Shown: positions 1 through 58,199 of the stretch, piece after piece
Layout of the letters: every line of letters begins with the position of its first letter
How positions within the stretch are numbered: position 1 is the first letter of the stretch
DNA from: a virus
Taxonomy: Duplodnaviria; Caudoviricetes
Reading direction: 5' to 3' (one strand)
Virus record (IMG/VR): IMGVR_UViG_3300044724_011157
Location: 1 to 58,199 of that record
DNA length: 58,199 bases
The notes under the pieces: model-generated
Database searches by the model: none
The model's input: the letters and a program-made list of their open reading frames with translations, nothing else
Told to the model about the DNA's origin: nothing
Position numbers and translations under genes: made by a program

Positions 1-12
1 CAAAAAAAATAA

Positions 13-17
13 GTGTA
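13..17 (+). promoter_or_regulatory. GTGTA element (candidate phage late promoter)
   Basis: GTGTA followed by 10 nt and then the ATG at 28; the same motif and spacing recur before many genes. Confidence 0.6.
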
Positions 18-27
18 ATCTACCTAT

Positions 28-954
28 ATGGTAGAACAACTAAGTGGTGCAGGGCAGAGTGTCAGCGTTAATGACATTCGAAACAAAATCAACGAGATCA
101 TTGATGGAGGTCTTGGTGGTGGCGGAAATATCAGCGTATCTGCGAGCCCCCCTCCCAACGCAGCAGAGGGAGATTTGTGGTATGATGACACATCTGCAGC
201 CCTATATGTATATTATGAAAGTCCTATTTCTGCATGGATACAAACAAATGGCAACGGAGGTGGCGGAACGGCCTTAAAGCTTCAGACATCTGATTCCTCA
301 ACTTTGAGCGGAGGAATCATCATTGACCATAGCGGCAATAAGTTAAGAATTTATGAAAATGGAGGGTCTTTTCGCGGCGCTTATTTAGATCTATCTCAAT
401 GTTTTGCATATCAGGGCACAGACGTGTTGAGTTCAGAGGGCGGAGCGGCAGGAGCAATCAACCACACTCCTGGTGTTCAGAGTTTTTATGCAGATATTTC
501 AGATAAGGATTGTTTTTTTCCTTTGCCTATAAGTTATATTGGTCAAGAAAGAACATTTTTAATTACTGTAGCTGGAACCTGGAGCTCTAATACGGTTTGT
601 TCTGCTTTTTCGGGTGTTTCGCGCACCACATCGATTTTAAATATTAGGCCCGGAATGAATATATCTGGAGGTACAAATTTTCCTGTATCTGTTTCAAGCA
701 TGAATGAGCAAGGTGTACTGCAGGTGCAAAGCACGCCTTTTATTTTCAACAAGGATGCTGCAGGAAGCAGAATTTATACAACTTTTCTTCTTTGGAATTG
801 TCCTGCGACAGCTTTTAGCTTAAACAGAGGATCCTCAACGACTATGCAATCTATAACCGTTACAGATTTAGGTTCTGGCGCAACTGCATTCAATCCTCCC
901 GCAGGCTTCACTGCTGAAGCTTACAATTATTTTTATATTGTATCCTATGAGTAA
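28..954 (+). CDS. putative tail fibre / virion structural protein
   Basis: 308 aa; SASPPPNAAEGDLWYDDTSAALYVYYE...WIQT resembles the GDxWxD fibre module of phage tail proteins; Gly/Ser-rich. Confidence 0.55.
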   Translation: MVEQLSGAGQSVSVNDIRNKINEIIDGGLGGGGNISVSASPPPNAAEGDLWYDDTSAALYVYYESPISAWIQTNGNGGGGTALKLQTSDSSTLSGGIIIDHSGNKLRIYENGGSFRGAYLDLSQCFAYQGTDVLSSEGGAAGAINHTPGVQSFYADISDKDCFFPLPISYIGQERTFLITVAGTWSSNTVCSAFSGVSRTTSILNIRPGMNISGGTNFPVSVSSMNEQGVLQVQSTPFIFNKDAAGSRIYTTFLLWNCPATAFSLNRGSSTTMQSITVTDLGSGATAFNPPAGFTAEAYNYFYIVSYE

Positions 955-956
955 AT

Positions 957-3758
957 ATGAGCGTCAGGCTATCATACGCAGAACTTAAAGGGACCTGGCT
1001 TAAAAGATGGAGATCTGTAGAATCGTATGTCGTCAATAACGTAACTTATCACAGAAATTATCTTGAGGAAACATATTTCTCTCCTTACATTAGACCCAAT
1101 TATCAGTACTCTAATGAGTTTGATAGACCCAGCGATTCGGGTGATAGTGTTCATAGCGCTGCTTTATATTCAATAATTAATGATATTGATTATTTTGATG
1201 TTGGCGGAAAACTATTCAAAAAAAGATGGCAAGATGGTCAGTTAATATTTGATAGATTTTATTCTGAAGGCAACCTTGACCCGGAGCAGCAAGCTCCAAT
1301 ATTAAGTATATTTCCGAATTTTTTGTTCCATAAATATGGGCAGCAGTATGCTCGCGTTCAAGCGATGCGCGGGGTTTCTGCTTTTGATGTTATTGATGGA
1401 GATCTAACGGCTGGGGTTTCTGTTTCTGGTTTGTTGCCTGCTTACGCTGTTGGCGAGCATGAGATTTATTATTCTGTTACAAACTCCAGAGGTTTGACTG
1501 TTAATGGAATGAGGGTAATTAGCGTATTTGTACAGCAAGAATCGATACAGACACTTCCTTGCGGTTTCCTAAATTTCACAATGAATAGTTCATATTTTTT
1601 AAACTATTCTGATGGAAGTATTCTTTCAAAAGAGAAAGAAGAGGAATTGCGATCTGATGAAACAAACCTATGGTTAAGAAAAGAAAATGGGTTTTCTTTG
1701 ATTTCAGAACATGCTTACGATTTAGAAAAAGACGGATTGCCATTGATCATCACAGGTGCGGCGACAATTATTCCTTTCTCTTTGGATACAGAAGAGGGTA
1801 GTACGCTTCTTGTTGACAATGGTAATTTTGCAGAATATGAAATTCTAAGATATGGCGGCCCAAATCATAGCAGTGGTAGCATTGGCGGTATTTATGCCCC
1901 CTTAACGTATCATCGAGAGGGAGAAACAAATAGAAAATACAAACAACAAGAAATTCTAATTCAACATGTTCCCGAGGGTTATTGGAATGTTAATATAAAG
2001 TCTTACCTAAATGGGTCTATTGCTTCTGAGCGATTGTTGTATAGTTTATATTCTTATGTTCCTGCTTGTGATTACACAATAGAGGTATCAAATTCACAAT
2101 GCGGAGATTTGGAATTTAATTTGGGAGAGTCTGTATTGAAAGACAGCCATCCATTTGCTGATGGATCGTATGTCAAATATTATATATATGAAGGATCTCC
2201 ATTTGTGTATAATATTGAAGATAGACAGTTGGATGAAGAGGTCTTTGATAATTTTGTTGCTATTTGCTTAAAGAGAGATAATGGTCAATGCCTGCTCACC
2301 GAACCTGTCGTTTCTGAAATAGAGCCAGAAGGGTATTTCAAGAAACCCGAAGAGCTGGAGTGTTTACTCACCGAATCAAATTTAAAAATAGACGTCGCAG
2401 AAGATTACATTGCGACCGATCAATGTATCGAGCATAAGGCTTTAATTGTTGAACCTATAGAGGTTCAGGAGGTTGATGTTGAGATTCAGCTTGAAGACTC
2501 TATTTCTACTGAAGATTGTGGATTTATTTACGCAGCAAGTCCAAATTACTCTCAATATATAGATAACTACCAGGATCTGTCGGACTATTACAACAACCCG
2601 AATAATGTTTGGGCTTATGATTATTTAATTGGAGATACTACCCCTCTCCCTGTTCAAAGTAGAAGTAAAGCGGAATTTGGGCTGTCTCATTGGTATGCGG
2701 CGGGATATAATGAGGGCAGGAATTTAGCTTATGATTTTGTAGACGCTTTAGAAATCCAGGGTCAAGCCGCGTCAATTATTTGCGAAGTTGAACAAGAAGT
2801 AGATGTTAATGCCGACGCAATCAGGGAATCTCAGCAAATAGGGTCTTTAGTTTCCTATCCTTTACTTACAGAATCTTTTGTGTCTCTCTCTATTTCTGAT
2901 GAAGAAGATTTAGAATTTCAGGGAAGCTTAGAAATATTGGATCTCGAAACGGAGCGTGGTTTTTATATAAATGACGATCTTAGGGGTATAGCTTTAGAGA
3001 GACAAAGTCGTCAAGAGTCAATTGAGACAGAATTAAGTCAACCCCTTTTGGCTTTTGAGCAATTAGATGTAGACCAATTGATGATAGAGTCAAAAAATTT
3101 ACTTTATAGATCTGGGCCAGTATATACGAGCAACTTTTTCCAAACGCTTGATGCGGGAAATTATATTTATATCGTTAATGTATTTAATGATTCTGATGAA
3201 GTGATACGAACTTTTTCAACTCAAAATGAAATAGAGGTATTTGACTGCTCTTGTATTCAAATTGAGGAGGGTTTTTGCTTGACTCATGGGTCGCAAAATT
3301 TGCCTGTATTTTTAGATTTTAATATTATAGATGAAATATTTCAGCCAGATCCGTGTGGGTTGACTATCGAAGCAGATTTTGGATCCTATACTAGTATTGA
3401 GGATATAGATACTAACTTATACCTCAGGACAGAGCGGGACGAAGTTATTTATGTTGCCGGACTTTCGGAATGCATCGCCTTTCAGTTGGAGGAAGAGGCA
3501 GAGGAAGCTTTAACGTTTGCCTATTTAAATAGTCTTTCTGCCGCAACTCCTTGTGAGCTGCAAAGGTTTGAATTGGAGGGCTTGCTAAACCAGGGGTCGT
3601 CAGACATAGAGATTAAGGTAAATATTTTTCTAGAAACTGAAATATACGAGTTTTCCCTAACAACCGAAGATTGCGAACCTTTGCTACCGAAGTCAAATGA
3701 CCGAAGCATTCACTTGGGGGAATTGTATGTTGAGTCTCCTGATTTAATTTATGTATAA
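957..3758 (+). CDS. large acidic virion structural protein with Ig-like (DUF5011-like) domain and LxTE repeats
   Basis: 933 aa; GVSAFDVIDGDLT...VGEHEIYYSVTNSRG...RVISV is DUF5011-like; repeated LLTE/ISTE/LETE/LRTE/LTTE motifs; YxxxYxDL...HW...GxxEGR module. Confidence 0.5.
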   Translation: MSVRLSYAELKGTWLKRWRSVESYVVNNVTYHRNYLEETYFSPYIRPNYQYSNEFDRPSDSGDSVHSAALYSIINDIDYFDVGGKLFKKRWQDGQLIFDRFYSEGNLDPEQQAPILSIFPNFLFHKYGQQYARVQAMRGVSAFDVIDGDLTAGVSVSGLLPAYAVGEHEIYYSVTNSRGLTVNGMRVISVFVQQESIQTLPCGFLNFTMNSSYFLNYSDGSILSKEKEEELRSDETNLWLRKENGFSLISEHAYDLEKDGLPLIITGAATIIPFSLDTEEGSTLLVDNGNFAEYEILRYGGPNHSSGSIGGIYAPLTYHREGETNRKYKQQEILIQHVPEGYWNVNIKSYLNGSIASERLLYSLYSYVPACDYTIEVSNSQCGDLEFNLGESVLKDSHPFADGSYVKYYIYEGSPFVYNIEDRQLDEEVFDNFVAICLKRDNGQCLLTEPVVSEIEPEGYFKKPEELECLLTESNLKIDVAEDYIATDQCIEHKALIVEPIEVQEVDVEIQLEDSISTEDCGFIYAASPNYSQYIDNYQDLSDYYNNPNNVWAYDYLIGDTTPLPVQSRSKAEFGLSHWYAAGYNEGRNLAYDFVDALEIQGQAASIICEVEQEVDVNADAIRESQQIGSLVSYPLLTESFVSLSISDEEDLEFQGSLEILDLETERGFYINDDLRGIALERQSRQESIETELSQPLLAFEQLDVDQLMIESKNLLYRSGPVYTSNFFQTLDAGNYIYIVNVFNDSDEVIRTFSTQNEIEVFDCSCIQIEEGFCLTHGSQNLPVFLDFNIIDEIFQPDPCGLTIEADFGSYTSIEDIDTNLYLRTERDEVIYVAGLSECIAFQLEEEAEEALTFAYLNSLSAATPCELQRFELEGLLNQGSSDIEIKVNIFLETEIYEFSLTTEDCEPLLPKSNDRSIHLGELYVESPDLIYV

Positions 3759-3786
3759 ATAAAAATTTTAAGCTTTATAATAAAGA

Positions 3787-3791
3787 GTGTA
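3787..3791 (+). promoter_or_regulatory. GTGTA element (candidate late promoter)
   Basis: Intergenic, 38 nt upstream of the ATG at 3830, which is longer than the usual spacing. Confidence 0.45.
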
Positions 3792-3829
3792 TACGTATGA
3801 AGCACGTTAACTAAAATTAAATTTAAAAT

Positions 3830-5287
3830 ATGACAAAAATAAGCGAACTCGGTCAAACCCCTCAAGTTTCCTCTAGTGATCAATTTGTGGTTGTTCAAGG
3901 AGGAACAACTTATAATGTAACAGCTGGAATCCTGCAAGGTTTTATTTCTGGAAGCACTGGTTCTTCGGGGGGCAGTCAAACACCTCTTCCCACTCAAAAT
4001 GCTGTACCATTTATACAAAAAGAAAGTTGTTACGGAACGGTAAGGAAAGTCAGTATTGTAAACGGTGGAAGTGGTTGGGGTACGAATCACAATAATAGAG
4101 TGTTCAAATGTATACATCAAAGTTTGAGATATTCTGAACCTTCTAATTCAAATTACAGCGCAAAACCTTTCTTGGCTAGAGGTTGTGAGGTGCAGGTTTC
4201 TACTACATCAAGTGGAGGGGGACAGGTAGATAGTTTAAGAATTGTCATGCCTGGACAATTATATCGAGTAGGAGATATTTTAGCTATTTCAAATATTACT
4301 GGAGATATGGATGAAACTTCTCCAAACTCCACAGTTACCGGACCAAGCGCTTTACCGCAAATTCGCGTTGATGACGTTGAGCCTTTTATGACGGGAAATC
4401 ATGCAGGTCTACAGCATATGGGTAGCGCAAATCCTTGGGTCATGACAAATTCTTCTTGGGGAGACCCAATGACAACTTTGACTAGTTGGACCAATCAGTT
4501 TTTAAACCCCCAAAGAACAAATTTAGAAACTGTAAATTGGGCGGATGGTTATGCTATTGAAATGGCTGCATGCTGGAAAGCGAGCATGTATATGCGTTAT
4601 AGTTGTAGCGATTCCAATCAATATGACACTTTTAATGCTTACGGAGATGGTGCAGGGAATTTTCATCCCTATTCTGAGGCCAACCACTTGGGCGTCGGAA
4701 CTGCCGCTAGAGTTCCGCCAATACTTTCTAGCGATGCTTACCATTGCGATGTAATGTTGCCCGGCACTTGGTTTGTGGGGGGAGCTACGATAGCAGGAGG
4801 TGCACAGTACATGAGTACTTCAACAAGAGTAACAAACTCATCTTTTCCTGATGAAATGCAATCAGTAACAAATCCCGTTACTGATGCTCTATGGCCCACG
4901 AATAGATTTATTTTCAATAAACATCAGTTGGCTGGTAAAGTATATGGAGGAATGCCTTTATACTCTTCAGGTTTCGATAATTACGGCTATGGAAGCGGTG
5001 TACATCAAGGTATAAACTTAACAACTCCCTTGCAAATGACTCGCAGCGAATTACCAGGCGATATTGCTGATGATATAGTAAGCGGCACTGAAGTTTTGGG
5101 CCAAAGTGGTCAGCATGGAATTTGGACCGCTTCTAAAAGCAAATATGATACTTCGACTCAAGGAAGAAGCACGAATCCCAAAGCAAATCGATCGATTGTT
5201 ATTCCTAGGACCGGATACGAGCACTATACATGCGGTTTTTATTTGATCAATATAGATGATTTGCTTCCTGAATATCAAGCAATTTAA
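3830..5287 (+). CDS. putative tail/fibre protein (paralogue A)
   Basis: 485 aa; N-terminal MTKISEL..D.F.V.Q.GTTYN anchor motif; GGSGW and PGQLYRVGDIL beta motifs; visibly paralogous to the next ORF. Confidence 0.55.
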   Translation: MTKISELGQTPQVSSSDQFVVVQGGTTYNVTAGILQGFISGSTGSSGGSQTPLPTQNAVPFIQKESCYGTVRKVSIVNGGSGWGTNHNNRVFKCIHQSLRYSEPSNSNYSAKPFLARGCEVQVSTTSSGGGQVDSLRIVMPGQLYRVGDILAISNITGDMDETSPNSTVTGPSALPQIRVDDVEPFMTGNHAGLQHMGSANPWVMTNSSWGDPMTTLTSWTNQFLNPQRTNLETVNWADGYAIEMAACWKASMYMRYSCSDSNQYDTFNAYGDGAGNFHPYSEANHLGVGTAARVPPILSSDAYHCDVMLPGTWFVGGATIAGGAQYMSTSTRVTNSSFPDEMQSVTNPVTDALWPTNRFIFNKHQLAGKVYGGMPLYSSGFDNYGYGSGVHQGINLTTPLQMTRSELPGDIADDIVSGTEVLGQSGQHGIWTASKSKYDTSTQGRSTNPKANRSIVIPRTGYEHYTCGFYLINIDDLLPEYQAI

Positions 5288-5292
5288 ATAAA

Positions 5293-6852
5293 ATGACTAA
5301 AATCAGTCAACTCACTTCTATTTCTAATGTTAGCGATGACGATTTGTTTGTGGTTTCTCAACAAGGGACAACTTATAATACTCGCGCTGATCTTATAAAA
5401 TCTTTTGTAAATGGAGGTCTTTCGGGAGATTTGAGTGTTGGTACTCCGAACCCAAATCAATATGCAACGCCTTATGCTCAGAAAAATATTGCTTATGGTA
5501 TTCCAAGCGCTGTAGAAATTCTTCCTGGAAACGAAGGGGCTGGTTATACAGATGGAAATTTCAATAATGAAATTGTTGCCTGTGCGCATGACGCCCTTGT
5601 ATATCAACCTCCCACTGGGGAGCTTGCTTCAACAAAACATGATGCTTCAGACTACTTGGCTCGCGGGCTTGAAGTAAAACTAACCATTTCGGGTGGTAGT
5701 TTATCTGCTGTCAGAATTACCCAGCCTGGCCAGCTATACAGAATAGGAGATATACTGGAAGTTACAAACCTGAGAGGGCAGACGAGTCCCTCTTCTCCGG
5801 GAACAGAAATTATAAAAGGTAGTGGATTTGTTCCTGCTAGAATAAGGGTAGTAGATATAGAACCCTTCATGAATCCTGGAGGTGGGAGTCCAGCGCACTC
5901 AAATTTCGGCTCTTGTAACGGCTGGATACAAACTGATCCTAGATTCGGAGATCCATTAAACAATTTAGAAAACTTTGACAGCAACAAAGGTTTAAATCCA
6001 TTAAATCCTACAAATTATCCTGTAAATTTGTCAGAAGGAGAGTTTCCTGTTATGGAGGCAGATTGGGCTTCCACCATTTTTAAGGTTTGGGACAACAACA
6101 CGACCACTGTTGAGCAGCCTGATACGGCTTACGGTTGGAACGAACCCACTGGAATACCTGGTGCGAATTGGGCAGGCTTATCAACGAGTTGTGTGAGTCA
6201 GGCTTATCCTCCCTGCCCCAGGCAAGCAGGAACTGGCGTAGATTGGTTGATCGCGGAAATTCCAGGAACATGGCTGCTGGGCGGAGCAGGATTGACTATT
6301 CAAGGAGGAGTCAATACTTGGCCTGACTTTCCGAGTTTTAACTATACAGGTAGTTTTGAATATTTTACCTCTGCAGGCAATCGTCAGACAAGTGATGGTA
6401 CATATTCATCTGTTCTTCCGGGTTCGAGGTACGTGTTTAATGAGTGGAATAAATTATCTGGAGCGGTTCATGGAGGAATTCCACTGAAGGGGGCTCAGCC
6501 AAAATACCACTACTATTTGAGTGGCAGCTATAGTGGTTATGCGACGTCCGGCCTTGAGAGCGGTTTCAATTTAATGAAGAGCATTTCAATGACAAAAGAT
6601 GATATTTTTACTGAAGTCAGAAATGTTGTGGAAGGAGGAGTAAATGTAGGAGGAGTTGTTAAAAAAGGAATTTGGCAACCTAGATTAGAAAAGTTTCCTG
6701 GGACTACAGATTCTCACGGAAAGGGCTTTGCTCATGATTCAAAAAAGAATATAAACTGCCCTGGTTACACAGCCTGGAGCTACCGAGTGTACCACCAAGT
6801 TGGGTTTTTCTTGTTTGATGTAAAAGATATGATGCCTGAAGTTTCTGCTTGA
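5293..6852 (+). CDS. putative tail/fibre protein (paralogue B)
   Basis: 519 aa; shares MTKIS.L, LARG.EV, PGQLYR.GDIL, EPFM, GDP, PGTW..GGA and G.V.GG.PL with 3830..5287. Confidence 0.55.
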   Translation: MTKISQLTSISNVSDDDLFVVSQQGTTYNTRADLIKSFVNGGLSGDLSVGTPNPNQYATPYAQKNIAYGIPSAVEILPGNEGAGYTDGNFNNEIVACAHDALVYQPPTGELASTKHDASDYLARGLEVKLTISGGSLSAVRITQPGQLYRIGDILEVTNLRGQTSPSSPGTEIIKGSGFVPARIRVVDIEPFMNPGGGSPAHSNFGSCNGWIQTDPRFGDPLNNLENFDSNKGLNPLNPTNYPVNLSEGEFPVMEADWASTIFKVWDNNTTTVEQPDTAYGWNEPTGIPGANWAGLSTSCVSQAYPPCPRQAGTGVDWLIAEIPGTWLLGGAGLTIQGGVNTWPDFPSFNYTGSFEYFTSAGNRQTSDGTYSSVLPGSRYVFNEWNKLSGAVHGGIPLKGAQPKYHYYLSGSYSGYATSGLESGFNLMKSISMTKDDIFTEVRNVVEGGVNVGGVVKKGIWQPRLEKFPGTTDSHGKGFAHDSKKNINCPGYTAWSYRVYHQVGFFLFDVKDMMPEVSA

Positions 6853-7073
6853 TAGTGAAAAAAATTCTTCGTGATATTATCTACAGGGCTCAAAGCGGGC
6901 AACATTTAAACGAAAACGAAAAATTTATATACGACGAATGGACAACCAAGCAAAAAAGTCGCGGCCTGGGTGATACAATTGCAAAAACAACAGAAAAACT
7001 AGGAATTCCACAGTGTGGCTCATGCAAACAGCGCCAGCAAAAATTAAACAAAATATTTCCGTATAAAAAATAA
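6849..7073 (+). CDS. small conserved phage protein with CxxC
   Basis: TTG start overlapping the upstream stop; SRGLGDTIAK...CGSCKQRQQKLN motif familiar from aquatic phages. Confidence 0.6.
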   Translation: MIVKKILRDIIYRAQSGQHLNENEKFIYDEWTTKQKSRGLGDTIAKTTEKLGIPQCGSCKQRQQKLNKIFPYKK

Positions 7074-7074
7074 A

Positions 7075-7079
7075 GTGTA
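7075..7079 (+). promoter_or_regulatory. GTGTA element (candidate late promoter)
   Basis: 9 nt before the ATG at 7089. Confidence 0.6.
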
Positions 7080-7088
7080 AGCATTTAC

Positions 7089-7400
7089 ATGCTTTTGATT
7101 ATCGATTCTTGCTTGTGTGAGCCGCCAAGCGAAATTGCTTGTTTTCGCGATATTACTTTGTACGCAAAAAACTTTGTTTTTGAAGATGTTTTATTGCGTT
7201 GTCCTCCGGGAACTCGATCAATGTATTGGGATTGGTTGAAGGGTTATGGCGCACATGATTTTGTGGATTACTTGATTCGCGCAAGCGAAAAACAGCGCGG
7301 GTACGTAATCTCGGATGCTTCTCCGGCAAACATAGTTGTAGATAGAATAAGCTGTGAAAACTTATCTTATCTTGTTTCTAGGTTACGATCCTGCGGTTGA
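7089..7400 (+). CDS. hypothetical protein (possibly degenerate HAD-like fold)
   Basis: 103 aa ORF with a GTGTA-positioned ATG; LIID start and WL..YG...FVD only weakly resemble HAD proteins. Confidence 0.5.
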   Translation: MLLIIDSCLCEPPSEIACFRDITLYAKNFVFEDVLLRCPPGTRSMYWDWLKGYGAHDFVDYLIRASEKQRGYVISDASPANIVVDRISCENLSYLVSRLRSCG

Positions 7401-7622
7401 GGCTTTTACTTGAGCCACAAGTTTATCAAATTCATCGTCGGGCATTTCTTCTACTACTTTTTTGGCTTTTACTTTTGCTTGATTTTCTACTAATTGTAGG
7501 AATATTTTAATTGGAATAGAGTCTAAAGCATCCGCTACGGTCGCTTTGTCCATGATTTCGGCGCATATGTACTCTATGAGCTTTTCTTGGTCTTGTGTGT
7601 TTCTTGTTGTTTTAGTTTCCAT
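7383..7622 (-). CDS. hypothetical protein
   Basis: 79 aa helical ORF whose start overlaps the small membrane gene upstream. Confidence 0.55.
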   Translation of the reverse strand: METKTTRNTQDQEKLIEYICAEIMDKATVADALDSIPIKIFLQLVENQAKVKAKKVVEEMPDDEFDKLVAQVKASTAGS

Positions 7623-7755
7623 GATATATAATTTTACTTTGAAGTTCTATAATTTTTTCTTTTTGATTTTCGATTAATTTTTGTTGATCTAAAATAAACC
7701 AGCCCATATAAAATATCAATAATAGTAGACTAACCAATGTAAGATGCTTGTTCAT
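7612..7755 (-). CDS. small membrane-anchored coiled-coil protein (not in ORF track)
   Basis: Hand translation gives MNKHLTLVSLLLLIFYMGWFILDQQKLIENQKEKIIELQSKIIYHGN* (47 aa): one TM helix plus coiled coil. Confidence 0.6.
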   Translation of the reverse strand: MNKHLTLVSLLLLIFYMGWFILDQQKLIENQKEKIIELQSKIIYHGN

Positions 7756-7886
7756 GAAATATTATAATGTATAATATTGTAAATTATAGTGTTTTTGATA
7801 AAAAGAATATATATTGTGCAGAAAGGTTCTGCAACGATCTAATTAATTTGAGATATTCCCTGTAAAGTTTACAATATTATTTGTGA

Positions 7887-7891
7887 GTGTA
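7887..7891 (+). promoter_or_regulatory. GTGTA element (candidate late promoter)
   Basis: 10 nt before the ATG at 7902. Confidence 0.6.
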
Positions 7892-7901
7892 TAATAATTA
7901 A

Positions 7902-9710
7902 ATGCCTGTAGAAACTGTACAAATTCATAACCTCCCCGAGCAATCAGCTGAAGATTTCTCTCCTTCCGAAGACTTATTTCTTGTTCATAAGAACTCAGGC
8001 AATGAGGCTCAAAAGGGAACCTATAAATCTAGTTTCGCAGATTTAATCGATCACCAAAATATTCATTTACCAGGATCAACCGATTGGGAGTGGAATTTTT
8101 TAGATGACCCCGTAACCGTTGTACCTTATACAAAAGGAGACTTGGGGATAAATCCAGGATCAGTAGATGGATTTCAAAATGCCTTAGATGTTCCGGTTTG
8201 GTCTTCCGACTCAAGGTGGGGTGGTAGATGGGATCCCTTGCTGTCTAATATAAATTTTTCAGAAAAATCAAAAAACGCCCAAGGTATACCTTCCATACCA
8301 AAGGCGGCAAAAAACTTTTTAATGGTAGCCTTTACTAGAAATTGCGACCTTCACCTCGGGGGCCCAAAAGGAAGGGTCTTGGTTCACTCTCCCGAGGACG
8401 AATATACGCCTGTTTTGAATGGCGGTTTATACGCTTTACCAAACGGAAAGATACAAAGCTTGGGACCTCAACCTTACGCAAGAGGTTGGACCAGCAAGGC
8501 TGTAGAAAAAATGTTTATAATTAACGACGTAAAGTATCCAGACTATAATCTTCAATATCCCTCAGGGAAATCCGAAATCAATAATCCTGGCTCAGAGTTT
8601 GGGGATGGAGACGACATAAATGCGGTCGGTCATTCTTTTGCTATAAGAATGAAGGTTGGAACATCATTAAGTACAAAAATGATAAATATGCTGAGGGGAG
8701 GAAGCAGGCGAACAAAATCTAGCGATTATGCCCGGTTATCTATGCCTGTACCAAGCAACATACTAGACAGGATATGGAACGGCGCAGTGAACACATATAA
8801 CACAGTCGTAGATATTGGATCGTCTATAGGCTCGAATGTTTATAACGCAGGAGTGAGCGCATTTCAAGGAATTGGCGCAGGAGTAAATTACATTACCAGT
8901 GGAATTGGAAATTTCTCTCACAATGCTATTTCTGGAGCCGGAGAATTTATTGGCGGAACTATAAATTTTATTGTGCCTGGAGATATTGGAGATTATCTTG
9001 ACAACTCAATCGTTGATTTGAGCGCGGGTTTGGGAGATGCATTTCTAACCCTAGACTATGTAGGTAATGCATTTGAGTCATTGACTCAGGGAGATTTTTC
9101 TGGAGCGGTTGGAGATCTTACTGCGGGAGTAAAAAATGTATTTAACGCTCCAATACAAGGGTTAATAAATTTTGGAGACAATACCCTCAATCTTTTCAAA
9201 AAATATGGCGTAGACTCAACTCCCCAATCTGGACTCGATCCAAAGCAAACATTAGCTTCTTTCTTTGCTGATACAAATCAAAGCGACGTCAGTGAAGATT
9301 CTCAATATTTATTTTCAGAAGGAAAGAATCTTATGAAGGCCCTTGGTGATTTAGTTACCCTGCCGTTTGATGTTGTCGAGGGTATTTTAGGTTATATAGA
9401 CAAGGGATTTGATATGCTCGAAGATGGAGCTCGAGCTTTTTTGAATGAGTTCAGTGGATCTAAATGGGGAGATAAGCTATTTGGCCCAGAAGAAGCAAGT
9501 GTTCCAGGCAGTTCCGAAGAAGCGATGCTAAGTCATGCAGACAAGATAGAGCAAGCTGTAAACCTTATGCACTTCCAGCGAGAATGGGTGCTAGATAGCG
9601 TAATGACTGGAAGCATGGGATATTATACAGTTCCAGTTCCTATAGGGCAGTTAAATTATCATGTAGCCAGCTGGGAAATATTTTATATAAAAGTTATAGC
9701 TTACAACTAA
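7902..9710 (+). CDS. putative virion protein with Gly-rich amphipathic helical insertion
   Basis: 602 aa; N-terminal anchor motif, IPKAAKNFLMVA and C-terminal IKVIAYN shared in pattern with the next two ORFs; central tape-measure-like segment. Confidence 0.5.
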   Translation: MPVETVQIHNLPEQSAEDFSPSEDLFLVHKNSGNEAQKGTYKSSFADLIDHQNIHLPGSTDWEWNFLDDPVTVVPYTKGDLGINPGSVDGFQNALDVPVWSSDSRWGGRWDPLLSNINFSEKSKNAQGIPSIPKAAKNFLMVAFTRNCDLHLGGPKGRVLVHSPEDEYTPVLNGGLYALPNGKIQSLGPQPYARGWTSKAVEKMFIINDVKYPDYNLQYPSGKSEINNPGSEFGDGDDINAVGHSFAIRMKVGTSLSTKMINMLRGGSRRTKSSDYARLSMPVPSNILDRIWNGAVNTYNTVVDIGSSIGSNVYNAGVSAFQGIGAGVNYITSGIGNFSHNAISGAGEFIGGTINFIVPGDIGDYLDNSIVDLSAGLGDAFLTLDYVGNAFESLTQGDFSGAVGDLTAGVKNVFNAPIQGLINFGDNTLNLFKKYGVDSTPQSGLDPKQTLASFFADTNQSDVSEDSQYLFSEGKNLMKALGDLVTLPFDVVEGILGYIDKGFDMLEDGARAFLNEFSGSKWGDKLFGPEEASVPGSSEEAMLSHADKIEQAVNLMHFQREWVLDSVMTGSMGYYTVPVPIGQLNYHVASWEIFYIKVIAYN

Positions 9711-10573
9711 TGTCAAAAGAAATAGAAAACCTGGCATCTGGAGATGTAGACGCAGAAAACGATAAATTGTTTATCGACTCTGGAGGAACCGCAAAAAGTA
9801 TTACTCTTGCCTCGATTGCTCAATCAACTCCAATAAATATTAGAGACTCATCTAAGACTTCCTGGCATTTTATTCCTGTTGAATATAGAGAGCCCTTAAA
9901 TATTAGATACGGATTCGAGTTCGACCCTCAAAGCCCAACTACTCTTGGAGATCAAGAAACAGAAATTGCACCCACAGTAGAAAACAAATTAACTGTTCCT
10001 CCAGGAAGATATCTGCATATTCAGTTTGATGTTGGCTCTGCTTCTAGCCTAGACGGAAGAATACCTGATGGAACAAGAAGGGTTATGTTGATGGCTCACG
10101 CTAAAAACATAACTCTCAAAACAAGATACAGAATGAGTAATAGAGTTATATTTGACGCAGACGATTCCGCCGAAAGTGTTTTTATATTTATATTAGAAAA
10201 TGTACAAGACTTAAGGTTGACAGAGTTAGAGTCTCCTGCTTCTGTGTCTGTATCTTATGATGGAAGATCTGCAAATCAGGTATATGGCGCACAAGAAACT
10301 TCATCTGCAAGCGCTATTCCTGTAGAAATTTTTCCAAATGTTAGAAGTAAAAAATGGGGTAATTTTTCCGGAGAATTAATAGATTGGCATAACAATCTAG
10401 GTCCAGAAAGAATGCTTCTAGAGGGAGAATTAACTAGGTCGGGATTAATTCCTAATTCTACAGGTCATGCAAATTTAGATCCCATTAATAAAATTTCGGC
10501 AACCCTGCAGACACAATCATCAAGCAGTGAGGGGATATTTTACAATGCCGTAATTCTGGCTTGGAGTTTTTAA
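9710..10573 (+). CDS. putative virion protein (paralogue of 7902 and 10577)
   Basis: 287 aa; KEIENLA..D.L.I...TAKSITL, WHF, IPDGTRRVMLMA, C-terminal VILAWSF. Confidence 0.5.
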   Translation: MSKEIENLASGDVDAENDKLFIDSGGTAKSITLASIAQSTPINIRDSSKTSWHFIPVEYREPLNIRYGFEFDPQSPTTLGDQETEIAPTVENKLTVPPGRYLHIQFDVGSASSLDGRIPDGTRRVMLMAHAKNITLKTRYRMSNRVIFDADDSAESVFIFILENVQDLRLTELESPASVSVSYDGRSANQVYGAQETSSASAIPVEIFPNVRSKKWGNFSGELIDWHNNLGPERMLLEGELTRSGLIPNSTGHANLDPINKISATLQTQSSSSEGIFYNAVILAWSF

Positions 10574-10576
10574 GTT

Positions 10577-11275
10577 ATGGATAAATTTTTAGCGAGCTTA
10601 TACAGCCTAGATAAAGAGGATTTTAATCCAGACAGTGATTTTGTTATTTTTGACAAACAAATTCAGCAGGGTGTTTGGGATACTCGGAGAACTTACTTCA
10701 ACAAAATGCTTGAAGATAACTCTGGAATTTTTAATGCACAGGGAAGAGAGTTTCAGTGGAACTTGGTGAATATTAAACCTGAGAATGTAACTATAAGATA
10801 TACATTAACAGGGGAGCAGGAAAATATAAGTTCATTATATAGTCAGGAAGAGCAAGACAAGTATGTTTTTTTTGATATGAAAATATCAAATATAAGCTCT
10901 CCGGATTTAATACCTTTTAATGCAAACTATGTTTGGATAGAATTAGTAGATAACACAAAAAGCTTAGAAATTATAGATGAACATGGTTGGACTAGTTTGT
11001 ACGATATAATGGCTGAATATAGCGCAGAAACCGACGGAACTAAGTTTACGACTAATCGAATATATAATTTTGTCGTGCAAAACATTCAGTTTCCCAGAAT
11101 TCGTCAGATAAATAAGTCAGAAGACCCGGATTGGGTGCAAAAAATACCCGACTCAATTGAGCATGAATTGATGACTCCCGAGCATTTCGCAAGTTTTCGC
11201 TGCGCAAAGGGAGATATTAGCGCCAAGGATAATATAGTAGAAAATATCAGATTGTCGATCAGGGCCTGGGCTTAG
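10577..11275 (+). CDS. putative virion protein (paralogue of 7902 and 9710)
   Basis: 232 aa; DFNPDSDFVIF, WNL, IPFNANYVWIEL, C-terminal LSIRAWA. Confidence 0.5.
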   Translation: MDKFLASLYSLDKEDFNPDSDFVIFDKQIQQGVWDTRRTYFNKMLEDNSGIFNAQGREFQWNLVNIKPENVTIRYTLTGEQENISSLYSQEEQDKYVFFDMKISNISSPDLIPFNANYVWIELVDNTKSLEIIDEHGWTSLYDIMAEYSAETDGTKFTTNRIYNFVVQNIQFPRIRQINKSEDPDWVQKIPDSIEHELMTPEHFASFRCAKGDISAKDNIVENIRLSIRAWA

Positions 11276-11462
11276 TTTTCTTACCCTTTATTCTTTCTAT
11301 TTCTTCTGGGAGGATTTTCATAAGTTTATCTGCCTTGTTTTCCATTATAAATTCTGCCGGAGTAGCTCCATCAAGCTTTTCATTTTCTGTTTTTAGCCAG
11401 CAGGTAGACTGATAAGAATTAAGGTTTTTGCTTAAAAATTCTAATATTGATCGATCTTTCAT
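11259..11462 (-). CDS. MbcA/ParS/Xre-type antitoxin C-terminal domain protein (DUF2384-like)
   Basis: 67 aa; WLKTENEKLDGATPAEFI matches the WLxxpnxxLxGxxPxxll family pattern. Confidence 0.6.
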   Translation of the reverse strand: MKDRSILEFLSKNLNSYQSTCWLKTENEKLDGATPAEFIMENKADKLMKILPEEIERIKGKKTKPRP

Positions 11463-11493
11463 ATATTTTATATTAAATATAAAAATATTTTTT

Positions 11494-12102
11494 TTAAAGT
11501 ATTATGTATTGTATATACTTTTGATTGGGGTAGTTTTGTAACTCTGTATGTTTTCCTGTTTGGGGTTCGAATATATAAAAACCCTTAGATGCAAATATTA
11601 TATTTACCATATGTAGTCCGCCACTTGGTATTCCCCCGAATGGCTCGACCTGCTTAACAACTACCACTCCAACCGCGGGCTCTGTTTTTGATTTGCTTTT
11701 ATAAGAAGATACGCTAAATAAAGATTTGTAGAGCATGGCGAAGTTATCACAATCAAGCGTTTCGTTTTGATTCATTGCCATAATTCCGTTCTCAAATTTT
11801 AATTTCTTAAACCAGCTGTTAAATTTTAGCCAAAAAAAATAGTCTACTGTTTTGTATTTTGAGTCCAAAAGTATCATTCGTATATCTGATGGAACTTGGA
11901 TGGGGATACTATTGTGTGACCGTTGATACTTAAAGTGATACCCAAAGTCTTTATGGTACATTGTTTTAGTATCAGTGTTTTGCAGGGGAATTGATTCTAG
12001 TTCTTCCATGTCTGTAGTTGTTAGGCATGCAGTCAGAACCCACAGGCAAAGCCCGCAGATTATAGATAAAAATCCAGTTTTAATATAAAAATATTTGTTC
12101 AT
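11494..12102 (-). CDS. putative lipoprotein with papain/transglutaminase-like Cys-His domain
   Basis: Start placed at ATG 12102 (MNKYFYIK), 9 nt from a GTGTA; signal peptide with LTAC lipobox; DCDNFA...HMVN...FEPQ motifs. Confidence 0.55.
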   Translation of the reverse strand: MNKYFYIKTGFLSIICGLCLWVLTACLTTTDMEELESIPLQNTDTKTMYHKDFGYHFKYQRSHNSIPIQVPSDIRMILLDSKYKTVDYFFWLKFNSWFKKLKFENGIMAMNQNETLDCDNFAMLYKSLFSVSSYKSKSKTEPAVGVVVVKQVEPFGGIPSGGLHMVNIIFASKGFYIFEPQTGKHTELQNYPNQKYIQYIIL

Positions 12103-12111
12103 AAATAATTT

Positions 12112-12130
12112 TACACTATAATAATGTGTA
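12112..12130. promoter_or_regulatory. back-to-back divergent GTGTA elements
   Basis: TACAC-tataataat-GTGTA; each element is exactly 9 nt from its own ATG (12102 minus, 12140 plus). Confidence 0.65.
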
Positions 12131-12139
12131 TATACATGC

Positions 12140-12574
12140 ATGGGCCCTATATTGAATACAATTATTGGAGCAGGCATAAAACTTGGGTGCAATTTGCTGC
12201 ACGCCTGGCTTGAGCAAAAACGTCAAGATCAATTAGCTTTGGCTGCTCGAGACGATAAAATGCTTGAGGCATTAATTAAAAGTCAGCAAGAGAATGCGGT
12301 TGACCCATTTGTTAAGGAAACTAGAAGGGTTTTGTTTATGTCTATAACATTCACTATGTGCTTTTTGATGATCTATTACGCAATGAATCCAGGAATACAA
12401 TACGATTTAATTGTGCCCAAGGGAGACGGCGCTAAGTGGGGATTTTTTAGTTGGATATTTGGGGGCAAAGACTGGGAAATGGTAAAAATGACTGGGGGCT
12501 TAATGCTTGCCTCATTTATGGATTTATGTTTTATGGTTGTTGGTTTTTACGCAATACCAAGCAAGAAAAGATGA
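12140..12574 (+). CDS. membrane protein, holin-like
   Basis: 144 aa with 2-3 hydrophobic helices and a basic C-terminus; first gene of an ATGA-coupled trio. Confidence 0.5.
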   Translation: MGPILNTIIGAGIKLGCNLLHAWLEQKRQDQLALAARDDKMLEALIKSQQENAVDPFVKETRRVLFMSITFTMCFLMIYYAMNPGIQYDLIVPKGDGAKWGFFSWIFGGKDWEMVKMTGGLMLASFMDLCFMVVGFYAIPSKKR

Positions 12575-12801
12575 TTCGATTTATCCCCCTATTGTTTCTA
12601 TTGAGCTCTTGCATGAGTAAAATAAAAGAGAGCATACCTGTAATTTCCAAAAAAAATGAAGTCGAGCAAGATGTTATTGATGCTCAGTCAAATAAAATTT
12701 TTGTGGAGAACTTAGATTTTAACGGGCCTTTTTTTTGGTTTGGTGTAATAGTTGGTGGAGTTATTTTATTTAACTTGCTTTTAAATTTTTTTAAGAAATG
12801 A
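12571..12801 (+). CDS. lipoprotein with C-terminal TM helix (unimolecular-spanin-like)
   Basis: Start at ATG 12571 (ATGA overlap): MIRFIPLLFLLSS-C lipobox and C-terminal FFWFGVIVGGVILFNLLL followed by KK. Confidence 0.5.
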   Translation: MIRFIPLLFLLSSCMSKIKESIPVISKKNEVEQDVIDAQSNKIFVENLDFNGPFFWFGVIVGGVILFNLLLNFFKK

Positions 12802-13400
12802 ATATGGGATTAGACTTTATAAGCGTGCTAACTGGTATGGTTTCTGCCGCAACGGCAGTTTTTGGTATGTATTTTAAGATGAAATATGACGAAAAGAAGA
12901 GCAAAGAGTTTAGCTATGATCCAAAGTTGCACGAAAATGTTATTTCTGCATTGAAATATATTCAAAGTGAGACCGAAGCTGATCGTGTGTATGTTATGGA
13001 GTTTCACAATGGCGAGCATTATTTCTCTGGCCGCAGTCAGCAAAAATTAAGCTGTACATATGAGATTGTTAGCGAAGGGATTAGTGTTGAGTCTCATAAT
13101 GTGCAGAACATTAGAATTTCAAATTTTCACTCGTTAATCAAACACATATCCGATCGCAGAAAAGATTACCAAACATTAATATGCGAAGATGTAGAAGAAT
13201 ATAATTCAGATATAACATACAAATCATTTCTCCAGCAAAAAGGCGTAAAAAGTATATTTGCACGACCTGTAAAAACATTGAATGGCAAGATATTAGGTGT
13301 TATTGTTTTAGAATATGTAAAAGAAAAAAGAAAATGGAGCGATGAGGCAGAAGAATTTGTTCGCAAACAAGCAAGAACTATTAGTGGTTATTTGATATAA
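12798..13400 (+). CDS. TM plus GAF-like domain protein (T4 T-holin-like architecture)
   Basis: 200 aa; single N-terminal TM; ADRVYVMEFHNG...KSIFARPV...LGVIVLEY GAF pattern. Confidence 0.55.
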   Translation: MNMGLDFISVLTGMVSAATAVFGMYFKMKYDEKKSKEFSYDPKLHENVISALKYIQSETEADRVYVMEFHNGEHYFSGRSQQKLSCTYEIVSEGISVESHNVQNIRISNFHSLIKHISDRRKDYQTLICEDVEEYNSDITYKSFLQQKGVKSIFARPVKTLNGKILGVIVLEYVKEKRKWSDEAEEFVRKQARTISGYLI

Positions 13401-13419
13401 TTATATTTTAGGCTATAAT
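13392..13419 (+). promoter_or_regulatory. sigma70-like promoter
   Basis: TTGATA-N16-TATAAT upstream of the ATG at 13431. Confidence 0.5.
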
Positions 13420-13430
13420 ATAAATATATT

Positions 13431-13817
13431 ATGGCTTTTTCATACTGTCCCCATTGTGGTTATAAGAATATGTATTCTATGCAAGCTCCCAAATTTTGCG
13501 GAGGTTGCGGAGAAACTTTAGACATATTATCTGCGGCAAAAACGCATGCGACCTCTAAGTCGTCTCCTGTGTCGATTCGCAGAACAGCTCCAAGGGTTCG
13601 CGCCGAGCAAGAAGTGGATGACCCTGACGGGACAGACGTATATCAGGTTCCGAGAATTACGAAGTTGTCTTACAGTATAGAGCAAGATAATAATAAATTT
13701 AGCCTAAAAGATTTCGTACCAGAAGATTTGGTAAAAAATTCAGCAGTCGACATACAAAAGCAACAACAAGAAGAACCAAAGAAGACTAAAAAGCGTGGCA
13801 GACCAAGAAAAAACTAA
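13431..13817 (+). CDS. zinc-ribbon protein with C-terminal AT-hook-like motif
   Basis: CPHCG...FCGGCG at the N-terminus; ends KKRGRPRKN. Confidence 0.65.
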   Translation: MAFSYCPHCGYKNMYSMQAPKFCGGCGETLDILSAAKTHATSKSSPVSIRRTAPRVRAEQEVDDPDGTDVYQVPRITKLSYSIEQDNNKFSLKDFVPEDLVKNSAVDIQKQQQEEPKKTKKRGRPRKN

Positions 13818-14538
13818 ATATACATACGAAGATAAAGCCCAGGAGATTGAAGTTGAGATTAAGAAAAGGAGAGGGAAGTGGTTCCTAGATTCTCTTGCCT
13901 GGTTTGATTTCGATGATGTCGAGCAAATAATAAAAGCCCACATTTACAAAAAGTGGGATCAGTGGGATCAAGAAAGATCTCTAAGGCCTTGGGTGAATAA
14001 AATAATCACCAATCAAATGAAAAATATCTTGCGAAACAATTACAGTAATTTCGTTAGACCCTGCTTGAACTGTCCGTTTAATCAATCCTTTTGTTCAAAA
14101 GATGGGGGCGAAGCTTCTTTGTGTGGCTTCACAAAGTCCGGACTCCAAGACTCTTCGTGTCCGTTATATGCAAAGTGGGAAAAAACAAAAAAGTCCGCTT
14201 ATGGTATAAAGATGGCATTGACCTTAGAAAATCACACTCACGAGGTTGGTGCTATGAGGGATAAATCCTTTGATATAATTGATGCGCAAAATAAGTTAAA
14301 CGCTCACATGAAAAAAGAATTAAGCGAAAAACAATTTCAGGTTTATGATTTATTGTTTATAAAAAACTTAGACGAAGAAGAGGTGGCAAAGACCATGGGA
14401 TATAAAACTAGCGAGAAAGGCAGAAAAGCCGGGTATAAACAAATAAAAAATTTAAAAAAGATATTCAAGCAAAAAGCTCAGGACATTTTAGACCGAGAAG
14501 ATATTATATCTAATAATAATGACCCCACATGGAGATAA
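13795..14538 (+). CDS. phage sigma70/ECF-like RNA polymerase sigma factor with Cys-rich insertion
   Basis: Region 2-like DDVEQ...WDQW...LRPWVNKIITNQMKN; region 4-like LSEKQFQVYDL...EEEVAKTMG; central CLNC...C...C...C. Confidence 0.7.
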   Translation: MADQEKTKYTYEDKAQEIEVEIKKRRGKWFLDSLAWFDFDDVEQIIKAHIYKKWDQWDQERSLRPWVNKIITNQMKNILRNNYSNFVRPCLNCPFNQSFCSKDGGEASLCGFTKSGLQDSSCPLYAKWEKTKKSAYGIKMALTLENHTHEVGAMRDKSFDIIDAQNKLNAHMKKELSEKQFQVYDLLFIKNLDEEEVAKTMGYKTSEKGRKAGYKQIKNLKKIFKQKAQDILDREDIISNNNDPTWR

Positions 14539-15581
14539 CTAAAGAGCAGAGGCAGGTAATTCTTGAAAATGCAGATAAGATAGCTGATTTGACAGAACTT
14601 ACCAAGCTAGTTTTCCCTGAAAAAGAAAATATCGACGGAAGAAGCAAAGAGGGTCGAGCTGTTAGGAAATTTTTGCTGGATAATAATATACAATACGAAA
14701 CAAAACATGTATACCCTAAGGAGGATGTGGTTTTGTCTGAAGAGCAGAAGGAGTTTATAGTCAATAATATGCAAAATGACGTCACCTGCTTGGATGTTTG
14801 TCAATTACTTTATCCCGAAGAAAGAATATCTCATGCAAGTAAAGAATATACTGCAGTACTAGAGTTTGTGGAGTCTCGGCAAGATCTCTCTACCCCTTCG
14901 GCAGAAAGCGCTATTGGTAAAAAATATAGCCCGCCAAAGGCTGTTAGTAAAATAATAAAAAAAATTAACGACTATTCCCAGAAAAATATTCAAGAAAATA
15001 AATTAACTGTTGGGGAAAGAAAGGGTATTGAGTCGCTCGGAGGATTTCTTGCGTCACCAAGGTTTATACAGGTTATAAATACATATGATAGTCAAGAGGA
15101 TAGAGATTTATTTGAAGCAGAGTTTGTTCGTGCGACCTGGGATAAGCCAGACTTAACTAGTGATGAAATTAATTTGTATATCAACGTATGTATGGATTAT
15201 ATTCATTTAAAAAATATTCAGGCAGCGATAAATAAGTTAAATAGAATGTTTGATGAAGCAGAAGATCAACAAGATCTCACTGTTCGACTCGCAGAACTCC
15301 TTAAGACAAAAAGCGAAGAATATAATCAATGCGAAAAAAGAATGGAGTCCTTGATTCAGAAGCTGCAGGGCGATAGATCTAAAAGAATAAGCAACAGGCA
15401 GCAGCAAAATGCAAATATATTGTCGCTAGTTCAGCTTTTTCAAGAAGAAGAAGAACGAAAGGTTATGGTAAAAATTGCACAGCTTCAAAGAAAGGCCGCA
15501 AAAGAAGAAGCTGGCAGATTGGAGTCTATGCCTGACTGGAAGGCTAGAGTATTAGGAATATCGCAAGAAGATGTAACGTAA
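14529..15581 (+). CDS. hypothetical coiled-coil protein (possible terminase small subunit)
   Basis: 350 aa, helical and coiled-coil; two genes upstream of the large terminase; function inferred from position only. Confidence 0.4.
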   Translation: MEITKEQRQVILENADKIADLTELTKLVFPEKENIDGRSKEGRAVRKFLLDNNIQYETKHVYPKEDVVLSEEQKEFIVNNMQNDVTCLDVCQLLYPEERISHASKEYTAVLEFVESRQDLSTPSAESAIGKKYSPPKAVSKIIKKINDYSQKNIQENKLTVGERKGIESLGGFLASPRFIQVINTYDSQEDRDLFEAEFVRATWDKPDLTSDEINLYINVCMDYIHLKNIQAAINKLNRMFDEAEDQQDLTVRLAELLKTKSEEYNQCEKRMESLIQKLQGDRSKRISNRQQQNANILSLVQLFQEEEERKVMVKIAQLQRKAAKEEAGRLESMPDWKARVLGISQEDVT

Positions 15582-16501
15582 TGAAATTTTCTTGTAAGGT
15601 CTGCGATAAGGGTTTTTCCTCAGAGAGATCTCTTCATGCACATATTAAGTCTCACGATTTATTTCTTGCGGAATACTATACAAAATATTATCCAAGATAT
15701 AACTTACTAACTGGAGATGTCTTGCCTTTCAAAAATAAAGCTCAGTATTTTGGGGAAGATTTTTCCACTCGAGATCAGTTAATTGAATGGTGCCAAAAAG
15801 AAAGCCAGGAAAATGTTCAAAACTATATTCTTGAGTTGCTAAAAAAAAGAATAGAATCCAGGTCTTTAAATGTTGGACCTTCCCATATGGAGCTATCGTT
15901 AAACTTGATGCCTGATATAGAAATTTATCAAAAAGTATTCGGATCTTATACCTCTGCCTGCAATCAGGTCGGGGCCGAACCGATGTTTGGATCAAGAATG
16001 CCTGATTCGTGGTATGAGACAGAGGTTTGCGATCCAAAAATATTTATAGACACTCGTGAGCAGCAACCGTTAAAGTTTAAAAACTTTGAGTCAATGAAGC
16101 TTGATGTTGGAGATTATGTAACTGCTGGCGAAGATTATAACTATACATATGTGGACAGAAAAAGTGAGCAAGATTTCAAGTCAACCTTGAGTAAAAATAG
16201 CCTAGAGAGGTTTCGCGCAGAACTAGAAAGAACAAAAAGCTTGGGAGCTTATTTGTTTGTTGTAACGGAAGGAAGTATAGAATCTATAGAAAAGAACAAT
16301 AAATGGGCACCCCATAAATCAAGCATGAAGTATATCTATCATAACATGAGGGTATTGGCTCACGAATTTGCTGGTCATTGTCAATTTATATTTACTGGCA
16401 GCAGAGAAAATAGCGAAAAAATTATACCAAAAATTCTGGTTTTAGGCAAAGAAATTTGGGGAGTAGATCTTCAATATTATATAGACAGGGGGAAAATATA
16501 G
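15581..16501 (+). CDS. C2H2 zinc finger plus ERCC4 (XPF/Mus81-type) nuclease
   Basis: N-terminal CKVCDKGFSSERSLHAHIKSH; C-terminal IDTREQ...GDY...VDRKS..DF...RF..ELER...LFVVTEG. Confidence 0.75.
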   Translation: MKFSCKVCDKGFSSERSLHAHIKSHDLFLAEYYTKYYPRYNLLTGDVLPFKNKAQYFGEDFSTRDQLIEWCQKESQENVQNYILELLKKRIESRSLNVGPSHMELSLNLMPDIEIYQKVFGSYTSACNQVGAEPMFGSRMPDSWYETEVCDPKIFIDTREQQPLKFKNFESMKLDVGDYVTAGEDYNYTYVDRKSEQDFKSTLSKNSLERFRAELERTKSLGAYLFVVTEGSIESIEKNNKWAPHKSSMKYIYHNMRVLAHEFAGHCQFIFTGSRENSEKIIPKILVLGKEIWGVDLQYYIDRGKI

Positions 16502-18372
16502 TGACTTGGCATACGGGAAATCAGTTATCAAGAAGAGACGAGCAGGATTTTAATGACATGCTTTTGGATAAAAAGGGGTTTCTTGAGGAGAAAGAGGCGA
16601 AATTATTGCTTTATCAATTTTTAAAGGAAAATATAACTTTCACTGCAGACTTAATCAGTGGGGTCAAGCTTTTTCCGTTTCAACACATGGCTATTAAAGC
16701 AATGTTCGAAACAGATTACTTTATGGGTGTATGGAGCCGCGGTATGAGTAAGTCTTTTACTACTGCAATATACGCCTACCTTGATGCAATACTCAATCAG
16801 GGTGTAGAAATTGGCATTCTTTCGAAATCATTTCGTCAGGCAAAAATGATCTTTAAGAAAATAGAAGATATTGCCAGCAAGCCGGGGGCAACATATCTTT
16901 CTCAGTGTATCACTCATAAATCAAAAAGCAATGATGAGTGGCTACTTGAAATTGGATCAAGCAGAATACGAGCTCTGCCTTTGGGAGACGGAGATAAATT
17001 GAGGGGTTTTCGTTTTCATAGAATAATTATCGACGAGTTTGCGCTAATGCCAGAACGTATCTATAACGAGGTGATAATTCCGTTCTTGAGTGTTGTTGAG
17101 AACCCAACCCAAAGAGAGGAGCTGTATAATCTAGAAACAAGTCTAATAAAAAAGGGGGAAATGAAGGAAGAAGATCGTCATGTTTGGAGGAACAATAAGC
17201 TTATCGCCCTGTCTTCTGCAAGCTATAAATTTGAGTATATGTACAAAGCTTACGAACAATTTGAAGAATTAATAGAAAAGGGTAGTTCAAAGCACTCTGA
17301 TGCGCATAGAGTCATTATGCAGTTTAGTTACGATTGCGCTCCGCGGCAACTCTATGATAAAAACCTCATTGACCAAGCAAAATCAACCATGAGTCAAAGT
17401 CAGTTTGATAGAGAATTTAATTCTGTATTTACTGATGATAGCAGCGGATACTTCAAGACTTCGAAAATGGCAGAATGCACATTACAGGAAGGTCAATCTC
17501 CCCATATAGAGGTTGTTGGAGAAGTTGGCGCAAAGTACATTCTTGCATTTGACCCGAGTTGGGCGGAAAGCGAAAGCAGCGACGACTTTGCGATGATGGT
17601 TATAAAGTTGAATGACGACAAAAAGATTGGGGCCGTCGTTCACAGTTACGCATTAAGCGGTACAAATTTAAAACAACATATATTTTATTTTTATTATCTA
17701 TTAACTCATTTTAATATTGTGAGTATTGTTGGCGACTATAATGGAGGCGTACAATTTATAAATGCATGCAATGAAAGTAGTTTATTCAAGAAAAACAATT
17801 TAAATATAAAATGCTTGAATACAAACTTTGATGATTTGGAACATTATCAAGAAAAACTCTTAGAGGGTAAAGCAGAATATAATCTACAAAATAAAACTAT
17901 TTGTTATCTTCGAAAGCCAACGAGTCAATGGATTCGTCTGGCAAACGAACTACTGCAAGCAAATTTTGACCACAAAAGAATATTTTTTGGTGCTCGAGCG
18001 ATTGATGAAGCATACAACGAACAAAGAAAAAAGAAAATACCTATACAAAAATTAAAATTCTTAAGAACTTCTCAATCTTTAGATAAGCAAACTGACGCTG
18101 CAAAAATGATTGACTTTGTGGAGCATCAATTTGATATGATAAATTTAATCAAGGGTCAATGCGCGCTTATACAAGTGTCCACTTCTGCAAGCGGGACTCA
18201 AACTTTTGATTTACCCCCAAACCTAAAGCGTCAAACAGGCCCAGAAAAAGCAAGAAAAGATAGTTATTCTGCACTAGTTCTTGGAAATTGGATGATAAAA
18301 TTGTATTATGATATGATGGACACAAAAGTAAAACCTGTAGAGTATACGTTTACTCCCATGTTTATAAAGTAG
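16501..18372 (+). CDS. terL: terminase large subunit
   Basis: Walker A-like SRGMSKS, LRGFRF..IIIDEF Walker B, RNase H-like AFDPS...DD...KD; likely GTG start at 16501 overlapping the upstream TAG. Confidence 0.85.
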   Translation: MTWHTGNQLSRRDEQDFNDMLLDKKGFLEEKEAKLLLYQFLKENITFTADLISGVKLFPFQHMAIKAMFETDYFMGVWSRGMSKSFTTAIYAYLDAILNQGVEIGILSKSFRQAKMIFKKIEDIASKPGATYLSQCITHKSKSNDEWLLEIGSSRIRALPLGDGDKLRGFRFHRIIIDEFALMPERIYNEVIIPFLSVVENPTQREELYNLETSLIKKGEMKEEDRHVWRNNKLIALSSASYKFEYMYKAYEQFEELIEKGSSKHSDAHRVIMQFSYDCAPRQLYDKNLIDQAKSTMSQSQFDREFNSVFTDDSSGYFKTSKMAECTLQEGQSPHIEVVGEVGAKYILAFDPSWAESESSDDFAMMVIKLNDDKKIGAVVHSYALSGTNLKQHIFYFYYLLTHFNIVSIVGDYNGGVQFINACNESSLFKKNNLNIKCLNTNFDDLEHYQEKLLEGKAEYNLQNKTICYLRKPTSQWIRLANELLQANFDHKRIFFGARAIDEAYNEQRKKKIPIQKLKFLRTSQSLDKQTDAAKMIDFVEHQFDMINLIKGQCALIQVSTSASGTQTFDLPPNLKRQTGPEKARKDSYSALVLGNWMIKLYYDMMDTKVKPVEYTFTPMFIK

Positions 18373-18377
18373 GTGTA
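18373..18377 (+). promoter_or_regulatory. GTGTA element (candidate late promoter of the head operon)
   Basis: Directly after the terL stop and 14 nt before the ATG at 18392. Confidence 0.55.
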
Positions 18378-18391
18378 CTGAACATACATAT

Positions 18392-20008
18392 ATGTCCAAA
18401 GAATATAAATACACTACAACTTTCGAGTCTACGCTTTTTGCGTCTTCTGAATTTGACTCCTCAGATATAAGTCAAGCATCTCTAGAATCTTTAAGGCCAT
18501 TAATTCCTGGGGATATCAATCTAGATAAAAATATTGATCTTTTGGCTGTAGTTTTTAATGCTGCTGTTGTCAATAAATTCAATAAAAATGGAGATGGTAT
18601 AAACAGTGAATCTGCTGTAGCTATAAAAGATTACTTCGTTCATAAGCCAACCAACATCGAGCACGACAGGGATAGAATTGTTGGGCATATTGTGTCTGCA
18701 GGATTTTCTAAATACGATGACAGTTCCGAATTAATCGGTGATGATTCTGCGCTGATAGAAGAAGGTCCTTATAACATTGCACTTTCTGCTGTTATCTATA
18801 AAACTGCAAGCAAAGAGTTTGCTGATTTGGTTGCAAACTCTACCGATCCTGATAGTGATTTTTACAATACCGTCTCTGCAAGTTGGGAGATCGGCTTCAA
18901 TGATTATGTTGTTGCCGTTGGTGGGGATGACTTAAATGAGGCTACAGTAATTTCTGACCCTCAAGAAATTAGCGCTTACTCTCCTTACCTTAAAGCTATG
19001 GGCGGAAAAGGCCAGCTTCAAGACGGACGAAAAGTTAGTCGTTTAATTACTGGAGAAATTTATCCTCTCGGTATAGGTTTTACCTCTAACCCTGCGGCAG
19101 ACGTTCAGGGTTTGATCATAAAAAATGGAGAAAATGGAGAAAATGAAGAAAAGTCACAAAAACCTAGCGAGCGACGAGAACCTATTGACCAGTTAATAAC
19201 AAAAAGCAAAAAAACTTCCCAATCAAACAAACAAAATGTACTAAACAAAGAAACATGTAATAATATTATTATGGATAAAGACCAAATCATAAACGAATTC
19301 CGAGCAGCTTTAGATGAAAAGCTTGGTAGTCAAGAGTTCTCTGAAGAGAGTGTCGCAAGCATCTCTAAAGTTTTCATCGAGGCTATTCGCGAAAAAGGAG
19401 AGCAATATATCGCCGACCTTGAAAAAGCTAAAGCTGAAAAAGAAGAAGCTGTTCAGTCAGAAAATTCTTTACGTTCTCAAATGCAAGAAGTTGAGGATCA
19501 ACTCAAAGCAACTCAAGAAAAGCTTTCCAAGCTGGAAGAAGAAAATTCTGCTCGTGAGGCCGAAGCTCTCTTTAATTCTAGAATGGAAGTAATCAATGAA
19601 GTCTACGAGCTCGACGAAGAAGATTCTCAAGTTTTGGCGTCTGATGTTTCTGATCTTGATGGTTCAGAAGAATCTTTTTCTGCCTATCAAGAAAAAATCG
19701 CAAAAATCTGGAAGCATAAAAATAAAGAATTTATCGCAGCTCAACAAAAAGCTTTTGAAGATCGCGTAGACGAAGAAGTAAGCAAAAGACTTGAATCTAC
19801 CGCTTCAAAAGAAGTAGAAGAAAGCGTGGCTTCTGAAACTCAAGTAGAAGAAGTTCAAGAAGCAGAAGAAGATGTTTCTGAAGTTCTTGACAGTGTAGAA
19901 GTTGAGCAAGCAAACGTAGTCAACAATAACGAATCTTCCTCAGAGGCCGAATCTCTTAGGGATCGTTTAGCAAAGACATTTAAACAATCAATTAAAATTT
20001 CATACTAA
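18392..20008 (+). CDS. prohead protease-scaffold fusion
   Basis: N-terminal NKNGD...KPTNIEH...IVGHI...SASWE...GIGFTSNPA protease-like domain; acidic coiled-coil C-half; position between terL and capsid. Confidence 0.7.
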   Translation: MSKEYKYTTTFESTLFASSEFDSSDISQASLESLRPLIPGDINLDKNIDLLAVVFNAAVVNKFNKNGDGINSESAVAIKDYFVHKPTNIEHDRDRIVGHIVSAGFSKYDDSSELIGDDSALIEEGPYNIALSAVIYKTASKEFADLVANSTDPDSDFYNTVSASWEIGFNDYVVAVGGDDLNEATVISDPQEISAYSPYLKAMGGKGQLQDGRKVSRLITGEIYPLGIGFTSNPAADVQGLIIKNGENGENEEKSQKPSERREPIDQLITKSKKTSQSNKQNVLNKETCNNIIMDKDQIINEFRAALDEKLGSQEFSEESVASISKVFIEAIREKGEQYIADLEKAKAEKEEAVQSENSLRSQMQEVEDQLKATQEKLSKLEEENSAREAEALFNSRMEVINEVYELDEEDSQVLASDVSDLDGSEESFSAYQEKIAKIWKHKNKEFIAAQQKAFEDRVDEEVSKRLESTASKEVEESVASETQVEEVQEAEEDVSEVLDSVEVEQANVVNNNESSSEAESLRDRLAKTFKQSIKISY

Positions 20009-20020
20009 TAGGAAAATATT

Positions 20021-20644
20021 ATGGCAAAAAGAATACTACCATACCGAGATTACAGCGAGCACGAAGTTGTTAACGCCTTCTCTTTGGACACTGAATCGTA
20101 CAAAATTACTGGTGCAATTCAGGGCAAAGCTGGAGACTTTGACGCAGGAGTGGTTGTCGCAGTAAAAGAGGGTTCCCTGCCTGGCGATATGCCCGAACAA
20201 GATATTGATGGAGACCTCCGAGCCTATCTCGGCGCGTCCTATTCAGCTGGTTCAACGCACATCGGCTACAGTTCATATCCGTACAACGGTATGACGGTGG
20301 AGCCCTCAGCAGACGGCAGCGATGCACTTGGAATCACACTTCGTGAGACCCTTGCATACGATGAGAACGGAGAGAAGATGTTAAACTATCGAGTAAAATT
20401 GGATGAAGCTCAAGCAGTATTGCCTGGTCATACAGTTCCTGTTCTTACTCGCGGATTGGTTCTTCTTCATGCAGATGCTTTTGCTAACATGAACAATGTT
20501 GCGCCAGGAGCCAAGTTGACTGTGGACAGCGGTCAATTTGTAGTTGGTACATCAAATATCGTTGGAACTGTTGTTGCCACTGGCAAAGAAAGCACTTCTG
20601 ATGAAGGCGACATTGATAAAGTTCTCTGCAAAATCAGCTTCTAA
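20021..20644 (+). CDS. head decoration / capsid cement protein
   Basis: 207 aa beta-rich ORF between scaffold and major capsid; GGAAA upstream. Confidence 0.55.
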   Translation: MAKRILPYRDYSEHEVVNAFSLDTESYKITGAIQGKAGDFDAGVVVAVKEGSLPGDMPEQDIDGDLRAYLGASYSAGSTHIGYSSYPYNGMTVEPSADGSDALGITLRETLAYDENGEKMLNYRVKLDEAQAVLPGHTVPVLTRGLVLLHADAFANMNNVAPGAKLTVDSGQFVVGTSNIVGTVVATGKESTSDEGDIDKVLCKISF

Positions 20645-20661
20645 CAAAGGAAATTAAGAAA

Positions 20662-21837
20662 ATGAATATTACTTTAGAAAGAACCCCCGAGCAAGTCGAG
20701 CTTATCAAAGCTATGGCTTCCAAGAATCGCGACGTAGCATATGAGGCTCAAACAGCATTAGCTGAATTTATTGGTCCTGTTTTAGCACAGGTTATCAATA
20801 CAGCTCCTACCGTGAGCAATATGTTTACCAGCCTTCAGTTTAATCAAGAAGATAATCCCAGCATTCCGTTGGATCTTTATCACGATATCGACGACGAAGA
20901 CTACATCCAAGTATGGAGTCAAACTGTTCCAGGTGGCCTTCCTACCAATCAGGTAGCACCATCACAAAGCGAGCTTAAGTTCACCACTTATCGCTTGGAC
21001 AGCGCTCTTAGCTTCGATAAGCGTTATGCTTCTCGTTCTCGTCTCGATGTAGTAAGCAAAACATTCACTCGCATGGCTCAAGAAATTCTTCTCAAGCAAG
21101 AGAAAACTTCTGCAGTTATGATTATGAGCGCTTTGGCTAACGCAAAAACCAATGACATCGACCATGTTATTCGTTCTGCTCAAGCTGATCGTTTCTTGCT
21201 TGCTGACCTTAACAGATTGTTCACCAATGCTAAGCGTATTAATACTGCTTGGAATGGCGGAACTCCTGCTGAGCGTCGTGGTCGCGGAATCACCGATCTT
21301 CTTGTTTCTCCTGAAATTGTAGAAGAAATTCGTGGATTGGCTTACAATCCAATCAATACCGTGAGCAACCGCACTCTTAGCTCAGACGTTACAGATGCAT
21401 CCGGGAATGCTGCCAGTGTATCTGGTGGCGGTGGAGATATTGCTGCAACCGATACTCTTCGTGATGCAGTATTCAACAGCGCAGGAATTCCTGAGTTCTA
21501 TGGCGTATCCATTCAAGAATACAATGAAATGGGTAGCGGTCAAAAATGGAACAAGGTCTTTGATAATGCAACAACCGGCAACTTCGCAAATCACTTTGCG
21601 AGTGTGGGCGAGCCTTCTGCATTTGTAGAAGCCAGCGAAGAAATTCTTGTTGGAGTTGATTTGTCTCGTGATTCCATGATTCGCGCAATCGCAACCGATT
21701 CTGAAACCGGAGAAGAATTTTCTCTTGTTACTGATGATCAGTTTGTTACTCGTCAATCCAAGATTGGTTATTATGGATCAATCGAAGAAGGACGTATGAT
21801 CATAGACGATCGTGTATTAACGGGATTGATTGTTTAA
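20662..21837 (+). CDS. major capsid protein
   Basis: 391 aa; follows protease and decoration genes; AAGGA SD; followed by a strong terminator; TDLLVSPE...GYYGSIEEGRMIID resembles an HK97-fold C-terminus. Confidence 0.75.
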   Translation: MNITLERTPEQVELIKAMASKNRDVAYEAQTALAEFIGPVLAQVINTAPTVSNMFTSLQFNQEDNPSIPLDLYHDIDDEDYIQVWSQTVPGGLPTNQVAPSQSELKFTTYRLDSALSFDKRYASRSRLDVVSKTFTRMAQEILLKQEKTSAVMIMSALANAKTNDIDHVIRSAQADRFLLADLNRLFTNAKRINTAWNGGTPAERRGRGITDLLVSPEIVEEIRGLAYNPINTVSNRTLSSDVTDASGNAASVSGGGGDIAATDTLRDAVFNSAGIPEFYGVSIQEYNEMGSGQKWNKVFDNATTGNFANHFASVGEPSAFVEASEEILVGVDLSRDSMIRAIATDSETGEEFSLVTDDQFVTRQSKIGYYGSIEEGRMIIDDRVLTGLIV

Positions 21838-21860
21838 TTGTAAAATTTAATGATCAATGT

Positions 21861-21894
21861 AAAATCCACCCTGGGAAACTGGGGTGGATTTTTT
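21861..21894 (+). terminator. rho-independent terminator after the capsid gene
   Basis: AAAATCCACCCTGG-GAAA-CTGGGGTGGATTTTTT hairpin with U tract. Confidence 0.85.
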
Positions 21895-21917
21895 ATTTTG
21901 TATTTTTACTATAAAAG

Positions 21918-21922
21918 GTGTA
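21918..21922 (+). promoter_or_regulatory. GTGTA element (candidate late promoter)
   Basis: Just downstream of the terminator, 27 nt before ATG 21950; this longer leader contains an AAGGA SD. Confidence 0.5.
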
Positions 21923-21949
21923 CAAATACTAACGGAATAAGGAAAATTT

Positions 21950-22378
21950 ATGAGCAATAAAAAAACAAAAACGAGTAAAATTAAAATAGCAAAGGCTTCT
22001 AAGGAATCTCAAAAAAATAAACAAACAGTTCTTGACAGTTTGCAGCAGACTAATGGAAAAGTTTACGAAGACGATATCGCAAGAGCCAGAGAGATAGAAG
22101 AAATACTTGGAACAAAAAAAGTAAGCCCATTTAAAACTACGGACAAAAATGTTTTTCAGGACATGATTAAAGGTATGAATCTTACAGATCTTCAGTCTTT
22201 CGCTGTAAAGGTTGGTGTGTTTCCAAATGGAAATAAAACTGTATTAAAAAACAAGCTAACCAAGGCTTTTGAAACCAGTTTATATGGCCAAGGGGTTGTC
22301 CAATTACAGGGACAATCAAAAAGACTGAACCCCAATAACCCTCAAGAAAAAGAGATTATTGATTATCTGAACGATTAA
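21950..22378 (+). CDS. hypothetical protein (head region)
   Basis: 142 aa basic ORF after the capsid gene, with SD. Confidence 0.6.
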   Translation: MSNKKTKTSKIKIAKASKESQKNKQTVLDSLQQTNGKVYEDDIARAREIEEILGTKKVSPFKTTDKNVFQDMIKGMNLTDLQSFAVKVGVFPNGNKTVLKNKLTKAFETSLYGQGVVQLQGQSKRLNPNNPQEKEIIDYLND

Positions 22379-22379
22379 A

Positions 22380-23186
22380 ATGTCTGACCCAAAAGGAGAT
22401 TTTGGGGGTTACTATGGATATGGTGAAAATATATCAGGAGTAAGCCCTGACCAAGATGCTTTATCTAGCGCAGCCCAAGAATTATCAGATTCTTTAGAGT
22501 CTACAAGCGGAACATATGGATTTGATCAAACTACTTCTGGGGATTATGGGTCATACTATCCGGTGAGCGGGCAAAGCCCGTCAGGAGTTTTTGGAGATTA
22601 TCCTTCCGATTATGATACAAGCGCTTCAGGCATTTCTCCCGAACCTTCGGGAATTTCTCCTGTCCCAACCGGCATTTGGGAAGCTAAAACAGTTTTAGAG
22701 CGTTTGGCCGAGCAAATCTACGATCAAGAGTTTGCCTACGAAGAAGGAGAGAGAAGATTAATAGAAATTAAATTCATAAGAGATTGGCTGGAAGGAAATT
22801 TAGGCGAGCTCAATACAATGATATATACATGTTTTGAGGGTCCAGATCCAGAAGATTTATTTCTCGAAGAGCAGGCAATTCTGAGAGAGCTTTATATTGT
22901 AGATTACAACCGCAGGGCTCAAAGAAATGCCCTGAGATTTATAAATGGGTTCAAGCAGGAGCAAGAAGATTGGTTCTTGATCAAAGAGGGTGACTCTACA
23001 ATTCAAAGAACTACGCATACCCACAAAGAAGTTGCTTCTAAAAATTATAGGCTTGCCGCTACAGACGCAATGAACAGGGTTAAAGATTTAGTGTTTAGAT
23101 ACAATCTTCGTCAATCTACCCCAAAAGATGTATTGTATACAGACAAACCAAACAATATTATAAATAAAGATCATGAACGAAGATAG
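22380..23186 (+). CDS. putative head-tail adaptor/neck protein with low-complexity N-terminus
   Basis: 268 aa; N-terminal S/G/Y/P-rich repeats (SGVSP, SGQSP, SGISP x2); helical C-half with W..IKEGDSTIQR; role inferred from position. Confidence 0.45.
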   Translation: MSDPKGDFGGYYGYGENISGVSPDQDALSSAAQELSDSLESTSGTYGFDQTTSGDYGSYYPVSGQSPSGVFGDYPSDYDTSASGISPEPSGISPVPTGIWEAKTVLERLAEQIYDQEFAYEEGERRLIEIKFIRDWLEGNLGELNTMIYTCFEGPDPEDLFLEEQAILRELYIVDYNRRAQRNALRFINGFKQEQEDWFLIKEGDSTIQRTTHTHKEVASKNYRLAATDAMNRVKDLVFRYNLRQSTPKDVLYTDKPNNIINKDHERR

Positions 23187-23673
23187 TAAATCAAGTATCA
23201 ACGAGTCCAACAAAAAGTCAAAGTCAGAACTATTTCACATCTGGAAAAAGTCTAGGGTGATGTATGAAATGTTCAGCGATTCGTTTTCGTGCGAAGATTG
23301 GGTTCGGAAAAATATCGCTCAGGCCTACGAGCTCGTGGATAAGGCACTTGCTTATTGTGAATATCAAAAGATTTTTCCAGAAAAAGAATCTGCAGATAAT
23401 CAAGGAGAAAATAATTTTTTAAGCAATGACGACCGAAGATACCCTGTCCCCGCAGAATCCGAAAGTGGTGATCAATTTGTGACAAGGTGCATTTATGATC
23501 CAAATATGAGAAAAAGGTACCCCGTTCAGGCGGATAGATTTTCTGCATGCATGTCAATATTTAACGAAAATCAGCCAACCCAAGAAGACGCGGAGCATTA
23601 CAAGAAGTTTGATGATCCTATGCAAAAACAAGAAGAGGATTTGCCAGATCCTCAAAAACCTATTATGCCTTGA
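23173..23673 (+). CDS. hypothetical head-associated protein
   Basis: 166 aa; PVPAESESGDQFVTRC...M...YP...RFSAC module resembles small domains in phage head proteins. Confidence 0.5.
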   Translation: MNEDSKSSINESNKKSKSELFHIWKKSRVMYEMFSDSFSCEDWVRKNIAQAYELVDKALAYCEYQKIFPEKESADNQGENNFLSNDDRRYPVPAESESGDQFVTRCIYDPNMRKRYPVQADRFSACMSIFNENQPTQEDAEHYKKFDDPMQKQEEDLPDPQKPIMP

Positions 23674-26119
23674 GCTTGCAGATTATTTGATCTTTGCTGA
23701 TTCCGAATGATATTTTAGATCCAGGTTTTGGCTTGTTGATCAATAAAAATTCACTTAACTTATTTTCTATCACATCTTGAATAATTCTTTTTATTGGTCT
23801 AGCTCCAAGCTTTTCTGATTGTGCTTGATTGGATATTCTTGAGCTTACCGCCGGAGAGAATGCAACAGTTATTTGTTGGTCTGAAAGCTTGTTATTTATT
23901 TTATTCAATTCTAATTTTGTGATTTTAAGAAAATCTTTGTCTGAAAAGTCGTTAAACTTTATTACTTCATTTAGTCGATTTAGGAATTCAGGCTTAAAAA
24001 CTTTTTTAAGGGACTTTTTTAGTTTATCTGCAGATTCAGATTCAGAGTGAGATGGCCCAAAGCCTATGTTTGGTTTTGCTATTTCTTCTGCGCCTACATT
24101 GCCTGTCATTATAATGATTGTATTTGTAAAGCTAACTTGTCTGCCTGAGTTGTCCGTTAGGCATCCTTCTTCCATAATTTGTAATAGTATGTTTAATACA
24201 TCTGGGTGAGCCTTTTCTATTTCGTCAAACAAAATTACACTATAAGGATTCTTTCTTACTTTTTCAGTTAATTCTCCGCCTTCTTCATAGCCAACATAAC
24301 CTGGAGAGGCGCCGTTAAGTCTAGATGAAGATATTTTCTCGCTGTACTCGCTCATATCGAGTTGTATCAGGCACTTTGGGTCTCCAAATATAAACTCTGC
24401 AATGTATTTAGCTGTTAAAGTTTTACCTGTTCCGCTTGCACCAACCAAAAGAAAACTGCCTACAGGTTTATTTTTTTCTTTTAACCCTGATCGAGAGCGT
24501 ATGATTGATTGGCATATTTCATTTATGGCGTGTTGTTGTCCAATAATTTTTTTGTTTAAATTTGTTGCTAGATTAAGTATTTTTTGGCCTTCTGACTGGG
24601 CGATTTCTTTTATAGGGATTCCTGTTCTAGCAGAAACCACTAGATGAACATCTTTGTTTTTCGCTGCAAATTTTTTCTTGATTGTTTTGTTTGCCCAAGT
24701 CTCTATAATTTTATCGTATTGCTCTAAGAGAACAATTTGCTCTTCTTCTATTTGATCAATAGCATAGCCTAATGATTCTAATTTAGATTCTTTTTCAGCT
24801 AGCTGATCTAGTCTATCTTCAATATCTTTGGCCTCCTGAGGTCGTTTGATATTTTTAATTTTAACTTTTGCTCCAACTTGATCAAGAATGTCTATTGCTT
24901 TGTCTGGAAATTTTTTGGAAGGAATGTACTTATCGGCAAGATTAACTATGGTATTTATTATACCTTCACTGTATGTTATACTGTGAAACTTTTCGTATTT
25001 ATTTTTGATGCCCATTAAAATTTGTACAACTTCTTCCTTGCTTGGTTCTGAGACTTTTACGGGTTGAAAGCGGCGATCTAGCGCTCCATCTTTTAGTATT
25101 GTTTTTTTGTATTCTTCTTGGGTAGTTGCCCCTATGCATTTAAGTTCTCCCCTGGCAAGTAGGGGTTTTAGTAGGTTTGCCGCGTCCATGGCTCCTTCAG
25201 CGGCTCCAGCTCCAACCATAGTATGTATTTCATCTATGAATAAAATAATTTCTGGATGCTTTTTAACTTCTTCTATGATACCTTTTAACCTCTCTTCAAA
25301 TTGACCTCTATATTTGGTTCCTGCAATAAGAGAACCTAGATCAAGAGAGTATATAACTTTGCCAATTAAAAAATCAGGACAATCCCCATGATATATTTTC
25401 ATCGACAAACCTTCTGTTATTGCAGTTTTTCCAACCCCAGGGTCTCCAAGTAGCACGGGGTTGTTTTTTGTTCTCCTGCATAAAATTTCACAGACCTCCG
25501 CAATCTCTCTTTGTTTTCCAATGACTTCATCAATTTTTTTCTGTTTGCACAGCTCCATGAGATTCGAGGCAAACTTTTCAAGATTAGGGCATTTGGAGTC
25601 TTTTTTGGTGGGTTTTGTTTTGCTTGTAAATTTTATTTTAGGAATTTGTGGTTTAGCTATATCCTTGGATATATGGAGATACTCTCTAACTTCTGAGATA
25701 ATATCATCCTCAGAAGCATTAAACTTCATAAAAAAATCAGGTATAGCAGAGTATTCATACTTTAATAAAGATAGTAAAATGTGTTCTATTCCTACATATT
25801 CATGACCAAGTTTACTGCTTATACTAACTGAAACCTTGAGTATAAGGTGAAAATGTTCGTCATATGTAGGTTCGTCTTCATTTTGAGGGTATTGATCTGT
25901 CGTGTGCGGTAATAAAGATTTTTCTATTTCTAGCTTTAGTTCTTCTGGGTTTATATTTAATATAAATAAAATTTCATTTAATATACCAGCATTTAAATTA
26001 ACCATTGCATAAAATAAATGCTCTACAGAAATAAGATTGTTTTGAAATTTTTTAGCAACTCTTTTGGCTTCACTGATCGCCTGCTGTGCGCGCGGCGTAA
26101 AATTGGGTTTTGGAGTCAT
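23663..26119 (-). CDS. clpC: ClpC/ClpA-family AAA+ chaperone (Clp protease ATP-binding subunit)
   Basis: Clp N-domain (FTPRAQQ, EHL), Walker A GDPGVGKT and [27 protein letters not shown] loop; ATG 26119 lies 11 nt from a GTGTA. Confidence 0.92.
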
Positions 26120-26130
26120 CTTCACTTTTT

Positions 26131-26135
26131 TACAC
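26131..26135 (-). promoter_or_regulatory. GTGTA element (candidate late promoter for clpC)
   Basis: TACAC on the plus strand, 11 nt from the ATG at 26119. Confidence 0.55.
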
Positions 26136-26140
26136 TTAAA

Positions 26141-28699
26141 TTATTTAACATCCGACATTTTCATGTAGATCTTTTCGTCCATGATATTGATTGAGTCGAG
26201 AAATATAATATCTTCACTTTTTCTTCCATATGCTACTATTATACTCTTTTTTGTGGGAGTTTTCTTGTCAGATTCAAAATATCTGTCATAATAGTTTCCT
26301 CTTCTGGAATTTAGCAGCATGGCGTCATATCTTCCGTACTCATCTGCAATGCTTAATTTCATATATTTGTTGCCGTTTCGGGATGTTCTTTTAATACAAT
26401 CTTCCACGACACCAATAAATTTTCCTTTATCATCTGCTTGCATTACCTGAAGATCTCTAGAGTCACAGAGAGATTTATGAGAATCAATAAAGCATTCTTT
26501 TAAATTACAACTATGGCTATAGCCAAGTAATTCTGTTTCGAAATACCAGTTTGCGAAACTTTCGTATTGCTTGTTTTTGTCATAAATTGATTTATAAATA
26601 TCATATTTTTTCTTGAATGTTTTAAAGCGTGATTCTTTCATGAGCGGTTTTCCGTCATCTCCAACCAATTCTCCCTTCTTTGCGTCAGCTATACAGTTGA
26701 GCAACTTGTATTCATATTTATCGCCTAAGAGTATGAAATTACGTTTCTCGCGATCGGTCAATAGATTGAATGCCTGCGCTTCAAGAACCATCAAGGAACG
26801 ATTACAACCTTTACTTTCGAGTGCGCCAGCTTGAATCAATGCGCTCAGAACGCCAATATTTAGCCCCGCTTGCTTGGCCGCAAGAAAGATGTCATACTTT
26901 GTGGGCGTTTCGCTTGATCGAAAATCTTGCAACGATTGCAGTGATTTTTCACTTACTCCTTTGATGCTGTTTAATCCAAAACGAATGTTGCTTCCCTCGA
27001 TTGCAAAGTCCATCTTTGATTTTGCTAGGTCCGGACATAGTAATTTTATGCCAAAATGAGATAATTCTTTAGTAATTTTACTTATTTCTTCTTGTGGAGC
27101 AGGTTCATATTTTGTCATCTTCAATAAAGAAAGAAAGAACTGCTGTGGATGATTAAATTTAAGATATGTAGTCCATGCAGCAAGAACAGAATAACTAAGA
27201 GAGTGTGATTTATTGAATGAATAGTTTGCGCTGTCCTCTGCAACACTCCATAGTATGGTTCCGATATCTGGGCTGAGCCCTCGCTCGCTTACTTTCTCTT
27301 CAATTTTTGCTTTCCAGGCAGGCATTTGGTCTACTTTTTTCTTACCAACAATTCGTCGAAGCTGCTCTGCTTCATCAAGCGTAAACCCAACCTTCACTGC
27401 CATTTGCATAAGCTGCTCTTGGTAAAGTGGAATTCCTCCTGTGTAATCCAATACATCCGAGAAAAATTCGTGAATCACCTGAGCCTCTTCGGTTTCTACA
27501 TAGGTTGCATAACTATCTAAAAATTCTAGAGCTCCCGGACGGCCAATCGCCACAACCGCACTAAGCTGCTCAAGGCTCTGAGGCTTAATTTTCTTGCAGA
27601 CTCTGTAGTTAGTATCAGATTCTAATTGAAACAGTCCGTGAGGGGTTCGTAGGGACTGTAACGGATTGAATATATCTGTATTGTGAAGATCAATTTTATT
27701 GCAGTCGATTTCGAGACTTTTGCACACATCATAAATAACGCTCAGTGTGCGCAATCCCAAAATATCAAACTTAACCATCAGCTCGGATACCCAATTCATG
27801 TCGTAGCCTGTAACCAACGCTCCGTCATTTGATGTTTGGATAGGACATATGTCTGTCATTGTGTCAAAAGAAATGGCAATTCCACTTGGATGAACACCCG
27901 TATTCTTATTCAAACCTTCTAGCTTCAGTGCGATATTAAATACTTCTGCGTTTTGTGCGGCCCAGTCGGTAAACTTTTCACTTTCTTCAATAGCATTTCT
28001 TAGGGGAACAACCACTCCAAAGCGTTTTGGAATCGTGTCACTTACTTCATTCACTTGCTGCTCTGTAAATTCACCAACAATTTTACCACATTCTTTAACA
28101 CAAAGCTTTCCGCTGAGCGTATTTAACGTTAAAATCTTTGCGGTTCGAGAAGGATGTTTGCGTTCAATGTAGTCAATGACTTCTGCGCGCCGTTCGTAAG
28201 CGATATCGTTATCCACATCCGCCAGCAAGCTGCCATCAAGATAGGTAATTCCGTCTTGCTCAATTTTACGAGCCCTACTTTTGGATACAAACCGTTCAAA
28301 GAATAAATTATATTCTACAGGATCAACATTTGTTACTCCAATTAAATATAGCACAAGAGATCCTGCTGCACTGCCACGACCTGGCCCGGTGGGAATGTCG
28401 TTTTCGTGACAAAAATTAAGAATATCCCAGTTTAATAAAATATAATCAATAAAGCCAAGCTCCTCAAGAATAGTTAGTTCTGATTTTGCACGATCGAAGT
28501 ATTCCTTCTTATTGTCAAACTTGTCGATTCCGCGGTCATAAACACCCTTGTGGCAAAGCTTGCGAAGGAATTCATAGTTACTCACGTCTGGGGAACACTC
28601 GAGCATTTTATAATACCTGTCTTCGATTTTAATATTAGGTAATCGAACACCTGGAGGGACGCATCCCTCGTAATTTGTAAATTCTTCTGTAAAACTCAT
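26141..28699 (-). CDS. dnaE: DNA polymerase III alpha catalytic subunit lacking the PHP domain
   Basis: GPGRGSAAGSLV, FERF, DVDND, HPSG, KFDILGL, YQEQ, FNKSH and a C-terminal OB fold; ATG 28699 in an ATGA overlap. Confidence 0.93.
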   Translation of the reverse strand: MSFTEEFTNYEGCVPPGVRLPNIKIEDRYYKMLECSPDVSNYEFLRKLCHKGVYDRGIDKFDNKKEYFDRAKSELTILEELGFIDYILLNWDILNFCHENDIPTGPGRGSAAGSLVLYLIGVTNVDPVEYNLFFERFVSKSRARKIEQDGITYLDGSLLADVDNDIAYERRAEVIDYIERKHPSRTAKILTLNTLSGKLCVKECGKIVGEFTEQQVNEVSDTIPKRFGVVVPLRNAIEESEKFTDWAAQNAEVFNIALKLEGLNKNTGVHPSGIAISFDTMTDICPIQTSNDGALVTGYDMNWVSELMVKFDILGLRTLSVIYDVCKSLEIDCNKIDLHNTDIFNPLQSLRTPHGLFQLESDTNYRVCKKIKPQSLEQLSAVVAIGRPGALEFLDSYATYVETEEAQVIHEFFSDVLDYTGGIPLYQEQLMQMAVKVGFTLDEAEQLRRIVGKKKVDQMPAWKAKIEEKVSERGLSPDIGTILWSVAEDSANYSFNKSHSLSYSVLAAWTTYLKFNHPQQFFLSLLKMTKYEPAPQEEISKITKELSHFGIKLLCPDLAKSKMDFAIEGSNIRFGLNSIKGVSEKSLQSLQDFRSSETPTKYDIFLAAKQAGLNIGVLSALIQAGALESKGCNRSLMVLEAQAFNLLTDREKRNFILLGDKYEYKLLNCIADAKKGELVGDDGKPLMKESRFKTFKKKYDIYKSIYDKNKQYESFANWYFETELLGYSHSCNLKECFIDSHKSLCDSRDLQVMQADDKGKFIGVVEDCIKRTSRNGNKYMKLSIADEYGRYDAMLLNSRRGNYYDRYFESDKKTPTKKSIIVAYGRKSEDIIFLDSINIMDEKIYMKMSDVK

Positions 28700-29340
28700 A
28701 CTTCTACTTCCCATATCATTTTCTTGAATACTTCATAATTAACTCGAATATCATACAATGCGTCATGTAATTTTTTCTCGTCAAAGTCAACATCAAAATC
28801 TTTGCAGCACTGTTTTAGATTGCAGCTTAACCCTCGTTCAATGAGATGATTTAGTCGATATTGCCACGCTAAAAAGTTGTCATCTTTATCCAAACGAATA
28901 CGTTTCTTGAGGGCTTTTGCAAGGCATAATGTGTCCACGAGATGTTCTGTATAGCTGTAATCTGTTTCTGCTTTTGGATCAACAAGCTTGCGATGAATGT
29001 TGTGCATATAAACGTCAAAGCCTAAAAGGTTATGTCCAACCTTTAGATAACTATCGTCATAAAGATATCTCTCAAGGTGTTCGAGCGCTTCTTTTGGGCA
29101 AGTCGCACGCTTTTTGTACTTTGCTTCGGTAAAGCCTGTAATTTTTGCGGCATCAGGAGATACGTTTAGCTCGTCCCATTTGAGCCAATAGTCTTTTTGT
29201 TCGACGATCTTGTTGTTTTCGATAACGAGAAACGCAAGTTGCCATGGTTTATTATGTGTGATAAGATTAAGATTACAGGTTTCGTAATCAAATAATAAAT
29301 ATTTTTTGTTTTTTTGAAATCTAAGTAGTGATTCTTTCAT
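28696..29340 (-). CDS. DEDDh 3'-5' exonuclease (DnaQ/epsilon-like)
   Basis: FDYET, GHNLLGFD, DTL and HDALYD motifs. Confidence 0.88.
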   Translation of the reverse strand: MKESLLRFQKNKKYLLFDYETCNLNLITHNKPWQLAFLVIENNKIVEQKDYWLKWDELNVSPDAAKITGFTEAKYKKRATCPKEALEHLERYLYDDSYLKVGHNLLGFDVYMHNIHRKLVDPKAETDYSYTEHLVDTLCLAKALKKRIRLDKDDNFLAWQYRLNHLIERGLSCNLKQCCKDFDVDFDEKKLHDALYDIRVNYEVFKKMIWEVEV

Positions 29341-29843
29341 TTTAAATCTTTTCTTTCTTCGTCTCCATAGTTGATAAATAATTCTTGGCCTTTTTTGATT
29401 TTTTGGTTTGTTGTATATCTGAATACAAAATCTTTATAATCTATTGAATAGTCTATATTGTTATGTTTAGAGTGATTGTATATCATGCCGAAACCTAAAA
29501 CAGTTGCGCTAGAAAAAATTTTGGAAATATCTTCATACCCTAATTCTCTAATTTCTTCAAGGAATGAGTTTTGGAGCTCCTCGTCGTCTAGGAACATTGC
29601 GAGTTTAGACCTAAAGTCTAACCCTTGGTTTTCTTCGGGGGATAGATTTTTATCGTGAAATATAGAGAAGACATACCTTAATAGTTCTTTGTCTTGCATG
29701 TCTTTTGAGCAACCAGATATTATGAAGTGACATTCTTCTACAACTTCCCCTTCGTCTAGGTCTTGTGTGGCAAAAACACCTCTGCCTTTGACCTTCGATT
29801 TTCTGACTGCAATTTTTGTTGGAGGTACGAGCTCTTCTTTCAT
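29337..29843 (-). CDS. SET-domain protein-lysine methyltransferase
   Basis: KGRGVFA, GMIYNHS and KKGQELFINYG SET motifs; ATG 29843 in an ATGA overlap. Confidence 0.88.
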   Translation of the reverse strand: MKEELVPPTKIAVRKSKVKGRGVFATQDLDEGEVVEECHFIISGCSKDMQDKELLRYVFSIFHDKNLSPEENQGLDFRSKLAMFLDDEELQNSFLEEIRELGYEDISKIFSSATVLGFGMIYNHSKHNNIDYSIDYKDFVFRYTTNQKIKKGQELFINYGDEERKDLK

Positions 29844-30601
29844 GCTTTTTCTTTCCAGCTTTGAAAGCAAAATTCATTGCTTCCGAAGTGATCTAAGTTT
29901 GGCTTTGATAATGTTTTGAGTCCGCCGAAACTACGACTTGTTATGCATCTATATGTTTGGAATGCAGCGACATCTTTTTTTTCTTTATAATATATACTTT
30001 TTGTTGTTTCGGTTTTGTGTTTTTTATTCTCTGCATATTCTTTGACTTTTTTAGCAAGGAACTGATCAAATGGTAGCGAGTTATCTTCAATGAAGAAGGT
30101 TGGGTCGCAGAACTTAAAGCTTGGCGTACAGTTTGAGAACTTCATTAAATTGTTGTATATAAAGCTGTCATAAAAAGGAATTGCTAATAATAGCTTATCT
30201 TTGTTCCAGTGTTTCTTGAGCATCTTTTCGTCAACGCAGTTATAATTTTTGGTGAACGCTTCGCTGTAGATGTTATTGAGAATCTTGCAGCCCTCAAAAT
30301 TTTTGGAGAAAATAATAATTTTATGCGAAGAACTCATCTTTTCGTTTTTTGGATCGATACTTGCGTCCTCCCTCATATTTATGCGAAGTCCAAAAATTAA
30401 TTTTATATTTAGTTTCTCGGCGTTTTTCTTGGCCTGTAAAAATCCTGTCAAGGAATCCTCGACTAGTACAACTTCTTTTAGGTTATTTTCTACAGCAATA
30501 CTAAAAATACTATCTGCTCCACCTTCTTTATGTGTAATTGGGTCGTCTAGAGTTAATATACTTTTGCCGATTGAATAATGACTTTTGAATAAAGGTAACA
30601 T
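29840..30601 (-). CDS. stand-alone PHP domain of DNA polymerase III alpha
   Basis: LFKSHYSIGKS...LVEDS..GF....K..IKLIFG...IIFSKNFEGCK.L follows the DnaE PHP pattern with degenerate metal ligands. Confidence 0.75.
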   Translation of the reverse strand: MLPLFKSHYSIGKSILTLDDPITHKEGGADSIFSIAVENNLKEVVLVEDSLTGFLQAKKNAEKLNIKLIFGLRINMREDASIDPKNEKMSSSHKIIIFSKNFEGCKILNNIYSEAFTKNYNCVDEKMLKKHWNKDKLLLAIPFYDSFIYNNLMKFSNCTPSFKFCDPTFFIEDNSLPFDQFLAKKVKEYAENKKHKTETTKSIYYKEKKDVAAFQTYRCITSRSFGGLKTLSKPNLDHFGSNEFCFQSWKEKA

Positions 30602-30608
30602 GCCCATT

Positions 30609-30637
30609 ATTTTATCAAAAAACATTCAAGCTGTCAA
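30609..30637 (-). promoter_or_regulatory. sigma70-like promoter of the polymerase operon
   Basis: TTGACA-N17-TAAAAT with an extended -10 TG; ATG 30601 follows after 7 nt. Confidence 0.75.
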
Positions 30638-30671
30638 GCTGTAAAAGTTGTTCACAACAACAAAATTCAAA

Positions 30672-30700
30672 TTGACATAACTCTGTTGAAATGTTAATAT
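30672..30700 (+). promoter_or_regulatory. sigma70-like promoter of nrdA
   Basis: TTGACA-N17-TAATAT with TGn extension. Confidence 0.75.
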
Positions 30701-30712
30701 TTAAGGTAATTT

Positions 30713-33145
30713 ATGGATATAAAAGTAAAAAAAAGAAATGGTCGTCTTCAGGACTTTATCGTCGAGAAGATTAATGCTAATGTAGAGCGTGCATGCGAAG
30801 GAATATCTGATGTCTCAGTCAGTGAAATTGTATTGGATGCACAACTTCAATTATACGATAAAATCACAACCAAGGAGATTGATACGTCACTTATATTAAG
30901 TGCTCGCGAAAAGATCGAGAAGGAGCCTAATTATAGTTACGCTGCGGCTCGTCTATTGTTAAATACAGTATATAAAGAAGTATTTAAAGAAGGGGTTGAT
31001 AGTGATGCTTTTCGATTGCAATATCGCAAAAGTTTTATTCAGAACATTAAGAGGCTCGTTAAAAGTGGAAGGTTAAATGAGCGCATGTTAGAATATGATT
31101 TGAGCGCATTATCAGAGGCAATTCGCATTCGTCGAGATGAAAGCTTTAAGTATCTTGGTATTCAGATTCTCGCCGACAGATATTTTATTCGAGAAGATGA
31201 CAAGATCATGGAGGCCCCGCAAAGCTTTTGGATGCGTGTCGCTATGGGTCTCGCGCTTAACGAAGAAAACAAAGAAGAATGGGCGATTAAGTATTATGAT
31301 ATGTTTAGTCAATTTTTATATACTTCTTCCACTCCAACTTTATTTAATAGTGGCACCGCAAGATCTCAGTTGAGCAGTTGCTATTTGAATACATTTGATG
31401 ATAGTATCGATGGAATTTTTGATGGCGCATGGCAAGAAGCAAGGAAAAGTAAATATGCTGGGGGACTTGGTCTTGATGTCACTCCGTTTCGTTCGACAGG
31501 TTCGCATATCGAGGGTACAAATGGTATCTCTAGTGGGCTTGTTCCATGGTTAAAGATTTACAACGACCTTTTGGTTGCAGTCAATCAAGGTGGCAAGCGT
31601 CCAGGTGCAGGCTGTGCATATCTTGAGCCTTGGCATCTCGATTTCGAAGACTTTCTTAATCTTCGCAGAAACACAGGCGATGATCGTTTGCGTTGTCACG
31701 ATATGAATACCGCAGCATGGGTTCCCGATGAATTTATGCGCCGTGTTCAAAATGAAGATGTTTGGTATTACTTTGATCCAAAAGATACAGCGCTCGAAGA
31801 TGGTACAACCCTGCACGATCTTTTTGGCAAAGACTTTGATCGCAGGTACAATGAATTATGCGATATGGCAGAAGCAGGAGAGATCAAGAATTACCGAGTA
31901 GTTCCTGCAAAAGAATTATGGAAAAAAATGCTCAAGGTATTGTTTGAGACCTCGCATCCATGGAACACATTCAAGGATCCATGCAACATTCGTTATACAA
32001 ATCAGCACGAGGGGGTTGTTCACAGCAGTAATCTTTGTACTGAAATTACGCTTCATACGAAAGCCTCTGAGTATGAAAAAGGAGAAAAAACTAAAACCGG
32101 AGAAACTGCTGTATGTAATCTTGGGTCGGTCAATCTACTAAATCATTTAAAAGATGATAATACATTCGATTATGATAAATTAGAAAATACAATTCATACT
32201 GCAATTCGTGCATTGGATAGTGTTGTTGATCTTAATTTTTATCCTACCAAAGAAGCAGAGAATAGTAATTTGAAGCATCGTCCTATTGGATTAGGTTTGA
32301 TGGCATTACATGATGTGTGTCATCGTATGAATATCAATATTGATAGTGATGAAGCGGTAGAATTTAATGATAATTTGTTTGAGTTTTATTCATATCACGC
32401 AATTCTTGCAAGCTCTAAACTGGCGAAAGAGAAAGGTAAATATGCTACATTCGATGGTTCGTTGTGGAGTCAGAACAAGTTGCCGATTGATTCATACGGA
32501 GATTTGATGAAGTATAAAGGCAAGCGCCCCAAGATCACCAGTAATCTGAATTGGGATGAGGTTCGTAACCACATTGCGTCAAATGGAATGCGTAATAGTA
32601 ATGTTATGGCGATCGCTCCAACTGCTACAATTGGTTATATCAATGGTGTTGAGCAAAGTATCGAGCCAAACTTTTCGGTATTATTTGTATACGAAAACAA
32701 AAGCGGCAATTTCTTTATTACTAATCAACATTTTATTGATGACATGAAAGCAGCAGGCCTTTGGAATAGTAATGTTGCGGAACTTGTAAAAAGTGTTGAC
32801 GGAGATTTATCTTTGCTGAATGGAGACATTCCGGTTGAATTAAAAGAAAAATATAAAACAGCATTTGACCGAGACATGTTTAAGTTAATTGAATGTAATG
32901 CAGTTCGCCAAAAATGGATTGATCAAGCAGTAAGTTTTAATTTATACAACAAGTCTACTTCATTAAAGTATTTGAATGATGTATATATGGCATGTTGGGA
33001 AGCCGGATTGAAAACAACATACTATTTACGCAATCGCGCCGCGTCAAAAGTAGAAAAAGCAAACACTGAAACAAAAAGCGCAGAAGCTACAGCTTGTAGT
33101 ATCGAGGCAATGAAAAACGGTGGAACTTGTGAAAGTTGCCAATAA
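30713..33145 (+). CDS. nrdA: ribonucleoside-diphosphate reductase alpha subunit
   Basis: ATP cone (VKKRNG), TPTLFN, SSCYL, SNLCTEI, VCNLGS, APTA, TYYLR and C-terminal CESC. Confidence 0.96.
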   Translation: MDIKVKKRNGRLQDFIVEKINANVERACEGISDVSVSEIVLDAQLQLYDKITTKEIDTSLILSAREKIEKEPNYSYAAARLLLNTVYKEVFKEGVDSDAFRLQYRKSFIQNIKRLVKSGRLNERMLEYDLSALSEAIRIRRDESFKYLGIQILADRYFIREDDKIMEAPQSFWMRVAMGLALNEENKEEWAIKYYDMFSQFLYTSSTPTLFNSGTARSQLSSCYLNTFDDSIDGIFDGAWQEARKSKYAGGLGLDVTPFRSTGSHIEGTNGISSGLVPWLKIYNDLLVAVNQGGKRPGAGCAYLEPWHLDFEDFLNLRRNTGDDRLRCHDMNTAAWVPDEFMRRVQNEDVWYYFDPKDTALEDGTTLHDLFGKDFDRRYNELCDMAEAGEIKNYRVVPAKELWKKMLKVLFETSHPWNTFKDPCNIRYTNQHEGVVHSSNLCTEITLHTKASEYEKGEKTKTGETAVCNLGSVNLLNHLKDDNTFDYDKLENTIHTAIRALDSVVDLNFYPTKEAENSNLKHRPIGLGLMALHDVCHRMNINIDSDEAVEFNDNLFEFYSYHAILASSKLAKEKGKYATFDGSLWSQNKLPIDSYGDLMKYKGKRPKITSNLNWDEVRNHIASNGMRNSNVMAIAPTATIGYINGVEQSIEPNFSVLFVYENKSGNFFITNQHFIDDMKAAGLWNSNVAELVKSVDGDLSLLNGDIPVELKEKYKTAFDRDMFKLIECNAVRQKWIDQAVSFNLYNKSTSLKYLNDVYMACWEAGLKTTYYLRNRAASKVEKANTETKSAEATACSIEAMKNGGTCESCQ

Positions 33146-33162
33146 CTTGATCCGCTTTAGAT

Positions 33163-33191
33163 TTGACAACGTTATACATATTTGATATATT
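33163..33191 (+). promoter_or_regulatory. sigma70-like promoter of nrdB
   Basis: TTGACA-N17-TATATT with TGn; ATG follows after 6 nt. Confidence 0.7.
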
Positions 33192-33197
33192 ATAAAC

Positions 33198-34211
33198 ATG
33201 GAAACTAAAACAGGAGAACTTCTCACCGAGAACATCGCAGGTGTAAATCGAATCTTACCACATAAACATAAATTTGCATGGGATTTATTCTTAAAAAGTT
33301 GCGCCAACAATTGGATGCCTACAGAGATAAGCATGCAATCTGATATTAAACAATGGAAAAACGATGAAATTACAGACGATGAAAAATTACTTGTTAAACG
33401 CTGCCTTGGCTTTTTTGCTGGATCTGAGTCTTTGGTTGGTAATAATCTTTTGCTTAGCGCCTTTAGATATATTACTGACGCTGAGTGCCGCCAGTATATC
33501 TTGCGTCAAGCGTTTGAAGAAAGCCTTCACAATCTCACGGTAGTATATATTTGTGACAGTTTGGACCTCGATATCGAAGAGGTGTTTGCGGCATATGAAA
33601 CAATTCCTAGCATCAAGGCCAAGGATGATTTTCTTATGCAAATCACCAACGATATTAGTCGACAAGACTTTGACGCTCATAGCATCGAAGGAAAGCAAGA
33701 AATTCTGCGCAACTTTTTGACCTATTGGATTGTGTGTGAAGGAACGTTTTTCTTTAGCGGATTTGCTATGCTCCTTGCGCTTGGTCGCCAAAACAAACTG
33801 CAAGGCATCTCTGATCAAATCAAGTATACTCTGCGCGACGAAAGCTCGCATATTGCATTTGGAACATATCTTATTAATACTCTTATTGAACAGAATCCAG
33901 AAATCTGGACAGAGGAAATTCAGCAAGAATTTGTGGACCACATGAAAAAAGCTGTTGAGCTTGAGATTGCATATGCACACGATGTTTTACCAACAGGTAT
34001 TCTTGGATTGAATGCAGATATGTTTGTTGATTATATGCATTATATTGGCAATCGTAGACTAGAAGGTATTGGGTTAGATTATCGCTTTCCAAGTGACAAG
34101 AATCCATTTCCTTGGCTTAGTGAAGTTGTTGATGTGCAAGCGATGGGTAATTTCTTTGAGCGTCGCGTGCGCGAGTATCAACAAAGCGGCGCACTTGAAG
34201 ACGACTTTTAA
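33198..34211 (+). CDS. nrdB: ribonucleotide reductase beta subunit, class Ic (R2c)-type
   Basis: FFAGSESLV, EESLH, EGTFFFSGF, RDESSH and NFFE motifs; Glu as first ligand and Val at the radical-Tyr position. Confidence 0.93.
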   Translation: METKTGELLTENIAGVNRILPHKHKFAWDLFLKSCANNWMPTEISMQSDIKQWKNDEITDDEKLLVKRCLGFFAGSESLVGNNLLLSAFRYITDAECRQYILRQAFEESLHNLTVVYICDSLDLDIEEVFAAYETIPSIKAKDDFLMQITNDISRQDFDAHSIEGKQEILRNFLTYWIVCEGTFFFSGFAMLLALGRQNKLQGISDQIKYTLRDESSHIAFGTYLINTLIEQNPEIWTEEIQQEFVDHMKKAVELEIAYAHDVLPTGILGLNADMFVDYMHYIGNRRLEGIGLDYRFPSDKNPFPWLSEVVDVQAMGNFFERRVREYQQSGALEDDF

Positions 34212-34280
34212 ATAGAAATGAAGTTTATCACTGCATTGTATTAAATTATAATTTAAAGAGCCACTTTATTTTATTTAGAT

Positions 34281-34305
34281 AAGCCCCCAGAGATGGGGGC
34301 TTTTT
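34281..34305 (+). terminator. rho-independent terminator after nrdB
   Basis: AAGCCCCCA-GAGA-TGGGGGCTTTTT. Confidence 0.85.
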
Positions 34306-34307
34306 AT

Positions 34308-34324
34308 TTGGCACGAAAGTAGCA
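34308..34324 (+). promoter_or_regulatory. sigma54 (RpoN)-type -24/-12 promoter
   Basis: TTGGCACGAAAGTAGCA has GG-N10-GC spacing and one mismatch to TGGCACG-N4-TTGCW. Confidence 0.65.
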
Positions 34325-34400
34325 AATATATAAGTGTGAATATCAAAAACACAGTGTTTTTGTGACACATCGTCTCAAACAATTAAATATTAATTACAAA

Positions 34401-34808
34401 ATGTCATACTATATAAACAATTCATACAACAAAAATACTAACGCATGGAGCAATCTTTTTGATGAAATACTCTCAGATTCACTGTTTGACACAGTTGAGT
34501 CAAAACGTCGCGCAAATATTGTGTCTCGAGAAAAAGAAATTGAAATACAATTAGAATGCCCCGGCGTCTCAAAAGAGGATATCCAACTATCTTGTGAAAG
34601 TGGTGTTCTAAAAGTTGTGTGCAAATCGCCGCAACAACAAGAAGAACAATACCTACATCAACAATTTGAACCGCGCGAGTCGACCAATCTATTCACCCTC
34701 AAAAACGAACTCGACACAAACAAAATCAAGGCCACAAACAAAGATGGCATACTATACATAAACATACCCAGAAAACAACAAAAAACAAAACGTATAGAAA
34801 TAGATTGA
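34401..34808 (+). CDS. small heat-shock protein (Hsp20/alpha-crystallin)
   Basis: ECPGVSKEDI, IKATNKDGILYINIP and C-terminal IEI motif; ATG 34401 preferred over GTG 34362. Confidence 0.88.
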   Translation: MSYYINNSYNKNTNAWSNLFDEILSDSLFDTVESKRRANIVSREKEIEIQLECPGVSKEDIQLSCESGVLKVVCKSPQQQEEQYLHQQFEPRESTNLFTLKNELDTNKIKATNKDGILYINIPRKQQKTKRIEID

Positions 34809-34832
34809 CTTTTGTGAAATTTATGATATTAT
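34805..34832 (+). promoter_or_regulatory. sigma70-like promoter
   Basis: TTGACT-N16-TATTAT with TGn, upstream of 34848. Confidence 0.55.
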
Positions 34833-34847
34833 ATACAGTTTAAAATT

Positions 34848-35498
34848 ATGAAAACTAAATTATTAACACTTGCTGCTTTGGCAGCCCTTTCTATTAACGC
34901 AGCTTTTGCTGGATCTGGATCTTTGTCCACCGGCTACGGCTCGGATGTATTTCGTCGCGGATCTCTGATCTCAGAAGATTCTCTACAAACGTCCGCATCT
35001 TATATCACCGCAAGGGGTGGATTTGATGTTTCAGTTGGCGCGCAAACCGCACACAGCACAGGTGCAGACAGCGATGTTTATATTCTTTCTGGTGGTGTTG
35101 GCAAGAGCCTTGGGTCATTGCTTTCTGTTTATGGCGGAATTGAGCATTTTGAGCAGCTTGATGGCGCAAGCAATCTTGATGTTGTATTGAGTGCAGATTT
35201 GAATACTTTGTTGAATCCAACCGTTTCTGCGGCTCGTAATGTTGATGAAAGTCAATACACATTCGAAGCTGGCCTATCGCACGACATTTCTATCAATAAT
35301 ATTGATTTGTCGGTTCGCGGAACACTTGGTAATACAGATCTAAACGCTGGAGATAATATTGATTATTATTCTGTTGGCGTTGGCGCAAGCAAAAGCCTGA
35401 CCAAGAATCTTACTCTTTCATTGAGCGTTGATCAGGTAAATTCTGATGTTATCGAAAGCGATTGCATTGTTGCCGCCGCATTGACTGCGAGTTTTTAA
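34848..35498 (+). CDS. outer-membrane beta-barrel protein (TorF/TIGR02001-like putative porin)
   Basis: Sec signal peptide (AFA cleavage), alternating amphipathic strands, GYGSDVFRRG and C-terminal Phe. Confidence 0.7.
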   Translation: MKTKLLTLAALAALSINAAFAGSGSLSTGYGSDVFRRGSLISEDSLQTSASYITARGGFDVSVGAQTAHSTGADSDVYILSGGVGKSLGSLLSVYGGIEHFEQLDGASNLDVVLSADLNTLLNPTVSAARNVDESQYTFEAGLSHDISINNIDLSVRGTLGNTDLNAGDNIDYYSVGVGASKSLTKNLTLSLSVDQVNSDVIESDCIVAAALTASF

Positions 35499-35520
35499 AT
35501 TTATTGAATATGGTTACTTG

Positions 35521-35548
35521 GCCTCCTCGGAAACGAGGGGGCTTTTTT
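35521..35548 (+). terminator. rho-independent terminator
   Basis: GCCTCCTCG-GAAA-CGAGGGGGC-TTTTTT. Confidence 0.85.
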
Positions 35549-35648
35549 GTGTCATATTAAAAAAAATCTATCTTTACTATTGCAAGTATATGATGTGTTG
35601 TTTATTTCTCCAACGAATGATATAGCCCTTGGGCTGTTTCGTGCATAC

Positions 35649-35873
35649 TTAGATAATATCTTCAGATGTCCACTCAGGACCACTCAAGATGTTTAGTATC
35701 TCTTCGTGATTATGCTCCGTCTTGCCGCTAAGAAAAGATGGTTGAGCGCCTTCGTACTTAACGAATGTCTTAGTGCCGTCTAATGAGTAGCTAAGTGTGT
35801 CGATTGATCCCTCCTTGACGTCGCTAAAATCCACAGTCCCTAACTCAGATGTATTTAAGATAACATATTTCAT
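35649..35873 (-). CDS. small conserved phage protein (fibre-associated), copy 2
   Basis: 74 aa; VDFS.V.E.S.DTL.YS.D.TKTFVK.EG..P.FL..K....H..IL..L...EW; paralogue of 36732..36959. Confidence 0.7.
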   Translation of the reverse strand: MKYVILNTSELGTVDFSDVKEGSIDTLSYSLDGTKTFVKYEGAQPSFLSGKTEHNHEEILNILSGPEWTSEDII

Positions 35874-35874
35874 A

Positions 35875-36729
35875 CTAAGCGGCGTTGGTATTATCTATAG
35901 ATGCTTGATTGACTAGAGTCAGATTGTCAGAGTTAAGATCATTAGTGGACATATCGTAAATAGTTGTACCACTACCCGCTTCTGTGCCGTCTCCCATTCT
36001 CCACCAGGCTTTCAAGTTAGCACTAGATGAGTAGTCTCCACCATCTGAGTTTAAGTTAAATGGTTGATTGTCATTATACAGTTGTGAAACCTCGCTCGCA
36101 GTTAGCACACTATTAAACAAAGCTAACTCATCAATATTACCAGCAAAGTGACGAGCGGCAGTCGTCTGTGAATAATACAACTCTCCGACATGAGTCTTGC
36201 TGTAAGTAAAACTGTTTAGAGTGTTTGAACCTGTTGTGTCTAAGCTACCGTTAATATAAAGTTTTGTCTCACCTGTAGTAACTGTAGCCGCTACATGATA
36301 CCAAGTATTTGATAATAAAGAAGATGTGGAGGTAGTAGAAGATTGGTAGGTCTGAAAAGATAGATTATTACCTGCACCCCACACCCCAAAAAATCGACCT
36401 TGTCCAGTAGCGGCTGATCCCCAGCTTATTATAGTTCTAATATTATTGGTTGAAGCATTAGCGGTCAAATATATCCAAGCTGAAATTGTAAGTGGGTTGC
36501 TGAGTTGTATCTCACTAGAACCTGCCACTTCTGCGTGGTCATCTGTGCCGTCCAAACTCAAAGAATAAGCATTGGCAACAAGTTGTAAAGAAGCTTCGTC
36601 ACTATTATACACCCGCCAATTCGTGCCGTCATAGATGACGTATCTTTTCGTGTCCGTTTCAAAGTAAGCATCGCCCGCAGACGGTGAGCCGGGACGAGTT
36701 GATGATGTTGTTGTTTGTATTGTTGTCAT
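35875..36729 (-). CDS. LamG/concanavalin A-like lectin domain fibre protein
   Basis: Likely start ATG 36729 (MTTIQTTTSSTRP..GDAYFETDT); YSLSLDGTDD, WYHVAAT, LYING, GNIDELALFN and WWRMGD motifs. Confidence 0.8.
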   Translation of the reverse strand: MTTIQTTTSSTRPGSPSAGDAYFETDTKRYVIYDGTNWRVYNSDEASLQLVANAYSLSLDGTDDHAEVAGSSEIQLSNPLTISAWIYLTANASTNNIRTIISWGSAATGQGRFFGVWGAGNNLSFQTYQSSTTSTSSLLSNTWYHVAATVTTGETKLYINGSLDTTGSNTLNSFTYSKTHVGELYYSQTTAARHFAGNIDELALFNSVLTASEVSQLYNDNQPFNLNSDGGDYSSSANLKAWWRMGDGTEAGSGTTIYDMSTNDLNSDNLTLVNQASIDNTNAA

Positions 36730-36731
36730 GT

Positions 36732-36959
36732 TTATAATGGTTCTGTGTTGGCCCACTCTTCTCCAGCAAGCACTTCTAGAATTTGTGTATGTGTGTATTG
36801 TTGCTTGCCTGATAAAAAAGCCGGAACATCTCCTTCGAATTTTACAAATGTTTTTGTGTTGTCGATAGAATACCTCAAGGTATCTGCCGAGGTTTCTTTC
36901 ACTTTGGAAAAGTCCACATTTGCGACTTCTGATGCGTCTATTATTATATAATTTGTCAT
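36732..36959 (-). CDS. small conserved phage protein (fibre-associated), copy 1
   Basis: 75 aa; paralogue of 35649..35873; ATGA overlap with the upstream LamG gene. Confidence 0.7.
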   Translation of the reverse strand: MTNYIIIDASEVANVDFSKVKETSADTLRYSIDNTKTFVKFEGDVPAFLSGKQQYTHTQILEVLAGEEWANTEPL

Positions 36960-38065
36960 GATGGTATTGTGGTTGAAAATGTTGGTCCGTTGATGAGTGT
37001 GCCGTTATTACCGCCACTACCTTGATCTGTTATAGTCGTACCTGTTCCTGAGTCGTTGTCTCCCATTCTCCACCAACCTACGGGACTTAAAGAAGATATG
37101 TCGTTAGGTGTTCCGCTGTTATATAAAGAAGCTGCCTCAGAGGAAGATAATATTGAATTAAAAAGAGCAACCTCATCCACGTTTCCTTTGAGTGGGCGAT
37201 CACTGCGAGCGCTTGATCCAATGTATAAATCTAAATTATTTTGATACATACTCGAAGGAGCTCCACCGCTACCATCTTGAGAAAAACTAGGCGTTATAGA
37301 TGATCCGTCTAGATATGCTTGATATGTATCGTTGGCAATATCACAAGTAAGTGCAAAGTGATGCCAGTTGTCATCCGGTGTATCTAGCTCATTAAACCGT
37401 AAATCTTTATAAACAATACTGCCAGATCCATACACACTAGCGCTTATTCTGTTGTTGCTAGTGTTAGATCTATTGTCAAATATAAGAAAAAATCCTCTGG
37501 TAGTATTTGGAGTTGTGTATCCGTTGTCTTGAGCGATAATTGAATGTATATCTTGTTTTGTTGTGTCTATTTTAAACCAAACTGAATATGAGAAAGTTGT
37601 TGGTGACAATGCTGAATCTATCGATCCTACATCAACATAATCATCTGTACCATCAAAGCTTAAGCTATAAGTATTAGTAAAAGTATCATCTTTGAAGACG
37701 TACCAAGCGCTACCGTCATAAATATAAAAATCACCAGTATCAGTACCATATGCCACCGTCACTTCGTCGGTTGGGTTGGTTGGTGTGCTTGCTAAGATAT
37801 TCACTTCTGTGTCGCGAGTAGAAATGTTGAATATATCTTGCAAGGATTGTACATCAGATTGCAATGTTGTTACATCTGTTTGCAATGTTGTTACATCAGA
37901 TTCTATGGTTGTAATATTAGACAATGATCCAATATTTGCAGATGTAATAACAAGGTGGTCATTAATGTATAATTGCCCACTAATTTCTTGCAACATAATA
38001 TCATAATCACTATTGTTGCTTGTAGTGAGTTTTATCTTATTGAAGCTTTGTGCGCGAGAAGCCAT
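36956..38065 (-). CDS. LamG/concanavalin A-like lectin fibre protein with short coiled-coil stalk
   Basis: DVTTLQT heptads, AYGTDTGDFYIYDG anchor, YSLSFDGTDD, WHHFALT, GNVDEVALFN and WWRMGD. Confidence 0.8.
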   Translation of the reverse strand: MASRAQSFNKIKLTTSNNSDYDIMLQEISGQLYINDHLVITSANIGSLSNITTIESDVTTLQTDVTTLQSDVQSLQDIFNISTRDTEVNILASTPTNPTDEVTVAYGTDTGDFYIYDGSAWYVFKDDTFTNTYSLSFDGTDDYVDVGSIDSALSPTTFSYSVWFKIDTTKQDIHSIIAQDNGYTTPNTTRGFFLIFDNRSNTSNNRISASVYGSGSIVYKDLRFNELDTPDDNWHHFALTCDIANDTYQAYLDGSSITPSFSQDGSGGAPSSMYQNNLDLYIGSSARSDRPLKGNVDEVALFNSILSSSEAASLYNSGTPNDISSLSPVGWWRMGDNDSGTGTTITDQGSGGNNGTLINGPTFSTTIPS

Positions 38066-38068
38066 GGT

Positions 38069-38320
38069 TTATTTAAGGTTATATTTTTCTGTGTCAGGGC
38101 TCCTCGATATAGAAATAAATTCATTGATCTCAATGGCTTCGTGTTCTTCTGCGCATAATAGTGCGTCTTTAAGTTTTTCAATTAAGGCCTTTTTATCTTT
38201 GGCTCCAAGCAGAGGCTGGCTTTCGACCGAGAAAACTTCTCCGCGTTCATCAATATTAACTTCGTGAATAGAAACTCCAGACGAAGAATAAATTACTCGA
38301 AATTCACAATAATCATCCAT
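38069..38320 (-). CDS. hypothetical protein
   Basis: 83 aa ORF overlapping the upstream gene within the operon. Confidence 0.55.
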   Translation of the reverse strand: MDDYCEFRVIYSSSGVSIHEVNIDERGEVFSVESQPLLGAKDKKALIEKLKDALLCAEEHEAIEINEFISISRSPDTEKYNLK

Positions 38321-39374
38321 TTTTTTTGTTTCTATAGCCAGCTTTTGAGGGGGTCGGTTTGTTGTGAGTGTAACCTTTGTCTTTCAGTGCAAGATGATCT
38401 TTGTAGGTTTTTGCTTCAATACCTTTTCCTGTTTTTGGGTCATACATCATGTGGGGCTTGAATTCTTTTTCGTCGTCTGCGGATTGAGCTTTTTTCCAGG
38501 CTTTTTTACTTGGGCGATCTTTATCTCCTGGCTTTGCGGGTTTGTAATTTTTACCTTCTCTTTTTTTCTTTTTTCTAATATTATCCCATAGGCCGTTTTT
38601 TGCTTCTGCCGTTTCTTCTGCTTCTTCAATTTCTTCTGTGCTTTCTTCGCCTTTGGTCACTTTGGTTACGCTTTTTTTACTCCACATCTTACAACTCCAA
38701 TAGCGAGCTTTTGTTTTTGGGCCAGGATTAGAGCAGTTATGTCTAGCCCTAAAGTTTTTTCGGCGACCTGGGTCGTCGCGCTTGATCTCCATGTTTGGGT
38801 CACCAAAGTTTACTTTAACAACGTTCCCTTTTTCGTTTTTCACATAAACAGAAAATTTCTTCGGTCCTCCGGGGGTGCGAAAAGGTTTGTTTAATTTTTT
38901 TCCTTTATTAGCTTCGGCGGCCCAGCTTTGTTCATCAATGTATTCCTCGAAGCCAAGTTCCTCTGTTTCAATAAAAATTGTGCCCCACATTTCATTTGTA
39001 AATTCAGGGTCTTCTTGAAGTTGTAATTTTTTTATATCTATATTTGCTTGTATCAGATCTTCTTCTGTAAAGATTTTATCCTCCTCTCGCGTTCCATCGT
39101 CAACTATAAAGCCTGCTTTAGCTATATCTTGATCGGCTTTTCTGTAGCTGTCGTGAACTTTTGATCCTTTCACCATTTTGAGAAATAAATTTACTCTCGC
39201 AAGCGCCCATTGACCCCTGCTTTTGCCGGGTTTTGAAAAATCATCGAACATTTCACAACCTCTTCGGTAAACTTTTTGAAGCTGAGATAGTGTAACTTTA
39301 TTTTCATTTCTTTTATTGTGGTCAGAAACTTTACTGGAAAGCGCTGAGATTAATCTGTCTGTGAATGTTTTCAT
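38313..39374 (-). CDS. basic multi-module phage protein (DUF6321-like and other small domains)
   Basis: KVYRRG...QWALARVN; KLNKPFRTPGGPKKF...FGDPNM...RRKNFRARHNC...YWSC; GLWDNIRKKK; KPHMMYDP modules familiar from marine phages. Confidence 0.6.
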   Translation of the reverse strand: MKTFTDRLISALSSKVSDHNKRNENKVTLSQLQKVYRRGCEMFDDFSKPGKSRGQWALARVNLFLKMVKGSKVHDSYRKADQDIAKAGFIVDDGTREEDKIFTEEDLIQANIDIKKLQLQEDPEFTNEMWGTIFIETEELGFEEYIDEQSWAAEANKGKKLNKPFRTPGGPKKFSVYVKNEKGNVVKVNFGDPNMEIKRDDPGRRKNFRARHNCSNPGPKTKARYWSCKMWSKKSVTKVTKGEESTEEIEEAEETAEAKNGLWDNIRKKKKREGKNYKPAKPGDKDRPSKKAWKKAQSADDEKEFKPHMMYDPKTGKGIEAKTYKDHLALKDKGYTHNKPTPSKAGYRNKKNG

Positions 39375-39377
39375 GTT

Positions 39378-41171
39378 TTATTGATTTGGATATAATTCTT
39401 TAAGTGATTTACTTGGTGTTGTGATTTCTGGAAAAGGATTTAAAACTTGCCTATAGTCATCTCCAATTGGAGAAATTACTTGCCATGGAGTTTTCCATTT
39501 ATTTGATAAATATTTTCCGACTATATCGCACTCGGTTTCGTTGAGATAATTGTCAAAGGCAATAAGCTCTGCAAATTCCATGCCTGCGCGAGCTCCGTTT
39601 CTTTTACTTTTGTTCAACATTAACCCTCCGTAAAATGTTTCATAATAAAGTCCGGTAGTGACGCTTCTGCTATGGTATCCAATGGTTGATGTATTGTTTA
39701 AACCCCCTGTGCCTCCACCCCTGGGACCTTGCCAATCTAATCCATAAGCAGATGAACCAGACTCTGAGTTTTCGCTTCTCATACACATTATGAATGGTAT
39801 TCCATATGCTGGACCATTGCTGCTGAAATCAGTCACCGTAGACATCCAGTCAACATAAAATCTCTGATCTGGATAAAGAGTAGCCCCGTGTGCTACTGAA
39901 CCAAGATTTCCTCCCGAAAAAAGACCTCTCCAGCTATAACTGTATTGATTATAAAGGTGGGTATTACCGTTAACCTGAGCGTATTTTCTGAGGATATCGT
40001 AATTGATTCTTAAAACAAGAAACGTTGTAAATCCAAATCCGCTATATTTTTGATTGTGCGCATATATATCATACTCTAAAGACTGTCCGGTTGAAAATTG
40101 AAGGGTGGGCATTTGCCCGATCCTTGCGTCTGACTGATCGTCAATTTCTTTCATTGCTGGTTCAAATCTGGGCATAACATAACTTGTTTGAAAAAAGGCA
40201 TTTACTATACCGTCTCCAGCAAAATCTTTTTCTGTAACAAGAACTTCTGGAATTGGCTCAGACACCAATATTTCTAGGCCTGTTGAAATTATGGGCTCTC
40301 CATTATAAACAAATTGGGTTCCATGATTATTGTCACTAGATCCTATAACTGTGTAATCAAATTCAGTATTTTTTTCTAAAATCTGATAAGTGTCTCCTTC
40401 GATTAAATTTTGCAATTCGTGCTTGGGGGCCAAGTCATTTCCGTTGTAAATAAATTCAGATCCTATAGAATTGGTCTCTGAGCCTATTAAGGTGAAATCA
40501 TATGAGTCGTCTTTGATTGTATAGCGACTATCTTTTAACATATCCTTGATTGATATGTCTCCAAATTTTATATTATTCCTCATGTAAGCATTCGTTCCGA
40601 GGGGTCCACTCATCCAAAATCTATGGCCAATTTCATTTTTGTTTGCACCAAGTTTTTCAAAGCTTACGTTGGAGTCGAGGGCTTTTATTTCATAGTAGAA
40701 ATCGCTTCGAAACCAATACGTGTTATGAAATCTATCTGTATAGATATCACTTGAAGCATAGCTGCTTATGTCTTGATATGCAGAATGTAGTTGCCCTCCC
40801 ACGGTTGGTACCCCTGGCTCTGTTATATATTTTGGGGCCGTAGCGCTGGCTCCAGTGATTTCTTTATTGGTTGATTTGCAAATAATTTTTGTTACTGAAT
40901 CTAGGTGACTTGGTATGGTGCCGGCAGAATTTCTCAAAAAAAAGCTGTCTGATGCATCTAGGTGGTATATGGGTTTATAATTTAAGTCGTAACCATCTGC
41001 CAAAGTATATTTTCCGAAGTTTTTTGAATTATAATATACCGACCAATGATCCCCTACAGATATAAAAAATTTATATGTATCCGTCGCAAATGCAAGTTGC
41101 CCGTCTGCGGTTGGGGGTGAGGCTAAAATATTTTTTTCTGTATCTTTCCTGTATGAGGTTATGTCTGCCAT
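39378..41171 (-). CDS. tail fibre/lectin-like protein with internal repeats
   Basis: GQLAFATDT anchor; HLDASD...AELIAFD..L.......YLSNKW LamG-like frame; three Y.I....D/F...G...N..G..F...G repeats. Confidence 0.6.
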   Translation of the reverse strand: MADITSYRKDTEKNILASPPTADGQLAFATDTYKFFISVGDHWSVYYNSKNFGKYTLADGYDLNYKPIYHLDASDSFFLRNSAGTIPSHLDSVTKIICKSTNKEITGASATAPKYITEPGVPTVGGQLHSAYQDISSYASSDIYTDRFHNTYWFRSDFYYEIKALDSNVSFEKLGANKNEIGHRFWMSGPLGTNAYMRNNIKFGDISIKDMLKDSRYTIKDDSYDFTLIGSETNSIGSEFIYNGNDLAPKHELQNLIEGDTYQILEKNTEFDYTVIGSSDNNHGTQFVYNGEPIISTGLEILVSEPIPEVLVTEKDFAGDGIVNAFFQTSYVMPRFEPAMKEIDDQSDARIGQMPTLQFSTGQSLEYDIYAHNQKYSGFGFTTFLVLRINYDILRKYAQVNGNTHLYNQYSYSWRGLFSGGNLGSVAHGATLYPDQRFYVDWMSTVTDFSSNGPAYGIPFIMCMRSENSESGSSAYGLDWQGPRGGGTGGLNNTSTIGYHSRSVTTGLYYETFYGGLMLNKSKRNGARAGMEFAELIAFDNYLNETECDIVGKYLSNKWKTPWQVISPIGDDYRQVLNPFPEITTPSKSLKELYPNQ

Positions 41172-41172
41172 T

Positions 41173-42171
41173 TTAATTGTTGTTTGGATTTAAAAGAGAA
41201 ATGTATTGATTGAGTCCCACAAAAAATATTAATTGATAATCTTTCTTTGATGAAAATTGTTCTATTGTTATGTTTGGCGGGGTTGAAAAATCTTCGTCTA
41301 AAGGAAGGTGAACTGTATTTGTAAAGCCGCTTCCCCAGTTTATGGTTGGTCTAGACCTCCAGAATTCAGAAGGGTCGATGATTGTTAATATGTTATTAAA
41401 TTCTCCAGATATTTCAAAGTCAAACAGTCCATGTAGGCTTGTGTTTACTAGGTTGATTTGTTCGTCAGTTATTTCGTCAATATTTTCTACAGGTTCGCCG
41501 TTATAAACAAACCTTTCTTCTGCTGTATTGGTTGCGGCGCCTATTTTTGTATAATCTGTTAAGTTTGGGTTAATAATTTCATATTTCTCTCCGGCTGATA
41601 ATTGTGAAAATTTTTGGATACTAGGATGTAAACCGTTGTCTTCTTGATTTATCAAATCTCTAAAGTAATGCATGCCCTGCCAGTCTGGGTCTGTTATTCC
41701 CCTAATATTAAACTTGTCTTCGTCATAAACTCTAAATCTGGTATAGTGATGATACAGCTGCCTATGGCTATCGGTTCTGAATTCAAAATATCTATAATTG
41801 TTTGTCTTTAAGGTGTTAGAAGTCCGAAAGTAAATCTTGGATGCATTTGCGCTTGCGAAATTGTTATCCGTGTTTAAAGCTCTTTCTGGTTCAAAAATTA
41901 TTCTAGCTTTCGCATGTTGCCTGTCCACCAAGAACATGTCTCCTGGACTAGCTGCTTCCACTAGCATTTCATCTAGTGTTGCTACATACTTTATTTGGAG
42001 AGGTTTTGCTGCATTAATTGTGTCTACAATGGCTCCGCTGCCCGAGGGAGAATAATTTAGCCAGTAATTACCGTTGTAGACTACAAGTCTTTGGGTGTCC
42101 ACTTCAAAATAAACATCTCCTTTGATGGCCGACGGTCTATTTGTTGATGTACACGTAAGTAAAGATCCCAT
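41173..42171 (-). CDS. tail fibre-like protein
   Basis: TSTNRP...GDVYFEVDT.RLVVYNG..W anchor, like that of 35875..36729; one copy of the internal repeat. Confidence 0.55.
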   Translation of the reverse strand: MGSLLTCTSTNRPSAIKGDVYFEVDTQRLVVYNGNYWLNYSPSGSGAIVDTINAAKPLQIKYVATLDEMLVEAASPGDMFLVDRQHAKARIIFEPERALNTDNNFASANASKIYFRTSNTLKTNNYRYFEFRTDSHRQLYHHYTRFRVYDEDKFNIRGITDPDWQGMHYFRDLINQEDNGLHPSIQKFSQLSAGEKYEIINPNLTDYTKIGAATNTAEERFVYNGEPVENIDEITDEQINLVNTSLHGLFDFEISGEFNNILTIIDPSEFWRSRPTINWGSGFTNTVHLPLDEDFSTPPNITIEQFSSKKDYQLIFFVGLNQYISLLNPNNN

Positions 42172-42180
42172 AAAGAATAT

Positions 42181-43137
42181 TTACACGAATTTTTGTTTAT
42201 TTTCTAAATACCAATTGTATGTTTTCTGCAATCCTTGTTTTAGTGTGTGTTTTGGCCTGCATCCTAAGTTAATCATTCTGTGGTTGTTCATTTTTTTGCG
42301 ATAGGTTCCGTCAGGTTTCGAGCTATCAAAAACAATATCTCCTGTATAGCCAACGACGTGTTGTATGATGTTTGTTAATTCAAGAATGGTGACCTCATCT
42401 TCGGATCCGCAGTTGAGGTGCGAGATTCCTTGTTCATATACGTCGATTGCGTCGACACATTCTAGGCAGTGTGTCGACATTTCTGCCAGATCATCGACAT
42501 ATAAAAATTCGCGAAGCGGTTTTCCTGTACCCCAAACTTCAATACTTTTTGCGCCATTTTCTTTTGCTTCATGCACTTTTCGAATGAGAGCAGGCAGAAC
42601 ATGCGAGCTCTTTAGGTCAAAGTTGTCGCGTGGTCCGTACATGTTGCAAGGCATAATCGAATAAAAATTTCTATTATATTGTTCGTAATAGCTTTCGCAC
42701 ATTTTGATTGCGGCTATTTTTGCAATTGCATATGGTTCGTTTGTTTTTTCTAGCACGCCAGTCAATAAACTTTCTTCAACGATCGGTATGTCTGCATCTT
42801 TGGGGTAAATGCATGAGCTGCCAAGGTTGATTAATTTTTGCACATTGTATATGTGCGAGCCGTGAATTAAGTTTGAAGCAATTTGGAGGTTTTGGTATAT
42901 AAAGTCCGCTCGATATGTATTGTTTGCTAGAATGCCTCCCACTTTGGCTGCGCAGATAATTACTGCATCTGGACGTTCTTTACCAAGAAAACGATTAACA
43001 TCAGTTTGCTTGGTTAAGTCGAGCTCGCTTCTTGTGCGAACGATTGTATTTGTGTAGCCATTTTCTTTTAAGTGGCTTAGCACTGCAGAGCCAACCATTC
43101 CGTTGTGTCCGGCAATGAATATTTTTTGGTTTTTCAC
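42181..43137 (-). CDS. fcl: GDP-L-fucose synthase
   Basis: AGHNGMVGSA, AAKVGGI, LGSSCIYP, YAIAK, WGTGKPLREFL and KPDG. Confidence 0.95.
   Translation of the reverse strand: MKNQKIFIAGHNGMVGSAVLSHLKENGYTNTIVRTRSELDLTKQTDVNRFLGKERPDAVIICAAKVGGILANNTYRADFIYQNLQIASNLIHGSHIYNVQKLINLGSSCIYPKDADIPIVEESLLTGVLEKTNEPYAIAKIAAIKMCESYYEQYNRNFYSIMPCNMYGPRDNFDLKSSHVLPALIRKVHEAKENGAKSIEVWGTGKPLREFLYVDDLAEMSTHCLECVDAIDVYEQGISHLNCGSEDEVTILELTNIIQHVVGYTGDIVFDSSKPDGTYRKKMNNHRMINLGCRPKHTLKQGLQKTYNWYLENKQKFV
42182..42186 (-). promoter_or_regulatory. GTGTA element (candidate late promoter for the fibre operon)
   Basis: Embedded in the last codons of fcl (GTG TAA), 10 nt from ATG 42171. Confidence 0.6.
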
Positions 43138-44165
43138 CTTGATAATAACTTATAATCGTTTTCGTACATTTTTTTAACCAGTCCAGTGAAGTCAGTTTTG
43201 CGAGCCCACCCCATTTCTTTTTCCGCAAGACTGCAATCACCGCACAATTCGTGAACTTCTGCTGGTCGATAAAACTTTGGATCAACTTCGAAAATCAATT
43301 TTCCGTCTAAGGTATAATATTTTTCATTATCTTCCGCGCCTTCACTTTTAAATTGAATGCCTGCACACTGCAATGTTTCTTCGAGGAACTCGCGAACTGT
43401 ATGCATTTCACCGCTAGCTAAAACATAGTTCTTTGGCGCATCTTGATTGAGCATTAGCCATACACCTTCCATAAAATCTTCTGCATCACTCCAGTCTCGT
43501 TGAGCTTCAATGTTTCCTAATTTTAATACAGGAATTGTTTTTTCTTTTTCTAGGGCAATTTTAATTTTTGCAATGCTATGACTAATCTTTCGGGTTACAA
43601 AATCTAAGCCTCGACGCACTCCTTCGTGATTGAAAAGCCAGCCTTGAACTGCGTATAGGTCGTAAGATTCCCTGTAAACCCGCACGAGATGACGTGCAGC
43701 GCATTTAGCAGCTCCATATGGACTTTGGGGTCTTAATGGATGCGTTTCGCTTTGCGGGCTGCATATCACGTCTCCAAATTCTTCACTAGATCCAGCATTA
43801 TAGAATCTGCAATCGGGCGCAAATCTACGAATGGATTCGAGGATATGAAGTACAGCATTTGAGTCAGTGTCCCATGTTTGTATTGGGTAATCCCAGCTGC
43901 CTGCTACAAAAGACTGCGCCGCAAAATTGATAAAATAATCGGGCTGCAAGTCAATTACTACATCTCGCATACTGTGTGCATCATTAAGGTCCATATTGAT
44001 CAATTTAAATCTAGGTTCATTTTCAAGATGTAATATGTTTTCATGGTTTTTAACACTCAATCTTCTAGCGGCTCCATATATTTTATAATCTGTATGCTTT
44101 AATAAATACTCAACCATATGACTTCCGTCTTGGCCGGTTACTCCTGTTACGATAATTTTTTTCAT
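43134..44165 (-). CDS. gmd: GDP-mannose 4,6-dehydratase
   Basis: TGVTGQDGS, AAQSFV, SSEEFG, SPYGAAK, LFNHE, FVTRKI and YRPAEV; ATG 44165 in an ATGA overlap. Confidence 0.95.
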   Translation of the reverse strand: MKKIIVTGVTGQDGSHMVEYLLKHTDYKIYGAARRLSVKNHENILHLENEPRFKLINMDLNDAHSMRDVVIDLQPDYFINFAAQSFVAGSWDYPIQTWDTDSNAVLHILESIRRFAPDCRFYNAGSSEEFGDVICSPQSETHPLRPQSPYGAAKCAARHLVRVYRESYDLYAVQGWLFNHEGVRRGLDFVTRKISHSIAKIKIALEKEKTIPVLKLGNIEAQRDWSDAEDFMEGVWLMLNQDAPKNYVLASGEMHTVREFLEETLQCAGIQFKSEGAEDNEKYYTLDGKLIFEVDPKFYRPAEVHELCGDCSLAEKEMGWARKTDFTGLVKKMYENDYKLLSR

Positions 44166-44575
44166 AATTTTAGTTTTAATATACACCCTCTAGTTTCTTT
44201 TGTCATTGGTTCTGGCAAACTTTTTTTTTCGATTTTAAAAAACCCCCATTCGTCGTGCTCTATTGCATCAATGGCGTCACTGCTTGGGAAGATGAGGTCA
44301 TCAATTTGCATCGAGTATAACGCAAAATATTCAGCCTCTTTAACCTCAAAGTCATCGAGGAATTTTATTTGTTTATTTACTCGGACGCCCGTCTCTTCGA
44401 AAAATTCTCTTTTTGCCGCCGTTTCAGGATTTTCTCCTGGATCAATCATCCCACAAGGCACTGACCAGTGTCCAGCTAAATTATGACAGTTCCTGCTCCG
44501 CCTGCCAAGCAGCACAAGGTCTTTAAAATTTGCGATTATTCCTGCAGCGATATATTTTTTAGTCGAGGAAATCAT
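44162..44575 (-). CDS. Nudix hydrolase
   Basis: Nudix box GMIDPGENPETAAKREFFEETG. Confidence 0.88.
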   Translation of the reverse strand: MISSTKKYIAAGIIANFKDLVLLGRRSRNCHNLAGHWSVPCGMIDPGENPETAAKREFFEETGVRVNKQIKFLDDFEVKEAEYFALYSMQIDDLIFPSSDAIDAIEHDEWGFFKIEKKSLPEPMTKETRGCILKLKL

Positions 44576-45635
44576 CTAGAGCTTTTTTGTTTTGCCAGTG
44601 TGGGCAACCTTCATATTCCATTTTAATGATTTCATCTCCTTTTTCTAGCTCTAGTTCGTGTTTATTTTCAATAAATGCAGTTTTCTTTAAGTTTCCTTCT
44701 GAGTCTTTAAGGGCCCAGTATTCTCTAGGCTTTCTAAAAGGACATATGAACGCTTTAATTGGTTCTCCGTTTTTGTCAAGAACCGGCTCTCCTCTTGACA
44801 TCTTATAACCATCTTTACCGCAGGCAAGTGGACCACCAAAGGTTCCATCTTTTGGGTAGTCTTGAGTTGCGGCAAGATTGCTTTTTGCGGTCTCTTCGTC
44901 AAAGTTATCAAGATAGTTTTGAAACTGAGTGAGCTGGTACTCAAAGCCTTCCAGTTCTTCTTGAGAAATTTTATCCATTTTTAGCCTACCTTTTCCTGTG
45001 TTCCCTAGAAGATCTGTTTCTAAGTCAAAACGCAAAAAAAGGAACTCGCTTTGAGGTTCTGTTTTGGGCATTAAATGCTTTACGGCCAGACAATATATTA
45101 AATTTTGTAAATTGTCTGTTATTTCTTTTCCCTTAAATACAGATTTACTGCTTTTGAAGTCTCTAATGATTACAGAATTGTCTTTGTATACGAATAGTTT
45201 GTCAATGTATCCTCGAATTGCATATCGTATGCCGAGTTCTGGTTTGTCAATGGTTAGATCAAAGAAGCGCTCTGATTCTGCGGAAACCGGCTTTTCGTCT
45301 TCCTCTCCAAAGAAATCACAACGTAATCCATTGACAATCATTTCGTCAATCAAATCAAGATTTTCTTTGTCGCTTACACTCAGTTCTTCTGCTTCTTTTT
45401 TGACTTGTGAGGCAACCACTTCAGTATTCCAGATTGTTCCGTCTTCAACTATTTTGTCAAATTCATTGCGATGGTGATCGCCAAGAAGCTCGAATACATT
45501 ATGGCAGATCGTTCCCCTGCTTGATCCGTCATTGCCTGCGTCAGGTAGTTTAAGTTTATAATTGCACCAGTATGTCCAGCTGCAAGTTTGTGCGGTTTTT
45601 ATCCTGCTCGCGGATAACTTTGTTAATTCACTCAT
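44559..45635 (-). CDS. PD-(D/E)XK exonuclease, Cas4/RecB-like
   Basis: LSASRIK...C, GTICH, RGYID...IRDFKS, Q..IY motifs; Cys residues near both termini. Confidence 0.8.
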   Translation of the reverse strand: MSELTKLSASRIKTAQTCSWTYWCNYKLKLPDAGNDGSSRGTICHNVFELLGDHHRNEFDKIVEDGTIWNTEVVASQVKKEAEELSVSDKENLDLIDEMIVNGLRCDFFGEEDEKPVSAESERFFDLTIDKPELGIRYAIRGYIDKLFVYKDNSVIIRDFKSSKSVFKGKEITDNLQNLIYCLAVKHLMPKTEPQSEFLFLRFDLETDLLGNTGKGRLKMDKISQEELEGFEYQLTQFQNYLDNFDEETAKSNLAATQDYPKDGTFGGPLACGKDGYKMSRGEPVLDKNGEPIKAFICPFRKPREYWALKDSEGNLKKTAFIENKHELELEKGDEIIKMEYEGCPHWQNKKALDDFLD

Positions 45636-46662
45636 TTATTAATATAGATTTATTTTTTAATAAGGTTTTTGACAGGGTTTTTTGTATAGAATTTATTTTA
45701 TCTAGTATAAAGGGTTTTTGTTTTTCGTGCGTTAGTGATTGTAGCTTGTTAGACCATTCTTTAAACTGATCATTATTCATGTCTCCGAAATCTTCTTCGG
45801 TTGGCAAGCAAATGAGAACCTTTTCAGGGTTATAATAGTTGAGTAATTTTAAATAATTTTTTATGCTTGCATTTAATCCTCTATTTTCAGATGATGTTTT
45901 GTCATTGTTTAAAGATAATATAATTTTGTTTATGTTTAAAGATAGCGTTGCACATATTAATTTTGTTGATACATCGAGTCCAAAAGTAACAAGTACATTT
46001 TTATATCCATGTTCATTTAGGTTGAGCAAATCGCCAATACTTTCAACAAGAATAACTGATTGTGTTTCATTGATTGCTTGTTCTGTCTCTGGGTTCGCGT
46101 AGAGGGGGTAAATCCAGCCTGTCTTGCGTCCCACATGCTTCCACTTGGGTCGATTGCCAGAAGAGTTCATGTCGCGCCCTGAGAAGCCGTGAATCTGCTT
46201 ATGCTCATTGTATATTGGGAACACAAAGCGACCATACAATTTTCCTGTTGTTGCATACCCACCCTTGAGTGACTTTAAAGTTTCTTCTGAAACGCCGCGA
46301 TCATTGTAAAATTTATAATGCGGCAATAGTCTGTCTAAACAGTTTTCTGGATATATTTCTTCCATTTCTAATTTTTCTGAATTGGTTAGTCTATTATAGT
46401 TGTCTCCGAGATCATCTTCGTCAAGAAATTGCTTGAGTCGGTTTTTGTCGTTTGTTCCAAGTGTGATTTCGACGAGCCTGCTAAACGGTGAGAATGTGCT
46501 GTTCTGCACATGATCTTTCCATACTCCTGTATTCTTGTAGATTTGAATTGCAGTTTTGTTATCTCCATTTCTAAAGATGGCATTTGTTTGCCAATATGCA
46601 CCTCTATCTGCAAGCTTATAGCCCAGCTGCATAAGAGATTCTTTAATTTTTTCGGGGCTCAT
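45628..46662 (-). CDS. dnaG: DNA primase (DnaG/TOPRIM)
   Basis: GRFVFPI...GFSGR...PKWK, LVESIGD, LNND and DFGDM. Confidence 0.82.
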   Translation of the reverse strand: MSPEKIKESLMQLGYKLADRGAYWQTNAIFRNGDNKTAIQIYKNTGVWKDHVQNSTFSPFSRLVEITLGTNDKNRLKQFLDEDDLGDNYNRLTNSEKLEMEEIYPENCLDRLLPHYKFYNDRGVSEETLKSLKGGYATTGKLYGRFVFPIYNEHKQIHGFSGRDMNSSGNRPKWKHVGRKTGWIYPLYANPETEQAINETQSVILVESIGDLLNLNEHGYKNVLVTFGLDVSTKLICATLSLNINKIILSLNNDKTSSENRGLNASIKNYLKLLNYYNPEKVLICLPTEEDFGDMNNDQFKEWSNKLQSLTHEKQKPFILDKINSIQKTLSKTLLKNKSILINE

Positions 46663-48173
46663 AGGTCAGGTATTTCGTCTCCATTTGCAAGAAGAGCTCC
46701 AACGCCTTCCGAATCCATATGATTCACCATGTCTTGAAGATCTCCGCACTCGCCAATGTTAAAATTATTCATACTTAAGTTTATATAGTTCTTTCGCTTT
46801 GTGCCGTCCGGCATTTCTACTGGTTGGGTCGCTCGATGAACGTCTTTGCCGAGCCATCTATATTTTAAGCAAATTAATTTATGAGTTCCAAACCCTTCTG
46901 GTTCAGATTGTATTTCATCCATAGCCTTTTGTCTTAAGAGAAAAAGATGAGAACAGAACTGCGTAACTTGGTCACTTCCTGCAACAATACTTTCATCGTC
47001 AACTATGCTGTCAGAGTTTCTGTTGTTTGTTATTCCAAGCCTGTTGCTTTGAACGCTTGTTAGCATTGCTACGGCAGGCTTCCCATTAAAGCAGAGCTCT
47101 TTTTGTATAAGCTGTTTAAATTTGTCTACCATTCTACCAATAGTTTCCCAACTACTGACTCCGCTTTGTCGCTCGTATGTAGTTTTAATATAGTCAAAGC
47201 TAAACAACATTGGGTTTCCTCTCCCTACTTCTGAGTAATAAAATCTCCTGATGATATTTATCATGCTGTCTACGCTATGGCCCCCAACATTGTAGTAGTA
47301 AAATTTAAAGTTTTTAATTTTTTTCCATGTTTGTCTTACTTTATCGACTATTTCATCTCCCGCCTGTCTCCACCTTCCTGTTTCGAGTAAGTGCATGGGT
47401 ACTCCCGATAAGGCTGCACATTGCCTGATTATTAGTTCTTCTTTGCTCATTTCTCCGTTATCAAAATGAAGTATTGGTACGTTGTTGTTTTGGGCTGAAA
47501 CTTTTGTGCAAAAGTCCATACAGAACTGCGTTTTTCCTACGCCTGCCCTAGCTACAACTACAGTAATGTTTCCTGGGCGAAAAAGAGATCCATAGAGCTC
47601 GTTTACTCTTTCGTGTGGCCCCATTAATCCAAATTCGTCAATAGGGTTGTTTCCTCTATCTTCAATAAAGTCTTCCATTTCATCAAAAAGATTTTCTGGC
47701 TTATTGGATCCAATTTCATACAAATTGATTTTATCATTATACTCTTTGTCTGCTATAGATACTATGTCATCATAACTACTTGAAGAGTTGATCGACTTCA
47801 TGCTTTTTGCGACTTTTACGGAAGCATCATGTATATCTCTTCTGACTGTATATTTTTTTAATTCTTTTGCGGCTTTAACTACTCCATCTTTAGAAATCTG
47901 CCTCATAGATAGGGCTTTAATATAATCCGCAATATTAATGTTATCTTCGAATGATATGTTTAGCGACTGTACTCTCTGCGCTAAAAGGACTTCGTCTAAA
48001 GAATCTCCCTCTTCGAGATTTTGGCGCAAGACACAAAATATAGTTCTATTGACTATAGAATTTTTATCAAAAAAATCGTTTTGATCTATAAATGGAGCTA
48101 CTAGTGGGTACGAATCTGGGTGTTTAATTAAACCTGCTATTAAGTGCTGCTCAAGTTCATAAGAATATATCAT
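46659..48173 (-). CDS. dnaB: replicative DNA helicase
   Basis: N-terminal E..LIA.LI, Walker A ARAGVGKT, EMSKEEL, FDYI and QSNR. Confidence 0.9.
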   Translation of the reverse strand: MIYSYELEQHLIAGLIKHPDSYPLVAPFIDQNDFFDKNSIVNRTIFCVLRQNLEEGDSLDEVLLAQRVQSLNISFEDNINIADYIKALSMRQISKDGVVKAAKELKKYTVRRDIHDASVKVAKSMKSINSSSSYDDIVSIADKEYNDKINLYEIGSNKPENLFDEMEDFIEDRGNNPIDEFGLMGPHERVNELYGSLFRPGNITVVVARAGVGKTQFCMDFCTKVSAQNNNVPILHFDNGEMSKEELIIRQCAALSGVPMHLLETGRWRQAGDEIVDKVRQTWKKIKNFKFYYYNVGGHSVDSMINIIRRFYYSEVGRGNPMLFSFDYIKTTYERQSGVSSWETIGRMVDKFKQLIQKELCFNGKPAVAMLTSVQSNRLGITNNRNSDSIVDDESIVAGSDQVTQFCSHLFLLRQKAMDEIQSEPEGFGTHKLICLKYRWLGKDVHRATQPVEMPDGTKRKNYINLSMNNFNIGECGDLQDMVNHMDSEGVGALLANGDEIPDL

Positions 48174-48179
48174 TCTTAC

Positions 48180-48208
48180 ATGATAGCAAAAAAAGCTTAA
48201 ACAGTCAA
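48180..48208 (-). promoter_or_regulatory. sigma70-like promoter of the dnaB operon
   Basis: TTGACT-N17-TATCAT with TGn; ATG follows after 6 nt. Confidence 0.72.
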
Positions 48209-48486
48209 GGGGATTCTTCTTCTCCTGTATCTTTTGGAAAGTTTAGCTCTATTTCTTGCGCGGACATTTGATCTAGATACTGCTCTAGCGCTTTCCTTAA
48301 GCCTATTTCTATGATAGGTGAATAGGCTTTGGTTATAACCGACGGAAAGCCGTCTTGATTAACAAAAGACAAGATAAAACCTCCGTCTGATTTGGAGGAG
48401 CCCGTAAACTCAAAAAGTTGTTTTAAAATATTTTCTGGAATATAAAACTCCTCAAGGCTTTCTGGATCAATGTAATCTTCGCTCAT
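48205..48486 (-). CDS. hypothetical protein
   Basis: 93 aa acidic ORF; GTGTA (48496-48500) 9 nt upstream. Confidence 0.6.
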   Translation of the reverse strand: MSEDYIDPESLEEFYIPENILKQLFEFTGSSKSDGGFILSFVNQDGFPSVITKAYSPIIEIGLRKALEQYLDQMSAQEIELNFPKDTGEEESP

Positions 48487-48503
48487 AATATATTATACAC
48501 AGA

Positions 48504-48914
48504 TTATAAATTAACACCAAACTTTTTGAAAAGTTTTTCGCTCAACTCATCTCCGTCGTATATTTCAACAAGTTGTATGTCATTGATTTCACAAAACTTT
48601 AATTTATCTTGGTCGCGCTTTAATTGATTGAGATAGTTAATCTTGTTTTTGCCATGAAAAAATGGGACATATTTTGTGTGCTGTTTTCCTTGAACTTCTA
48701 TTGCTATCTTTTTATTTGCGTTGTAGAAGTCAAGAGACAGTTTTGTTCCTGCCACAGGAAACTCTTCAAACACAATATGTTTGTTCCAATATTGCTTAAG
48801 AAACTGCTTTGCGTTGAATTGTATTTTACTGCGACTTGGACCGTCCCAATCGATTAGATGATTTTTTGCTTTCTTAACAGTGCGAACCGCGCCTGTTAAA
48901 GTTTTAAAGCGCAT
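48504..48914 (-). CDS. DUF559/Vsr-like endonuclease
   Basis: EEFPV...LDFY....IAIEVQGKQH...RDQDK..FC....I.LVEI. Confidence 0.75.
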   Translation of the reverse strand: MRFKTLTGAVRTVKKAKNHLIDWDGPSRSKIQFNAKQFLKQYWNKHIVFEEFPVAGTKLSLDFYNANKKIAIEVQGKQHTKYVPFFHGKNKINYLNQLKRDQDKLKFCEINDIQLVEIYDGDELSEKLFKKFGVNL

Positions 48915-50010
48915 TGGTTAACTTCTGAAAGTCTTCGTATAAAAACTCAGACAAGTCTTCGTTTTCTTCGAGAAAGTCGATGAGGCGTTGCTCACCCTGA
49001 AACTTTTCATTGATCTCAAATTTTTTATCGGCAAGCTCTGAGATGAGATCTTCACTTACAGAAATCCAAGCACCTTTCTTGTCTATCAATTTAAACAGAT
49101 AAAGCATGTCTAGTATTTCTCGAGCTCGCCAAATTGACTTGCCATCTTTTTTGCCGTATTGAATTGGATAGCGAACGGTTGATCCTGTTTTTTCATTTAC
49201 GCTCTTGCGAAAGCGAATTTTACAGTAGTGTCCAATTGGTTCCCCTTTGTCTTCAAGCTTGCTTGCTGTAGGATTTTTAAAAATTAAATCTGAGTTATAC
49301 CTCTCTTCGAATTCAAGAATGAAGTTGGCATAGTGTTTGATAGCGTTTCCTCCTGCCTGCTTGACTTTAGGTCCTCCTCGGGCAGCATATGGATTGGTTG
49401 CTACTTCCACGCGAACTTGACTTGTAAGGATCATCGTATGACCCATTTTCGTGATTGGTAGTACCATTTTTTTAAGGAACACTGATGTGATTAATGCGCC
49501 GCCTGCCACTTGTTCACTTTCTGCGAATGGCTTGTCAATATCTCCAATTCTACAAAGAGCATCAACACTATCAATAATAAACATATATCTTTTATCATCT
49601 TCGTTTTGAAGAACAAGCTCTCGAGTCAATTCAAATACTTTTTCAAAGATGTTACAATCAAAGCAAAAGAATTTATTTGGATCCGTGTCAATTCCTACTC
49701 GCTCGATCATTTCGGGACTCAATCGACCTTCGCTTTTGATGTATATTATCATTCCTTTGTCTCCGAAGTGTTTTTGGAAGTTTCGGGCAAATGTCATCGC
49801 ACAACTTGTTTTTCCGCCTTCATTTATTCCTGTGAATCGGTGTGCGCCATTTGGTAGCCCACCTCCGAGGGCGATATCAAGGTTAAGACTGCCGCTTGGG
49901 ATTTTGTAGTCTTCTGATTCGCAAAAGTTGTAGTGATACTTTTGATTATCTTTATCAGACAAGAACTTTGCGATTTGATCGGTTGTTTGAATTTCTTTTG
50001 TTTTATTCAT
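48904..50010 (-). CDS. recA: RecA/UvsX-like recombinase
   Basis: IPSGSLNLDIALGGGLP, GINEGGKT, IIDSV, SQVR, GGNAIKHYA and KKGAW. Confidence 0.9.
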   Translation of the reverse strand: MNKTKEIQTTDQIAKFLSDKDNQKYHYNFCESEDYKIPSGSLNLDIALGGGLPNGAHRFTGINEGGKTSCAMTFARNFQKHFGDKGMIIYIKSEGRLSPEMIERVGIDTDPNKFFCFDCNIFEKVFELTRELVLQNEDDKRYMFIIDSVDALCRIGDIDKPFAESEQVAGGALITSVFLKKMVLPITKMGHTMILTSQVRVEVATNPYAARGGPKVKQAGGNAIKHYANFILEFEERYNSDLIFKNPTASKLEDKGEPIGHYCKIRFRKSVNEKTGSTVRYPIQYGKKDGKSIWRAREILDMLYLFKLIDKKGAWISVSEDLISELADKKFEINEKFQGEQRLIDFLEENEDLSEFLYEDFQKLTNAL

Positions 50011-50335
50011 CTATAAATTGTCGTATTGTTTTTGGTTTTTTCGAGATTATTTTATCGTTTCCGGTTTTTTCTCCAATGGGTATCTCTATCTTGGGTGGTA
50101 TTTTGTAGTTGAACTCTCGATACTTTTTTCGAATTTGATTGAGGCCTTGATCTGATCTTAATACAGCAAGCGACGGAACTAACGCGATTGATACTTTGCT
50201 CCAGAATTCTTCACATGGAAACATTTCCATCAGGTCATTAAGAAGCTTCATTTCGCGAGCCCAGAATGTGCGCTTCTGTTTATCTGGTTCAATAACCAGT
50301 CTTTTTATTAAATCTCTTTTATTGAGTTTTTTCAC
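50003..50335 (-). CDS. hypothetical protein
   Basis: 110 aa basic ORF; GTG start 6 nt after a -10 element. Confidence 0.6.
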   Translation of the reverse strand: MKKLNKRDLIKRLVIEPDKQKRTFWAREMKLLNDLMEMFPCEEFWSKVSIALVPSLAVLRSDQGLNQIRKKYREFNYKIPPKIEIPIGEKTGNDKIISKKPKTIRQFIDE

Positions 50336-50341
50336 TAGACG

Positions 50342-50370
50342 AGTCTAGCATAAAACATGTCGTTCGTCAA
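50342..50370 (-). promoter_or_regulatory. sigma70-like promoter of the recA operon
   Basis: TTGACG-N17-TAGACT with TGn; GTG follows after 6 nt. Confidence 0.72.
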
Positions 50371-52355
50371 GAGGAAAATTTATAAACAGGCTTGCTTAAA
50401 TTATATTCTCTATTGCTTAGCTTGGGGTTAAGGAACTGGGTGATTTGTTGATTAAAGATTGGTTCTAGTTGGTCTATGTTTTGAGATTTACTATCTATGA
50501 TGCCTGAGAGTATTACCATATTTTGAATATCTGACTCTGAAAAACTTTGGTTTTTGGAAAAAGAATGACTTCCTTTATGTTTTGTTGAGTTGATGGTTAA
50601 TGTTTCTTGCGATCCAATTTTGTGAATTTTTATTGTTTTTGAATTTTGTTTTATTGCTTCTACTAGCTTATTGTTGTCTATGCTTGATTCTTGCAGTGAT
50701 TTGTTTAGTTCTTTTAGTTTGCTTAAAGACTTATTTAATTGATTGTTTTGTTGTTTTATTTCTTGGTTAGATTCTTTAAGTTCAGAGTTTTCGGCAGACA
50801 GTATACCTGTCTGGTTTTTGATTTTCGAAAATTCTTCAATGCTTAGGCATATTTCTGATTTAAGTTTCTCTATTTCTTTGTCTTGCCTGTTTCTTTTTTC
50901 TAGAACGAGTTTTATTTCTTTGGCACTAGAAATGGCTTTATCTGCTTTGCTTAATATTTGCTTTTTTTCTGTTTTTATTTTATCTATCTCTAGTTGAGCT
51001 AGCTGTTTTTCGGATAATAGTTTATCGAGTTCTGCTGAAATTTTTGAGGTATCTTCTTTTTCTAATAGTTCTTTTTGCGTTTCGAGTTTAAGTTGGCGCA
51101 ATGTTTCTTTATGTTCTGATATTTCATTTTGATATTTTTTAACTTGATTTTCGTTTAATTCGAGTATCTTTTTATCTTGCTCGAGGTCTTTTTTTCGCTC
51201 TTCTATTTCGAGCTGTTGCTGGTTTAAGGCTTTATTTTCTGCTTCAATTTCAGAAATCTTTTCAAATATAACCGATTCATCTTCCATCATCTTGGGGAAT
51301 TTTTTACTCAAACTTATATGCGCCGCAAGAACTAATAGTACGGCTAAAGGATCAAATACGAAAATCAATATAATTATTACTATTCTTACCGCTTTTCCGA
51401 TATCAAAATTCATTCCCGTGAAGTCAGTGATTAGTTCTGCTACATATTTAATTGGACCAACTTCTGCCTCTAGTTGGCGAGATCCATCATCTAGGTCAAA
51501 TTTCTCTAGCTCTAGGGAGTCAATTCGTTCTTGCGCATCTAGGATGTTCGAATTGTATTTTTCGATTTTAGCTTCTGTATCTTCTGGTTTGTCGAATCCT
51601 ATGTTTTGGTATTCTTGTATGCGTTTACGAATGTCAGATATAAGCGCAGAAGTTTCGTTTCTGTATTTTGATATACGGTCTTCAATGGCTTTTTTCTTTG
51701 CGCTAAGTTCTTCGCGTTCGCTTGCTTGTTCTGCGATTTTATTTTCTACGTCTTTCTTTTTATTTGAGAATAATCCGCCAGGTTTGTTTTTTGCTTCATT
51801 GAGCTCTGCATTTAATTGGTTAATTCGCTCTTGAATTGGCGCGAGCATTTTGCTGTCCAACGCAATATCTTTTTCGAGCTGAGCTGTAAGTTGATCTATT
51901 TTCTTTTGTTCAAGATCAATGTTCTCTGCGCTTTTGTCGCTGCGATTTTGGTTTTTATCTTCGCTTTGTTGTATCAATTCTTTTTGTCGGATAATGTATT
52001 GCTTCTCACGATCAATCTTGGTCTCGACTTGAGTTACAAGCGCTGCAGCTTTCTCTGCGTGTTGTTCGTGCTCAATGTGAGACTTGGACAGAAAGCCAAA
52101 AATGCCCATACTGGTTATACCCATTAATACAACAATTGCCCCAAAGAGGTAAATTCTCAACATCTTGGGTGCAGTTTTCCAGTTTTTATGCAACCAAATT
52201 GCCGCAACAATTTTGCCGATCTCAAGCGCAGCACCCATGGCAATAACGGCTTCAATAGAACCAGGGAATATGGTCGCTAGCCCAATAATACTAAAGTAGG
52301 CTGCAATTACAGATATACTTAATGCAGATACGAGCGTTAATATCGAAAATAACAT
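50367..52355 (-). CDS. membrane protein with long coiled coils
   Basis: Three N-terminal TMs (AAYFSIIGL, LEIGK, TSMGIFGFLSK), coiled coil, EVGPIKY, TM IFVFDPLA, then a second long coiled coil. Confidence 0.7.
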   Translation of the reverse strand: MLFSILTLVSALSISVIAAYFSIIGLATIFPGSIEAVIAMGAALEIGKIVAAIWLHKNWKTAPKMLRIYLFGAIVVLMGITSMGIFGFLSKSHIEHEQHAEKAAALVTQVETKIDREKQYIIRQKELIQQSEDKNQNRSDKSAENIDLEQKKIDQLTAQLEKDIALDSKMLAPIQERINQLNAELNEAKNKPGGLFSNKKKDVENKIAEQASEREELSAKKKAIEDRISKYRNETSALISDIRKRIQEYQNIGFDKPEDTEAKIEKYNSNILDAQERIDSLELEKFDLDDGSRQLEAEVGPIKYVAELITDFTGMNFDIGKAVRIVIIILIFVFDPLAVLLVLAAHISLSKKFPKMMEDESVIFEKISEIEAENKALNQQQLEIEERKKDLEQDKKILELNENQVKKYQNEISEHKETLRQLKLETQKELLEKEDTSKISAELDKLLSEKQLAQLEIDKIKTEKKQILSKADKAISSAKEIKLVLEKRNRQDKEIEKLKSEICLSIEEFSKIKNQTGILSAENSELKESNQEIKQQNNQLNKSLSKLKELNKSLQESSIDNNKLVEAIKQNSKTIKIHKIGSQETLTINSTKHKGSHSFSKNQSFSESDIQNMVILSGIIDSKSQNIDQLEPIFNQQITQFLNPKLSNREYNLSKPVYKFSS

Positions 52356-52604
52356 TTAAAATTTAGCGTTTGGATATTTTTTGTTTTTGGGGTCATCAAT
52401 TTTGGAGAGACCTTCCCTGTTAGAGTTTGCATAATGTCCCCCGTTGTCGTTGGGACTGTAACCTACGTCACCTTTCTGTGCGGAGATGTCTCTGTTGTCA
52501 TTCGCATAAGGAGTGAATGACTGTTTTTTACCTTGAGTGTCTATGTATTCAAGAGGATCAATTCTCTCTTGTTTTTGATTGAATGATAGTGATGATGGTT
52601 CCAT
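52356..52604 (-). CDS. hypothetical protein
   Basis: 82 aa; GTGTA (52617-52621) 12 nt upstream. Confidence 0.55.
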   Translation of the reverse strand: MEPSSLSFNQKQERIDPLEYIDTQGKKQSFTPYANDNRDISAQKGDVGYSPNDNGGHYANSNREGLSKIDDPKNKKYPNAKF

Positions 52605-52623
52605 TATAGTAATACTTACACTT

Positions 52624-52800
52624 TTAAAAATCTATAATCTCAGACATTTTTACAGTTATATTTTGGCCGTTCTCAAGTTCTATGACTGCAAAAATTGCTC
52701 CATCATCTGGTCCTCCGATTTCTTCGTATTCGTTCACGATGACGCCCTTAATATTACCTTTTGGAGTTGAGACTATACATCTTCTTTTTTTTTCTGACAT
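52624..52800 (-). CDS. small beta-barrel (SH3/Sm-like) hypothetical protein
   Basis: Start placed at ATG 52800 (MSEKKRRCIV), 10 nt from GTGTA at 52811-52815; all-beta pattern. Confidence 0.55.
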   Translation of the reverse strand: MSEKKRRCIVSTPKGNIKGVIVNEYEEIGGPDDGAIFAVIELENGQNITVKMSEIIDF

Positions 52801-52832
52801 AAATAAGGTATACACAATATATTGTAGCGATA

Positions 52833-52881
52833 AAAGTATAAAGTTAACTTTTAACTTTAAATAGACTTTACTTTAACTTTT
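52833..52881. repeat. AAAGT/ACTTT repeat array with AAAGTTAACTTT palindrome
   Basis: Two AAAGT then five ACTTT copies in about 50 bp between divergent GTGTA elements. Confidence 0.55.
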
Positions 52882-52886
52882 GTGTA
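52882..52886 (+). promoter_or_regulatory. GTGTA element (candidate late promoter of the portal gene)
   Basis: 9 nt before the ATG at 52896. Confidence 0.6.
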
Positions 52887-52895
52887 TCATATTAA

Positions 52896-54878
52896 ATGAG
52901 CAAGAGAAAATATATAAAAAGGTCTGATTATTGGAATAAGTTTGAGTCTAGAAAAAATGAAGATATTTCGAGTTTAATAAATGTAAAAGACTGCGCGCCA
53001 GCTTCAGCTGGAGAGCCTTATTATGTTGAAACCTCTGCTTCGTGTTTAAGTCGATCAGGAAAGGCAAAAGAGTCGTCCTATTCGAGAGGTCCAAATGCAG
53101 AATCTAGAAATGGCGCCAGATTTGCCAATATAAGAGGGGGGTTGCTTCCTTATGTTTATGGAGTTGATGGAATAAATGTTAGGGACTCTATTGAGCTATG
53201 CCAAAAGGCCTATGCTAACATAGCTGTATTCAGAAACGCAATAGACGTTATGTCGGAATTTGCAAACTCAGATATTTATTTAGAGGGAGGAAGCGCTTCT
53301 GCTAGAGATTTTGTATATAAGTGGTTTGAGAAAATAAACCTATGGAATCTCAAGGATCAGTATTTTAGAGAGTATTATAGAAGCGGTAATATATTTCTTT
53401 ACAGAATTGATGGAAAATTTTCCAAAAAAGATTTTGATAAAATGAATAAAATATATGCTTCAGATTTAGCGTTAAAGCCTGGCAGAATACCTGTTAAGTA
53501 TATACTTTTGAATCCTTATGACATCGTTGCAAAAAAAGGGTCTTCGTTTCAAACTTCTGTTTACGAAAAAATACTTTCAGAGTATGATTTAGAAAGATTA
53601 AGGAATCCTAAGACAGAATACGACGAGCAGGTTTTGAAGTCTTTAGATGAAGATATACAGTCCAAGATTAAAAATGGCCAATACAATTCAGATGGGTTAA
53701 GTATTAAGCTAGACCCTGGGTTTCTGGTTTATTCTTTTTACAAAAAACAAGACTATGAGCCTTTTGCTGTTCCCTTTGGCTACCCTGTCTTGGATGATAT
53801 TAATTTTAAAATGGAGCTCAAAAAAATTGATCAAGCTATCTGCAGGACTATAGAAAATGTTATACTTTTAATTACTATGGGCGCAGAGCCGGATAAAGGG
53901 GGCTTGAATCCTAAAAACATGGAGGCTATGCAAAATCTTTTCAAGAATGAAAGTGTTGGAAGGGTATTGGTTAGTGACTATACGACGAAGGCAAATTTTG
54001 TTATTCCCGATATAAGTAAGGTTGTTGGTCCTAATAAATATGAGGTTGTTAATAATGACATTAAAGAGGGTTTGCAAAATGTGATTGTTGGAGACGAAAG
54101 ATATAGTAATACTCAAGTTAAGGCAAAGATATTTTTAGAAAGATTGGAGGAGTCGAGGAATGCATTTATGAATGACTTTCTGCAGCCTCAAGTAAAAATG
54201 ATATGCAAAAATCTTGGGTTTAGAAAATATCCTACGGTTAAATTTCAGCAAACAGATATAAAAGATGAGGTTCAACTGCAAAGAGTTGCGACTAGGTTAA
54301 TGGAACTTGGTATTATTACTCCAGAGCAGGGCATGGATGTTCTGGAGAAGGGTTTTTATCCAAAAGCAGATGAGCTTGTTCCCGCTCAAACAAAGTACGT
54401 GGAGCAAAGAAGGGATGGCCTGTTTAATCCTATTGTTGGCGGTGTGCCTATGATTGCTCCAGAAGTAAACGAAACAGAGCAGGTTGTTAAAAATGAGGTA
54501 GGAAGACCAGTGGGTACATCCGGTATACCCCAGGAGAATAAAAACACTTCCACTGCATTATATTCTGTGAAAAGTATACAGGATGTTGTTTATACTACCG
54601 AAGCCATCAAGAAAGAGGGTTATAAGAAAATGCGAGCAAAACTTTCTAAGAAGTCTTTATCAAAACAAGAAAAATCTATGATCGATGAGCTTGCCGCCTC
54701 TATAGTTGTTTCTTGCGAAAAAGATTCCTGGGCGCAAAAAATGTTTGAATGCATTGATAATCCCGAATTGTTATCAGAATTGAATACCATTCCTGAGATT
54801 TTAGATAGAGCTCAAGAACACGAACTAGATGATTATTCTGCGGCGCTACTTTATCACAGCGACAAAGATGCTAAATAG
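52896..54878 (+). CDS. portal protein (putative)
   Basis: 660 aa; AY.....FRNAIDVMSEF, EYYRSGNIFLY, LLNP, P.G.PVL and late F.......LG...P.VKF pattern of phage portals; GRP tail. Confidence 0.7.
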   Translation: MSKRKYIKRSDYWNKFESRKNEDISSLINVKDCAPASAGEPYYVETSASCLSRSGKAKESSYSRGPNAESRNGARFANIRGGLLPYVYGVDGINVRDSIELCQKAYANIAVFRNAIDVMSEFANSDIYLEGGSASARDFVYKWFEKINLWNLKDQYFREYYRSGNIFLYRIDGKFSKKDFDKMNKIYASDLALKPGRIPVKYILLNPYDIVAKKGSSFQTSVYEKILSEYDLERLRNPKTEYDEQVLKSLDEDIQSKIKNGQYNSDGLSIKLDPGFLVYSFYKKQDYEPFAVPFGYPVLDDINFKMELKKIDQAICRTIENVILLITMGAEPDKGGLNPKNMEAMQNLFKNESVGRVLVSDYTTKANFVIPDISKVVGPNKYEVVNNDIKEGLQNVIVGDERYSNTQVKAKIFLERLEESRNAFMNDFLQPQVKMICKNLGFRKYPTVKFQQTDIKDEVQLQRVATRLMELGIITPEQGMDVLEKGFYPKADELVPAQTKYVEQRRDGLFNPIVGGVPMIAPEVNETEQVVKNEVGRPVGTSGIPQENKNTSTALYSVKSIQDVVYTTEAIKKEGYKKMRAKLSKKSLSKQEKSMIDELAASIVVSCEKDSWAQKMFECIDNPELLSELNTIPEILDRAQEHELDDYSAALLYHSDKDAK

Positions 54879-55065
54879 AGTCGTAGTCAGCTTTACTACA
54901 AAATTTTGTTAGCTTGGTGCCGTCCTCGTCCACGGCTTTTAAGGCGTATCTGATTGAAAGCTTGCCGGTTTTGGTTGTTTTTTCGTAAGCATGTTTTGAT
55001 ACGGAACCTGCATCAACTTTAACTTTTTGTTTCTTTTTTACGTTATAAAATTCTATTTCTTTCAT
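54871..55065 (-). CDS. small basic putative DNA-binding protein (Cc1/DUF5679-like)
   Basis: 64 aa Lys-rich beta protein FYNVKKKQKV...TKTGK..RYALKA....GTKLTKF; GTGTA (55076-55080) 10 nt upstream. Confidence 0.5.
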   Translation of the reverse strand: MKEIEFYNVKKKQKVKVDAGSVSKHAYEKTTKTGKLSIRYALKAVDEDGTKLTKFCSKADYDSI

Positions 55066-55080
55066 ATTTTATATATACAC

Positions 55081-55698
55081 TTATTCTTGTATTTTTGGTT
55101 GGTTTTGAGTGATTTGTTCAAAGATTTTTTGTTTTAATTCTTCATTGGAATTATACCATTTGTACATGATATCAGCCTTTATTTTAGATATTTCTTTTTC
55201 TATATTGCTGATTGATTGCTCTATGTCTTTTATAAACTGCTCGGAGATATTTTTGAAATCTACATCTAGCTCTAGGGCAGCTTTTAATATTCCCCAGAAA
55301 TCACCTTTCTTTTTTCCCTCTACTGCGGCGCGGTATAATTTGTTTCTGTTTTTTATTTCTTTTTTATCTAGATCCTTGGTTTTGTCGGGGTGCGTTTCTT
55401 TTACAATCTCGCGATACAATTCTTTTGTTTCTTCGCTAGTTTTTTCTGGCAACTCCTTTTCTTCTTGTTTGTCTTTGGATTTTTCAGATAAGGGAGAAGA
55501 TATTTTTTTGTCGCTACAATATTGAAACATTGCTGATATAAACTCGGATCTTGCTTGGTCGTATTCTTCTGAAATTTCCTCATACTCTTCGCTTAAGTAT
55601 AGAGCTTTGTGTTTTAATTTTTTAAATTGTTTGCAGAGTTTTTTTTGATCGGTATTATTTGATCTTATGTTTATTTCATTTTTTTCTTGTTCAAACAT
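55081..55698 (-). CDS. J-domain (DnaJ-like) co-chaperone
   Basis: KELYREIVKETHPDK helix-HPD motif flanked by coiled coils. Confidence 0.75.
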   Translation of the reverse strand: MFEQEKNEINIRSNNTDQKKLCKQFKKLKHKALYLSEEYEEISEEYDQARSEFISAMFQYCSDKKISSPLSEKSKDKQEEKELPEKTSEETKELYREIVKETHPDKTKDLDKKEIKNRNKLYRAAVEGKKKGDFWGILKAALELDVDFKNISEQFIKDIEQSISNIEKEISKIKADIMYKWYNSNEELKQKIFEQITQNQPKIQE

Positions 55699-55731
55699 TT
55701 TAATTACAACCTTTCATATTTTATATTACAC

Positions 55732-55757
55732 AAAAAAGGCGGCCCAGATGGGCCGCC
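55732..55757 (-). terminator. rho-independent terminator
   Basis: Minus strand GGCGGCCCA-TC-TGGGCCGCC-TTTTTT, immediately followed by GTGTA (55727-55731). Confidence 0.85.
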
Positions 55758-55780
55758 CAAGATAAACAATCTTGCTCGAA

Positions 55781-56377
55781 TTAGATGGAGCCAAGTACTT
55801 CGATTGTATAGTTGGTCGATGAAATATCGTCCGAAAATACAAAAGTAGCAGTATGGTTTCCATTTCCATTTCCTCCGGAAACGCTCGAGAGCATAACGCC
55901 AAGAATTGGGTCAGTAGCCTCGGAAGACTTGAGGATACCAACAACTTTTGGTGCGTTTGCTCCGAAGTCGCGACCAAGGTCAACGGCGACAGAGCTTACT
56001 GCGTCTCCGCTTTCCCAGATTTGCTTGCTAGCAACAATAACATCATTTGTTGAGATGTCTGCTGCAAGACTGGAAACCTCGAAGTTTGCTGTGAAGTTCA
56101 AGCTAGAAACGTCTTGTTCGAGATCATCAACATCCGCTTCTCTTTGAGCCTGAAGGCTGGAAACGTCGGTAGTTGCTGTGCCACCCTGGGATGATTGATC
56201 TGCAGCCAAGCTAGAAACATCATAGTCGCGCTTAAAGTGCAAGCTTGAGATGTCGCTCTCATCAAGAAAAACCACATCGTTTTTCCCTTTGATTTGGAAC
56301 TTGTTTGCCTCGCTAGATACAACGGAGATATTGTCTCCATTGATCTGTAATTCCTCGGTACGGAATATTTTAGCCAT
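55781..56377 (-). CDS. putative fibre/structural protein with DVSSL repeats
   Basis: 198 aa; five D/E-V/I-SSL repeats, then a beta-rich C-terminal domain; ATGTA variant 9 nt upstream. Confidence 0.55.
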   Translation of the reverse strand: MAKIFRTEELQINGDNISVVSSEANKFQIKGKNDVVFLDESDISSLHFKRDYDVSSLAADQSSQGGTATTDVSSLQAQREADVDDLEQDVSSLNFTANFEVSSLAADISTNDVIVASKQIWESGDAVSSVAVDLGRDFGANAPKVVGILKSSEATDPILGVMLSSVSGGNGNGNHTATFVFSDDISSTNYTIEVLGSI

Positions 56378-56452
56378 ATCTATTTATACATTCTAAAAAC
56401 TAGCTTGGGAACTAAGATGGAGGCGTATTGGGCGATCATTTACACAAGAATC

Positions 56453-57700
56453 TTACGAGCAAAAATAATTTAAAAATATTTTTTTCAAATGATGAGGATA
56501 CGCCATAAAATGAACCACAAACGTATCTTTATCGATCATTCTTGGTTCTGTGTTGAAGGCGTTCATTGGAAAGATTTTTGTATTAAAATTAAATCCGTCA
56601 ACCTGTTTTAATATTTTGCATAATATTTCTTGGTCTCCTCCGCTTGCGTACAGGGAGGACTTGTCTCCGTCAAAGTTTAGCCATTTTGTTAGTATGTTTT
56701 TTGAGTATTGGTGGTTTATGAAGATGAGAACTCCGCTGTTTAGGGTTGAGCCTTTTGGTAAATTTTTATTGTTAGAGCCTATGTCTTGACAGCCTATGAT
56801 TTTTTTACAGGGAGCGCATTTTCTTAATATATCTTCAATTTTTTTATGAGGGTTAAAAATTATTGTATCTGAGTCCATCCATACAATAGCTTCATGGGAG
56901 TCTATGTGGTTTAATAGCGCTTTAGCCTTTGACCAATTCGCGCTTGTTTTTAGATCTAGGTTTTCTCGATAAACATAAAAAGTATATCCTTGAAGCTCGC
57001 AGTATTCGCGAATGTTTTTTTCAGAGTATATTGCATAGTCTGCTATTTCTTTTGTATATAAACTGACTATTGCTATTTTTTGCCCGGGGTTATATACGCT
57101 GAATTTATCTTTTGGCATCAAAGGTGTTGCGATTTGTTTTGATGCGTGATGCAAAAAATCGTGATCTTTGAAACTTACCCACTGGTCTGCGATGTTTATT
57201 AATTGCAGCTGCTTCTTTGAAAGGATGGGTTCTTGCGGGTTTGTTGTTTTTTTGATTTTGGATTTTAGGTCTGATTTATATTTCGTCCACCATTGCTGCG
57301 TTTTTTTTGTATGCTCTTCTACCCAGGCGCTGTTTTCTGATAATTTTTTTAAGTCTTTATGTATATTTTCCCAGCCGTTGCACTCAATTAAGGGGTGGTC
57401 TTTTCCTAGTATTTTTTTCCAGTATTCGCTTTTTTCTATAATTGGGATAGAGCCGACTTCTAGCGCCTCGTAGAGTCTAAACGTGTCAACACTATAATTG
57501 CCCTTTGGGCAAGGGACGAAAATTGAGTCTTTGAGTATTTTTTTATAATCTTGTGTCGTTAGGCTATCGCTTGATTGCCAGTTTTCGTTGGTGTTGCAAA
57601 AATATTTTCCTCCGGTTTTTTTTAAGGAATCTATCATTTTTGACCGGTTTCCTTGTTTGTGGGTTTGACCCATAAAACACCATATGTATTTTTTATTCAT
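56453..57700 (-). CDS. glycosyltransferase fusion: exostosin (GT47)-like plus GT34 (GMA12/MNN10)-like
   Basis: SIFVPCPKGN..VDTFRLYEALEVGSIPI (GT47); WSKAK...VWMDSD...LNSGV...DQE...FVVHFM (GT34). Confidence 0.78.
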   Translation of the reverse strand: MNKKYIWCFMGQTHKQGNRSKMIDSLKKTGGKYFCNTNENWQSSDSLTTQDYKKILKDSIFVPCPKGNYSVDTFRLYEALEVGSIPIIEKSEYWKKILGKDHPLIECNGWENIHKDLKKLSENSAWVEEHTKKTQQWWTKYKSDLKSKIKKTTNPQEPILSKKQLQLINIADQWVSFKDHDFLHHASKQIATPLMPKDKFSVYNPGQKIAIVSLYTKEIADYAIYSEKNIREYCELQGYTFYVYRENLDLKTSANWSKAKALLNHIDSHEAIVWMDSDTIIFNPHKKIEDILRKCAPCKKIIGCQDIGSNNKNLPKGSTLNSGVLIFINHQYSKNILTKWLNFDGDKSSLYASGGDQEILCKILKQVDGFNFNTKIFPMNAFNTEPRMIDKDTFVVHFMAYPHHLKKIFLNYFCS

Positions 57701-58199
57701 CGATAAATCCAGATTTATATCCCAGAGGAATAAAGGTTACGTTATCAGCTTCGGCGTCTTCTCGATAATACTGCCTAAAAACATGGTTGAAGTTTTTATA
57801 ATAATCAATTTCTGCATGACAATGTTCGTCGCTTAAATGTATTAGGTTACAGTTTTTGCCTTTGAGCTTATCAAAAAAACTTCTTAAGCAATTTTGGTAA
57901 TTAAATATTTTTTTGGCGACGCTTTTGGGGTACTTCCATACATGTTCTGTAGAAGTAGCGTTGCTGTAGACGTATGTTGCTCCTGGTTTTATTAGGTCAA
58001 GCCCTTCGTTGTATATTACTTCGGGTTTATCGAAAAGATGTAAAATAAAATCCTCTTCAAATAAATTTTTATTTAAAAAAACCAAACAATTGTTGTTGCT
58101 AGTTTTTAGGGCTTTATGTTTTTTTTCTGTTTCATGGTTCCAGTGCTCTACCGATTGATTGTTATAAAAGTCGGCCTTGTCTTGTTCATATGTTTCTAG
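57693..58199 (-). CDS. 5'-truncated glycosyltransferase-like protein (exostosin N-terminal-like part)
   Basis: The frame stays open from the window edge (LETYEQDKADF...NNNCLVFLN), so the track's start at 58085 is internal; LIHLSDE...VFRQYY...IPLGY. Confidence 0.6.
   Translation of the reverse strand, partial: LETYEQDKADFYNNQSVEHWNHETEKKHKALKTSNNNCLVFLNKNLFEEDFILHLFDKPEVIYNEGLDLIKPGATYVYSNATSTEHVWKYPKSVAKKIFNYQNCLRSFFDKLKGKNCNLIHLSDEHCHAEIDYYKNFNHVFRQYYREDAEADNVTFIPLGYKSGFIDE

Follow-up and report, generated by a model that had tools for sequence, protein, structure and literature searches.

The pentamer GTGTA is probably a single-box promoter in the window (the whole 58,199-nt stretch of DNA that was analysed, from an uncultured marine phage), read by the host core RNA polymerase together with a phage-encoded sigma factor and giving rise to nearly leaderless mRNAs, with the sigma factor encoded at 13795..14538 (hereafter the 13795 sigma) as the leading candidate for its reader. 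The observations on which this explanation is built are the position of the word before start codons, its conservation among related phages, its strand-symmetric avoidance inside genes, its presence before tRNA genes and the fold of the sigma factor. From these we infer the point of transcription start, the promoter function, the identity of the sigma factor and the timing of expression.

Under this explanation, GTGTA would be the core of a one-box promoter that has no -35 consensus and that is recognized as DNA by the host polymerase core carrying the phage-encoded sigma. The box mostly lies 9-12 nt before an ATG, so that the first transcribed nucleotide would be that of the start codon or would lie 1-3 nt upstream of it, and the resulting near-leaderless mRNAs would have no need of a Shine-Dalgarno (SD) sequence. 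For the minority of boxes lying 16-40 nt upstream, the leader would tend to hold an SD-like word of its own. The GTGTA class would serve virion genes and other non-replication genes, and the genes for replication and nucleotide metabolism would depend on host-type TTGACA-N17-TATAAT promoters that are likewise locked to the start codon.

GTGTA is positioned before start codons in the window and its relatives

The pentamer is not enriched overall: counting both strands, the window contains 52 copies, and shuffled sequences give 63.2 ± 7.5. Checked against background, the proposed positional enrichment upstream of genes is nonetheless real: in the 25 nt before the start codon, GTGTA is the top 5-mer of the window, present at 11 of 62 starts where 0.58 are expected (Poisson P = 4×10−11), the 62 starts being heuristic gene calls in a set that misses the starts at 12102 and 52800. 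Conservation was checked in three related phages, and GTGTA is the top upstream 5-mer in each of them, with 17/123 starts in G001 (0.57 expected), 10/80 in G002 (0.58 expected) and 25/243 in G004 (1.76 expected). The other words enriched upstream in the window and these relatives are generic A/T-rich strings.

The spacing between box and start codon was assessed, across the window and loci related to it, in 1,648 distinct start contexts, many of which are orthologues and hence not independent, and whose counts rest on a heuristic gene caller that favours ATG. Spacers of 9, 10, 11 and 12 nt hold 106, 68, 22 and 29 copies, respectively, or 225 of the 342 GTGTA copies found between -60 and -1, and control words of like composition show no spacer peak at 9-12 nt in the same contexts. 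The codon 3' of the near sites is ATG in 238/238 cases, but the gene caller favours ATG, and this count was set aside. Among homologues of gene 18392, which has 458 confirmed relatives in IMG/VR, 42 of 43 distinct upstream sequences have GTGTA no more than 45 nt from the aligned start; the box mostly comes right after the terminase stop codon, and the sequence of the spacer is variable. When 71 sites from four genomes were compared, only GTGTA and its A/T-rich flanks were found to be conserved, with no -35 consensus.

Arrangement of the boxes in the window

The 13 short-spacer sites on which the original prediction was based were all recovered at their spacers by a direct check of the sequence, and its ATGTA variant and three long-leader sites were located as claimed. 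On the plus strand, boxes lie at 13..17 (10 nt before ATG 28 of gene 28..954), at 7075..7079 (9 nt before ATG 7089) and at 7887..7891 (10 nt before ATG 7902), where a sigma70-like TTTACA-16-TATAAT (7868-7895) overlaps the box. On the minus strand, they lie at 26131..26135 (11 nt before ATG 26119), 48496..48500 (9 nt before ATG 48486), 52617..52621 (12 nt before ATG 52604) and 55076..55080 (10 nt before ATG 55065), and the ATGTA variant occupies 56387..56391 (9 nt before ATG 56377). The minus-strand box at 42182..42186 (10 nt before ATG 42171) stands at the head of a gene run that continues down to about 35649 and includes two LamG-domain proteins. A further minus-strand box at 44182..44186, 16 nt before ATG 44165 of a GDP-mannose 4,6-dehydratase gene, was absent from the original list.

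Several boxes stand where transcription units are expected to begin. At both divergent junctions each strand has its own box, as had been proposed: the minus-strand box at 12112..12116 (9 nt before ATG 12102) is back to back with the plus-strand box at 12126..12130 (9 nt before ATG 12140), and the minus-strand box at 52811..52815 (10 nt before ATG 52800) is paired with the plus-strand box at 52882..52886 (9 nt before ATG 52896). The plus-strand box at 18373..18377, immediately 3' of the terminase stop codon and 14 nt before ATG 18392 (gene 18392..20008), heads a run of head genes that ends with the capsid-like gene 20662..21837. This gene is followed by a strong terminator-like hairpin of 14 pairs (21861..21892, plus strand) and then by the box at 21918..21922, from which a 27-nt leader containing the SD-like word AGGAAA extends to ATG 21950, an arrangement kept in many relatives. 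On the minus strand, the box at 55727..55731 is directly 3' of a hairpin (55758-55737) and T-run, and lies 28 nt before ATG 55698; in relatives of this gene, the start codon is 9 nt after the box. The two strong terminator-like hairpins that directly precede boxes agree with the proposed location of GTGTA at the heads of transcription units. The remaining long-leader box, at 3787..3791 on the plus strand, is 38 nt from ATG 3830. Another copy at 12743 was considered as a promoter of the GAF-sigma genes and was rejected, as it is inside a plausible 62-codon open reading frame (12613..12801); no terminator-like fold was found 5' of it.

The genes behind the boxes had been described as mostly structural, lysis, portal and chaperone genes. 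This description stands for the chaperone, a ClpB-like ATPase (23663..26119, minus strand), and gene 20662..21837 resembles a major capsid protein, which we regard as a lead. The portal assignment of 18392..20008 was not borne out, and no lysis gene was identified.

Evidence for a DNA-level element

Five indirect results, among them the two terminator-like hairpins described above and the start-locked host-type promoters described below, favour GTGTA as a DNA-level promoter element rather than a ribosome signal. At the heads of tRNA and tmRNA clusters in related records, GTGTA is found 13 and 15 nt upstream in two of eight distinct heads, where about 0.05 would be expected by chance according to our own estimate. 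Two other heads carry TTGAC-type promoters, and the lack of GTGTA at six of the eight counts against the promoter reading. Inside genes, the reverse complement TACAC is the most under-represented of the 1,024 5-mers when four genomes are pooled (72 copies against 164.1 expected from a maximal-order Markov model, ratio 0.44), and GTGTA itself ranks third (68 against 110.1 from the same model, ratio 0.62). The window alone gives a similar result for TACAC, with 13 copies in genes against 28.1 under the Markov model (rank 2 of 1,013) and 14 against 36.3 in a synonymous-codon shuffle (z = -4.5). The sense word GTGTA, however, is not depleted in the genes of the window (22 copies, with 22.7 expected from the codon shuffle and 27.8 from the Markov model), which counts against the promoter reading.

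SD-like words are distributed according to the distance of the box. Between -18 and -4, such a word is present in just 9 of 238 contexts that have GTGTA at 8-15 nt, which bears out the claim that genes with near boxes generally have no SD, and in 36/68 contexts with GTGTA at 16-60 nt and 179/1,334 contexts that have no GTGTA. Among co-directional starts separated from the preceding gene by a gap of 0-19 nt, the box is present in 79 of 324, which counts against a promoter, since a ribosome-binding signal would sit there too.

The frequency of the word in such short gaps, its tight spacing to ATG in 225 of 342 copies and the scarcity of SD-like words at near-box genes could all be explained if GTGTA worked in RNA, as a non-SD signal for translation initiation or as a processing site about 10 nt before the AUG. 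We consider this quite improbable, because boxes precede tRNA genes, which are untranslated, and because the orthologues of gene 21950 keep the box behind a terminator at a distance of 27-29 nt from the ATG, with a separate SD-like word in between. Nor would an RNA signal predict that its reverse complement should be the most avoided 5-mer of the coding strand, or that both strands should carry boxes at divergent junctions. GTGTA also lacks complementarity to the anti-SD tail that 16S rRNA usually carries.

Host-type promoters and leaderless expression

Start-codon locking extends to promoters of the host type. When 436 starts lacking GTGTA in four genomes were compared, TTGAC proved to be the word most strongly locked in position, with 45 of its 94 copies ending 29-31 nt before the start. 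This lock corresponds to a geometry of -35 element, 17 nt, -10 element, 6 nt and ATG, which is seen in the window at 33198, 48173, 50335 and 30601. The first of these promoters, TTGACA-17-TATATT with TG (33163..33191, plus strand), has its -10 hexamer 6 nt from ATG 33198 of the gene for the small subunit of ribonucleotide reductase, and would belong to a leaderless early class. The others are on the minus strand: TTGACT-17-TATCAT with TG (48180..48208) is 6 nt from ATG 48173 of a DnaB-like helicase gene, TTGACG-17-TAGACT with TG (50342..50370) is 6 nt from GTG 50335, and TTGACA-17-TAAAAT with TG (30609..30637) is 7 nt from the in-frame ATG 30601 of a PHP-domain gene, which suggests that this gene starts later than 30625. 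A sigma70-type promoter, TTGATA-16-TATAAT (13392..13419, plus strand), lies 11 nt before ATG 13431 and heads the gene pair formed by 13431 and the 13795 sigma.

Because the host-type TTGACA promoters are start-codon-locked too, leaderless expression appears to be normal in this phage group. A division of labour, in which host-type TTGACA/TATAAT promoters serve replication genes and GTGTA serves virion-type genes, is indirectly supported. The word TGTCAT, found 8 nt before starts, was examined as a second phage-specific motif and was rejected, as it is the TGn-CAT part of the host-type extended -10 element that follows TTGAC.

The sigma factor at 13795..14538

The gene at 13795..14538 (plus strand) encodes 247 amino acids and is the candidate for the GTGTA reader. 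On its predicted structure, the protein is a two-domain ECF-like sigma factor with a Cys4 insert, for which polymerase binding and transcription initiation are predicted. The four cysteines (C90, C93, C110 and C122) lie between sigma2 and sigma4 and are invariant in the family. By sequence, the sigma2 domain is matched by Pfam Sigma70_r2 (PF04542) at 24.5 bits, with a cut-off of 24, and sigma4 stays below threshold (PF08281, 15.2 bits against 25.7). A profile of the family matched ECF sigma2 domains in the PDB, namely those of SigR, SigE, SigW and CnrH (E = 2.7×10−4 to 0.015, the best being SigR, 1h3l), and a single-sequence PDB search gave chance matches only.

The AlphaFold2 model of the protein has a pLDDT of 91. 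Residues 156-239 of the model form a sigma4 domain, which aligns to 3mzy (Z 9.5, rmsd 2.2, 71 aligned residues), 6ono (Z 8.2) and 2h27 (Z 8.1). A structural match to a whole sigma factor is to ECF SigL (6dv9, Z 8.9), and sigma2-only chains reach Z 6.5-7.5. Foldseek found no match to the model at E ≤ 0.001, and its weak matches are nearly all sigma factors. The presence of sigma4 in the model, yet no -35 consensus in the 71 sites, counts against the preferred explanation. The 13795 sigma has 301 confirmed relatives in IMG/VR, and its family comprises 421 clusters at 50% identity. A tblastn search of 50,697 phage records with the 13795 sigma returned no match, and for two distant sigma clades, P0144 and P0116, IMG/VR yielded no loci.

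What reads the box

That GTGTA is a promoter with near-leaderless mRNAs, as the original prediction had it, is thus indirectly supported, with leaders of about 0-3 nt. Its assignment of the 13795 sigma as reader was not established, since a second sigma-like gene is present in the related records G004, G001 and G005; the 13795 sigma is the leading candidate, and this second, early-operon sigma may be the reader instead. In such a case, the promoter would be genuine, its reader would be the second sigma of about 200 amino acids or a host holoenzyme re-targeted by some other phage factor, and the 13795 sigma would serve another promoter class. We judge this unlikely, though not negligibly so. 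G004 (184,324 bp, CheckV 100%) contains a 197-aa sigma-like open reading frame (PF04542, 23.6 bits) in an operon headed by TTGACA-17-TATACT-6-ATG, with homologues in G005 (63% identity) and G001 (42% identity), and a sigma made early would be well suited to turn on the class of genes that follows. The window, which is 43% complete, corresponds to about 125-175 kb of G004, and the region with the second-sigma gene falls outside it. G006 (CheckV 93%) has no second sigma, but its absence there is uninformative, because nothing in G006 corresponds to the first 65 kb of G004, which hold this gene. What speaks for the 13795 sigma is that its gene is just 5' of the terminase and head genes, and that a sigma of its type occurs in every tested record with GTGTA boxes (4/4, plus G005 and G006). 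Moreover, no second position-locked phage-specific word was found, the other locked words being host-type promoters, and the Cys4 insert would lie where sigma region 3.0 contacts an extended -10 element, which would fit a box that has no -35.

The unmodified sigma70 holoenzyme of the host is a very improbable reader, although weak extended -10 promoters might be suspected at the 7887 box, overlapped as it is by a good TTTACA-16-TATAAT, and although the TA of GTGTA would fall at T-12/A-11 of the -10 hexamer if transcription started at the ATG. The sites have no -35 element, and only 42% of the 71 sites have a T at the -7-equivalent position, against all six clear host-type promoters of the window; the TG of GTGTA is shifted by one base relative to the TGn of an extended -10 element, and the gene sets of the two promoter classes differ. 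Recognition of the box by an RNA polymerase that the phage itself encodes (YonO-like, N4-like or of another type), with no sigma involved, is likewise very improbable. Some head proteins do weakly resemble Yon proteins of SPbeta at the level of features, which are leads, and G004 encodes a 3,308-aa protein that has no Pfam family. The beta-prime domain (PF00623) is nevertheless absent from 5/5 records, including G004, with a valid control. The T7-type domain PF00940 matched 0/5 records, but its control was empty too, so that this count speaks neither for nor against such a polymerase. The remaining giant proteins of G004 are tail proteins, and the sole candidate bearing a D.DGD motif (ADYDGD, in G001) has neither a family nor a homologue in five other records. 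The conservation of two sigma genes also counts against a phage polymerase.

Relatives and host

No nucleotide match to cultured relatives was found among 50,697 phage records, and the terminase reaches at most 27.5% identity to proteins in them. Most proteins of the phage group match no known family. The metatranscriptome listing comprises 20 runs (contigs) with small shares of 0.05-0.16, and no habitat was inferred from it. The GDP-mannose dehydratase matches proteins on a 1.9-kb contig (94% identity) and a 210-kb contig (82% identity) that were binned with a Flavobacteriaceae and a Cellvibrionales MAG, respectively; a host assignment by these matches was rejected, as neither contig assigns the host. 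If the transcription starts are confirmed, the box would provide a simple rule for calling gene starts, delimiting transcription units and separating the late class, and this rule would apply to a large, uncultured and widespread phage group.

Comparison with known systems

The late promoters of phage T4 (TATAAATA) consist of a -10 element only and are read by gp55 together with gp33 and the sliding clamp, many of them being directly before late genes. As proposed, the GTGTA system would share with T4 a late promoter that is confined to the -10 region and has a sigma-like phage protein as its reader, and the sigma2 part of the 13795 model aligns to the T4 gp55 chain 7d7d_F (Z 7.0). The motifs are unrelated, however, as TATAAATA is not the enriched word here, and the late mRNAs of T4 carry ordinary, SD-containing leaders. 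Proteins of the gp55 type consist of sigma2 only, whereas the 13795 model has sigma4 besides. The gp55 analogy drawn in the original prediction would not lead one to expect a sigma4 domain and is not the best one; gp36 of phage phiEco32 is the nearer precedent.

In leaderless genes of Actinobacteria, Deinococcus and archaea, the -10 box is at a fixed distance from the start codon. Both the GTGTA class and the host-type class resemble these genes in having start-locked elements and no SD. What sets the phage apart is that two classes of promoter would have this geometry, of which one is apparently phage-specific. If true, a phage would depend on leaderless translation for both classes, which narrows down the abilities that its host must possess.

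ECF (group 4) sigma factors have the sigma2 and sigma4 architecture in common with the 13795 sigma, and their -10 elements often contain GT, e.g., CGTA or GTC. ECF promoters need a conserved -35 element, however, which is found in none of the 71 GTGTA sites; ECF sigmas also differ from the 13795 protein in its Cys4 module between the two domains, and no anti-sigma gene was identified here. The Cys4 zinc module suggests a testable mechanism. On a broader and rather doubtful view, abundant uncultured marine phages with genomes of up to about 184 kb might run nearly all their genes leaderless, the early ones from ATG-locked host-type promoters and the virion genes from the phage-specific box, with the TA of the box as the melting nucleus (T-12, A-11) and the invariant zinc module reading the duplex GTG and replacing sigma region 3 in a new ECF-like family, in effect an extended -10 mechanism that would have no need of a -35 element.

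A literature search found no published description of the GTGTA word or of the 13795 sigma family. The original view that the box is not a described late promoter is therefore sound for the word and for the sigma family, and less so for the kind of promoter, which has a close printed precedent in phiEco32 gp36. There, gp36 (with gp79) directs middle and late transcription from promoters that consist of a single element, tAATGTAtA (PMC8948821), whose AATGTA is centered at -11.5 (PMC12276001). The two systems would be alike in the combination of a two-domain phage sigma, the host core polymerase and a single element near -10 containing TGTA (PMC8948821, PMC12276001), and the early genes of phiEco32 depend on host sigma70 promoters, as proposed here. 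A single TGTA-containing element with no -35 consensus is what the 71 sites display, at a presumed position relative to the transcription start. There are also differences. The phiEco32 element has an A where the word of the window has a G, with one ATGTA variant in the window. The gp36 chain 9m7y_F aligns to the 13795 model at Z 7.3, no better than many other sigma factors. No sequence homology to gp36 was detected, which counts against the preferred explanation: hhalign of the 13795 family alignment against gp36 (NC_010324, phi32_36) gave a probability of 1.4% over 17 columns, the power of this comparison being limited by the use of a single gp36 sequence. Unlike phiEco32 gp36, the 13795 family has an invariant Cys4 insert, and unlike the phiEco32 promoters, the boxes described here are locked 9-12 nt before start codons, so that the mRNAs would be nearly leaderless. 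If the proposed explanation is true, phiEco32 gp36 would be joined by the GTGTA system as a second example in nature of a two-domain sigma factor with a one-piece promoter.

Phage group and gene content

The window, an IMG/VR virus contig of 58,199 bp and about 37% G+C, was rated 43% complete by CheckV. Neither the window at the nucleotide level nor its sigma-like protein (13795..14538, + strand, 247 aa; the 13795 sigma) had a match in 50,697 phage records, so that no close cultured relative was found there; the terminase shares no more than 27.5% identity with any in them. Relatives of the sigma are encoded on 301 IMG/VR stretches and relatives of gene 18392, which starts just downstream of the terminase stop codon, on 458; the phage is a member of a large uncultured group. 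Alignment places the window at about 125-175 kb of G004, a related record of 184,324 bp rated 100% complete.

The window encodes a T4-type terminase, a GAF-domain protein, an ERCC4-type nuclease with a zinc finger, a DnaE-type polymerase, both ribonucleotide reductase (RNR) subunits, a DnaB-like helicase, an exonuclease, SET-domain and PHP-domain proteins, Hsp20, two LamG-domain proteins, a NUDIX protein, a PD-(D/E)XK nuclease, a GDP-mannose dehydratase, an epimerase and a ClpB-like ATPase; 20662..21837 is a lead for the major capsid protein, its likely product. A SET-domain protein in the polymerase operon and a weak Gram-negative porin-like match (24.5 bits, below the cut-off) were noted at 29337-29870 (-) and 34848-35498 (+). 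The phage-borne GDP-mannose 4,6-dehydratase and NAD-dependent epimerase lie at 42181-44165 (-). For the dehydratase, the matches are a 1.9-kb contig binned with a Flavobacteriaceae MAG (94% identity) and a 210-kb contig in a Cellvibrionales MAG bin (82%); because these contigs may be phage themselves, the matches assign no host. A plausible ORF of 62 codons, whose product has a hydrophobic C-terminal stretch, was observed at 12613-12801 (+), between genes 12140..12574 and 12798..13400, and the GTGTA copy at 12743 falls within it. ARAGORN called a tmRNA gene with the tag peptide AKNINSVESFSQEGLALAA at 66721-67082 of G004 (6721-7082 of its stretch L168).

Position and conservation of the GTGTA box

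The original prediction placed GTGTA at near-constant spacers (the nucleotides between box and ATG) before start codons, and every coordinate and spacer proved correct when checked against the sequence. The word is not enriched overall (52 copies in the window versus 63 +/- 7.5 expected). Its enrichment is positional: 17 of the 52 have a same-strand start codon no more than 38 nt downstream, and GTGTA is the top 5-mer in the 25 nt before the window's 62 heuristically called gene starts, preceding 11 of them versus 0.58 expected. Start contexts taken from the window and related loci, 1,648 distinct ones in all, hold 342 upstream copies, of which 225 have a spacer of 9-12 nt; control words gave no comparable peak. 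The box is likewise conserved in relatives, being present upstream of gene 18392 homologues in 42 of 43 distinct sequences, usually directly after the terminase stop codon and with a spacer sequence that drifts. GTGTA leads the upstream 5-mers of three whole relatives as well, including the related records G001 and G002, whose homologues of gene 18392 are only 48-50% identical to that of the window. The boxes that precede a 2,202-aa tape-measure-like protein and a 2,381-aa tail-fibre protein in G004, together with the head operon of the window, support a predicted class of late, virion genes.

Other features near starts were observed. In the more distant relative G002 (stretches L189-L191), the 25 nt upstream of starts are enriched in TAACC and ATAAC (13 versus 1.72 expected), which may be another signal and was not seen in the window. 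Repeated AACTTT(T)AACTTT words, possibly a regulator site or curved DNA, lie at 52830-52881 upstream of the box of gene 52896, and similar repeats precede boxes in G004, G001 and G002. At 55698-55731 (-), an ATG 10 nt past GTGTA opens a five-codon frame (MKGCN, stop) in frame with the ATG at 55698. The G004 and G001 counterparts start 9 nt after the box, and gene 55698 (-) may have acquired a nonsense change close to where it originally began.

Host-type promoters locked to starts

Among 436 starts without GTGTA in four related genomes, (C)TTGAC(A) is the word most strongly locked in position, and 45 of 94 TTGAC copies end 29-31 nt before the start, the arithmetic of a -35 element, 17 nt, a -10 element, 6 nt and ATG. 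The window promoters of this type are TTGACA-N17-TATAAT with a TG-extended -10, located 6-7 nt upstream of the start codons of the RNR small subunit (33163-33198, start 33198), the helicase (48173-48208, -, start 48173), gene 50335 (50335-50370, -) and the PHP gene (30601-30637, -, start 30601); at 30672-30713 and 34805-34848 the -10 hexamer stands 12 and 15 nt from 30713 and 34848, respectively. Those at 6-7 nt serve replication and nucleotide-metabolism genes, implying early mRNAs that would be truly leaderless. The TTGAC class unquestionably acts at the DNA level, and its lock indicates that phage and host already use leaderless mRNAs, a pattern that a -10-like box about 10 nt before ATG fits.

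Promoter or ribosome signal

A ribosome-binding signal was the refuting alternative named in the original prediction, and tests were chosen to separate action on DNA from action on RNA. Among eight distinct heads of tRNA/tmRNA clusters in related records, two carry GTGTA, 13 and 15 nt upstream, and two others carry TTGAC-type promoters; since a translation signal has no role there, these boxes argue for action at the DNA level. SD-like words occur in 9 of 238 contexts with the box 8-15 nt from ATG, in 179 of 1,334 starts without a box, and in 36 of 68 contexts with the box at 16-60 nt, a class made up mostly of orthologues of gene 21950 and thus of cases that are not independent. These orthologues show a strong terminator, 20-30 A/T-rich bases, GTGTA and a leader of 27-29 nt containing AAGGAAAAAGG-like words before ATG, the predicted arrangement of a promoter with an ordinary leader.

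If stray promoters are selected against, genes should avoid the box in the non-transcribed orientation too. In the pooled coding strands of four genomes, none of the 1,024 5-mers falls further below a maximal-order Markov expectation than the reverse complement TACAC (72 versus 164.1 expected; rank 1-3 in each genome alone), and GTGTA ranks third (68 versus 110.1). Under synonymous-codon shuffling of the window genes, TACAC occurs 14 times versus 36.3, and none of 200 shuffles was as low. Avoidance in this non-transcribed orientation lies outside what an RNA signal predicts; against the argument, sense-strand GTGTA is not depleted inside genes of the window alone (22 versus 22.7). Of the four strongest terminator-like hairpins, two (21861-21892 and 55758-55737) are directly followed by a box, and both divergent junctions, 12102/12140 and 52800/52896, have one on each strand. 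Counting against this, many boxes fall between co-directional genes only 0-19 nt apart (79 of 324), and hardly any come before overlapping starts (4 of 362); neither count tells the two readings apart, and the gene caller swells the "divergent" class with small ORFs. The proposal that GTGTA is a promoter thus gains from the tRNA heads, leader content, TACAC avoidance, unit heads and the TTGAC class, and loses from the undepleted sense-strand word in the window; GTGTA is a predicted promoter, well supported indirectly and unproven.

The SD-like words AGGAC, TAGGA and AAGGA are among the 5-mers most depleted inside window genes (synonymous-codon shuffle), which suggests that host ribosomes do use an anti-SD although most phage genes have no SD.

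Box anatomy and transcription start

Conservation across 71 box sites of four genomes is confined to GTGTA itself, its A/T-rich flanks and, mildly, AA at -6/-5 counted from the G; no -35 element is conserved. The box was considered as a host -10 hexamer. When its TA is set on T-12/A-11, position -7 is T in only 42% of sites, versus all six clear host-type promoters of the window, which rules this candidate out. If the final A were A-11, as the geometry of the host class suggests (10 nt from A-11 to +1), transcription from a box with a 10-nt spacer would start on the A of ATG. In a phiEco32-like register (T-12, G-11, T-10, A-9; PMC12276001), it would start 1-2 nt before ATG. Under either register, the leader would probably be 0-3 nt at most box sites.

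Candidate reader of the box

The 13795 sigma passes Pfam Sigma70_r2 narrowly and is a member of a family comprising 421 clusters at 50% identity, with N77, C90, C93, C110, C122 and W128 invariant in a 74-member alignment. Searched against the PDB, the family profile matched ECF sigma2 domains (SigR, E 2.7e-4; SigW, 1.6e-3). In a confident AF2 model (pLDDT 91), residues 12-84 form three sigma2 helices, residues from about 88 to 122 a small Cys4 module and residues 161-234 a sigma4 domain of four helices. Foldseek alone returned no match for the model at E <= 0.001; VIA-align gave Z 9.5 for sigma4 (3mzy), Z 8-9 for whole ECF sigmas, Z 7.3 for phiEco32 gp36 and Z 7.0 for T4 gp55, the last over sigma2 only. 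The Cys4 module (C90, C93, C110, C122; window 14059-14163) lies between sigma2 and sigma4 in all 74 aligned members and is possibly a zinc ribbon where sigma region 3 would lie. A TTGATA-16-TATAAT promoter stands 11 nt upstream of the gene pair formed by 13431 and the sigma, so the host enzyme could make the sigma.

The 13795 sigma is a plausible candidate reader of the box. In G004, a second sigma-like ORF, of 197 aa, lies in an operon whose head promoter is of the host type and perfectly leaderless in layout, and G005 and G001 carry homologues of this ORF; none was found in the window, G002 or the related record G006, all of which lack the corresponding genome region or are incomplete. The position-locked word search in starts without GTGTA (four genomes) yielded no second phage-specific motif. 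No phage RNA polymerase was detected in the related records searched, where the T7-type (PF00940) search had an empty control.

Comparison with known systems

Searches of article full texts yielded no description of GTGTA as a phage promoter or of the transcription signals of this phage group. The analogy first drawn, with T4 gp55, fits less well than one with phiEco32, because of the sigma4 domain in the 13795 sigma and because the motif is unrelated. In phiEco32, early genes are served by sigma70, and a single element, tAATGTAtA, is recognised by the phage sigma gp36 together with gp79 (PMC8948821; PMC12276001). This is the nearest described system: the TGTA core and one-box logic are common to both, whereas the word itself differs (GTGTA here, tAATGTAtA there). 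The window-phage sigma, for which no sequence homology to gp36 was found, differs further in being unrelated in sequence and carrying a putative zinc module, and in the window phage the box is locked to start codons.
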